Source: Trichoplax adhaerens (Eukaryota > Animalia > Placozoa). From it: a DNA stretch of 64,000 bases. How positions within the stretch are numbered: the stretch's first letter is position 1; each line of letters starts with the position of its first letter. Positions 1 through 64,000 of the stretch are shown in pieces. The stretch is taken from contig NW_002060973.1 in the NCBI RefSeq assembly GCF_000150275.1, positions 353,004 through 417,003 of the forward strand. The letters run 5' to 3'. A program made the position numbers and the translations under genes. Below the pieces are notes generated by a model. The model did not search any database and was not told the DNA's origin. It saw only the letters and a list, made by a program, of their open reading frames with translations.

Positions 1-810
1 AATGGTAGGAAAGCTATACTGTAAACAGTGACGATGTCAATTTGGTAGTCCCTGCTGTAAGCAACTTGGGCCAATATGCTGTTTCAGCGATATTTACGGA
101 ATAAATATCCATATTGGATGAGCCTCACTCATGGACCATCAGTACGACACAATGACGTCATTCTAATGCCAAACCTTGACTAGTAAATTGAACGCAGTGA
201 GCTGTCGTTGAACTAGACGATACAAAAAACGAATTGTTCATTTTTAGGTTGCTGACTTACTGTAACCTCCGTAGTACTGTAAGTTCTTCGCATTTTAGGT
301 CATATTATAATTAATCTTATTTATATCATCCTATGCAGCGGAAATGCCTGACTCCAATAATTAATGTACCTTTCATTTCAAGATCAGTATTACAGTTGTT
401 CAAATCTCCATTTTAGTCCGAACAAAATGAATGAATGAAATACTTCCGACGCTTTCTACAAGTAAACTGACAATCATTTTTTCGAATATTTTACGGCTCA
501 AAGTCAGTACTTTTTATCAATCCAATCTCACATTGTGATTGATCTAGGCATTGATACCATACTCAATATTATAATGAACATCTCTACTATTGTTGTATCG
601 CAGAGACTATTACTAACTATAGAATGAATTTTTATCGTTCATTTGGTCATCTTCATTGTACAGTATAGGATGATACAAATAGCTAGGATGAATTGGCCAC
701 ATTTGCAACATTTCAGCATAATTTGAGGGTTGACCATGACTAATGTTATCCATGATCACCTTATGACCGGTTCAACCTGTCAGAAAAGACTCAAGTTAAG
801 CAGTGCAAAT

Positions 811-1520
811 TGTTCCATACGTAAGTCAATATACAATAGTATCCGACATTTTGTAATTCTATTTTACTACCTTTTGCTGAAACTGCTCTCTTTTAGAATG
901 CAGAGAGCAGTTTGAGCGATACTGTAAGGAGTAAAATAGGATTACAAAATGCCTGAGACTATTGTATATTGACTTACATATGGAACAATGCATTTTGTAA
1001 TTGTATTTTACTACCTCTTGCTGAAGCTGCTGTCTTTTGGAACGCAGAGAGCAGTTTGAGCAATACTGTAAGGAGTAAAATAGGATTACAAAATGCCTGA
1101 GACTATTGTATATTGACTTACATATGGAACAATACATTTTGTAATTCTACCTCTTGCTGAAGCTGCTGTCTTTTGGAACGCAGAGAGCAGTTTGAGCAAT
1201 GCTGTAAGGAGTAAAATAGAATTACAAATGCCTGAAACTATTGCACTGTATATTGACCTACATATGGAACAATACATTTTGTAATTCTACCCTTTGCTGA
1301 AGCTGCTGTCTTTTGGAACGCAGAGAGCAGTTTGAGCAATGCTGTAAGGAGTAAAATAGAATTACAAATGCCTGAGACTATTGTATATTGACTTACATAT
1401 GGAACTATACATTTTGTAATTGTATTTTACTACCTCTTGCTGAAGCTGCTGTCTTTTGGAACGCAGAGAGCAGTTTGAGCAATACTGAAAGGAGTAACAT
1501 AGGATTCCAAAATGCCTGAG
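811..1520. repeat. Tandem array of ~5 imperfectly palindromic ~140-bp units (foldback/MITE-like minisatellite)
   Basis: CAGAGAGCAG recurs at 901, 1045, 1181, 1321 and 1464 (periods 144/136/140/143). Each unit is internally inverted (CATTTTGTAAT..ATTACAAAATG; TTTTACT..AGTAAAA). 811-840 is the reverse complement of the inter-unit spacer at ~958-987. Confidence 0.9.
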
Positions 1521-1524
1521 GCTA

Positions 1525-1797
1525 ATACAGTATACTGTACTGTACAGTGTACAGTATACAGCAATCCACGTCATACTGTGCACTGTACTGTACAGTACAT
1601 TGCACATTCATTTTGCTAGGCTCAGCCACCGTTGTTTGACGTTCACACTACAGTACGTACCGTACAGTACAGTACACTGTGTCGTGGATAGACGTCAAGT
1701 TCAACAATATTGTACTGTACAGTACTACTGTACAGTACAGTATACTGTACGCTTGTACTGTACAGTACAATGTAGAATACCGTACTCTGTACTGTAG
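1525..1797. repeat. Low-complexity TACAG/TACTG pentamer-rich tract
   Basis: Dense GTACTGTAC/GTACAGTAC words, which are mutual reverse complements. They generate the spurious Y/C/T/V/Q-rich ORFs at 1600-1882. Confidence 0.85.
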
Positions 1798-4700
1798 ACC
1801 AAAGACAGTTCCAATAATAAAAACAACATTGTCTGCCAAGAGCAGGACAGACCAACCGTTCAGCCCCAACAGTCAACCATAGTGGAACGACGTCAGTGAA
1901 GACTGGTCAAGACTCATCAGACAGTGTGACTGCAGTAAATTGAAAATCAACAGTCATTGAGAAGGAAAAAAAGGAGAAAACCCCAGTTGTAAAAAGAGTC
2001 CATTGGTAGTTAGGGTAATTATTTGCAAATTGGCTACTGTTGCAGAATCAATCAAGACAAAAAATCCAAGGTATTTTCTTTGTCATGATATGGTCATTAT
2101 GGAATTGAATAAACGGAGTTTAGGGTTGCATCCTTTTTTTACATTGACTTTTTTCTTCCTTGTGCAATTCTATCGCCATTGGCTTGACACTGATGCTACC
2201 CTACTGTATCATACACAAGCGAATACAGTAGAAATTAGACAAAGAGGCCTAGGGCAATGACCTGACCTATTCAATTGACTGCTTTGACTTTTTTTTTTAC
2301 AGTACAGTTCAGTAGAATTGTCACGGCTAGTTGAAACAACTGTAAACAGGATCAAGATTGCTTTTCCTTTTTCATAAAATGACTAACTCTTCTTTCTCTT
2401 AGATTTGATCCATTTCTTATAACGCCAAATTGAAACCAATTTATTCCATTCAAACTTGCCACCATATTGTCAACATGATCGTCAAAGAATACAGAATTTG
2501 TATGCCAATGACTGTAGAAGAGGTGTGTACCTAGAAAAAAATTGACGCTACCGTCTTCCATGACGTCCTCTTACATCCATGTTCAACCACCAGTTTTCCT
2601 TTACTTTAGTTCTTTTTGTTTTTTACTTTTCTTTTTTCTTATGGCCCAGTCCATAGTTTCATCTTACTTGTCTACAACCATTATAGCAAAAGACCTTTTC
2701 AGTTCATGATCCATTCGTGTACAAACTTGATTCAGTCGTTGTTCTCGTCTGTGAATGCTTACCACTACTATTTCATTCATCGTTGTTGTTTGAAATGACT
2801 TGCAACAGTCAACGACACGTTGCAAGCCATGACACTGTTGAATGCGAATCGTCATCATGATTGTAAAGTGGAAAATAAACTTGATTTGTAAGAGGTTAAC
2901 GGCTGAAAGAGACAAGACTTGACCATGACTAAGCACCACTCATAAATTAGCAAGAGTTGGCTCTAGAACTTCAACAGTTGATGGTCTCGACTCCAGGCTT
3001 CGGAGATAAATTACAATTTGGGCCAGTGTACAAGTGCCGACTTGACGATAAGATCGCTTAGCGTACATTCTGTCCACAGACAAATCCTGAATGATTCATT
3101 AATTATTCCCCGTGTCTGAGTGGATAGACAATACTTTCAACTTTGTATCTTTGAGCACAACCATCAATTAGCAACATGATCTTCAAACGAATTGATTCAA
3201 TTTCTCTTCATACGAGTATCAACCAATCAGTCCTTGTTGTGGTCCGTACAATGGATAAAACATTCTCCTGCTAACTCTATCTTGAAATGGTGTATAAACC
3301 AAAAGACCTACAGTACTGCACAAGTGGGCAGTATATGACACTGGAGATATTCGATGATACTACGTCTATTTCCAATCATACGACTGCTTTGTTTATTGAT
3401 AATATTCTAATTTTGAAAGAGATCGATAGACTTGAGAGTATGCTGTGGTAGTGATAAAATGCTGATCCTAATACTATAGAGGACCCTTTCGTCAATATAT
3501 TTTTATCATTGGTACAGTTAAGAAAGTAATGCAATCCCCTCTCTACTTGATGAATCCATCCACGTAATACTGGACACGAAGTCATCCATAACTATTATAA
3601 TGAGCTACGGATACTTATCTTCCTAAGTACAAGTATCGTAGCAATACTTGGAAGGATACGTCATGACGACGGATATAGACTCACACAGGCGTCTCCAAAT
3701 GTCTTAACATTATTAAACGACAGCAAGAATGCATCCTAGTGAAATTGATTTGATCCCAATAATGATCATGAGAAAATTGTACCAACATCGATACTTGGCC
3801 TTAAGTACATGTCTAGAGTAGTCAATAATCCATCACGATAGGTATACGTACTTAAATAAATATCCTACAGCTGATCCATTTCGGTCATCATCATCATCGT
3901 TATAATGGTACTCTAACAGCAATGATATTATCTTCAACTACTCGTACGATTGATCAATAATTAATAACCATAGAATATCATCCGTAGTGGACAATTCCTA
4001 CATATCTTTCATGATGAAAGTTATGCTAACTACAGTTACTACCTTTTATTACATTTACTTTTCTAATTTTGCTTCCACAAGCATCACTTTTAAAGCAATC
4101 TTCATTGCTTAATCCCATTACTATCAAACATCGGCAGTTATCATTTCGCCTACCTTTGCTAATGTAAGTGCTGTAAGAAGTAAGGCTAAGACGTTAGATA
4201 TTGACGTTATAGCACGACAAAAAAATTAACAACAAAAACACCCATAGATGAAATGTAAATAGTAGCAACAAAACCGTAGAGAGGATTGTTTTCTTTTCAT
4301 CATTTACCGTTTAACCGTCTACATTATTTTTCGTTGGTTAATGTTTCATGCGTGACAATGAATCCATGATATCAAATTTAAAGCATAGCAAATTGTCCGT
4401 GGCCTACTTGATATTTTTAATCACATTTATACTATATTCCGGTGGTTGCTTATTGCATCGTCTTATTGTTTCACTTACCCTTGATTACTGTGATAGTACG
4501 AGTATTAACACTACTTGAGAATAACAGCTCAATCTTCCATACAATAAAATGCTCGATTATTCGCTCTATGCAATCCATTTACTATCACACTGTACCCAGT
4601 ACAATGGGACTCTTATGTGTCAACATTGTAGTTTTCTCCTTTTTCTGCCCAAATACAGTACTATACACTACGTACGCGGATACGAGAAGTACTGTATACA

Positions 4701-5265
4701 TGTTATGCATGGATTATCGGTACCGTATTTTACTGATGAAATTTTTTCTCGATCTTCAGTGTATCCTATTCTCTTCTAAAGTAGTGAATCCTGATCACTT
4801 GCAACTTATTCCCGCTAAAAGCTTTCCCAATCTGCTTTTATTGTAGTGACAGCTTCTTTCAATTCGATAAGTTGATCAATCAATCTACTAAAGTAACATA
4901 CGATATTTATAAAGCGCTTAATGTTAAAAAAACTTGCTTACAGAGGCTCATTTTAATATTTCAATAGGCATATATCATCATATCATTGGTTAATTACAAC
5001 TATATGTTCTACCGAGAGAGGGAGTAATATCATATTACACTTATACCGTTTACATTACCAGTGAATTACGTATAATTCCATCTAAGTTGCAACGAACGCC
5101 CAGAGCACGATAAACTGACAATCGTACATTAATTTACGTTTATTTTGTTTAGTCTATGAAAATAAAATACTGTACTGCAGCCCGTGTATGCATATCTAAA
5201 AAAAAATAGTTAATCTTTGTCTTCTTTGAAAAAGTGAACAATCTGACAATAGTAAACATTTCTAT

Positions 5266-5298
5266 GTACAGTACTGTACTGTACTGTACTGTACTGTA
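5266..5298. repeat. (GTACT)n microsatellite
   Basis: gtaca gtact gtact gtact gtact gtact gta. Confidence 0.85.
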
Positions 5299-6741
5299 TA
5301 CCGATAGCCATTATGGCGCAAATATAATCAATTTGTTAATTCTCTAGCGCTCATGATAAAGTCAATGAAAAAAAGAACTATTCAAGTATTCATCTGGTAC
5401 TCTACGCCTATTGCACGATACTGACTTTCACTCAAGTTTTAGTATCGTACTAATGCTCTTTCGTCTTGATTATTAAGAGTCTAAAAAATCATTTGTTATT
5501 TGTTATTTTGAATGCTAATAGCTAGACTAATTCTCACTCGCGCTTCCTAGATCAATCCTAGATAACAATTGCAAATCTCTTGTGGGACTTATTTCTATAC
5601 TTAGTTTACAATTTGTTGCCATCATTTTGCTCCTTGATCTTGCGTAATCTTGAATTTCACATATTAAATAAATTACAATAGCATGAGTCGTTCGTTACTC
5701 GACTTTCTAATCTTCTACGAATTTTCTTATTAAAATCCTACTGGTGCTACCAATCGAAAACAATAATTTCTTGCAATCATTGTATTATCATTTTCTAATC
5801 TAGGATGCCACGTATAAATAAGCAGCTTCATAAGCTTTTATTGATATACTTCGTTAAAACGTTATCATAGTCTCGTCGTTGATCTTACATAATCTCAAAG
5901 TTACTGTACTCGTATTTTCTATCGGTGCTTTATTCGATAGCATCAGATTTTTATACCGACTCCGATCTGAGATACAACAGTGGTTGAATTCGTAACTTGA
6001 TACGGAGTTATCATTTAGTAATTATGAAATATTCATAGACTATTAATGTATTTACCGTCATGAATATCCAGTTCTACTGCAAATCAGCGACTATTATTGT
6101 CACGACTGCTAACATTATTACGCGTACACTGTACTGTAACTTTGCCAATCGTCAGTATCGATTCCAAATAATAAAATGATTTTATGATTTTATAAGCACG
6201 CTCGTACTGCAACATACTGTACTGTGGCCCTCCACGAACTAGCCATTACCATACTGTATAAAGTGTACCTTCAAGTCATAAAGAGATACCAGTTATAAGG
6301 ATTTTCATCTTAGCCGACATTATTATAATTCGTTTTATTTTATTAAACATTCTTCTCGTTGTCATTTTATCTATGAGAAAAGTTAAACATCCAATCGATT
6401 GTCTTAATGTAATTAATATTGTGTCCAATTTGAAACTAAAAAAAAACAACGGTGATCACAATAGCACACCTACTGTTTTGACTGCTAAAAATTGCATTTC
6501 GCTTTGAATTTTGTTGCTATACTGCACAGTACTGTACAGTACATTAGATTTCGTTTTCAGTTCGCTGTTATCCTAGTTTACTGATAAACGAATTTGACAA
6601 TCTAGTTATGTATAACGCATTACGTTCAGTACATCCACCAATTTGTATTTATCTGCAATACCTATTCAATCCTTGGATTAATTAATTTTCACGACAATTC
6701 TTTTATTATATTTGTCTCTTGTTTCCCTAATTCTTTTATAG

Positions 6742-9700
6742 TATCGTATCGGCCAATTGTACATGATAGCAAGATTCAGTGAAGAACAAAGTTGTAAAGG
6801 TTCTGGTGTTCAAGTTGTTGTAAATGAACCTTGTTATGATGAGAAGCACGGCAAAGGCCAGTACACCGAGAAGAAAATATACCTCAATGGGTAAGCTAAT
6901 CTTCATGAATATACGACAAAGCTTATTACTATCAATTGTTATAATTTTTTAATTACAGTATTATGTTTATCGTATTGTTATTGCTTAATAGTAAAATAAA
7001 TCCTTACAGTAATAAATATAATCCTCTTGTTATCATTCAGTCTAAATATTAATGGTTAATGTACATATCAACAGCAAACGTTAATATCCATCAGTTTGAA
7101 TTTACGGTAGTTACGTTGACAAATATCGTCGTCATAGGATTTCAGCTTTAACTTAAGACGTCCTGCGCTGTACACATGTACGACGGTATACGAAAATGAT
7201 ATCAAACAAGAGCACGATCAATAAAGAATAAGTATTTTTGGCTACGTTGATGTTAGTCTTGTTGATACCACTTGTTCTGTTATTGATGCGCTTAAATTCG
7301 TATCTAAATCATGGCTTTAAAAAGTTAAAAAAATTTGAAGCTCATACATTTATACTCATTGACACAATCTAACTAAATTTTTTAATAGAAATGCATGGTA
7401 ATCATAAACGAGTCAAGTGAGTCAGTAGCTTGGCTTATTTGCCCATAATAGTTCGTGATCCTTCATTGTGAGGGAAACAGATTATACCATAAGAGCTACA
7501 CGCGTGTATAGTAGCCTCTGTACACCGAATACGATCATCACTATTGATTTATCGACGTATCAAAAATAATGTAAGATCCGGGCGCTCATGTAATAGTCTT
7601 TTGTAGCTTTTGTAGCATGAAATAAGAAAAATTTATTTAAGAATGGAAATTATGGATAGTCACAGGGTCGTTCTGTATTCCTTTCTTGTTCACTATGAAA
7701 GATAAAATAAATTATTGGCCTGATATGCATCGTTCGATAATTCAAAACATGTAGATCGAATGGGATCATAGTGTGATGATTTTGTACATAGCTTAAGATG
7801 TGCTAGGAAGACCTGTATTTGCTTGCGTGGTACATATAACATTGTAATCTAATACCGTACATCTTCATTAATTTATCTTAAATCATAGTTACTGAGTGTT
7901 AAGTTTCAAACTAATCGAGTATTCTTTATTTCACAACTCTGCCTTATATGTCCTATCTGAATTATAGTATGACTAGAGCACTATGTAGCGATACATTGAA
8001 CTGTGTTATCTTAATTAAGGTCTGAGTATCAATCTCTAACTCGATCATTCTGATAGCAATAAAAAGTACTAATAGTAAATATTATTCTGCTATCATTTTG
8101 GTATTCATTGATTAGCGTTATTGTATACTATATTCGTAAAAATATGGCCGTTTAATTATATAGAATTTTTGCGTACCTAGTTCTGACTCATAAAAGAGAC
8201 GCACCTTTATCAAGGTAGATGACAGCTATGTACGCACAGTGAAAAAATGATTGCATTTACGCGCGACACTTTCACCGTTATTAGCTTGATGATCCCTCTT
8301 TTTTATAAAGCTTTCAATATTATTAGATTGGTCCATTCAATAATTCTACCGTACTTGATTTATACTATATAATCATGGGTTACTAAACATACTGCACATT
8401 GACTAATCCATGATATAACGTTTTCGTATAGTTGTTATTATCAGAAACAGTTTAAATGTTGATTCTTCGTTATTTACGCTTAAAGATACATTATATTTCG
8501 ACGATATTAGGCGATTACCAGCTTGGCTTGGCAGTATTCTTCCAAATATTTTTTACATAACCGAGAAAGCATGGAATTATTATCCGTTTACAATTACAGG
8601 TTAGTCAATTGAGCTATAGATAATCTTTTGGAAACCAAGACTTGAACTCATAGTCTATATCATAATCTAGTATATTATTAATGGAATGGTATTTTTCTTA
8701 TTCAGTGTTGTAAATTAGAATGACTGCGTACAAATGTATTGCATTACTCAATATTTACATTTTGTCTTTAATTAGAATGATTCGTATAATCATTACGTCA
8801 ATAATGATGACTTAATTATCGATCTGTCCGACTGGTACTAGTTGTAAACAACCTCTGAAAGTAGTAATAATAATGTCTCCTAATACTCGCATATCGGCAG
8901 TTTAATACATTAACGTTTAGTTAATAATAATTTGTATTTAGACTAGTTAAGATGATTGTGATTAAAGTGATCTTTCCAGGATCATTTAGCTTAGCTTAAA
9001 AGCTTCAACTTTATCGTTATTCGCCGGTTTCAGATAAACTCCATCCTAGTATCAAGTAAATACCTCAGCTATGCTTCTGTATGTCAGACCTTGGTCTGAT
9101 TCTATGATCATACTTCAATGATAGACCTAGCATCTATCGATAGACGCTGCTTTCACTTTTCGGACTTAAAAGTCCTTAAATTTTGCACACATCCAATATC
9201 TCTATGCCTTGCTTACAAAATTTGATTTCCAATATATATTTGTTGAAATGATAATCATATTTTTAAGTGTAAATGACGCAGCATTAATGCATGGAAAAGG
9301 AGTAATAAATTCTCGCATAAAATTTAGTATTCTATGACTAAGCAGCACAATTTGCGTCTAGCTCGTCTTGAATAACATAGCATTTAGGAGGGTCTACTAA
9401 AATTACTAGTCCTGCATTTACCTTGACTCCTAATACTGTATTAATGGTCATTACCATTAGCTATTTGTGAATACTCTACTCCATCTCGTATATTGTATCA
9501 TATCTGCGTTTTAGTATAGAATTTCTTGATTAATAGCGTCTCTTTCGTAGATTCAAACTTTTAGGCTTGAAAGTTATAGTCCCTAAAAATAAAATCTGAT
9601 CATTTTCCTTTATAACAAAGCAAATATCTTACGCTTTATGCGAAATTGCTTTTAATAGAATACTTCATATTCTACTAATATTCTACTCAGAGGATGCATC

Positions 9701-12111
9701 GTCACGACTTGACCGTGTATGTCTTGCTGTGCAGTGTCTTACTCTCATGGTTTATGTTAACTTTACTCTATCACCTATTTATCCCGAACTAGGCATATTT
9801 GAATAGCTATAATTTCATTTCCATTACAAAATAGATCATATATTCTACTGTATTCCTGTATTTAATCGTGGGTGTTGATATTTTTTGCTTTCCATATCTG
9901 TACTGTCTTATGGTATATCCTTGCCTCCACTACAGAATATACGGTAGGTACTAAACTAGAACATATTGTAAATTAATTTTAATATGCACCAATAGCGGTA
10001 CTTGACTACACGATCTGTTCCTATTATTTGAGATATGTTAGCATTATTTTATTTGATTGCAGTGCTCATTTATTCCAAAATTTCACGTCAAAATCGAGAC
10101 GACTTATAAAGATGATAATGGCAAAGACGAAAATGTAAGTTATTTATAATTTTAAAGCTATTGCGATTGAACAAAGGTTGATTTATGATAAAATATGGAT
10201 TAAATCAATGTCTAGCAGTTATAAATTATTCAGAACCCGATTGAAAATGTTTTCCTTGCCATTACATGATAAAACCGTAGGAAAAATTCTACAAAGGTTC
10301 TTTCTAAAATTTTGAATTGACTCTTATCTAGGCACTCGATCTACCTGAAGAAATCCTATCAAAACGTGAAGTTTTTCATTTAGATATTGCTTATGATCAA
10401 CTGCCTGATAAATATTATGTCAAAGAGGAGGTTGGGTAGTGTTCTCATTAAGCATACATAGCATTATAGCAGTATACTAGAAAGATATGGCTTTTTGCAA
10501 AAATATATGCATTTCTATGAAACAAAGAGGCAAATAGGGCTATAAGATATCCAGTAGTTATTATTTTTTACTCGTTACTTATTCATTGACGACATTTATT
10601 CTAGTAAAAATAGCATTTAATGGTCTTCCACCGATATTTCTCCACTATTAGCAGTAAACCACTAACGAAATTTACAACTTGATTTGATAAATCGTGCATT
10701 AACTTGTATTTAACGCCATCAGTTTTACGTAAACCCCATATGACTATGTCTATTTTAATCTCTCTGATGGAACACGAGAGGACATGCTTGAGTAAAATTT
10801 TTTGTCGGCAGCCATTTTAATTTTGGAGTGGCTGCGAGCCAAAATGATTAATGATTCTTTATTTACACTCATGACTTTTCTACTTTATTCTACGTGGTAA
10901 TGGGTAATTATTTACCGATTAACTATACTGTATATAAGTATATTTTACGTAGCTGTAATGCTAACGAAAATATTCTTATATCAGCATACGTCATATATTC
11001 GTATGTAACTGTTTTACATAAACATCATTTCTAGGACTGTCGTTATTTTCATTCGAAGAAAACCAATCGTGGTCCTCTAGCTGAAAATTGGAAGGTGAAA
11101 ATATATCTGAATAACTTGTCCTAGCGAGTCTATTATAATTGTCGCATAGTAGTAATCCGACCATTATCATGAATGATAATTAACTGTAGCAAAAGTAATG
11201 TACATGTGTAGAACTCTTTGAACCACAACTCTATGCTGTGTATGTGCTGTTTAACAATTTCAGAAATTACGTCTGTCACATTAATATCGTTAATCTCAAC
11301 ATGATTTAGGAATCTTGCAAGCCAATCATGTGCTCATATAAAGTTGTTAGCGTATCATTTAGTATGTGGGGATTCCAGCAGAGAGTGGAATCATTTACTC
11401 ATAAGGTAAATTACATTTTGCGAGATACGAGTATGTGTGGAAATAGTGAAGTTATAGTAGTAATCGTAAAATTTTCTTCTATAATTTAAGAACATTCGTG
11501 ATGTGTTGGTACATGGCCATAGACAAGCATTTGCTTGGATCGATGAGTGGATTAGTAAGTAATTAAAAGCAATGTTCAGTATTCTATATTCGCAGTGTAT
11601 ATCTGGGAATGACGGTTATTGTATAGCTTGTCATTTTAACGGAGATAAACCCGAAACTATAATACCTACTGACTTAAGTAACGCTCTTCATATTTACCTT
11701 ACTTAAATAAACAAACTTGGTAGTTTTCATTGATATTAGCAACTGATGTCATTTCATGAATCTCTGTTGTTACGTTACACCAGGAAAATATTTTATATTA
11801 GTCAGATTTGTTACATTATAGCAAACAAGGAAGCAAATTTATCCGATGAGTACTAATTTTAGCATCTTTAAATGTATTTCGCAATCATCTATCAAAATTA
11901 AATGTATTTCCTCAAAATTTTTTGTGACTAAACAGATATGACGGTAGACGACGTTCGTGATTTCGAAAGGAAGGCGCAGGACAGGACTAACGAAAAGTTG
12001 ATGCAAGAGAATACGGACATAATAGAAAATGCCGACAATGGAACCAGTAAGAACGGAGAATCGCCTCCAAAAGCATGTAGCACTAAAAAAGGATCATCTA
12101 CCAGAGTATAA
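6742..12111 (+). CDS. PITPNC1: Class II phosphatidylinositol transfer protein (PITPNC1/RdgB-beta), 9 coding exons found; first coding exon (~16 aa) not located
   Basis: Exons 6742-6890, 8511-8599, 9936-9943, 10063-10134, 10332-10430, 11035-11094, 11310-11405, 11491-11554, 11936-12111, all GT-AG and phase-compatible. Translation YRIGQLYMIARFSEEQ..GKGQYTEKKIYLNGRLPAW..FYITEKAWNYYPFTITEYTCSFIPKF..RGPLAENW..PIMCSYKVV..GHRQAFAWIDEW..MTVDDVRDFE matches the PITP family. NYYPFT and HRQAF are class II (PI/PA) signatures. Confidence 0.93.
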
Positions 12112-13079
12112 ACTACTAAATCTAAAGTAGTTATACTGTTATTCCAGTTTATTAACTATTGCTTGTTGCATCAATTCGATTTACAAATCTCATGATTGGT
12201 AACGCTTGAAAATATGGGGAAAAACGTAATTGTAAATTTAGGAAAGTATAAGAATTTGGACCAAATTTTTTGAGATTAGCCTTATTAGTAAATTATTTTG
12301 CACATAATGTGACTACACAATATAACGACAGTGAAATAGCCAGGATATTGCTATTTTATTGGTTAATCTTGTAGCGATTTAAAGTTATACTTAATTGTAT
12401 CAGAATTCACTTATCACAGTTTCCACGATTCTATTTTCGTACAAGCATAACTTATTTTATGTTATAGATTCAATTTTCACATTATTATCACTCAATCAAA
12501 AATTCTTTAAGCTACTTAATTTGCATTTTTCTTTTGATATTTTGACCGTGACTAAACTGTTAATGTCATGACTTAAATGGAATGAAATGGTAAACTATTT
12601 AATATAAATATATGCCTGAAAATTTTATGTACTGAGGTCGTAGTATACTATCTTCTTCATTCAAGTGACTGTTTTTTGTATTGAACGATATATGTGTGTT
12701 ATATTTATTGTCTAAATGAGCTTGCATATGGTTCTATACGTTTATCATTTTGTTTTTATATATATACAATGAATAGAATTATTTTCTAGTTATATCACTG
12801 AAAGCACAAAATCACGTAGTAATGTAACGTGTGTTACACGAAGCTAAATTACTCATCCTAGTCAAGAAAATTGTTCCTTGAATGAGAATGAATTAATGAA
12901 CTGCTTTTCATTATTAAGTAGTATTGCATTATTCCTATTGATGTAGCATACAATTTACACTATGATTGCACTTTTCAAATCCAATCTTAATAAATATACT
13001 TATGTTTATTATTATCACCAATACTCGATGCTTTAGAGATTTATCGATTTGTCAGTAAGAATTGTGCGCATCAATAGTA

Positions 13080-15270
13080 CGTTCTGCAAATGATTTTAAA
13101 GACTTTGATATTTTAAAAAAATATTCCAGGTACCGTAGTTGCCAGGAAATTTCTATTTCTTGCGAGATTATTACATCTTGCTTGGATGAATTATCAGCCT
13201 TTTTGATACATTCTTCACCTGTTATAGGTTTTACATTTTTTAATTTGCGCTATTTCAAAGTATAATTGCATACGTTCATAAGAACTGAGACATTATTCAG
13301 TAATAGTAAATTCCGCGTTATAAAATTTAAAATTTATTACTACCACTTTTAATCTAACAAACTAAACAGCAACCACCACCTTTACCGTCCTCGCACAGTA
13401 CGACTGAATTTGTTGTGCATGTTAATGTAATGTTACTATGATTCTAAAGAGTACGGTAATCTAACAAAAGTACACAGGATGTACCCTTGAATTCGCTACA
13501 AATAATAATCAAAATCTGTACTAAAATTGATAATTCATAGCATTATTAACTTGAGCTAGTGAAAGAGGAGCATCAACCCCTTACTCACTCACAATATTAC
13601 AAATAGAAATCTGTTTGGTTATGTTGCAATTTTTTTCTTTCGATCTTTGACGAATGCAGATTCCTAACTTCGTCTCACCCATAATTAAACTGCCTGATTT
13701 GCTGCTAGACATTCCTAAAATATCTTTTTTTTTTTCCGGGTGAGTGTAGATATCCGATAAAAATATGCTGATTAACATTGCACTCTGTATTGTGCATAGT
13801 GCATACTCGTATTCATAGCATTATATTTAAATATTTATCAAGATATTAAATTTCTTGTTTTTGTCGCTCGACGATTCAAAGTACCGTAATATAAAACGTT
13901 TGATCATGTATTCTTTTTAGCTAACTGTTGGTATGCAAATACATACGAATATAGCTGTAATAAATACATGACCAAACCAAGGTATAGTGGGGCTGTATTA
14001 CGGTGATAATTAGCGATAGCGAATTTTGGACAAATATCGGTCAAAATAAAAGGATAAGATTTCTAGAACAGTCAATATTTTGATGAAAGAAGTCGTGTTT
14101 TACATGCCCATAAATATCATACTTTCAATCGCTCAGTTATCAATACGCATTTACTATAGTATGACATGGTATGATTCTAATTAATGAGCAAGAAAGCTAT
14201 AGTCTAATTATAAATTAAGCCATTAAAATTAAAAACATAACTACAGTTTATGAATTGACATTGCTTATGCAAGAAAAAATTCGATTCAATAACTATTGCA
14301 AAATGATATTAATGATAGAAATAGCTATTAACTACGGAAGATGAGATAATTTACATCATCTTCTAGATAGTACAAGGAGATGGTCCATTCCTAAATATAT
14401 ATTACATTATCGTAGATTCAAGTAAATAAAAGGCCTCGTAGACGATTAAAATGATAATTCAATGACCACATCCAGTAAAATCTGTAGGATACTTACAGTA
14501 AATAACGGCAATCCTAAAGAATAAAATATTACATCTAGACGTTTATTATATCAATTGACACATCAAAGTCTCCACTTTTGTCAACTAAGAAATGATGAAC
14601 TAATTGAAACTCTTAAATTGTATTGAATTGAAAAGTATCTATTCATTATATACTAATGCTAATTTGTCAAAAAAATATCCAATATCAATATAACTATTAC
14701 TTGGGACCGTAGAAAGGTATAAATAAGTTAGTGAATGTATCGTACAATTTAACACAATATATCATACGTAAAAATAACGCATTGAACCTTGTGTAGCGGT
14801 AACCATTAACTTAAATATTATCAGCTACCAATTGGGTAATGAGTATACATATTGTTCTATAAAAGTTCACTTATCTGAATGATTTTAATATAAAATTTTT
14901 GAAGGAAAGTATTTTATAATTAATTAGAGTTATTATTAATAACCAAAATGCGACAAAGTCACAATTCGTTGCCCTTGAAAAATTTATCCAATAAAATATG
15001 GATTGTTGGTTAGGGAGTTCGCGTATACAACATGTATATAGTATATTTACAATTGTGTCTTATTATAATATATACGACCACAATTTGACATGTTGGGTAC
15101 TTCAGAAATGCCGTTTGCTGCTGCAAAACTTTTATTTTTTGCAAGATTTTATCACAATACGATTCGAAGATTTTACTAGTGTGTGACCATTGAACTGAAC
15201 TTTAATATCGACCGTATTTCCGTTACAAACCGAAATCATTTGCGATAACCCTCTTCAATGGCATATCATG
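13080..15270 (-). pseudogene. Possible decayed CUB-domain exons
   Basis: Minus-strand segments after AG acceptors read ECIKKADNSSKQDVIIS/KFPGNY (~13218 downward), CNVNQHIFIGYLHSPG (~13784 downward) and VCNGNTVDI..LVKSSNRIVIK (~15230 downward). These resemble CUB motifs (C..G.I.SP.FP..Y; SSN.L.I.F) but contain stops and frameshifts. Confidence 0.35.
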
Positions 15271-16659
15271 AATACTAGCGTGTATGCACTAGATTCAGTG
15301 GGTAGAATGACTTTATTAAATATTTAAGGAACAGCATTGCTACTGATCATTCAGCTATGATTGCAAACCACTTTTCGCCATAAATAAATTGAGCTAAACG
15401 TATTTAAGAACTACTGATAGAAGTTCGTGTCTGACTTCGAACTTAAAATGCCAGGTTCTTGTTATTAGTTAATACTCTACTATTCTTAAACCTTGTAATA
15501 AAAGCCCTTTATTTAATTTTGCTTTGACCTAGGCAATTTCTCCTTTAAGAATTGCATCCCTTAGATCAAAAAGAATCGATAGGTACTTTTTTTTAACAAT
15601 ATGCCTTATATCGAATTGTATACAGTACATGTAAATGTAAAAATATTGAAATATTCATTCAGAATCTACCTAAGCTAACAAAATAAGCTAATAACTGAAT
15701 ACCCAAAAATGCCTAAGAGCATTTCTATAAGTTTCTAATTATTTCAGCTAGGCTTAAACTCTTCTTTGTTGACTAAAATTTCGCTATGTCATCTTATCAA
15801 TTACGGTAATGCCGCAGTAATGGTAGTTATTATAATACATTCACCGTCGAAAGTATCATAAGATTTTATCCGAATTAAGAAACAAAAATGTTTATTGAGA
15901 AACTAGAGTATTTACCAGGATAATAGAAATGAAGTAAGGTTAAGAAAGTGAAAACGTAAGTTTTAAACAGCGAGAAGGAATTGAAAACAGTTAGAGTAGA
16001 GAGAAAATATTAAATAATATCATATGTTCATACCGTACAATGTATAATTAATATATGGTGGCAATTGTAACACTGTCCAAATCCAATTACACTTCAGCTT
16101 TCGTTTAAAGGAAGTAGCTGGAAAACGAATGAAGATAATAAATTAAATTAAGTACAAGCTCGTATAAGAAACAGGTTCCATCGGTAAAAGTCAAGATTGC
16201 CTTCATTGTTACTCGAGGATTAATTTAATTTTCTAAATATTTTAGAGAACACTAATACTATTGCTTTTTCATAACTACATTAAAGTGATATTTAAGAATT
16301 ATTCTGATCAATTCCAGCAAATGGATAGCATTATTTGCTTCATAGCTTGATGTCTTACTTTGGTCGTAACATATGGCTAGTTTACTTTATGTAGCAGACG
16401 ATCCATTCTGGAATATAACAAATTAAATTAGTTTCATCAGGATTATTATTCGATCTTTATAAGAGTTACAGATTTCAGAGCTAGAGCTCGTATACGCAAC
16501 TAGCGAATTAATAAGCTTTATCAGAAGCTTTTATTCAAGATGGGAAACATTGTAATTGTTTATGATAGAGACAAAGTCTGGCAAGCATATTATGGAAAAT
16601 CAGAGATTAGTTTAAAATTTCGCGTAAACACTTCACGCCAAGATTATTAATATGCTACC

Positions 16660-17160
16660 CTAAAGAATATGCATTATCAAAGTAGAGCCTAATCTAGTTG
16701 ATAAAAAACGAACTACTAAATTTCGATAAAATTGCCTACATCTATACTTTTTCTAGCACCTACAGCTACAATAAGTATAGCAACGTTCTATCCTGTTTGT
16801 AAATAAAAACATTATATTCAACAATTTAAGTTCTGCTCGACCTTTACATAATCAAATTATTACCGGTACAAGTACAAGTAGCTTCCATAACGATACGACA
16901 TCTTCAGGCCAAAATTACTGATATGCTATTCTATAAGCATTACTAATGCACAGTCTAATCTGATTGATAGAAAAAAAAGGGCTACTAAGTTTCAGTAAAA
17001 TCGCCTTATTCTGTACTTTCTCTAGCTCCTACATCTATAATAAATATAACGTTCTGTATTACTTACGAATAAAAAAAACTGTAATTAATAATTTACATTA
17101 AGATCGACCTTTATAATCGAATTATTACCAGTATTAAGTAGTTACCATAACGACGTAGCA
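16660..17160. repeat. Diverged tandem duplication, period ~265 bp
   Basis: Collinear blocks CTACTAA.TTTC..TAAAAT.GCCT, TCTAGC.CCTACA.CTA.AATAA, TCGACCTTTA and ATTATTACC.GTA..AAGTAG.T.CCATAACGA occur at ~16690-16900 and ~16957-17155. Confidence 0.75.
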
Positions 17161-18689
17161 CATTGACCATTTTTATGCTTTAACGGAGTATTTTTACTAC
17201 TGTCTTCACTAACTGAGGCTTACATTCGATTCCAAAGTGTTTTACACTTTCCTATGCGTAGTGGGTACGTGTAAATTTATTATCCAGTAATTTGTTATTA
17301 TAAACTTCTATCCAAGGCCCTTGGTCAATGACGAATTACCAGGTCATCCTTTTATTCCTGAGAAATAATATTGTCAATTATTGGTATTTATTTATTTTAT
17401 TGAGAAGCATTGAACAAAAACTCTGGTATTACTTGTATTTAGGAAAACATTAAAAAAGTAAGATTTCATATTTGAGGAAATTCGTTTATTAACGAGCTTA
17501 CGCAACAACTTTACAGGTTTATTTCCCGTAATTAAACAAATCAGAGTTTGGGCTTTACATAGTTGACATAAAGGCGATCTTATTCTATAATAGATCTTTC
17601 GATTAATCTAACTCCAGAGACTTACCAGCAACGGTAACCTGGAATTATTTCAATTGATTCATAGTTTTATATCAGTGTTTTAGTTCATACGCGTAGTTCT
17701 ATTTATGTAGGCAAAAAAACATACGACTATAATATTAGCAGCATTGAAGAATTTTTTCCTATTTTTCAACTCTAAAATAGCAATATTTCTACCTGTTATA
17801 ATTCTCCACTTAAATAAGCAGAACTCGCTTTGCTAAGGTACTCAAGCTAGCCAGTACACTGGAAACGATTCTTTATTTGTGATTAGATACCTTTACACCG
17901 TGAACTAGGTCCCCCGTCAGTCTATCAACTAGAAGTAGGAGCTATATCACACGTTGCACGTTACGTTACGTTTTTATAAAATCTTGCTGTCGGAAGACTG
18001 CTAACTATGCAGTAGTATTAAGAGGATTGATTACAGATAAATTTAACTACATGTCTTGGTACAGTAATGGAACTATGCAGAAAGTAGATATAGTTGCCGA
18101 GTTGCGCCATATATCCTATCCGATAGTAATGACGGTACCTATTCTTAATCTAAAATTGCAACACTATCCCAACCAGCTATGAAGCCAAATTTTCAAGTTT
18201 CTCATTCCAATCTTATTTATTTAATTGAATTGTTAAATTAAATCTTGTAACGGAGTATCTTTTACTTAGTATTCGAACATATGGGAGCCATTATTAGATA
18301 ACTATTGTAGGAATTTACGTATTTATATATTATAAACCTACAATAATATTTCAGACAATTGTTGAGATAATTTTTACTTTTATATTACTAGTACTAAATC
18401 GCGTTTTATGAATAAGTATAAATTTCTGATTTAATGTTGTTTGTACCACATAAGGGCAGATTAGTTGCTATAATGATAACTAGTGCTTGCGTAGTTAGGG
18501 TACAAAGCTTTAATCGGCAGATGCTACCTAGGGCCTTCTGGCAATAGTTGATCGCCAACACTGAATCATGATAACATTTAATATCCTAGGCTATCAATAT
18601 AAATAAAGCTCTGAAAAGTTTACGAAGTACTCCGACTAACGTTCTGTATCTATACTTTATTCAATATACGCCAAATACTATTTCCTCTA

Positions 18690-19135
18690 TGCGAAAGGTA
18701 GCAACTATACATACGTTTATTCAACGATAAATTTTCAATAATACCGTGCGATATTAGCCAAGCAGCGTAAGAAAATCCGAAACTAATTTCAGGTAGGTTT
18801 GTGGATTCTACATTATAGAAGATTATAGAGCGATGGTTAAGAAAAAAATTCTCCATAATTTTATTCCAATTGAACTACACATGTTTTTGGTACACTCTAC
18901 TCAATATATGGTAAAATACTGTCTCATCCATGCGTAAGTTGGTAGCTATATAAACGTTTATTTGTCGATAGTTCCTCCATAATGCCCTGCAATTGAAGCC
19001 AAGCAGCGTAAGAAAATCCGAAACTAATTTAAGACAAGACAGTAGATTATAAAGTGCAGATATTTGTAGAGAGACTGTTAGAAAACTATTTTCTTTTCAC
19101 AATCCTAGCCCTATTGATTGACACATGTTTTTAAT
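18690..19135. repeat. Tandem duplication (period 241 bp) just upstream of LRR-GPCR gene 1, with an identical 34-bp core
   Basis: AGCCAAGCAGCGTAAGAAAATCCGAAACTAATTT is at 18756-18789 and 18997-19030. The flanks are similar but diverged (AC.TTTATT...CGATA; ACACATGTTTTT). Confidence 0.8.
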
Positions 19136-19293
19136 TAAATACGCAAGTACCGGATGTTAAGCTGCAATATGTACTGATTTATAAGATAATTAAAATGCGG
19201 CATTACCTTCCAAATTATCACAATTCTACGTTTTTTTTCAGAGGTTACTGGTAGAATTTCCTTACGATACCTACACGAAAAATACCGATATTC

Positions 19294-22200
19294 ATGGCGT
19301 TATCACTAGTTTTGCTTTGGTATTGCATTTTTCTTATTAATAATTCACAAGGTTCAGGTACGAAACTCTTTTCGCTTACAGGCAGTGCTGATTTAATGAT
19401 TACAAATCATGCAGCAACTACCATCAGTGAATGAATTTTAGGGAGATACCCTGTCTTATGATGTGTTGAATTTTTGACCCAAGAATCAGTGGATGTCTTT
19501 CTGAATAAACAACTGAATCATTTTATTTAAATATTTACTGTACTGCTTCTAATAGTCGTTAGTAGTGGTAAAGCACTTTTGCGATAATATACCAATAACA
19601 TTATCCAGGAAATTCTATTTGTTTTTGATATCCTTTGGATTAAATTTAAGGGTCAGATAAATGGCCGTTACAAGTACATTAAAAGGAATTATATTTACAA
19701 AGTAATTGTTAGTTTTTATGAGTGTAGTCTGAGTAGCAAGTTTTAATTCAGTGCTATTCAAATAAAATTTTCATTCCATTCCTAGTGCAGTATGTGTTGA
19801 CTTATCTGAATCAGTATTTATCGTTGGTCTGGATCATAATAAATAATATTTACCGATTTTATTGAGTGAGATATGAGCTTTACCGAGATCAATGCTTATT
19901 TAGTACGACAAAGTATATAAAATTATCTCTGTATTTGAATGAAACAAATTGATATACCAAACTGAACTTTTAGAAATGTAGTAGTTTTTGCTTTATCTTA
20001 AAGACACCTAATCACAGGCTTAAATAAATCTAGAAAGAATAAATTATTGAAAAGGCATTCACTTCGGCTAGTAACTACATAATATAATAGCCGTGAAATA
20101 TGGTCGCTTTAAAATAGACAATATAGCTACGAATTTCTATAAATTATCATTATTAATCAAAATTATTGAAATCCCCAGATGGCCTTTGATAAGAATATCT
20201 TAATGGATTTATATTCATTTACTGACAGTCAAGAAATGAATTTTATGTGTTTTATTATCACGTTGCAATAGAGATCCAGTGTCCTAAAACTTGTGATTGT
20301 CAGTTTGCTTCTAAAATACAATGCACAAATCCTATATTGACCACGTTTCCAACCTCAGGAGCAGTTTTATCTACTGTTAGGCAACTGTAAGTATTGTCTA
20401 TTAAAGTATCTTTATTATAGGTACTTAAATTTAAAGTTAAGCTTCCAGCTCCAATAAAGAATAATAGCGAATCCGACTTTTCTACGTCGTATATAGAAAA
20501 TGATGACTTTCTGCTAAAATAAATTCCACTTATAACTTGAAAGTTTAACATTTAATTAATGATTAATTTAATAATGAAATACAGAGTGATTATGGGAACA
20601 AAGATTCGATCTGTCGGAAAAGATAATCTCTTTAATTATCCAAATTTAACACTGCTGTAAGTCAAAGATATTGCTGGATACTGGTTCAATTACATATTTC
20701 CTTTAAATTAAATCACTTAGTCACGCTAATTTTTCTAATCAATGTCGTACATTGACAACTTAATAAATATTCAAGTTGAGTTTATAGATTATTACTACTC
20801 AGAGGTTGACCATTTTAATTTAGAAACTTAAAGAACAATAAAATTGAAGACATTCAAGATGGGGCCCTTGCAGGATTGCATAATTTAAAAACACTGTAAG
20901 TTGAAAAGACTCTTTTAATAGAGTACTTGTTTCTCACGAAAAATCTTCTCAAAATTTGAAGAATAGTCTCTACATATGCAAAAATGCTTGAGCTATTATT
21001 ATCATCATGATCTGCGAAGTATTTTCTATTAAGTCACTATGTATCGATTATCTAAATACGTCTGTCTTCTATATTACTTTATACAGAGTGCTTGATCAAA
21101 ATGTGCTGGATGATTTAATCAATCAGAGAACATTCGAAGGATTATCAAATTTAACAACTTTGTGAGCTACACGAGTACAATGAGGATGGAAATGTGCAAA
21201 TAAGAAAACAGATTTATCAATAAGTTGATAACATAATAGTCAGCAGCATTTACTATAATTTTATTGCTACAAAAAACTATAAAATGTTACTGGCTTTATC
21301 TTAACAATTAATTTGACAGTTATTAGTATAGTGTAGATATTATTTAGGAGCCTATAGTAGCTAAAGGGTTTCGATAGTATTACAACGTATTTATTAGAAG
21401 CACATCAGCCAGATCATCTTCTCTAAAATAACGTAGAAATCCTAAAATATATTATTTTATCATTTGAAAGTTGGCAATGTTGCACTAATTTTGAATCGGT
21501 TTGTCCATTTAGACATTTGGGATATAACAGGATAAAAAATATTATAGATGACGTTTTTGCCAGATTACATAGCTTGGAATCACTGTAAGTTTCCCTACAT
21601 CAGTACTGTCAATTTTTAATAATTTCCATGTTAATGTTGCAGTATCTAAGAACATTTAGCATTTTAGACTTGAGGATATACTATCTGAAGGATAATTCGC
21701 GTATTTCTAAACTATGATATTGTACTGTTTGTAATTCCTGAAACTTCGCTCTGTCCATCCATTGGTGAATAACATTAATGTCTCAAAAATACCGTGTTAA
21801 TGATTACTAAACTGGCATAGATCGTTGCACTACAACATGCTTCATGAATTAACTTCTCCAAGAATATTCCAGGGATTATCAAGATTGAAATATTTGTAAG
21901 CTAAAAATAAGTGATAAATAACATTATCCCGTAATAATAATGTTGATTAAGCGACAAACGTCCTATCGACTATAAATTTTAGTTTCTTTAAGATCATAAC
22001 ATAATATAAGTTGGTTCAATACTAGCAGCAGTTCCTATTTGTTTGACACTCATAGCAAATCATAATTAGTAAAAACCGATTTTGCTTTAGAGTACTAATG
22101 AAATAAAAACAGCTGAAACATCATCCGATGATTTAAGCAGTATGCACACTACGTAATAGAATCGCATCATAACTACTTGAAATGAGTTAGTAGCGATAAT

Positions 22201-25200
22201 TTTGAATTGACATTTATCAATTTAGGTACCTGTATAACAATAAGATAGAGAAGATCTCAGATGGAGTTTTTGCAAGCTTGCACAGCCTGCAAAAACTGTA
22301 AGTAATTGTAATAAAGCATAATTACTCTTCAATACAAATTATACAGCGATTGGGTGTTTGTTTACTTCCATAATAAGGTTTTCTTAATATATTACTGTTA
22401 TTCGCTAATGATTGCTATGCAAGCATTTAAACGATCTTCTTTATTCTAAAAATAACATTGTAACTGTTTATTTTCGAAATCTTGCTCAATTCGTTTATTG
22501 GTATATATTAGTAATAGCTCGAAATATTAATGACTGTAAAATTGATGTAGGTCTTTGCAGTACAATACGCTACACGATATAACTTCTCCGAGAATATTTC
22601 AAGGATTACCAAGTTTAAAAGACCTGTAAGCTATAAAACAGTAAATTAATAACGGCATCATCTGGGAATAATTTCGAATAAATTATTAGCATCCATAGAT
22701 TAAATAATCTTAATATTTATATTTAAATTATTTAAATATTTAATGTTCTTTGTAATCTCTGTACGATGTCAGATGACTCACTATTATAATAATTACCGTC
22801 CGCATAAGACTAATACGGCAGTTCAATAACTAAAACAACTGATTGTATAGTTGAGCATCAATAAAATAGCAAGAGCTAGAATATCTAGTAATGATTTAAA
22901 TGATATGCAAATAACATCATAGAGTGGCATCGTCCCACTTGCTAAAATACATAACTATAATTTTAACATTTTGGATTGGTTTTTGATGATCCAGGTACCT
23001 GCACAATAATAAGATTGATAGGATTGCGGACGGAGTTTTTGCAAGTTTGCATAACCTACAAGGGCTGTAAGTTACGAATCTTGCAGTAGAATAATTACTG
23101 TTTATTGAAAATTATACCAGTAATATATGATGTTACTCCTAGTCAGTTGAGGATACTTAGCTAGATTAAATGAGCTACAGCTTAAAGTTATCATGAAATA
23201 ATACAGTTATTGTATATTCTTTACTATTCAGTAACATAAGAGCTTTAAGTTACTTTATAGACTAACTAAAATAATGGTAACTTATAAATTTCTTTATGAT
23301 TTAACAACGTCTCTTCTTTAGTAATCTTATATGTTTATATAGACAATCTCTGTAAACTGTTCTAAATTCTAAAACTATGGTATAATTCTTAAATTGCTTA
23401 ATTATTGGGCTTTAATGATCATCATTTCAGATACTTGTATTCAAACATATTAACTACATTGAATTCTTCAAGAATCTTTGAGGGATTGTCAAACTTGAAG
23501 AAGCTGTAAGCTATGTAGATATACAGCTAGAATTTAAGATAATATGAGAAATATCAGTGGTATATTTGCGCCAACTTCTGTATCATCATAGCACATAGAT
23601 TCTAATTTGTATATCATATTGAATAGATTACTATATCCAGAAATATTTTAGTTCAGTGGTTTTTTATTTAGGAAACTGAATATTTGAAATACTTAGATCA
23701 ATGCATTGCTTGAAATCTGAGCATTGAGTGTTAACTATGAGTTTAACGGGAATTACGATATATTTTTCTTTGATATAGGTATTTACAGAAAAACAGGATA
23801 GAAAAAATTGGAGATGAGGTTTTCATAAACTTATATAATGTAGAGAAACTGTAAGTTATGGTACATACAATTCATTTTTAAGATCTAGGTCTTTGCAAAT
23901 TAAAGGAAATATTTACGTTAACTATAAAATCATATTATAATTTTTGAAGTTCAAATTAGCCTATCGATATCAATGCTTATTCTTAATCTCTCTCTGTTTA
24001 ATAATGTAGAGAATTAGAAGAAAACATATTGGATGGTATGAATTCTTCTGGAATTTTCAAAGGATTGTCAAACCTAAAAAGTTTGTAAGTTATACTGCTG
24101 CTTATCAGTTAATAACGACTGATACTATCTCTTTAAATCTATCGTTAATAAGCTGCAAGTTTATTATACTATGTTTAAAATTCATTCCATGCAATCTACT
24201 GTCTCCTTTTAAGACTACTATCTTTAGAATCATTGACTTGTACCATCTACTATATTTGTATGGTTACCATAACTGAAATCTATATTTAAACAATAAAGTT
24301 TTAACTATTGAAACACGTAGTTTATTTTCTGATTATACCCATCACTATTTCCTTACAGCAGCACTTACTGAAGTATATACCATAAATTTCGTTCAGTCAC
24401 CATCGCGTACATATTAAATAAATATTATGTACATGTTTTCATTGCAAAATTTATCTTGATGAATTATCTACTTCTCTAATATTAGCCAAGTTAAAAATTA
24501 CTCCAAGATCCGTCAAGTAATATAATATTTCATAAATATTAGAGAGACTATGAGACAGGATTTTAAGGATTTCTTACTTGAGAGTTGTTGTCTTGACTTT
24601 GATTCAATGTAATTTCGTTGCAGATATTTAGATAAAAATAAAATATCCTACGTTGCTGATGGAGTTTTTCTTCCAATAAAAGGGCTAACATATTTGTGAG
24701 TTTGTAAAAATGTAAACATTTAAAACATTTGTACATATGTATATTATAATTTAAAAGGTTACTACTAAGCTTAGTTTGACATATATTATCAGTCTTCGAT
24801 TATAAATTTATTATATCGATTATAAAGCTTTAGTCAAATAAGCAAATAGCACTTCTATGTCAGTAATATTTAGCAATAAGCTTAGATCAATTTCACTTAC
24901 CAATTTCAAATTTCGGTAAAATCTTTCAATACCTTGAAATATAGTATACAAAGTCACTCTAAGATTTGTGTCTAGTAAGATTAACTTCTGTATGGGCTGT
25001 ATTGGTATTCGCTAAATGTCGCAGTTGCAATTACCAACAAGCCGGTTATTATAGTTAGCTGAAAAAATTATTAAAATCATTCAGCATTTCTTTAGTCAGA
25101 GACGGACTCATTGTGCCAACACCATTGGCTTAATATTTGCGTTATGACTATTTTCGTTTTGTTGTATTAAATGATATTGCTTATAATAACTTAAAATACT

Positions 25201-28200
25201 GCCTATTTTCGACTATTCTAACTATCACCGTGCGATAAACAGTGGCCAAAAGGCTTAGTAGTTATTTCAATAGTAACTAATTCAGATTTATTTCTCTGAT
25301 GCACTTGCACTCTCATTATTAGGAACATTATTTTAGAAGTTTTTAACAAGTTCATTTATGCCAATTATAACAACGGAGATTAACATATCTTCAAGTATGG
25401 AATAATAATTTATCAACGTGCATGCTTCTAAAATCGATGATCAATTTTATCAGTTGTTTAATTAATTAAGCTCAATATACGTAAGTCAAAGATTATCTGA
25501 TCTTAACGGACTGTAGTTATTATTATTAAGTAAATTAAAATAAGATCCTACATGCTGATCATAATACCAATTTGATAAAGTCAATAACTCGCGTATTCAT
25601 ATTATCGGCTTAGGAACCAATATAATATTACACGTAACAGCAGTAAAGTTCTAGTTATAGCTATAAAAAGAGTAGGTATTCTAGACTAGTGAAGAGATAA
25701 AGGATTGATATGCAAAGATGATAAAATGATAGTCTATTTCCACGCTTAAAAATAAATAGCCTTTGCAATCAATTTGATGTGAAGCACTTTGATATTAGTA
25801 AAATTCATTCAGTTGCCCGGCTTTAAGAAGTAAATACATGTATTCAGAATATTATTATTCATAACTTTAAAATTATTACAATAATTATAACGCCATTTCA
25901 CTCTAAAAAGGATTGAATAAATTGCATTTTGAATTGACTAAAATATAATTGATTATTCACAGGAGGTTATCAAAAAATGGGATTCGTCATATAGATGACA
26001 TTCATATTAGTGATTTAAGTAACTTGCAGCAGTTGTAAGTTAGAAGTAAATCAATTCAATTAGGACAGATATGTAGATTCTGCATCTTATAATTTTATTG
26101 CTGTATGCTTTGGTAAAGTTTATTGTTTTCAATTCTTAGATCACTATCACGGAACAGAATTAGCGAATTGCCTGCCGGAGCATTTAAAAGCATGACCAAG
26201 TTACGGACATTGTAAGTACTTACTGCTCCATATTCAAAGTAAACTATTCGCCTAGTCAGGCATGAACAAAATATCGAACTTTTTAGATCGAAATAAGTTA
26301 AAATGCATTACCGCGTCATATATTTGCTTATTATTTCATCAAATTTTTGGAGATTGATATTTGTCAAAATCGATAGCTATTTGTACGATCGTTTAGAAAA
26401 ATACTTCACATTTTATGGATCATTATAAAAATATTTGTGGATATCAATTATTGAATATTTAGATATTTCTGTAAAAGCGTTAATACCAATAGTAAAAATT
26501 GGCTATGGACTAATTTACTCATCAGAAAAACTGTTTAAAGTGTGCACTGACCGTTAATTGATGGTATAGCATCACAGAATATAGATCATATTAGGTCTTT
26601 GTTAGTGTAACTGTTATAGGGAGTTAGATTAGTCGCCAGATTTGAGTTAGTCACTAATTGTCACGGTAGTGAATCTACCGTAATGAATGATAACTTACTT
26701 AATTTAGACATGTATATGTATCACGTTAAGATAGTTATTAATTTGGATATGTGCATGAATCATTTGACGACTTAATATAGCCGATACAAACCTGTTCCTA
26801 ATACCGGTTAAATTATACTAAATATGGTATATGAATTGTCAATGGTAAATTCAATATAAATCCTGTTAATTATAAGCTAGTGTAAACATAAAGTTAATCT
26901 ATAGTAATATCAAAAATTCATTGGATCAGACTAGGAATAGTTTAATGTATTCATTCATGTAGTCTCATTGGTCGAAATATATCACACATCGTAAACCGAT
27001 TTTATGACTACAAAAGCTATTTAAATGATTGATTTTGAATATTAAATTAGACTTGCATTTTCTAGAATAAAGATATAGTTAGAAGATTCCGAAAGTACAT
27101 TTCGCAGTTATTGTTACTTATCTAGGGTAATCTAATTAGTTTAGATTAGGCAAGTTTAGTTAAGTAACACTATTATAAGAGATTGACACAATTTTTCGTA
27201 GTTTAATAGATCCTTTATTATAGACTGTAAACCTTAAAATAATTAATTAGTTCTGTGGATGACGGTAAACAACGTCAGCCCTTATATTTGAGAATAATCT
27301 AGAATACCTACAAAATAATAAGATACAGCAGAATCGGACTATTAACTGTCGTAGTCAGCCTACGACAAGGAAACCTGGGCCTTTGAAGTTGCATGAATGC
27401 TAAGGCTACAACAGCCAAGCATGCCCCAACGGGCCAAGCGTAGACTAGTCTTAGGCTTTTAAAATAGTTTATTGAACCAAGGTAGTCTTGACATCCAAGA
27501 CTACTCTAACTACACGCGTACACTACACGGTCAGTCGACAGCTCAGCTGCTAGTGAGAGCGCTGGGCTTTATATACCTTAGCTCGGTTACACTCGGTGCA
27601 TAGCTTAGGAAAACAACTCTAAAACATACAGCTTTTGTATAGCCGACAGTCTATATGGTTTAGTATGGCAGATGGCGTAAACAACACTAATGAGTTATGA
27701 ACTAATTAAGGGCCAATTAACAATCAAAGGCTCAGCACAAAGTAACAGAAATTACTATTGTGTGAATATTAGTTATCACCTCTGTAAATGCACTGCTCTG
27801 CACCGAGTCTACAACAAGTATAACTAGACTACTAATAATGTTACAATTATCGCATAGCTAATAAATAAATGTTATTAACAATTAATAAGATCTTAATTAC
27901 TAATTACTAATTACTAAGGCTAATGCCACAATTAATTGACGGAGTATGTACTCCGTCACACTTATTAACATAATGTTACAGTACACCATATGAACTAGTG
28001 TTATTTCAAAATTACAAAATATTGTTTCTTCTATGCGATATAGAAATTGACATTATAAAATGTTTTATGCAGATGGTTATATGCAAACTCAATTAATATT
28101 ATTAACCAAGAAGCATGGAATAATTCTCTAGAATTACGTCTGATGTAAGTAGAAATGAAACATTAATGATGTCAAAAGTAGATAACAACCGAAAGTTTAG

Positions 28201-31200
28201 CTATCCACCGTATACGTCAAATAAACCATGAGTATAGAACAGTATTTTTTGATAATTTGTTCTTCTAGCATTCAATTACATTTTTACACAGTTGCTAACC
28301 AAGAATGTTTTTTTCAAAAATTATCTTAATAGCTTGTGATCTACATAGTTAAAGTATTCTATTAGTGATGCTAAACCCTACAATTATTCATAATCACGCA
28401 AGCTAAGGCAAAAAACTCAAGAGCTTCTTTCCAGACAAATCTTAAATTCTAATTTTGTATTTTCATGCATTTCGTGATTTAGCTTTTATCTCATATAACA
28501 ATCAATAAATTTCTAGATTAATAGCATCTTTAGCTAATACAACCATATGTGGCAGTGTTATATACTGTATTAGCGTAGAAATATCTGTGTTAGGATAATT
28601 TTGTTAGCCTATCCTTATTTAGCTAACTTCTAGTTTCAGTTCGAATCATTGTGTTTGTAACTTACTTATGGTAGATTGTAAATTGTCGTAGAAATGTCTC
28701 ATGATAGGACATATCGTAATCTGACTATTCTGTATTAGTCATCAGATGTCTATGTTCATAAATACTGTAGTCTGCATTAGGAAGCGCTAGCTAAAATTAA
28801 TATCTAATTCAGTGAATGATTCCAAAGTTAATCTTACTAACTATGACTTATGAACTAATGAAGAAGAGCATATAAATACAGTATATCGTATACTAAAGTT
28901 AATTCTTAAACTTAGTGTTTAACGTAAAATACGAGGCGTCTAAGTCTTTGTGTAGTCTGCTAGTAGAACAAAAGTGTTCCTGATAGTACAGATATCGTTT
29001 CTTGATACGTGGTTTAAGGAATTGGCTTATTGATCGTACATTGCGTTATCTTGTTGCAAAGCTATTTTGTGACACCATAGCTGCCTTTAAATCAAGTGAA
29101 TCAAATCTAATAAGCGCATTGTCGATATTGTAAAAAATAATTGTTTGTGTTGATATTAACTTAGACGAATTAGATAAATATTTAATAGTAAGTTAGTGTA
29201 TTCTATCAACAGAGATTTGTCCCATAACGATGTCACGAATATCAACGAATCCGGTTTATCACAATTTAAATACTTGAAAACATTGTAAGTTTGTTACTGT
29301 CAGTAGATATTCCAATGAGAACTTAAATATCTTATATGTCATGTTTATAACGCTAATCAATACGAGTATATGAAGCGAATTAAAAGTAAGTTTATTTAAC
29401 TTCGTAGAACCCTTGGCATAAATAATCTAGTTCAAATAGATGACTTTATCTTTTCTGAATTATCCGAAGTTTCAAGCTTGTAAGAAACTATTTTTGAATT
29501 CTCAAATATAGTAACATGGTCAAATATTTTTGGACTTTGCTTAACCATTCCATATTGTAATATTTTGTATGTTTTTCAATTTAATTTAATGACAGAAAGC
29601 TATATGGCAATGATTTAACATTGATCAGTACTTATTCCTTCTATGGACTATGGAATATGGAAAAATTGTAATGCTGTGCTTAATTATTTTAAAGCCTTGA
29701 GTTTACATGCATAATTATGCTCTTATTAATAATTGATGCATCTTATTACAAAGAAATCGACCTAGAAACTATCAGAAAAGTTTGTTGCTTATTAAATTTT
29801 ATATGATACTTACGATTTCTCACATATCAACTTAGGTACCTATTTGACAATAAAATAAGGGTCATCCTTCCGGAAGCTTTTGCTAATCTAAATAAGTTAG
29901 CTGTCGTGTAAGTAAGTGTATGTAATAGGTTAACGGTGAAGTGAAGCAATAAATAATGAATTAATTTAGTTTTATAACCCTATAGCTGTGTATTTTTTAT
30001 GCAGTATTAGTTTATAATTTAAGAACAACTATGCATTTTTAGTTCTTTAACGCTTTGCGCCGCTGCAAATGTTTAATAGTTACATTATCGATCAATTATA
30101 TTAATAAGCGAACTAGAATTGAGTAGTATTCCAAAAGTTTGATACTGCTGAATTAACTAGGGTATTTAATGAGTGAGATCAAATTGGTCTTTATCCAGTC
30201 CATAAAAGTCGAATATACGAGCCAGGCTTCTGTATATTGTTATAATCTATATTATATATAATTCAAAGATCATGGTGATTACGTCGTAGTTAGGCGTTAT
30301 AGTTGAATAAGCAACGTAAATTATGCAGTCTGTAGAGGCTGATGATGAAATGGCTTGATTATTGTGTACGCTACTCTTTGTACTTCGCATTCCATGCTGT
30401 AACTAATAGTCTACCGACTGTCTTCTACTAGTAAAATAATGTGTTACAATATTTGAAAGATTTGGTGTTTACAAGCTTTGCTAGTATAAATGGCTGAAAA
30501 ATACCTATTTTCTTACAATGCGAGCCTAAATATAATAGCAGTCAAGCTACTATCAGGATCCATTCCTTGCTATATTAATTTATTAAAAATGTGCACTTGG
30601 TTTATCCATGACCTAATGTGCCGCTAAACTGTGCGAACTATCGCTTAAGCTGATAAAGGTGTTGCTACAAAATTTGTAACGATATGCAACTACGGATACA
30701 GATCTAGAATGTGATAAAATTCTATATGATAGTAATTCCAACCATAAACTACAATTGAATTTGAGTATAGTATTACAATTTTAATGCGTTAATTCTTTTA
30801 AACCACCCATTTTCGTCACCGTCTAGTGATCTATCACGGAATGAACTAGTATCTATCAACAATCGTGTATTCAGCAAGTTGCCTTCTCTAGAAACATTGT
30901 ATGTCATACCTACTTTATATTCTTATTGCCTTTTCATTTATAAGCTTAAAATCTAATGCAACGAAATGCTATATTGGGCTAAAATTAAGTTTTGATTTGT
31001 CTTATTCTAGGCTTATTCCAGATAATTTTGTCTTCAACATTACTGCAGCCACTTTTGAAGGCTCTTATAATCTTAGTACCATGTAAAATATATTTAGACG
31101 TTAAAGTATTTTTAGTCATAATGCTATTAGATAATCTGGGACCTTCAAATACCACTTTTTCAGAAAATTATCTGGAAATAGTGTCCGGCAGATTTCTGGC

Positions 31201-34200
31201 AGTTCATTCTCTAATTTAACTAATTTAAAAAAGCTGTAAGTTATTTATATAATTTAAACAAACTTGTAAAATCGACATAGCTTTATCTAAATCAATCGTG
31301 ATTATCTACAGTAATCCATGTTTATGATTTTATGATTAGGGAGCTTACAATTTGCTCCGTTTCTGAACTTGGGACTGATATTTTCTCTAGCACATCTAAA
31401 CTTGAGCAATTGTAAGTTTAAGTTATTCATTTCAGTAATCTAAATTGTTTTAATTTTGCCTTTTAGTTTTTCTATTTGGACCTTAGAGTTAATCTAATAT
31501 AGGAAAAATGACTTAAAATTCATTTCTAAAGGGACCTTAGTAGCTGTAAAATTTCGGTGGTTTCCTCTTGGGCTTTCTCTAATTGCACTAACCTAAAAAT
31601 GTTGTAAGTTTTTCATTTCCATGACTATAAGTACATAAATTACAAATGTGCTCTATTATCAATAGTCATTACCGTCAGGCAGAGTGCAATTTCTTAGAGA
31701 CACTTTTCTGTTAGAAGTAAATCATTGCCAGTTATTTCAGATAAAACGATCAAGCTAATAAACTTTTAAGCTCACTATCGATACTGTTTTGTTAGATATA
31801 AGAGGGAGACAATTTGTTTGTATTTACTTAAATCTGATTATAAACGGTGCATAAATGATAATCTTAACTTAATTTTTTATAGAAATTTATCAGCTACATT
31901 AATACAAACCTTACCACCGTATTTATTCGGATTTAACACGCAAAATAATATTGAGGAAATGTAAGTTTATAAATAAGTTGATAGCGACGGTAATTTTTGC
32001 GATTTTAATATGATTCACATTGTCTATATTCTTTAATCTTAAGTTCATGTTTCACATGTATTAAAATTAAAGCCAAATCCACGTTCAGTTAATACCATTT
32101 TTTTGAAATGGTATTTATTTGATAAATCTAACTTATAAATAAACTGCTTATCATAGATATATAAATCGGAGCAGAATAGAAATAATAGATGAGAATGCGT
32201 TTTATGGGCTAAATAAGCTAAAGATTCTGTAAGATCAAAAACTAAATATCAGAACTGTTATTAATTTTTTCATCTATAAGAATAACTGTATATAATGTAT
32301 ATATACATCAGTTAAGTTATTTTATAATCCGCTTCTAAAATAATGATGTCTATCAATTATAAATTTAGAACGCTATGTACAAATTTTATTCGATACCTTC
32401 ACCCTGATACTTTCAAATCGCTGATAAAGCTGGAAGAATTGTAAGTAGACAATTTGAATATCAATATCGCCACCACAGGTGTAAATATGTAGCATACCTG
32501 ACGATTGTATTTACAGCAGTTTTCACAGCATCATGTAAGTTTGAATAATCGTTTATTAATCAATGTGGAAAGTACTGCTTCGATATTATCAATATACCGG
32601 ATAAGCATTATTATGCCGACGTATTCATTGTACTATGTTTAGCAAATATTACTTCTATAGGACTTGATTTAATGAAGTATTCAAGAAACCAGTCTTACGA
32701 ATTACACTATAGTTAGTTTGTGTTCTAAATCTATAGTGAAACTGTAAGGAAATATACATCACTTAAAGCGGTGAACCTATGTTCAAGCCCAGTAAAATAT
32801 ATGATGTGCAGATGGCTATTGCATGATTATAATAAAATCTAGTTTTCCTTGGATAATCGGCTTAATTATATAATCTGATTTAAGTAAATACTATATCAAC
32901 AAGAATTCGTAAGACATATAGGACATATTCCCTTTATGCAAATAGAATCCTGAAATTTTTAAAGGATTAGTTCTTAACTAACAACATCAATTGCAGGAAT
33001 CTCAATCAGAACAAAGTTAAATATCTCCACGATTTTGAATTCGCTAATGTCGGATGCTTAAAAGAGCTGTAAGCCTACTAAATAAATTAAAGTACCTGTA
33101 TTCTTAAAATACAGAGATTCTTATGTTCTTTGATGTAAATTGAGTCATTTTAAATTTTATAAATGGTCGTAACTACTAATATTACTAATGAATGCTGTAA
33201 AAGTAAGCTGTATCGCAAGTTCTATTGGTTAACAAAATTAAGCGCCGTAGATCTAACTACATAAGGTCTCTTGCAAAACATGATACAAGATATAGTGTTA
33301 CAAATGATTATTATATACTGTATTTTGTAGGTATTTAACATCTAATGAAATCAAATTAATGGGCAAGAAAGCATTTCAGGGTCTGAGAAAGCTAACACGA
33401 TTGTAAGATTTGCTTGTACTATTAACGTAACCTGTGACTTATTTGTAAATTTCTTAGACCAAAATAATTTTGTGACAGTGTTATATACCGTATTAGAGTA
33501 TAAATATCTATGTTAGTATAATTTTATTAGCCTATCTTTATTTAGTTAACTTCTAGTTTGGATATACTGTCTTTTAATGTAGCACTGGCTTTTTATGACT
33601 GTGATGTATATATATATATACTGAAATTAATAGTTATATTAGGGAATGCGAATTATCTACTTACTGTTCGTATCATTGTGTTTGTAATTGTAACTTACCT
33701 ATGGTAGATTGTAAATTGTCGTAGAAATGTCTTATGATAGGACATATCGTAATCTGACTATTCTGTATTAGTCATCAGATGTCTATGTTCATAAATACTG
33801 TTGTCTGCATTCGGGAGCAGTAGCTAAAATTAATGTCTAATTCAGTGAATGATTCCAAAGCTAATCTTACTAACTATGACTTATGAACTAATGAGGAAGA
33901 GTATATAAATGCAGTATATCGTATACTAAAGTTAATTCTTAAACTTAGTGTTTAACGTAAAATACGAGGCGTCTAAGTCTTTGTGTAGTCTGCTAGTAGA
34001 ACAAAAGTGTTCCTGATAGTACAGATATCGTTTCTTGATACGTGGTTCAAGGAATTGGCTTATTGATCATATATTACGTTATCTTGTTGCAGTGCTGTTT
34101 TGTGACAAATATATTTTCACGACGTAGACCTTAGCTAAACTTCTTTTATTAAGAAATTTAGAAAATTTCTATACCATAAGCATAGTTCTTAAAATTTATT

Positions 34201-37200
34201 TCCATTATCTAAATCAAATTATACTTTATGTTTCATCTACTGATTAAAATATAGTCTGTCATGACTTGTGAAGGAATTATTGAATCATATGATAGGCATA
34301 TCAATAACAATTACTTAATTTCGCTCAATCGGACTGTTTTCGCCGGATTATATAACCTCACTTATCTGTAAGTGTCAAATTAATAATTTATAGCCAATTT
34401 CAACGCATATTCGTATATGAATCTTATCATCTACAAAATCGAGAATATGGTTAAATTTCAAAAAATTCATTCAATTATGGCTATTAAACAGCATATCTAA
34501 TTATACTACGCTTCACAAACCAATTTTAATTTTCGATGACCTACTTAGGTTATTAGATGAAAATCAATTAACAGCCATTCAAGACTTTCAATTTGCTGAC
34601 TTATCTGCATTGCAGTATTTGTTAGTTATTATTTGCAATTTTTAATAGATTATACCAGTAAACAGAAGGAAGATTTTCATTATATCATTGAATATTCAAC
34701 ATTAGATTTTTAAGGTCGAATAAAATCAAACATATCCAAGCCGATTCATTTTCTGGCTTGGATCATATACAAGAGATGTAAGAGATCAAATATATCTTGT
34801 TACTTCAGTTATATTTTATTATATTTAAGTGTATTATGATACCTTCAATAAATCGAAATAATATAATTTAATATAAAGAACAAAGCTTGATTACGTGGAT
34901 GCATTTACGGATGATATGCTTGCAGTTGCAATTGAATGTGATGTTTTCTTTTAGCTTATATTTTATCTGTTTATATGTTGTCATGCTAGATTGCTCAATG
35001 GAAATCCTCTATATTTTGTAACCGATCTACCCTTAGGCAGCTTTAAAGTTCTTCATCACTTGTAAGATAATATTCTATATAATATGATATTTCAATATGA
35101 ATACTTAAAACGAAGTAAGCACAATCATAAAGTTAAGTCAAAGACTTTATTAGGCGGCAGTATGGATCTAAATTTTCTTCAAATTTTAGCAATTTAGAGA
35201 TTTACTACTTTTGAATTTACTATATATATATTAAAACACAATAAATCTCAGATTCGATCTTAGTAGCGTATTGATATCTACCTTCTGCACTTATGTAGAA
35301 TATTCACGAGCTATTGCATTAGATACGCATATATAATTTTATCGCTAGCATAGTAATGAATTAGAAACGTATCATTAAAAGACTATTTGTTCTATATCAA
35401 AATATTTTCATATTTGGTAGTTTCTAAGTTTTGCAATGCAATAATCAAATTTATTATTCTATCTTTTTATGGTTAGCTATGCTATGTGGTCTAACATTAT
35501 AAATTTTCTGTCTTTAAATAGAGGCCTATCGAAAAATAAACTAAGAAGTCTTAAAATTGCGTCCGTATCGAATATTACAAACAATATTTACGAATTGTAA
35601 ATGGGTTTATTATTTCCTAATTTCGATATTGTAAAATTTAAAATCAAAGAAATAGCTCATGAATAAATAGCAGTTGTAAGCTTAAAGAATGCCACCATGT
35701 CGATACTGTTCGTTGAATTGATTTGCCTGTGTCCCCCCTTAAAATACCTAAATTTTGTTGTATAATATCTATAATTGTGTAAGCTATAATATAGGTATTA
35801 AAGATAAATCTATTCAAGGTGATTAAACATAAAATCGAATTACTTTGTATCGATTATTGTATTCGTTATTTTTTCAATAGGGATTTATCCAATAATTTAA
35901 TGACCGAACTCAATATTCCTAAGAGCTTTCAATGTTTACACCATATGTAAGTTTATTTATCGGCAAATTTTGCATTTTATATAATAGAAGTAGATTAATT
36001 AAGCCATCAGATATAAATGACTTTGTTATGTGCTGCAAGTTATGAATCTACTGTTACTTTAACTCTATCTAGAATACTAAATATACCAAATATTTATTAC
36101 AGCAATATTTCTCATAATAAATTTGTCGACATTACAAGCATACATCTAAATAATGTTTCCTGCGTCTCATCTCTGTAAGTAAATGAAATTTTCCCAAATT
36201 CATAAATAAATCATTTTCACTTAATATCTTTTTAAATCTCCTATAAAATTTACTTGAAGAGAATTACGATATTTTAAGTATTGATTCAGAGTGAATTATC
36301 ATGTTTGGTAATGTCAAATATTTTACGAAACCGATAGCAAACCGAATATAATTATAAACTGAACTGAAATAGTTATCTATAAATGGAATTTAAAATGAAT
36401 TCATTCTCTTCACTAAATCTTTAGCGATATCAGTCAAAATAGAATCACTCGATTTCAATTCGACGTTTTTTCTTTCCTTAAAGATCCAACAACTCTCGCT
36501 GTTTTGTACGTGATTATAATTGGCAGAAAAACGTCATTAAACCATATCGTGATAAATTTACATTAGTTTGATTTCTAAATGTCATATTGTTTTTTATGCC
36601 GTGTAATAAAAGGAATATGTCCAGTAATCACTTGGAGTATGTCAAGCCTGAGATGTTTGCTCCAATATCACACTTAATCGAGCTGTAAGAATTTACATGT
36701 AAATTTGTTTGATTTGAATAGAATTACAAAATATCATTTCTCCTTACAAAGATAAAATAAAATAGAATAAAACTTTAAGCTAACTAACTGTCTTTTACAA
36801 ATTATTACCTCTAGTATTTTAATAAATCAACTAAACACTATAGAACGAAATTATAAAATTGTTCAAACTCGTATCTGATACTGTATTACGCATCATTGAG
36901 ATCGATTTATCAGGAAATTGAGAGCCAGAAAGGCTAATTAAATCGTGTTATGTATTAATTGTTTTTGCATGACATCATTAGGACCATTTATGACAATTAT
37001 CTTGAAACGTTAGACTTCTTGCAATTATTGCATCGTCTGAATATACTGTAAGTATTGTAAGTTACTATTTAATGTAACATATTCAAACACTACTCACATT
37101 TATTCGCATAGGTTCATCTAAGATATACACTATTTAATGAGAATTTTATATTGTACATTTATTCATTTAAAACTTGTTAGAGTGGTCGCCAAAAATCGAA

Positions 37201-40200
37201 TAAAAGATTTGAAAAGCGGCTACTTTAAAAACTCGACCAATTTGACACGTTTGTAAGAACCGATAATATTTAAGCTATTAAGTCATTATGTAGCAAGAAA
37301 TTGAAATTTTACATACGCAATGATTCTTACGTAATCTAATGTCGAACATAATATACGTAATAATAAGATGTTTGTAATGTTTAACGCCAATTTTGCTATC
37401 TATCGTAGAAACATGAGCTATAACAAAATCGAAACTCTTCGAAGTAGAACATTTGAGAAGGGTAGAAATATCTTGCGTTTGTAAGTTAAAAGAACCATAT
37501 ATATTAAATATACTCCACATTAGTATTCCTTAAAATTCATAAAATGCACTTTTGACCATTGTTTATAGAGACTTGGATCATAATAAGATTTCTTTTATAG
37601 AAAATGAAGCATTTCTCGGCTTATTAAAGTTACAGATTCTGTAAGCTAATGATTTCTATTAAGAAACATGATATAAAATAGCTATTTGCCGACTATTTTT
37701 CCTGAAAGAGATTAACTGCATATGATATTACGTTACTAGGGATATCAGTTATAACCGCATAATTTCATTAAAAGGAATATTCTCTCAAGATTTGACTCAC
37801 CTAATTTTACTGTATGTCAATATTGGATAACGTGTATCCTGTAATAGCTTAAATATTTTACTAGATCAGTGATATGGTACTGCTATAGATTAAAAATTGG
37901 CTTTAATTTAGCAGTAGAACAGTGAAACACAATTTTTCTGCTATGTACAAAACTTTAACTTTCTCTGCCAGTACAAGTTTAATACGAATAATCCAATATA
38001 GATTTTTAATATGATCAAATAAGTAAGCGTATGTAATTTAAAATTAGTAAATTCTCTGGATTTAGAAGCTGACATATCCAAAATATTTCATTAAAGACTA
38101 TCTAAAAGATTAATTTAGTCCTTTAATTTGTAGTAAATTTTTATCAGTAACTCATTATTAATTTTAGGATAGTTATAGCAGGCTTTCTTTACCGGGCCAT
38201 TAAATTATTTTATTTTAAATCGATAATATATTAATATTTTTTTTCAATCTCAATTTTATTATCTAATTTTTGTTTCACAAATTCAAGAAATTGTAATGGA
38301 AATCAAATCACTTCTATAGCTGGAGCACCGTTTTCTAATTTGAAAAAGCTTGACAAATTGTATGCTTAGTAATTATAGATTCTCTATCCTATCCTAGATA
38401 CTTAGTATAATTGGATCCATAAGATTACTAAAATTAAAAAAATTTAATTATTATTCTCCAATTAAAAATTATTTATATTTAGATATTTAAATCAAAATCA
38501 GTTAACAGAAGTGGCTCCTGATAGTTTTAATAATTTGATTCATTTGCATATCCTGAAGTATGTAATCTAGAAGAAACTTTTAACTGGCCTTAAAGGGCAC
38601 AAAATTGATTAATTTATTGTAAAATGATAAGTTGTGATATATAGCGATCACAAAATTCCAAATTTTAGAAAAATAAGGGCTTTATTGAATCTTATACAAA
38701 GATTAACTACACACAGCTCTACTCTAGCCGAGTACTACTACTAAAGACTTCTAGAACGAACTAACAGAATAATCTAAAGTTGCATGCTTCTATGCTTTTC
38801 GTAGCATTCGCAGCTACAATCCGCATGGCAACCTTTTACCTTATTTTACACTTAGTAAAATTATTCTTAGTAACACTATTCTACTGCAGACCATCATTAA
38901 TCCGATATGGATACGACTACAGTATTTACGTAGACGTTATTCACACCAGCAATAGTATAATGAATTAACCATATCCTAATATATGATTTGCAGTTCTATT
39001 TTTACCTGTAACCTTATTAGTAACTCAACACCTTACTGTATATAGTCATCTATACTTTAGCATAGAGTCTATACCACTATAGTCTATAGTTATGGCTACC
39101 AAATATCTCTTAGGATAAATATCTACCGCACATTATACTAAACATGGCTAACAGTCTACAATTACAATACTAAGTTACATTACACAAGTACTTAATGGTA
39201 ACTGCAATCATTTTGTGTATATCTCTCTTTGAAACAGCTCAATAGATCATAATAAACTTACCCGTTTATCCTGTCTATCAATCTCCGAAAATATCCATGA
39301 TTTGTAAGTAATACGATTACAACTTGTTCTTATTTATACCATTCAACTAAATCAATTAAATTTTTATATTATTTTAAATCAATGCATAATAATTATGGCA
39401 TTATGACAGAGTTGGTAGTAAAATTAAATCCGGCATTATTTCCAATTTTTCGATTTCGATTGTAATTGTATTGGCGAAATACTGCTCGCATTTGCGTATA
39501 TTCCTGTAATCATCCTTTTAAAATGGCTAAAGAATAGCCTTTCTCAATACGATTAGTTAAGCCATTCTACAGAACAAATTTAATTATTGCTACTGTCTTG
39601 ATAAATTTAACATTTTAATCTATCAGTACAATACTTAGAGTAAAATTCCAGTCTAGAAGTTCACATGCGTTGTTTCACTAATTAAAATTTGCAAAGACAA
39701 TTGTGCAATAATTAAATGAAATTAGTTTTAAGACGGGCTATGGAAGACTGATTACGAATATTTATACTAACTTTTATGATGCAATTGATTTAAGCATATT
39801 CTAACTATATTTATATTACTGGATGTATAATTTAGGAGTTTAAGTCATAACAATATATCCTATATCTCACCAAGTTGCAATAAAACATTTGGCAGTTTAC
39901 TGAAGAGATTGTAAGTCACAATTCATTTATTATCTCTTTTAAATCTAAAATAGAACTAAGACATATCAAAAACGACTATCTGTTATAGAGGACATATATA
40001 AATATGTAATGATCTCAGCTAATTGCAGTAATACGGTATGTGACTGATAGAATATGGACTTGCACTGCTTCTACTATGAGACTGTAATAGCACACGTCTA
40101 TGTACNNNNNNNNNNNNNNNNNNNNNNNNNNNNNNNNNNNNNNNNNNNNNNNNNNCGAGTAATGAGCAAGTTTTATTTAAGCTATCAAGATTACCTCCAG

Positions 40201-43200
40201 CGATGTAAGCAATGAAAAAAAATTAAATGATGATCTAATTTTCTCAGCCTAGTCTAGAACTCTGTCGTATTATTATAATAAAGTATAATCAGAAATTATT
40301 TAAAAACTTATTCTTGTTTTCGTACTTGAAAAATAGACTATTGGCAGGGAATAACATAAGCGCTATTCCGATATCGTTTTTAAAATGGAATATTTATCTT
40401 AGAACATTGTAAGTGAATCTTTTGTTAATCGATCTAATAATGACCACTTAGTATTTAAAAGAGAATTTAAGTATGGCGTAGAATAAATAAGAATTAGTCT
40501 TACATTATCCTACCGGAACCGTATCTAAATTTATGAAAAAGTATGATAAACCATATGAGAGTACTTTATATTAAATGATGCTGTCCATTATAAACTTAAC
40601 TAGTATAAGTAGAGCACAGCTAGGATATTGCGATTATTATAATAGCAGATAAATTTTATTTAACACGAATGTTTAAAATTAGTTAAGAATTCTGTGAAAG
40701 TTATTTATTGCAATTAAGCTATACTTGAAGCCTAGTCTTACGACTTTTCATTGTTTAGGTCCATTAGCAGCAACAAAATGTCACTATCTGCCATTAAACA
40801 AACCATGCGTGGCCTTTATATTGACGATGGCTGCATACCGCCATTAGTCTATAACTACGGAGAATATTACAGATGCCATCATTATTCGCTGTAAGTAAAC
40901 AATATGTCCGTAATTTTTATAATACAAATAACTTACATATAATTGCGCAAATCTTCTCGATAGGACTTGACTTCTTTTCAGTATCTAGAATATTCTTACC
41001 TCGAATGACTAATCTCATCATTTATTTTTATGCAAAACTGACTTGATCAGAGACTTGAGCGACTGTGGACTGAATAAAATTCCTTTGGATATTTTTATCC
41101 ATCTTCATGGCTTTTTAAAAGTCTTGTAAGTCAATTTAAGTGGCAACAATTATCATATATAGTTTCTTTAACCTAAAACGTTGAAAGAATCTACGAATAG
41201 GACTATAGGTATTTCATTTTTTTATCTGATTTCTTAATTAGCTTCCATTATATCAAATTTAATTTTGATGTATTGATAGTAATATTTCTATTTTCTATTT
41301 CATCGTATTACATTTTAATACTTTAATACATTTATAACAAACAAAGCCTATTAACCATTGAACAGTAAAATTTCTTACAATTAATTCAATTTTGAATACA
41401 CGAGCTTATAAAAGTAAAAATTTCATATTATCATCCACAGTTAATTTTAAGACTAATGAGAAATATACGAATGTTTTCATTTACAACTTATGTTCATAGC
41501 CTGCTAGTAACTCACAAATTCAATGAGTACTATAATTTTGAAGGATATCAACGTTTTGATTTTCTTCAATAATATCCTAAAAATTGTTACGGAAGTTTAT
41601 TGGCATCGTTTCTTTACTGGATAATTCAATGTGAGATTATCAACTGAATCAGTTGAAATACCATTAAACATCCAAAATAGGAATAAGTGTCATTTATCTT
41701 CTGCCATGAAATCTGTAACAGGTTGAAGATACCTAAAATGCTAATTTCCGCCGAAATTAGAGCATCAATTACAGCGCACCCTTATGCTAGTACCTGATAT
41801 TTCAATAATTATACAGCACTATAATGCTAATGATAGTCTATATTTCAAATTTTATTTTAATCTTCCATATTAAAATATTTTCCTTTCCACCTTATTGAGC
41901 AACAGAACACTCAATAATAACAACATCGAAAATATGGATGCGTCAGCCATATTTCGAGATAGTGATCACAATTTACGAGAACTGTAAGTTCATTTATAAG
42001 CTATTCTTTCACTTAGGTATCGTTGACAGGAATGCAACCTTTGCTGAAGTTAAATTTCTTTTGATGCAGAACATCATTTAAATAAAATATATATTATCAT
42101 TATTTTATCTATTGCTTCCTAGATAACATCGTAATGACATGCAATAAATGCTAAGTATTGACTGAATAGCTATTAAATTCCAATGTAGGCATTTGGCCAA
42201 TAACAAAATATTGAACTTCACGAATTCTAATAATATACAATTTAATGCATTAAAGATACTGTAAGTAGCAAAAGTTTGCTCTATATAAACTTTTAGACTG
42301 TGAAAATGAAATAATGATAGTCTGTATTTTTTCGAATTTCGTCAATTATTCAGAGACGTCGCTAAAAACCGGCTAACTGATATTTGCGGAAGATCAGATT
42401 TATTAGGAATCGCACCCTATGTATTCGATATGTAAGTATTCGTTTCTTAATGATTTTTAACCAAGTAGCTATAAATATGTTAATTATCTGTGGTTTATAC
42501 GTAACTACAGATATTTAGATTTCAATCAAATCCGAGTTTTAAAACCAAGATGTTTTGGAACCCTATTCAAGCTACAGAAACTGTAAGTACTATTATCGCT
42601 AAAATTTATGGAGCGAGATAACTACTCACAATTACAGTAGTTTAATAGCCTCACTGCTACTACGATATAGCTCTTGGCATAAGAGATAATGCCGTACCTC
42701 ACCATTTCATCATCAGCTACGGCCCATTTGGATACTTTATTTTATGCGAACCATTACAAATAGATAACTGTTTAAGTGATGCACTGTGTATGAAATAAAC
42801 TTTGTCGTAATTTAAATTATTCAGTTTACTTAGATTAAATATTGTACTATTTCTAATCTCATTCTCTCTAAGATCAATTAAATCGAATCCATTAGTGGCT
42901 TTAAAGGAAGTTTCATTTTATGGCTCAGCTACCTTAGGCGCGGTGTAAGTTAGATGACCATAAACATCTGATTTTGTAGATTTAATCGAAATTTTATTAT
43001 TGTTAGTTACCGGTACTGATCTAGAAGTACTCGCCAAATTTGTTACCGAAATCAGTAATATCTCAAAAAATTATCAGTTAAAGCTTCTATATAATAAGTT
43101 AAAATTGAAATATTGAAAGAGTTGCATTAATAGTTTGAATAAAATCGTACTTCGGTGGATTAACACGAATTAAACGTCGCTTCTGCGGCGATGCATGAAA

Positions 43201-45176
43201 AGATCTCAAATTGAGTAAACTTTACCCTTTCATATAACTATCCTAAAGCTAATTTCTTACAGATATGATTGTTACAATTAAATATTATAGTACTTCAAGA
43301 ACATTTGTAATCAATGTTAATATTAACTATTCATTTTGTAATTTCTTATTTCATTTGGACGATTAAATATCGGCATGTTAGAGATTCTACTCGCGCATAT
43401 TTATGCTGCATTGTTCCTGCAAAGATTACTACCTGCTCGCCATCTCCTGATTTAGATTCTGCTTCAAGTTGTGAAAATATTCTTGCTCATACGACTTTAC
43501 AATTAGCTGTTTGGATTATGGCTATCGCTGCGTTCATTGGAAATATAATGGTCATCGCCAATAATCGTTCTGATAAAACTCGCAAAACGAGCAAAGCTAC
43601 TGAATTAGTCTTCACGAATTTAGCATTGTCTGATTTCTTAATGTCAATATATCTAATTATCATTGGAATCGGCGATTTCGTATATCGTGATCGTTATGCT
43701 CACAATACTGAAGAATGGCTTAGAAGTCCTACTTGCGTCATAGCATCATTTTTAATATGTACATCAAGTTTAATGTCAGTTCTTATGATGTTGTTTATAG
43801 GCATCGATCGTTACACAATTACTTCAGATCCCTTTGCATCATCGGATACAAGATATAAAAGGACTAAAATATTACTCGTATTAGGATGGCTACTAGTAGG
43901 AGTTTTCGTAGGCATACCAGTTTTTATGAGTATTAACCAACCCGGCGACAGGCGTCTATATCAGTTAAGTTCAATTTGCTCTCCAAGTAATTTAAGCGAT
44001 CGATTCTATGCTAGTTGGACAATTTCATTTGTAGTAATTCAACTTTTATGCTGGATTTTAACTTTAGCACTTTATTTAAAATTAGTAACTATAGTAAGTA
44101 AAACGCAGCGTTCTGTTCGAAGTAGTGCTCAATCACGCAGTTTTGCCGTTGCTATTCGGATATCACTGATCATAATAACAGATTTATTGGCTTGGCTACC
44201 AGTTTATATTATTTCCGTTATGTCCATCGCACAAGGCACCCTAAATATATTCATTCTACAATTTGCTGTCATCTTAGCTATTCCACTGAATTCGGCTATT
44301 AATCCATATATTTATACGGCTACTGGAACGGCTTGTTTTTATCGCTTAACAACAACTAAGAGCAAAAGAAATTCAATGTACTATTCAGCAACACGAAATA
44401 CTTCTATGAATCAGTTTACAACTAATATCAATAAATCGAAGTTTACTAGTACTAATCGGCTTTCTAAATATGAGACTGTGATTAACGATATTGATGATCG
44501 TATTCCTGAAAAACTAGACGACAGCAATCAAGACCTTAATGAAGTTACTAACAATCAAACTGTTCAAGTAGTCAATAAGAAAGAACATAGTTCTCATTCT
44601 ACACAGCCCATCGTCACTGTAATATATTATGCTCATAATGTAGGCTTCTTATTAAGTATCCGGCGAAGTAAAAACTGTAGCACAGTTTCGTGCTTAGCTG
44701 CTAATGTATTAGCTATCAACGGCGATCTGGACTCTTCTCGTGATACAAATTTAAAAAATTGCATCATGATTGATGTTAGTAACTTCTTGCAGATTTATAA
44801 ACTGGAAAAAATAACTTGGAAAAGTGAAGAAACCGATGCAGCCGTAATTAATACCGGTATTATAAATCCTGCATTTGATGGGAATGATGATTGGAATACT
44901 AAGTTTGCTAAAAATAGAAAAGATATTTTAGCAATAAGGACTGATATAAATCATCAAGCATGTGATCGCATTGACGGAGAAGAAGACAGTGTGCAACATA
45001 ATCAACTAAGTAATGTTCAGTATAGGAACGCAGGAGTACAAGGTAGGTATTATCCTCCTTTATTTCTTACTAGAACAAAATAAATCATTGTTGTAATGGA
45101 AGTTATTTTTCATTTATTACCAGATGAACAAGATAGAAGAAGTAAAAATTCCATTGTAAGAAGCAATTCTTGGTAG
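19294..45176 (+). CDS. Giant leucine-rich-repeat GPCR (LGR; RXFP/type-C-like hinge, no LDLa module): signal peptide, LRRNT, 54 LRR exons, 7TM; ~1,958 aa
   Basis: Signal exon 19294-19357 (MALSLVLLWYCIFLINNSQGS). LRRNT exon 20272-20386 (CPKTCDC..C). Phase-2 LRR exons start at 20585, 20824, 21087, 21513, 21821, 22226, 22551, 22995, 23431, 23779, 24010, 24624, 25963, 26140, 28073, 29213, 29408, 29596, 29836, 30827, 31011, 31164, 31340, 31532, 31883, 32157, 32369, 32997, 33331, 34296, 34549, 34706, 34990, 35522, 35881, 36103, 36425, 36613, 36982, 37181, 37569, 37740, 38288, 38483, 39238, 39836, 40337, 40759, 41051, 41906, 42189, 42354, 42511, 42873. They are 66-81 nt (one is 132 nt), all multiples of 3 and stop-free. 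Hinge+7TM exon 43382-45042; last exon 45124-45176. Confidence 0.88.
26659..27169 (+). mobile_element. Possible solo LTR (unassigned family)
   Basis: TGTCAC...GTAACA ends, flanks CTAAT/CTATT (1 mismatch), AATAAA near 27066. Only one copy in the window. Confidence 0.3.
27254..27960 (-). mobile_element. Probable solo LTR (family C) in an intron of LRR-GPCR gene 1
   Basis: Minus strand runs TGTGACGG...CCGTCATCCACA, with TATATAAAGCCC (plus 27564-27575) followed by AATAAA (plus 27468-27473). GC-richer than the flanks. No TSD found. Confidence 0.55.
28548..29074 (+). mobile_element. Solo LTR family A, copy 1 (internal ~110-bp deletion)
   Basis: TGT...ACA ends with a perfect 5-bp TSD CCATA/CCATA and an internal TATAAAT. 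Highly similar to 33471-34107 and 61311-61940. Confidence 0.85.
33471..34107 (+). mobile_element. Solo LTR family A, copy 2
   Basis: TGTGACA...TGTGACA ends, flanks AATTT/AATAT, TATATAAAT at ~33902. Aligns along its length with copies 1 and 3. Confidence 0.85.
38633..39184 (-). mobile_element. Solo LTR family B, copy 1
   Basis: TGTGATA...TTACA ends, flanks TAAGT/CAAGT. Collinear with 48047-48611 and with the reverse complement of 51794-52352. Confidence 0.8.
40106..40155. other. Assembly gap (50 N) inside an LRR-GPCR intron
   Basis: Run of 50 n. The true size is unknown and it could hide further LRR exons. Confidence 0.99.
43382..45042 (+). CDS. Hinge, rhodopsin-class 7TM and long C-tail exon of LRR-GPCR gene 1
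   Basis: Hinge YLCC..CSP..D..SSCENIL as in RXFP/LGR type C. TM1 GN, TM2 NLALSDFLM, DRY, TM6 TDLLAWLP, TM7 PLNSAINPYIY. Acceptor AG at 43380-43381, so the ORF-track start at 43314 is intronic. Confidence 0.95.
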
Positions 45177-46240
45177 TTCCTAAACAAAAATGATACTACT
45201 ACTATCAATGGTTGACGTATAATACTTAGGAAAAGTTTTCATTTATTTAATTATGATATTTACTATTATTCTGCACTCAATATGACTGTAACTCGTACAT
45301 ACTTAGTAATAATATTAGGTTGCCTTTAATGTAATCATATTCTCTTTTTCATATCATGTTGGGTATTCTTTTCGATTAATTAGATTAATGTTCAATGCAA
45401 ATTCCCCAAATTTCTTGCCGATAGCATTATCATCAACACTGTTTCCTTCGGTACCGATGATATTTACTATTCTATAACCTTTCTAATACTATTTCATAAT
45501 AATAAATATTCATATTTAGCTCTTAATCATTGTAGTGATGCACCTCATATTTGATTTCACCGATAGCTATGTTTAAAGTAGCTTAGAAGAAGGTTGATTA
45601 TTAATGTAGTGTATTTAGAATATACTGTAACTATATTCTACTCTTAAATATAGACATGTTGTATTGCTCTTATATTTAGACATATCTGCAGTCCGCTTAC
45701 TTCACATTCATATATAGGCTACTGTATTTAGTTATTACAGTACTCGCTGTTTGCTACAATCATCAAATATGTTGTAACCTGTTATGGTATATGTTGTATC
45801 TAAATCTACAATCCTATTCTTTGCATGCGTTCTATCTTTAAGCTATAAACGTCGCCCTTTTCCACCTCAGAAATCGTTAGTTTCCTGGTTAGTCTTCGCA
45901 GGTTACTCACGACAGCTTGCACGCTGGTCTACCGTAACTACCTCACTGTACTTACTTAACTACTTAAAATAAAGTATAAGTTTTATACAACTTTTGGTGT
46001 ACTAAATGTAAATGGCAACTAAATCTCAATCCTCTGAGATATCGAACCCTACATCACAAGTAATATTATTCATTACAGACTATTGGTAGTATACTCCTAT
46101 CAAAATACAAGGCCAAGTCTGGGTGAATAGCTATAGAATAATTGTGAAGATGCTTGACCCTTTACATTCTAGGACATTAATAAATAAGTAAATACATCTT
46201 AAGTAAACAGATTCAAACAATGGCAACATTGATTGCTCAC

Positions 46241-47169
46241 ATGAAGATAAGTGTTGCATTCGTTTATTTTATTCTAATTGTTAGCCATTTTTTTTGTGGT
46301 AAATTGATTGATTTTAAACTATATGGGAGATACAAATAAGAGGCTCGTAATTGGTTCGAGTTCATTGTTAATAATTCAATATTACTTGACTGTTCTATAA
46401 CCCTGCAGTAATTGTTTTTATATTCTGTCTTAACTTTGACAATTATTTTGTGATAATTAGGGTTTTAGATAGATCAAGGAGTTGGATATTTTCATTTCAG
46501 TAACAGGTTAAGTTCCTTATTATGACCTGCTATTGTTTTGTAATTTTTATATGGTAGAATTTTTTTTTTTATTCGATATTTATGGAGCAGTTTAAATTTT
46601 TATAGTGTTTTGCATTTTGAATGTAGTTGTGTAAAAATAAGTGTTACAATTGCGTTAAAGTTTTAGCGAGCAATATTGAGTACCGTTACACAAATACGAA
46701 TTTAATTGCCGATATACTTATGAACCATTTACTTTTAGTCACTATATTTGATAACATTGACCTATAAGTTTGCATAGGTTCCTTTTTACTTTTTTGCTGC
46801 GAAATAATATTCGTAGATAAATACTTATCATATTTCGATAGAGATCGTAAATTGGGTGGGTAATAGTTGATAATAACATTTTTTTGATACTTACATTCTG
46901 GTATAGCCAACTGCTTAGGCCTATAATGTTCATTTACCGACACCTAGTAATTAATACGTATGCAAATTTAACACTAAATGGTATATTTTCAAAGAAAGTT
47001 TCAGATCAATTTCGCCTAAGGAGACGAATAGTTTATTGACATCCCACAACGAAAGAGGAGATCTTCGGCATTTACTGCTGTATTGCAAGACAGATGTTGG
47101 AAGGACTCGCCTGTCAGCAGGCTTGTAATGAGTAATTCCTATTCTGGAATTTTAAGGTCCAGCTTATAA
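46241..47169 (+). pseudogene. Candidate insulin/relaxin-like prepropeptide pseudogene (4 exons)
   Basis: Exon 46241-46298 MKISVAFVYFILIVSHFFC is a signal peptide (phase 1). Exon 46473-46506 DQGVGYFHFSN. Exon 46842-46900 RDRKL[G]G**LIITFF/DT[Y] is B-chain-like (LCG-x10-C). Exon 46995-47169 reads KVSDQFRLRRR../IDIPQRKRRSSAFTAVLQDRC[W]KDSP[V]SRLVMSNS[Y], a furin site followed by CC-x4-C-x8-C spacing. Only 1 of 6 Cys is intact; four are one base from TGY. Confidence 0.4.
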
Positions 47170-48046
47170 ATTTAACAGAAACAGATTCTGTTTGTTAATT
47201 TTTTGTAATTAATTAATTAATTATCAATTTTTATTTATTTAATTTCCAATTGCTTCATAAGAAATCAGCTAGAACTTGGATAAACCAATAGCAAGTGATA
47301 ATAGTAGGCATTTAAAATTGATTATATATAAACAATCACAAAATATTCGATAAAAGGATCATTTAAGCAACGAAAATTTGTTTCAGGACTGTTAAGGCCA
47401 GGGATAATCAATGTTCTGTAGTGTAATACACTTACATGCCAAGTTCGTAAATATATTTTGAAAAATATGCTTAGCATTTGTGATACGATATTAAAGTCAA
47501 ATATGCTTGAAATTTTATTAAATTCAGGGATCACATTTTCTATCAACGATATATACTGAGTAATAATGAATAGCTATTTATTATTAAGGTTTGCAATCCA
47601 TAAAAAGGAATCTGAATTACTAGAATAAAACATTCTCTACTACGGAATAAATGCGCGAGCACCGCTTTTAACCTTAAAAATATTATTTACCATGACTCCG
47701 TCTGTGGGAGAAGAAGCTACTTTTAGTCTTCTAAGAAGAACTATAGAAAAATAGCAAAAACAGCCCAGATAATCAAGTTATTCAAATCTCCATCAACAAT
47801 TCCGTAAAATGTAAACAAAAGACAATCAAATACTCCTTTAAAATATTCTACGCTGAAACTAAGATTCGTATTAGCATATGAAGAAACAGAACTATGCATG
47901 ACTGTCATTTACCGCTTTTTATGTGCACAGTGCGATAAACATATGTACAATATTTCATTATACCAGCCATCATTGTAATTCCTTTTTTGAGGACGGCGAC
48001 TATTCTACGTCACATGGCGCTTTAACTCATATTAACTTTGTACTTT

Positions 48047-48611
48047 TGTGATAAAATCTGATCACGAAAATTCCAAAGTTGTAGAAAATTAGAAGAACTT
48101 TATTAGATCTAATACAAAGACTAACCACACACAAATCTACTCTAGCCAAATATAACTACTGAAAGAATTTTAGAAAGAATAATCAGATAATCAAATGTCT
48201 CCTGTTTTTATACTCCCAGTAGCCTGCGCAGCTAGAATCATCATAACAGCATTCTACCATATTTTACACATATGTAGCTTATTATTAGTCACAATATTTT
48301 ACAGCGAACCATCAGTAATCCAATATGGAAATGATTGCAGTATTTTCGTAGATATTATTCCTACCAGTCAAAGTAAAATGAACTAAGCATATCCTGATAC
48401 ATGATTTACAATTCTATTTCTACCTCTAACGTTATTAGTGGCTCAACATCTTACTGTATATAAACATCTGTGCTCTAGCATAGAGTTTATCCTTACAGTC
48501 TATAATTATGGGCTACTAAATATATCATAAGACAAATATAGAAACCACACTACCGTACTTCAACCTAAACATGGCTAATGGCCTACAATCACAATACTAA
48601 GTTACTTTACA
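48047..48611 (-). mobile_element. Solo LTR family B, copy 2
   Basis: TGTGATA...TTACA ends with a perfect 5-bp TSD ACTTT/ACTTT. Confidence 0.85.
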
Positions 48612-49377
48612 ACTTTACATAAAATTTATGATAACATGCACATTTTTTCTATGCTATGAAATTTATTGCATTAAGAGTCACCATTATCTTCAGAAATGAA
48701 TAATTTCAAGTGTAAAACGTCATAAAAACATATGTTGCCTTATAAATATTTATATAGTTTATGAAATTATTACGTACCTGGCTGCGATTCTATAAACCTT
48801 GTGGAGTATTTGCAATACGTGGCAGTAAATCAATTATCTTTTGTCAAATTATTCTGATAGTAAAGTACAGTATTTTGTTTGAAATTGTTATTTCAATCTG
48901 TTATAATAATTATTAATTAGGAATAATATCTATTTTGCGATATCGATAACAATTAATTCGAAAGCTGTGCACGTATTGTGTTGACTTAATTTTATTTTTC
49001 TGGATCATTAACATCGATTATAAGAACGAGCTATTGTATAGCGTTCTATTAGTTTTTCACTACAGCGCCTCTTTGTTTCTCATTTGATTCTTTAATTAGG
49101 ATTTGAGGTCAAAAATGATACTATAATGATTGAAGTATATCCGCTAGATTAAAATTAATTTAATTATGAATAACATTATTATTATCTAGAAATTTCGCAA
49201 GATCATGCAAATTCTTTGGCTGATAAATTTCTGCATAATTTATCCTTACAAATTTTACAAGTTCTTTCTTATGATAAACTATTGCCTTTTCTTTAATATC
49301 CACTTCGCGTTAAAGCAGTTAGTAAACGAACCTGCAATAGATAGCTTTACGAACTTATCACGAATAGCTGGTCAATT

Positions 49378-52300
49378 ATGAAACTCTTCGTCATCTTATT
49401 TTGGTCAAATGTTTTCTTTGACTCCATACTACTGGTGTCAGGTAGGAATGTATTCTATTGGAATCAAATCTAATGTTCACAGCTAAAAATCTACAGTATG
49501 TCAGGAACATACTATAATTATAAGTAGCGAGGGATGCTATGGGAAAGCTTAATAAAATAGTAAATCTGATAAGAAATCTTAATCTTTACACCATTCCACG
49601 AGTAAAATTTGTCGCTCCTACTTAAAGGTGATAAGGTAGTGAATTGGTGAGATTTTCTTTATTTTTGATATCAATTCAAGTAAATCCAATAGTTTATTAT
49701 TTTTAAAACAGCCTTGCAAAAGGAAAGCGTAATTTACGATCTAAAAGTTGAGCCCCTAAACCATGTACCAAATGCCTAATATCAGTATTATCGAGAAAAA
49801 CATTTCTTCTGCTAATTCATGACATAAAAACTTGAACGTCTTGTATTTTACGTTAAAAGTTTGAGAAGTTTCCTTATTTTACGGTATACTACATTTTTAT
49901 TCACTTAGCCACAATTATTAGTCGTGTGCTATTGTTATTATAATGTTTATGGTTTTCTAATAAAATCAGATAGTGCATTAATATTAACTTTCTAACCAAA
50001 GACAGCAATATTTACAGATATATGAGCAGATATTCTATAACTATTACAAGATGACAGGATAAGGAAATATCCTTTTGCAGAGTATTCTTGTCATAATATA
50101 CAATTTAAAATAATGCAGTTACAATTATCGTATTCCTATAAACAAATAATTTTGACTGCTATATTCGTATATTTATCAATTCATTTCCACTGTATAATAA
50201 TAAATCGAGGATACTAGTCCTACGCTCCGTCACGATGCTGACAGATCATGCGCTCAAAACTGTTGTGCAACAGCGTAGCTCTATGTACTCCTACAATCTG
50301 TCGTGCTGCTAATGGAACATAGGGCCACAAGATCATACTCATAACTTTAAATAACAGTTGATAGATAATTATAATAGCAGGGTCAAATGTGAACTTGATA
50401 CAATAGCATTATTTAAAATAACATAGTGTGCCTTCTATATAACTAATTTATTCAACGAAAAATACACTATACCATCGACCAGGACAATCAATTTTATTAA
50501 CATTCTTGATTCAGTACGGGTATTAAGATTCCATCATCTCATTACTTTTACGATGCAAAATATCTACTAGTATAGGTCACAAATATATAGGATACACGTG
50601 TACGTATATGTTACAGGGTCATACACAGTATTATTGAGATTAGAATAAAAATATCTACGTGATTGTAACTTACTTATTATAGATTGTAGATTATCGTGGA
50701 AATATTCCGTGATAGGACATATTGTAATCTGATTATTTTGTATTAGTAATTAGATGCCTATGTTCGGGAATACTGTTGCCTTCTTTAGGTAGTAGTAGGT
50801 AAAATTAGTTTTGGATTCATTGGAAGTCTTCGAAATTAAGACTACACTAGTACAAATTCACGTCGCATTGCTGACGGTTTACGATAATGTACCCATTTGT
50901 TAATAATTAACTGATAGTATTACCATTCGACATTATATATAACCCGGTAATAGCCAGGCACTGCTATATTTACAGATATGCTTCTAGAATACTACTTTTC
51001 AATAATGCATTCTCGGATGAAATGCTATATAAAGATTAGTTAATGGTCCAAAGCACATTATGATAACTAATGTACGGCGATAGACATACCAAGTTAAGAT
51101 TAGCAGGTGCTGTAAGATATCTACAGTTCGGTACCATGTCCTTAGTACTGTGGTCAACTCTATACCAATCATTATAATGTGTCTAAGGATAGCTTGAGTA
51201 CGCAAGCAAAGCGTGCTCTGTCGATAACAACCTGTTATGTTCTTCAATAATAAGTTCACTCCGTGAGTAAGATTGATATCCGCATTTTATTATTAGTTGA
51301 TCGGTATTTATAGCTACACGAGGTTACACCACTTTATTTATGCCTTTATGGTTAAGATATGGTATTTAATCTATTACTACCTATATATACAACACAACCG
51401 TTATAAGAAAATGTAACTCTATAAAGATTCTATGTTTATTCAATTTTCATCAGAGTATTAAATCAGATCAAAATTCAAAGGCCCAGTGGCCACCCTTAGC
51501 GACATAACGAATAATATTTTAAAAATCAGTACTCTGCAGAAATTACTAGCTTAGAGCTATTCGTTTTACATGAAGAAATCTTGAGGTAAAAAGTACTGTA
51601 AGAATCTTATACTGACCTATTGAAATGAACCCATAATCAAAGTCATCTAACAGTAGTATAAATACCCCGCGTTGCTCGGGTGGGTGGGATTAACTATGAT
51701 GCCTGAAATATTGTAGGAGAGTACGTATATAAATGCAGTTTACAGTGTAGTAAAGTTAGTTCTTAACCCTTAAGATTAGCGTTTGACTTAATTTGTAACT
51801 TAAATTAGTATTAGGATTGTAGACTATTAGCTATGTTTAGTATGATGTATGGTAGCATGATTTCTATACAGTATTTAGTAGCTTATGACTATAGACTGTA
51901 GTGGGAGATGTTATGCTACTGTACAGATGACTATATATAGTAGGATGCCAAGTTACTATTGGGGTTGAAGGTAAAAATAAAGCTATAAATTATACATTAA
52001 GATATACAGTAGTTATTTCATCGTATCCTGACTGGTAGAAATTATGTCTCGTGAGTGCTTTTGTAGTTACTATATTGGATTAACGATGGTCCGCTGTAGA
52101 ACGTTGTTACTAGTAGTAATCTGAAGATGTGTAAAATATGGTAGAATGTTGCTATACCAATTTTAGTTGCCAATGCTATGAAGAGCACGTATATAAGCTG
52201 GCAACTAAGATTATTCTAGTTGTTCTTTCCAGAAGTATTTAGTAGTTGCATTCGGCTAGAGTAGAGCAGTGTATATACATTATCTTTTCGTAAGATCTAA

Positions 52301-55300
52301 TAAAGTTCCAATTTTCTACAAATTTTGGATTTTCACGATCGGTTATGTCTCAGTAATATACGAGGCTTCTAAACTTTATCTTGCCTGCTAGTAAAGGGAA
52401 AGTTTTCCTGATAGAGTAGATATTATTCACTGATACGTGGTTTAGGAAATCTACACACTGATTATACACATTACATTATCTTGTTGCAAAGCTGTTTCGT
52501 AACATTATATGCAGCGCAATGATGACAAATTTATTATATTATAAATTACATTATAATAATCGCAATATTTGATACAATTTAAGCTGTAGTAATGATAATT
52601 TAAGTTGCAGATCTATCTTTTAAAAATAAGCATTGATTTATATTATACCGACAGATCTGTTATTGTTAAGATTAATTTAATTCCTTGAGACCATAAAACT
52701 TTCTCGTAGATAGCCTTGCGTGTGACCTGATGCTTTCCGTTGTTTCGTGCGTATTAGCTATAATCACTAGCTAGCAATGAAGAGAATTTTTTGCTCAATA
52801 AATGGTTTCGAATAGTTTGAAATGCCTGCACGACTTATGATAACGTATAGCTGAACATGAGTGAAGATCGTCAGTTGACAGATATAATAGTGCGCAAAAA
52901 ATATGAAGTAACTCTGATTTTAGGGGTTTAAACCTGACTAAACCTGAATTAAGTAGAATGAAAACTTTGATTCACAACGAAGATCATGCCGTATATAAAG
53001 CGTTATATGCAAAAATATAGCTAAAACATTTTGGAAGTTTTAACTTTTCTTGCTGTATCTCATAATTATAATAGCTTTACAATGTCCTCAAACTTGCCAA
53101 TGCTCAAGTATTTCTACAATGCAATGTCAAAATCCCCTAATGAGCACTTTTCCTGTGTTTGAGGCAAATGTGGTCAACATAACAAAATTGTACGTATAAT
53201 GCCAATAATTCTTCTGCATAAAGCTTAATAATCGATATAGATATTTAACATTGGTCGGAATTTTGTATCAAAGTTTACTTTATATAAAATCATGTCATTG
53301 CAATAAATATTGTAATTATATTTCAAAGTATACAATTTAATTTTCATTATTATTCCTATAAATACGGCCATCAAACTCTGGAAATAGATATATTTTCGGT
53401 ACAGGCATCCGACATATATACAAAAACAATTTGTTCCATTATTTAAAACTGACATCACTGTAAGTCAAAAATGTTGTACTATCTGTTATAAAAATCAAAT
53501 TAGCATACTGCTTAAGATATGTGCAACATACCGGTAATAATTAAATTTAATAAGTTATAGATTAAAGACAAAGGATATACTCTACTAAATCTCTGAAGCA
53601 ACATTTACTGCTTGACTTAGATATTTATATAATAACAAGATAGCAAGTATTGAAGATGGAGCGTTTTCAAATTTAAATATATTACGAACATTGTAAGTAA
53701 CTCTTTGACTAAACCAGGAATCAGCTATAATAAAAGTTATTTTTTTTATAAAAAATAAATCACATTTTAATTATAGTGATGCATCCGTGGAGTTTATTGC
53801 TGTTTTGAATTTACAGATTGTATATTTACATAATTATTTTAATTAATTTGAAATTGATTAACGCTGTAGGTCTTTGTTTGGGAATCAACTGATGGTTTTA
53901 AATTCTTCTAAAACATTTACGGGCTTGACAAATTTGAAATATTTGTAAGTTAGATAGAAGTGAACTTAAATATAGAACCAATTCGTTTGTCAAACCATTA
54001 TGGAAGTATCTGAATCGAATAAGAATCACTAGCTTACTTTTTACTAGCAATTTTAATTCTAATTAAAGGTTTTCTTTCTGCTTCGGATATTTACAAAGAT
54101 TATTAAATTTTATAATTGGAGCGTAAAATAAAATATTCTTCTATTACATATTATCTTTAAAATAAGAGATTTGTATCAGAAGCACCGCATTCATAGCTGA
54201 TACTACTACTACTTAGATCATTATGGGATCTAGAATTGGCTTATTCGGTACCACTTATAAATGTTTACATCGTAATTTAGAATTAATTTAATTTCCATAG
54301 ATATTTGCGAAGTAATAAAATACAAATCATCGAAGGCGACATATTCGCAAGCTTGAATAATTTACAAAAGTTGTAAGTTTTGGTGATATTAAATAAAGAT
54401 ATGGTGAGAATGAATATTTATTGTAAGGAAATGCAGCGAGTTTATACCGTTATGCCCTATATACAACTAGTAATAGAAGATGATATGGTATTTATATATG
54501 CTAATAGAATTATGAGTTAAAATAAAATGTAGATTATATAAATTTCATTTGATTAATTATAAAATGGAGTCTGTATTGTATTTCATTATATTACTTAATG
54601 CAAATAGTACCTTCCTTGACTAATTTACGCTGATTAGACATGTAGTTGTTTAGAAAAGTTATATATAGTTAGCGTTATTGATTAATGACATCAACTATCG
54701 TATGGACTATAATTAGTTGTTTTATTAAGATAAATGTATCTACTAGTTCGATGCCACAGGCGGGATTAGTTGACATAGACACGAAGGAATACTAAATTAG
54801 AATAATGTAAAAGTATACAAGCACACGGTATATTCGTATTTATCGATTTTATGAAGCCTAAATTAAGACTTGTGTCAACCGTAATTGCATTACAAGAAAT
54901 CTTACTATGCAAACTTTCTCTACCTGTATTTTATAACTACTGTATAACACTAACAGTAACCGTTATATAGGGCGTTTCTACTCAAATAACTTCATTAAAT
55001 TTAGTAGTCAATTCCGTAATCGTCTATCATAGCAAAGTCTACAGTACACAAACGCAGTAATGGGAGATACGTAAAAAAGATAATCAATATATTTTTCTCT
55101 CTCTCTTTTTGGCTATTTACCATATGTTGGTATGCTTTCAAAAATTTACAAATAGACTACAGTAACATTTAATTATCACAAGAACTTAACGTAAAATATC
55201 CATTATCGCTAAATTTTAATGCTAAATATCAATTATTGCAATATCTTAGTACAAGATATCCTTTAATTATTACTATAACTTTTGTCACAATGTGAAAATT

Positions 55301-58300
55301 GGACTCGAATTAGATTAGTATCTGGAGATCTAAGTTCGTAAAATTTTAACTTTATTTCTAAAAGTGATCCTCATTATATACATCACTGACTACACATAAA
55401 CAAATCATTATCGATAATATCAGTCTTAACTTAGAAATAAAGAGGTTGATAAACACAAAAACATATGCTCTTAGATAAATCTAATTCAGCATCACCTCTC
55501 ATCTAAACCAACTATTCACACCATTGATATTACACTTTTCGTTACAAAAAACTAGTGAACACTTTATACTAAATTTAGGGTTTTAATCAAACAAACTGGC
55601 TATATACTTGTATGTAAGCTTTCTAAACATCTACATGTCTAACTATAATAATCTAACCTAAGAAAGCCCTGTTTACGATACGTAATTTTACAAAATACGA
55701 ATAATTTAATGCAAAATATTAATTGGCATATGTCACAAACCAACTTCGTGACAAAGATAACTTAAAAAAAAATCTCTAAATTACTATAGTCTCTGGGATT
55801 CAGCATCCCTTAACTACCTCACAAGAATTTAGACGCCTTTGCTTCTACGTTAAAACAACTATATAACTCTTCTTTTATTCAACTATCTGCCGAGCTTAAA
55901 CACCCTTCGGCAGCAGCTATCATGTATGAGTCACAACAGTTCATGAAATTTAGCTCATATTGGATAGCCAAATTAATACAGACATTATTCATAATTTAGA
56001 CATGTACTGAATGATTCTAGATAATTAGACTACAGTATGTCCACACGCAGAATTATTTATAGTATCATCTATAATTGAATATCTTCAGGATATTCATCAC
56101 AAGCGTTACAAGACATAACACTGTAATCAATTAATATTAGTTACCTTATGAGAACTCTTACTATAGTACAGCATAATTTACTATAATAAAATAATAATTA
56201 CTGTAGTTCTTACTGTAACTCATTATTAGTTATCGACATATATAAATATGAAACACCGCATTTAGTCATTTACTCTTCACTGTGGTTCATACAGTGACAG
56301 CATAATATTTTAATGTAAGACATCCATTATCACCGTACTTTAACATAATCCAATTCTATTTTCTCGCCTTTAGTATTATGATATTATGACAGCGGAATAT
56401 GCATTAGATTATGAGAAACTCTTTGAGAAATAAAGCCAGCTAGAAGAATTAGCACTGCAGAGATTTTTTAAGTTTCCTAATTTGAAATAATTATTTATGA
56501 CAACTCTGCATCAATTTAAGAAATTATAACTTTACTAATTTATATGAAAGCCCATATCCTCTACTGCTTGATTATTTCGATAATCTATTTAGATTATTTA
56601 TTATTCACAATTGGTGCAGGTATTTGAATGAAAATATGTTGAAGTCTTTAAGTTCTCCCAGAATCTTTTATGGGCTAAAAAGCTTGAAGAATTTGTAAGT
56701 AAGATATTCATCAAATGAACAAGATCGTGAAGACTCAATTAATCTCATCTGAATAAATTTAACACAAAACATGGCTATAACTGAATGGCTATTCTAAATA
56801 TTCGCTAATTATTTCATTTGCTTTAACATATTATTTATTTCGAGATATAATATCAAAGGGCGAATACTTTATCGATAATAATCAGTAGTAATTAAAATGG
56901 AGAATTTAAGAAATTGATAACTTTAATAGTGCTGCTAACTCCAATCCCTTTACAATCTAAAATCTTAATAGATTTTAGATTAGAATACCGCAGATTGAAG
57001 GTATTATCTTCATTCAATCAGATATTTGCATAAAAATTACATCGAAAAAATTGAAAATGGAACATTTGCAAGCTTGCAAAGCCTATCGAAACTGTAAGTC
57101 TTTATAAAGGGCACATTGACTACTGATATTTTATCAGCTCAATTTACGGATATGACATCAGATATGTTGTAACAGGCATCGATTTATAGATACTGGCATA
57201 ATGAGTTGAGTATATAATTTCAACTCTGTAATTGTCATTACCAACTAATCAAAATTAGTGCATACCACAATGTCACTAGGCAATTTACTATACTGGAGTA
57301 TATCTTCTATGGTAAACTTCCTAATCGATTGATATTCGTAGTCAATACATTAAGTCTTCAGCTTGAAACAAAATCACAAATCTAATCTATTAACCATATC
57401 AGCAAGCATTTAAATAGATATTTTAAGCGTATAGCAGGTTTGACTACTCATAATCTCGTAGGGCTGCAATATAACAATTTTTAGGTGATATTTAACTCAA
57501 GTATTCCCTTCAGGACTTCTGTGGACTCTAGTATAGTCCTGTTAAATAAACAATTAATATGTGAAATATCCTAGATTACCCGTACTTTCTATCTAATACA
57601 TTTAGCATTAGACTTTTAATCTAGAACATTTAAAATTTATGTCTAAGTTTACCAATCAGGTTCATAATACTTCAGAAAATAAGAATAATATCTGCTTTTA
57701 AATTATTCGATTTGACTTATTTCTAAGGCTGTACTTAAAATGCATTTTCAAATCTTATGAAAGTAATGGCTTGCAAAGTTCTAGACTTCAATATCAGATT
57801 TGTAATAAACAGTTCACGCAGTAGATAGAATAAAATCTTGCTAATCAGTAATTTGATGCTCATTCTTGAAGATGTATATAGATTATGTCAAATGTAATCG
57901 TCGTAGGTAATCGAATAAATTAAAGTAAAGTGTATTGAAATTGTACTGTACATAAAATATGGTATTGTATAAACACTACAAAGGTCTACCTTTATTTATT
58001 TAGGTATCTATACGAAAATAAAATAGAAAAGATTGCAGATGGAACTTTTACGCAACTGTCTAAACTGTATCAAATGTAAATATTGAATTCTAGAAATCGC
58101 GGATATAAATTTAGACCGTATCTATTTCATCATCTTAACTTTAGAATCTCTATTGACTTTTACATTGTCTTGTGTCAACAACTATTATAGATCGTTACAC
58201 AAAAATTCGTTAACCTCATTAAGTCCTGGAATGTTTCAAGGGTTACAAAATTTGCGTTACTTGTAAGCTACTATATATAGATAGATAGATACTAGCTAAT

Positions 58301-61300
58301 TGATAGTTCTTGGGCAAGTCATTTTACATATAACTGTTAATCTTAATGTTATCAATAACAATAATATTTTAGTTATTAGTTCTATATAAGATTTAATCCA
58401 CTCATCTATGAGAAAACGTGTTTAGGCTTAATTATTATTAATTTAATAACCAACTACCTACGTCTAAACTACTTGTTAAAATAACGCTACGGATCTAAGT
58501 TATCCTTTATCAGCGTTCAATCACTTTTCATAATAATACGCACAGTATATAGTTTTAATGTGATGCTTATCCTTCAATATGCAATATGGATTTAATTTAA
58601 TTAATCGTTTAACTCATCGAACAAATTAAAGTAAAGTGTATTGAAATTGTACTGTACATAAAATATGATATTGTATAAACACTACAAAGGTCTACCTTTA
58701 TTTATTTAGGTATCTATACGAAAATAAAATAGAAAAGATTGCAGATGGAACTTTTACGCAACTGTCTAAACTGTATCAAATGTAAATATTGAATTCTAGA
58801 AATCGCGGATATAAATTTAGACCGTATCTATTTCATCATCTTAACTTTAGAATCTCTATTGATTTTTACATTGTCTTGTGTCAACGACTATTACAGATCG
58901 TTACACAAAAATTCGTTAACCTCATTAAGTCCTGGAATGTTTCAAGGGTTACAAAATTTGCGTTACTTGTAAGCTACTATATAGATAAATAGATACTAGC
59001 TAATTGAGAGTTCTTGGGCAAGTCATTTTACATATAACTGTTAATCTTAATATCGTCAATAATTAATAGAAATGTTTATGAGAAAACGTGTTTTTAAGTT
59101 TAATGGTTTCTATTTTAATAACTAAGTACCTACATCTAAATTACTCATTACAATTGCATTACTTGTAAGCTTCACGTGCGTATAAGAATAGAATTAGATA
59201 AGAAATGATCTTCAAATCTATTAATTACTGAACATAACCAAAAATGAATTAGAAAATATTTGTGCTGTAATTACTGCCACCTGTGATATTTATATGGTCT
59301 TTTGAAAACTACCAAATTAGTTAATAAGTCTAAGCTGCTGAATTTTAATTTCATGAATTTTAAAATATTAAAACTTTGATAAATAAATGTATCTCACTTT
59401 ACAGATATAAACAGCTCGAGTGGATTGAATCTGTAGATAACTATTTTTGGGTGACTTATGAATTTTTATCTTTCATTCAGATACTTAGGCCAAAATAAGA
59501 TAGAAAAGATAGCAGACAGAACTTTCGCTAAACTCTACCATTTATACCACCTGTAAGTTATCATGTTATTTGATATTCAGTCTCAGTTATAAATTTGATG
59601 ACTTTAAAGTAAATTGAAATCCCTTTGTGAATATATCTAGCGACTTGAAGTGCAAATTTCAGAACGGATATTCGCTTTTTGATTTATGTTATCTAAATGA
59701 TTAAATATAATATTTCTATTCATATACTCGTGTAATATAGAAATTTAGAACAAAACTTGTTAACTGACTTAAATTCTCAGCAAATGTTCGATGGATTGTC
59801 ATTTTTAAAGTATCTGTAAGTTAAATGCCTTAGGACTAGAAAATTTACCAATTAGAATCTAATCAAGCAGTCGATGTTAACCTAGTTTATAAAATTTCAT
59901 AATTTGTTTTTATTTTGACTTCTAAATAATATCAGCAACAATGCTGCTTTGATTTATATATTCTTTGCAATAAAATAATTGTGATAGGTTAGCGCGAGAT
60001 AACAGAAGTAAAATTAACTCTATTCTTTCAGTTTGGTTTATTTGTCCAGGAACACTTTCATATCTACAGTTTAAAATATTGCTATTGCATTAAGGAGAAA
60101 TATTAATGAAATTTAAGCACTTAATAAATGGCGATGCGATATATATTTACTAATCAAACGTTAATCTTATAATTTTAGTTACATGAGCGAAAATAAAATA
60201 AAAAGCATTAAAGACGGACTTTTTTCAAGCTTTAAAGGGCTCAACTTACTGTACGTATAAAATAAAACGGCTTTAAATCATTTTAGTGATACAAAATTGC
60301 CAATATTTTAACTTGGAACTTATTCTCCATTTTCCTCTGATGATGTACGATACAGATGCTTGAAAGGAAATTTGATACAAACTTTCACGTCTCCAGGCGT
60401 ATTTCAAGGATTGACGAACTTGACAGATTTGTAAGTTATATTTAGATGTATGTCATCGACACAAAGCAGCTTGGCGACAAGATTTACGTAAAAACAATTT
60501 TAATTTCTATAGTTTTCGGGAAGCAGTATCCTTTAATTAATCACAAGAACTGAGACACCTTTACTTATGCGTTACAAAACTATAGAATTAATTTTATTCA
60601 ATGACCTGTCGAAAGTTTAAATACCTTTTGGTAGTAGCTAACTTTGATGAATCGTCTCACAACAGTATTTATCGATAAGTACATTTACTGTCTGATTTTA
60701 CCTAATCAGACAACAGTATATCCACTCTCGGAGTCTTTCAATACACCTATAATCTACCCTTAGTTAGAATTTCGATTAGAACAGCTTGTAATTTCTTCCA
60801 GTACTACATAAGAATTACATAATAATACAATATATAATTTATTGTAACGCATTATAACTTCAGTAACTTTTACTGTGAGCAACTAAATGTAATCATAATA
60901 TATGAATGTTATTAATTCAGTAAATTTAGCCATTTAATTCTTCACGATAGTTTGTACAGCTACTGCCAATAAGTGTATATATTTGTTATATTAGTCGTAC
61001 TCTATTTACATCTAAATGTTGATTTTTTTAAATGCAAAATGCATACTTACAAATATAAAAGTGATATTATTTGAAGAGAAGTGTTGTATGTTAAGGTGTA
61101 ATATTCAGTGATTGTTAATGCTTGATAACAGTTTCCGCTCAAATAAATGATAGCATTCAGCTAAACTTTCAATGTTTTTTTCGTAAGAAAAATGTGCTGA
61201 CTTTCAAGAAATATAGAAAATCGTTATACCCACTATGACATATTTTATTTCTAATCATATTCTGATCTGGTTAAAATCTAAAAAAGTTACAATTGAAATT

Positions 61301-63945
61301 TGTGTAGCAATATGACAGTGTTAAATACTGTATTAGAGTAGCAATATCTATGTTATGATAATTTTGTTAGCCTATCCTTATTTAGTTAACTTCTAATTTG
61401 GATATACTGTGTTTTAATATAGCACTGACTTTTTATGACAGAGACACATATACACATACTGAAATTAATAGTTATAATAGGGAATGCAAATCGTCTACTT
61501 ACAGTTCGAATCATTGTGATTGTAACTTACTTATGGTAGATTGTAAATTATCATGAAAATGTTTCGTGATAGGACATATCGTAATCTGACTATTTTGTAT
61601 TAGTCATTACGTGTCTATGCTCGTAAATACTGTTGTCTGCATTAACGGAGCAGAAGCTAAAATTATAATCTAATTCAGTAAATGATTCCAATGTTAATTG
61701 TATTAACTATGACTCCCGAACTATTGAGGAATAGTATATAAATGCAGTATATCGTGTGATAAAGAGGATTCTTAAACTTAGTATTTAACGTAAAATACGA
61801 GGCGTTTAAGTCTTTATGTAGTCTGCTAGTATAACAAAAGTGTTTCTGATAGTGCAGATATCGTTCCTTGATACGTGGTTCAAGGAAATGACTTATTGAT
61901 CGTACACTGCATTATCTTGTTGCAAAGCTGTTTTGTGACAAGGAATAAACGTCTTATTGATATTTTCGTTATTTTAATGGATCAACTCATTATCTTCTTT
62001 TGTCGATTGATGGCGAATATTTTTAGAGAAGTCATACGTAACTATTATCGACGCTGCAATGTAGAAGATAGTTAGAGCAAACTATATTCTTCTGATTATC
62101 TTATAGGAGACTGGACGGAAATAGAATATCGCTTATTGCTGATGGAGTACTGGCACCACTTGGCAATTTAGAGTTTCTGTAAGTTGCTGTAAATCTTGAT
62201 AAGTTTCTCATGTGGCTATTTTACTGCAATTAATTATAATAGCTGCTCCTGAGAGTAATATTCCTTTAATAATAATATAATAAATTGAAGGTTGACTAAA
62301 GATCGATTTACTAACAAACTTTTACATGATTTAGCGCAATTTAAAAATCATATTCCTAATCTTTGTGATCTTATTTGTGACTGATAACGGTAGCAAATTC
62401 GGATTTCTGTTTGTGTAAACTAATCTTAATTGATTAATTTACTTCGTAATAGCTGAGTAATTTTATTAAGTCCAATAAACCACGAGTATCTATCTTTAAT
62501 CGCAAAATTTTCCATCAATAATTACATTATTAAAGTATTGTTTTCGCACCATTACGCAAGAGAAGTAAAATTTAAAGTTTATAGTAAAGCAATACTAAAT
62601 ATCGTACTTTACTTTAGCAAGCACTTTTAGAAATGTCTTTCTAAAGCAGAGAGTAAATTAAGGTCTATGTCTTTATACATACCTAATTTTGCATAATTGC
62701 TCTAACTTACTTAAACACTTAGAAATAAATGATAAAATAAGCTAATTCATGATAGCTACTTAGAATAGCTTAATATTTCTATTCGATATGGTAAAGTCCA
62801 TACTTTTAACACTAAATATGATATTTATTGCTCCAAAATTATAAGTACTTTATAAGATAGCCAGTTTTATCTACATCAATATGGTATAGATTGCTATCAT
62901 GTATGAGAAGTAATAAATGATTGTACTTTTATTCAAGTAACTGAGCAAGATTACGATTCTGATTAAATTAAAGATTACGTTATGAGTAACAGTACAAAAG
63001 TGTTCACTAATAAAACTGATTTCATAGGAACAATGCAGTCAAAGACATATTCTTAAGTTACGGATAATAAATTAACCAAAGTTATTTGTAAGATAGTTGT
63101 TATACAAATAAAGGCAATTTGAGTTATAAAAAGTTATAATCAAATTTCTGTTTTGCGGTTCTTAGTTGTGGAAGTGAACGTGACCGTATGCGAAGTCGGT
63201 CATTTTGCAAACTGCCCTTGTAATTCAGATAATTTGTGACACATACACACTAATAACATACCTTGTAATTCAGAAGTTATTATAACTTATATATGAGGCC
63301 ATTAAATACACATCATGAGATTCATGTTAGGAATAAATCATCCGTTCTACCTAATATTATTTCATTGATCTATTTGCTATCTGGTAATATTTCTATAAAA
63401 TTTTACGCCATCTTCACGTGTAAATCAGGAAATATACAATGAAAACGCTTATATTAGATGCAAAATTATCATAACTAATACTGATAGCAAAGGTACATTT
63501 CTAAACTTTGTTAGATTACCGCAATAGATAATTATGAACAGCGATTCTATAAGAAAGTGAAGATGGCTCTACGAAAAATTTTATAGCCTTAAATATCAGA
63601 ACTTAATTGTATAGCTGCTGATTAGTGTTTATTACTTTATAATATGAGTTGAACTGAACATTTTCTTGTAACGGAACTGATCAAATTTTAGCAATTTAGC
63701 AAACAATGGAATACAAGACTTGCGTTCTATGAGCTTTAGAGGTTTAACTAATTTGACTAATCTGTAAGTAATTAATGAAAATAACCTAGAGTACCTAAGA
63801 CTTCTTATTTGTCATATTTCAATTAACTATAGCATACTGGCATCGATTATTGCTAATCAATTAAACTTATTAGAAATATTATACGGAACAAGATTACTGA
63901 AGTACCTCCCGAAATATTTAGAGATATGCCGAGACTAACAAAGCT
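49378..63945 (+). CDS. Second LRR gene, paralog of gene 1 (probably also an LRR-GPCR); 5' part only, continues past the window
   Basis: Signal exon 49378-49441 (MKLFVILFWSNVFFDSILLVS; 64 nt as in gene 1). LRRNT exon 53075-53189 (CPQTCQC..CQNP..TFP; 115 nt as in gene 1). 17 intact phase-2 LRR exons: 53388-53459, 53621-53692, 53870-53944, 54301-54372, 56620-56694, 57022-57093, 58004-58075, 58191-58262, 58710-58781, 58897-58968, 59481-59552, 59741-59815, 60179-60250, 60356-60430, 62107-62178, 63692-63763, 63874-63945. No 7TM is visible in the window. Confidence 0.85.
50214..50255 (-). mobile_element. Possible Helitron 3' terminus
   Basis: Minus strand hairpin TCTGTCA-gcatcg-TGACGGA, then 8 nt, then CTAG|T. 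It resembles the terminus at 50847. The 5' end was not identified. Confidence 0.4.
50847..51689 (-). mobile_element. Non-autonomous Helitron nested in the LTR
   Basis: Minus strand A|TC...CTAG|T with hairpin CGTCAGCA-A-TGCGACG about 10 nt before CTAG, and no TSD. Removing it restores the host sequence ..ACATTAACTATGA, versus GTATTAACTATGA in copy 3. Confidence 0.75.
51794..52352 (+). mobile_element. Solo LTR family B, copy 3, nested in the family A LTR
   Basis: Reverse complement of the 38633 and 48047 copies. TGT...CA ends, TATATAAG ~52189, AATAAA ~52299, approximate TSD TTAAT/GTAAT. Confidence 0.8.
55731..56129 (-). mobile_element. Old, diverged family-A-related LTR
   Basis: TGTCACAAACCAACTTCGTGACAAAGATAAC resembles the reverse complement of the family A 3' end. 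AGACGCC..TACGTTAAA and TAGACAT..CTGAATGA..ATGTCC blocks are collinear with family A. Confidence 0.55.
57462..57540 (+). pseudogene. Decayed LRR pseudo-exon in gene 2
   Basis: After an AG acceptor it reads LQYNNF*VIFNSSIPF (compare SLQYNTLHDITSPRIFQG). 79 nt, with an in-frame stop and a weak donor. It sits where a 75-nt-type exon is expected. Confidence 0.55.
57911..59062 (+). repeat. Recent 706-bp-period tandem duplication carrying two LRR exons
   Basis: Exon 58004-58075 equals 58710-58781, and 58191-58262 equals 58897-58968. The flanking intron DNA is nearly identical for ~450 bp. Confidence 0.95.
61311..61940 (+). mobile_element. Solo LTR family A, copy 3 (intron of gene 2)
   Basis: TATGACA...TGTGACA ends, flanks AGCAA/AGGAA, TATATAAAT at ~61735. 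Aligns to copy 2. Confidence 0.85.
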
Positions 63946-64000
63946 GTTAGGATTCTATTGCTCACTGATTCTATATCGTAATATTAAGACTTATAATTTA

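What the first reader, a model, noticed from the sequence alone, without database searches (positions are those of the whole stretch)
19294..45176. A GPCR with ~54 leucine-rich repeats, each on its own interchangeable phase-2 exon
Seen: 54 stop-free LRR exons, every one a multiple of 3 nt and flanked by phase-2 introns, fused to a relaxin-receptor-type hinge and 7TM. Known: glycoprotein-hormone receptors, RXFP1/2 and LGR4-6 have roughly 7-17 LRRs, and one LRR per phase-2 exon is their usual layout, so the size is what stands out (~1,330 aa of LRR). Each exon ends on the first two bases of a hydrophobic codon (TT/CT/AT/GT), so any exon can be joined to any other without breaking the frame or the LxxLxLxxN register. 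Inference: a modular receptor whose ectodomain could be diversified by exon skipping or copy-number change, e.g. for microbe, self/non-self or large-ligand recognition, conceptually like Dscam or VLR.
Basis: partly seen in the sequence, partly recalled or inferred. Interest (0 to 1): 0.9.

Follow-up and report, generated by a model that had tools for sequence, protein, structure and literature searches.

The report
Giant 56-repeat LRR receptor gene, Trichoplax
This is a real, transcribed gene of the placozoan Trichoplax adhaerens for a hormone-receptor-type GPCR whose outer part has 56 leucine-rich repeats, one per small exon; it is an extreme member of a placozoan receptor expansion described in 2022, and nothing shows that its exons are shuffled.

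Summary
On the + strand lie a signal-peptide exon (19294), an LRRNT exon, 56 single-LRR exons and a hinge plus rhodopsin-type 7TM exon (43382). All LRR exons are multiples of 3 nt with phase-2 introns. By arithmetic the protein is about 2,011 aa.

The assembly gap hides the start of an 87-nt LRR exon ending at 40204. A Trichoplax sp. H2 contig and read contigs show it intact and in frame.

RNA contigs splice the last ten LRR exons to each other and to the 7TM exon, with no alternative joints. The other 46 exons rest on conservation: four paralogous genes carry the same exons in the same order.

The organism is Trichoplax adhaerens. Public protein models of this gene are fragments of 370 and 661 aa. 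Hauser et al. 2022 described 41 placozoan-specific LGRs with unusually many LRRs (example: 34). This scan also noted 49- and about 60-repeat genes elsewhere in this genome.

The Dscam/VLR-like reading is not supported. Core repeats are 22% identical within the gene but 51-67% identical to their positional partners in three of those paralogues. dN/dS is 0.18, and the concave face is not more variable than the convex. Only an N-terminal two-exon block varies in copy number between paralogues.

The parts
19294..19357 (+). Exon 1: start codon and signal peptide (64 nt, ends in phase 1)
   Evidence: Read from the sequence: hydrophobic 21-aa leader, donor GTACGA. No RNA evidence obtained.
20272..20386 (+). 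Exon 2: LRRNT cysteine cap (115 nt, phase 1 in, phase 2 out)
   Evidence: Pfam LRRNT, E 2.7e-4. Gene 2 has a matching cap at 53077-53154. No second cap lies inside the array.
20585..24695 (+). N-terminal LRR block: 12 exons, mostly alternating 72 and 75 nt in a two-exon super-repeat of about 730 bp. Exon starts: 20585, 20824, 21087, 21513, 21821, 22226, 22551, 22995, 23431, 23779, 24010, 24624.
   Evidence: Exons two, four or six apart are about 50% identical. Copy number differs between paralogues: 12 here, roughly 15, 10 and 5 elsewhere.
25963..39910 (+). Core LRR exons 13-47 (35 exons). Starts: 25963, 26140, 28073, 29213, 29408, 29596, 29836, 30827, 31011, 31164, 31340, 31532, 31883, 32157, 32369, 32997, 33331, 34296, 34549, 34706, 34990, 35522, 35881, 36103, 36425, 36613, 36982, 37181, 37409, 37569, 37740, 38288, 38483, 39238, 39836.
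   Evidence: Each has a positional counterpart, in the same order, in most or all of four paralogous genes. Purifying selection. Frames and splice sites are kept in strain H2 from exon 32157 onward, the part the H2 contig covers. No direct RNA evidence obtained.
40106..40204 (+). LRR exon 48, 87 nt. Its first half lies in the assembly gap 40106-40155; it ends at 40204.
   Evidence: H2 contig L040:8184-8270 gives the whole exon in frame. Paralogues have the same exon. An RNA contig of run X5 runs through it and joins 40204 to 40337.
40337..42944 (+). Core LRR exons 49-56: 40337-40408, 40759-40890 (132 nt, with a Cys-bounded insertion), 41051-41125, 41906-41983, 42189-42260, 42354-42431, 42511-42582, 42873-42944
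   Evidence: All eight GT..AG joints appear in spliced RNA contigs of runs X5 and/or X6. Collinear in paralogues.
43382..45042 (+). Exon with the short Cys-rich hinge, 7TM domain (DRY and NPxxY present) and a long C-terminal tail
   Evidence: RNA joint 42944 to 43382. Pfam 7tm_1, E 6.7e-23. RXFP1 structure 7tmw, E 3.3e-31, including the hinge.
45124..45176 (+). Possible last small exon with the stop codon
   Evidence: Only the H2 protein model P0151 supports it. No RNA joint was seen. The alternative is read-through to the stop at 45083.

Best explanation
One gene of Trichoplax adhaerens encodes a roughly 2,011-aa leucine-rich-repeat GPCR (LGR). Its parts in order are a signal peptide, an LRRNT cap, 56 typical 24-residue LRRs each on its own phase-2 exon, a short Cys-rich hinge, and a rhodopsin-type 7TM domain with intact DRY and NPxxY motifs. 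It belongs to the placozoan-specific LGR expansion. Within that expansion it is part of a tandemly duplicated subfamily of at least five genes that share a fixed 44-exon core, plus an N-terminal two-exon block that varies in number. Shown: the exon anatomy, splicing of the last ten LRR exons to the 7TM exon, one-to-one exon conservation between paralogues, and purifying selection. Inferred: all 56 exons are spliced constitutively. Inferred: the array forms one long, position-specific binding surface; by analogy with solved 24-residue LRR arcs it is too long for a single horseshoe, so it is probably a spiral or a segmented solenoid. Inferred: binding of a large extracellular ligand is passed through the hinge to the 7TM domain, as in RXFP1 and the glycoprotein-hormone receptors. 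The ligand is unknown.
For: Exon scans give about 55 LRR exons on the + strand and essentially none on the - strand. Pfam finds 7tm_1 and LRRNT and LRR_8 for single exons. GT..AG joints in RNA contigs of two RNA-seq runs link 40204, 40337, 40759, 41051, 41906, 42189, 42354, 42511, 42873 and 43382. The gap exon is intact in H2 and in read contigs. Exon lengths sum to 6,036 nt, in frame. There is one LRRNT and one 7TM per gene and no internal cap. All 55 curated exons are collinear with the genes at window 53-83 kb, C1413:15.7-41 kb, C1384:495-523 kb and C1410:4822-4842 kb. dN/dS is 0.18 overall and 0.05 at scaffold positions. Positional identity of 51-67% compares with 22% within the gene. H1 and H2 exons differ by 0.62% with splice sites kept. 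The family is described in PMC9545775.
Against: RNA evidence covers only the last ten LRR exons and the 7TM exon. Continuity of exons 1-47 with them rests on conservation and on the lack of any internal start, cap or terminal exon. The RNA data are assembled contigs, which drop rare isoforms. The H2 assembly has a 1-nt deletion in the 132-nt exon, and its annotation splits the locus into three genes. The window itself is out of frame at the gap edge until corrected from reads. No spliced full-length protein was folded or searched, so the shape of the ectodomain is inference only.
Confidence: 0.8

Rival explanations
1. One reading: the symmetric phase-2 exons are used combinatorially, by exon skipping or cassette choice, to make many receptor variants, as in Dscam or VLR.
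For: Any exon can be joined to any other without a stop, and the junction codon is nearly always hydrophobic. The H2 protein model P0151 omits exon 42189-42260. The family is large and lineage-specific (PMC9545775).
Against: Both RNA runs include every exon in the part covered, 42189-42260 among them, and show no alternative joint. Core exons are as unlike each other as unrelated LRRs (9% identity at variable positions), yet each keeps its own identity and place across paralogues. That is the opposite of an array of similar alternative cassettes. Concave-face dN/dS is not raised. Phase-2 single-LRR exons are the ordinary layout of LGR genes (own knowledge).
Confidence: 0.06
2. The locus is two or more genes, as the H2 annotation has it: a secreted LRR-only protein upstream and a short LGR with a few LRRs downstream.
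For: The H2 annotation calls three genes in the equivalent region: 578 aa, 74 aa and 661 aa. The JGI model P0001 is also partial. RNA evidence obtained here starts only at the gap exon.
Against: No internal signal peptide, LRRNT, stop-bearing terminal exon or 7TM lies between 20.4 and 43.3 kb. Phase-2 exons cannot start or end a protein by themselves. The break in H2 coincides with a 1-nt deletion in the 132-nt exon, which RNA of this species shows intact. Five paralogues keep the same whole array between one cap and one 7TM.
Confidence: 0.08
3. The gene is a decaying duplicate, a pseudogene that is still transcribed.
For: It lies in a tandem family with some broken members: stops occur in some 7TM copies elsewhere. 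The window is frameshifted at the gap edge. H1 has lost a T at the donor of exon 38483. Expression looks low.
Against: All 56 exons are open with good splice sites. The gap-edge shift is absent from reads and from H2. The lost T merely moves the donor by 3 nt, in frame. dN/dS is 0.18 against the closest paralogue. The RNA is correctly spliced.
Confidence: 0.05

Closest known systems
Placozoan-specific LGRs of Trichoplax adhaerens (Hauser, Koch and Grimmelikhuijzen 2022, PMC9545775; example Tadh-LGR15 with 34 LRRs)
   Same: Same species. It is an LGR without an LDLa module, with an unusually high LRR number and a short hinge of its own, and it belongs to a large lineage-specific expansion (46 LGRs, 41 of them placozoan-specific).
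   Different: This gene has 56 LRRs, well above the published example. Its place among Tadh-LGR6-46 could not be established, because the paper lists only TriadITZ identifiers. The exon-level anatomy, the conserved 44-exon core and the variable N-terminal block are not in that paper as far as I could read it.
Relaxin receptors RXFP1/RXFP2 and snail GRL101 (type C LGRs)
   Same: RXFP1 is the closest solved structure to the 7TM (7tmw, E 3.3e-31, against FSHR 5.5e-24 and LGR4 1.5e-13). The shared hinge motif just before TM1 is C-x-P, D, SS, EN, LA. NCBI names the H2 relatives 'GRL101-like' and 'Relaxin receptor 2'.
   Different: There is no LDLa module, the defining tethered activator of type C. 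There are 56 LRRs instead of about 10. The ligand is unknown.
Glycoprotein-hormone receptors and LGR4-6 (type A and B LGRs)
   Same: Signal peptide, LRRNT, LRR array, hinge and rhodopsin-type 7TM. One LRR per exon with phase-2 introns (own knowledge of FSHR/LHR/TSHR gene structure).
   Different: They have 9-18 LRRs and long type-specific hinges, and their 7TM similarity is weaker.
Other very long LGR-like proteins in public databases (Nematostella 3,282 aa, Saccoglossus 2,799 aa, Ptychodera 1,963 aa and others)
   Same: Related 7TM domains (28-33% identity) and a very large ectodomain.
   Different: Their ectodomains are mosaics of MAM, CUB, LDLa, C-type lectin and other domains with only a few LRRs, or are two receptors fused. 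None of the eight long hits scanned with Pfam is a long pure LRR array.
Dscam exon clusters and lamprey VLR cassettes
   Same: Modular units that can be joined in frame. VLR also uses LRR modules.
   Different: Those systems use arrays of mutually similar alternatives chosen per cell. Here each unit is unique, fixed in position, conserved between paralogues and included in the RNA seen.

Membership tests
LGR (leucine-rich-repeat-containing class A GPCR) | Rhodopsin-type 7TM domain | tested here: met
   Pfam 7tm_1, E 6.7e-23, 81.9 bits against a 30.5 cut-off. DRY and NPxxY are read in the ORF.
LGR (leucine-rich-repeat-containing class A GPCR) | Extracellular LRR array on the same transcript, N-terminal to the 7TM | tested here: met
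   Spliced RNA contigs join ten LRR exons to the 7TM exon. The remaining 46 exons are inferred from collinear paralogues.
LGR (leucine-rich-repeat-containing class A GPCR) | Signal peptide and N-terminal cysteine cap (LRRNT) | tested here: inconclusive
   LRRNT scores 20.9 bits, below the Pfam cut-off of 25.8, though the CP..C.C pattern is present and conserved in gene 2. The signal peptide was judged by eye only.
LGR (leucine-rich-repeat-containing class A GPCR) | Cys-containing hinge with the conserved motif before TM1 | tested here: met
   The HMMER alignment to RXFP1 covers the hinge motif.
Type C LGR (RXFP1/2, GRL101) | LDLa module(s) at the N-terminus | tested here: not met
   The signal-peptide exon is followed directly by LRRNT. 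Pfam finds no Ldl_recept_a in exons 1-2.
Type C LGR (RXFP1/2, GRL101) | 7TM groups with RXFP in a phylogeny | not tested
   Only a ranking of PDB hits is available, with RXFP1 best. Hauser et al. place the 41 placozoan-specific LGRs outside types A-C.
Placozoan-specific LGR clade (Hauser et al. 2022) | T. adhaerens LGR, not type A/B/C, with an unusually high LRR number | tested here: met
   Species identified from a 100% match to XP_002117970. It has 56 LRRs and no LDLa. There are 101 related 7TM matches in the genome.
Placozoan-specific LGR clade (Hauser et al. 2022) | Identity with one of Tadh-LGR6-46 | not testable with these tools
   Supplementary Table 2 gives only CoGe TriadITZ identifiers.
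Combinatorial-exon diversity systems (Dscam-like) | Arrays of mutually similar alternative exons | tested here: not met
   Core exons are 22% identical overall and 9% at variable positions, and positional partners in paralogues are the best hits.
Combinatorial-exon diversity systems (Dscam-like) | Alternative joints in RNA | tested here: not met
   Only consecutive joints appear in two RNA runs over the last ten exons. The test is limited: these are contigs, and one region of the gene.

The most novel reading that the evidence does not exclude
The giant-LRR LGR subfamily may be the placozoan counterpart of Toll-like receptors: pattern-recognition or environment-sensing receptors for microbes, food or self/non-self that signal through a 7TM domain. 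Placozoans lack true TLRs and already couple other pattern-recognition domains (C-type lectins) to GPCRs (Kamm et al. 2019, PMC6321704). A 56-repeat solenoid of about two turns would then be a new kind of very large recognition surface on a GPCR. My data do not exclude this, but they give no positive sign of it either: there is no excess change on the concave face.
Probability: 0.18. Interest if true: 0.75.

Novelty: new member of a known kind. Interest (0 to 1): 0.42.

Why it matters
This appears to be one of the longest uninterrupted LRR ectodomains on any GPCR. Every other very long LGR-like protein I checked with Pfam is a domain mosaic instead. Public protein sets (NCBI, UniProt) hold only 370- and 661-aa fragments of this gene, so placozoan receptor catalogues built on them understate these genes. 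The conserved 44-exon core shared by at least five tandem paralogues shows the whole array is a maintained, position-specific structure. That raises two concrete questions: what a 56-repeat solenoid looks like, and what ligand needs it in an animal with six or so cell types and no neurons.

Tried and rejected
1. Strict LRR regular expressions on six-frame translations found almost nothing, because every repeat is split by an intron. I replaced them with a phase-2 exon scan and an HMM built from the clear exons.
2. My first boundary for the exon at 40759 (81 nt, GC donor) was wrong. RNA shows 40759-40890, 132 nt.
3. The window seemed frameshifted in the gap exon relative to the paralogues. The H2 contig and the read contigs show that the window lacks one A at the gap edge.
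4. A protein search for transcript-derived models reaching further upstream returned only annotated partial paralogues.
5. Supplementary Table 2 of Hauser et al. could not be mapped to this gene.
6. The intronic piece seen in RNA (41190-41782) is single-copy, and the stretch 19000-47500 has no Rfam match, so I take it for unspliced or nascent RNA.
I fetched less.
8. Only exon-by-exon searches by reference and length arithmetic were done.
9. A literature check on the largest known LRR numbers gave nothing citable.


Full report
ORGANISM AND LOCUS. The 7TM part of the finding is 100% identical to XP_002117970 (TRIADDRAFT_33361, a partial 370-aa model) of Trichoplax adhaerens. It is about 95% identical to RDD40647.1, a 661-aa 'GRL101-like' protein of Trichoplax sp. 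H2. The window is G000:C1384:353004-417003 of a 105.6-Mb assembly, and the contig length equals that of the NCBI scaffold carrying XP_002117970. G+C is about 30% throughout.

CHECK OF THE OBSERVATION. I scanned for exons flanked by AG and GT, with a length that is a multiple of 3 and an open frame at offset 1. Scoring was first by a simple LRR consensus, then by an HMM built from the clearest exons. The scan finds about 55 LRR exons on the + strand between 20585 and 42944, and a second run of them from 53388 onward. The - strand of the whole window gives only scattered low scores.

The curated list has 55 visible LRR exons: 72 nt x38, 75 x9, 66 x3, 78 x3, 81 x1 and 132 x1. Donors are mostly GTAAGT and acceptors TAG or CAG. 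The median intron is 224 nt, range 79-1861. Exons end in TT (25), CT (21), AT (6), GT (2) or AA (1). Successive junction codons read L 45, I 6, V 1, N 1.

Nine of nine regular exons searched singly by reference have LRR_8 or LRR_4 as best Pfam family. Upstream lie an ATG at 19294 with a hydrophobic leader (exon 19294-19357, phase 1) and an LRRNT exon at 20272-20386. Downstream lies a single exon with a short Cys-rich hinge and a 7tm_1 domain (E 6.7e-23) with DRY and NPxxY.

THE ASSEMBLY GAP (TESTED FIRST, AS ASKED). Laying contigs of public runs on 40160-45200 showed an RNA contig that ends an exon at 40204, joins it to 40337, and runs 151 nt further left into the gap. The paralogous genes have an 87-nt LRR exon at this position. 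Against them the window looked shifted by one base.

The independent Trichoplax sp. H2 assembly (L040, NOWV01000095.1) spans the gap with about 176 nt instead of the estimated 50. It shows the complete 87-nt phase-2 exon in frame. The 30 letters that the DNA and RNA read contigs give left of 40161 are identical to H2, and together with the laid part they read three A's where the window has two. The window therefore carries a one-base error at the gap edge.

So the gap hides the first half of a 56th LRR exon, and the two sides are continuous and in frame. With it the exon lengths sum to 6,036 nt, or 2,011 codons plus stop, of which about 1,381 aa are LRR.

TRANSCRIPTION AND SPLICING. Runs X1 and X3 cover exons and introns alike and behave as DNA. 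Runs X5 and X6 are RNA-seq libraries. Their contigs carry GT..AG joints 40408/40759, 40890/41051, 41125/41906, 41983/42189, 42260/42354, 42431/42511, 42582/42873 and 42944/43382, plus the loose ends that link 40204 to 40337.

One 842-nt contig runs from exon 41051 through six further exons into the 7TM exon. The last ten LRR exons are thus spliced consecutively to each other and to the 7TM exon. No alternative joint appeared, although contigs can hide rare isoforms. I had one read-laying run, so exons 1-47 have no direct RNA evidence here.

ONE GENE, NOT SEVERAL. The window holds only one 7TM ORF in this stretch. There is no LRRNT-like sequence inside the array: the best score is 31, equal to background, against 97 for the cap of the next gene at 53077-53154.

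I fetched DNA around four close paralogues whose 7TM is 68-82% identical. They lie at window 53-83 kb (extended), C1413:15.7-41 kb, C1384:495-523 kb and C1410:4822-4842 kb on the minus strand. A collinear dynamic-programming match of exon peptides places a counterpart for 55, 54, 49 and 47 of my 55 exons, in the same order.

From exon 13 onward the correspondence is almost entirely one to one. This includes the odd exons: the Cys-containing ones, the 66-, 78- and 81-nt ones, and the 132-nt one with its insertion. This is strong evidence that all predicted exons are real and belong to one conserved array, bounded by one cap and one 7TM. The H2 annotation splits the region into three genes. Its break coincides with a 1-nt deletion in the 132-nt exon in the H2 assembly, an exon that RNA of this species shows intact.

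ARE THE EXONS INTERCHANGEABLE? Within the gene, the 31 core exons of 72 nt are on average 22% identical to one another, and 9% at non-scaffold positions. That is no more alike than arbitrary LRRs. The same exons are 51%, 67% and 52% identical to their positional partners in three paralogues (41-60% at non-scaffold positions). The positional partner is the best hit for 22/28, 29/29 and 24/28 exons.

Against the closest paralogue, dN/dS is 0.18 overall: 0.05 at scaffold positions, 0.24 at concave-face positions and 0.28 at convex ones. Synonymous sites are near or beyond saturation for the other two genes. Between strains H1 and H2, exons differ at 0.62% of bases (23 changes, 13 altering a residue), with every splice site kept.

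The array therefore behaves as a fixed, position-specific surface under purifying selection, not as a set of alternative cassettes. The symmetric phase follows simply from each intron lying inside the conserved Leu codon. That is the usual layout of LGR genes (own knowledge of FSHR, LHR and TSHR gene structure).

WHAT DOES VARY. Exons 2-12 form a two-exon super-repeat (72 plus 75 nt, period about 730 bp). Exons two, four or six apart are about 50% identical. The number of exons in this block is 12 here and roughly 15, 10 and 5 in the paralogues. Gene 2 carries a duplicated exon pair with identical peptides at 58004-58968. Copy-number change by exon-pair duplication is therefore real, but it is confined to the N-terminal block and seen between genes, not between transcripts.

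COMPARISON WITH WHAT IS KNOWN. The best solved-structure match of hinge plus 7TM is relaxin receptor RXFP1 (7tmw, E 3.3e-31). It is followed by FSHR, LHCGR and TSHR (about 1e-22 to 1e-24) and LGR4 (about 1e-13). The defining LDLa module of type C is absent, however.

Hauser, Koch and Grimmelikhuijzen (2022, PMC9545775) re-annotated T. adhaerens. [quoted passage not shown] Their table lists only TriadITZ identifiers, so I could not tell which one this gene is.

In a scan of 1.84 billion representative proteins, no model of this gene or its close paralogues is longer than 510 aa. Thirteen of the 150 listed hits are longer than 1,700 aa. The seven of these that I scanned with Pfam are mosaics of MAM, CUB, LDLa and lectin domains with few LRRs, and a 1,604-aa hit is two receptors fused.

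Earlier notes of this scan describe two more giant LGR genes in the same genome (about 60 and 49 repeats), with the same verdict. This thing has thus been found before on other DNA of this genome.

MECHANISM. Shown: a secreted-pathway leader, cap, 56 LRRs, hinge and a 7TM with intact activation motifs, transcribed and spliced at least at its 3' end. Inferred from the LGR family: a large extracellular ligand binds the LRR surface, and the signal passes through the short disulfide-bonded hinge to the 7TM, then to G protein or arrestin. Inferred from solved 24-residue LRR arcs (own knowledge): 56 repeats exceed one horseshoe, so the ectodomain should spiral or be kinked at its irregular repeats.

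The ligand is unknown. Placozoans lack true TLRs and link other pattern-recognition domains to GPCRs (PMC6321704). A recognition role for microbes or food is therefore possible, but my data give no positive sign of it.

VERDICT. The gene is real and is an extreme member of a published placozoan family. The Dscam/VLR-like inference is not supported.

Noticed in passing
window 41190-41782: A stretch inside the 780-nt intron between exons 41051 and 41906 is present in RNA contigs of both RNA runs (590 and 249 nt), at a depth like that of the spliced contigs. It is single-copy in the genome, and the stretch 19000-47500 has no Rfam match. It is probably nascent or intron-retaining RNA, but a separate small transcript is not excluded.
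   Followed up: partly
window 28667-29074 and 33700-34107: A repeat of about 408 bp sits in two different introns of the gene. The H2 copy matches both places, at 95.8% and about 98.5%, and the same open-frame strings appear twice. It is probably a small mobile element.
   Followed up: no
window 38555 (donor of exon 38483): H1 lacks a T that H2 has. This destroys the GTAAGT donor of a 72-nt exon, and the next GT, 3 nt on, gives a 75-nt exon that stays in frame with an Asn junction codon. It is either a real strain difference or a Sanger assembly error.
   Followed up: partly
L040:8820-8955 (H2 equivalent of window 40759-40890): The H2 assembly has a 1-nt deletion in the 132-nt exon, which would shift the frame. 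The H2 gene model starts downstream of it. H1 RNA shows the exon intact.
   Followed up: partly
window 53077-64000 and on to G000:C1384:437240: A second giant LGR gene lies in tandem on the same strand. It has an LRRNT at 53077-53154, about 58 LRR exons and a 7TM exon about 19 kb beyond the window's end. It includes a duplicated exon pair with identical peptides at 58004-58262 and 58710-58968.
   Followed up: partly
window 40156-40161: The letters at the right edge of the assembly gap disagree with the read contigs and with H2: there is a C for an A, and one A is missing. The gap is about 176 nt, not 50.
   Followed up: yes
window 37543-37641, 38484-38558, 43362-44318: The NCBI model XP_002117970 (P0001) joins two distant LRR exons directly to intron sequence before the 7TM exon. 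It is a mis-joined partial prediction.
   Followed up: yes
window 45043-45123: The H2 model removes a small 3' intron, so that the protein ends at 45176 and not at the read-through stop at 45083. No RNA joint for it was seen in the runs laid.
   Followed up: partly
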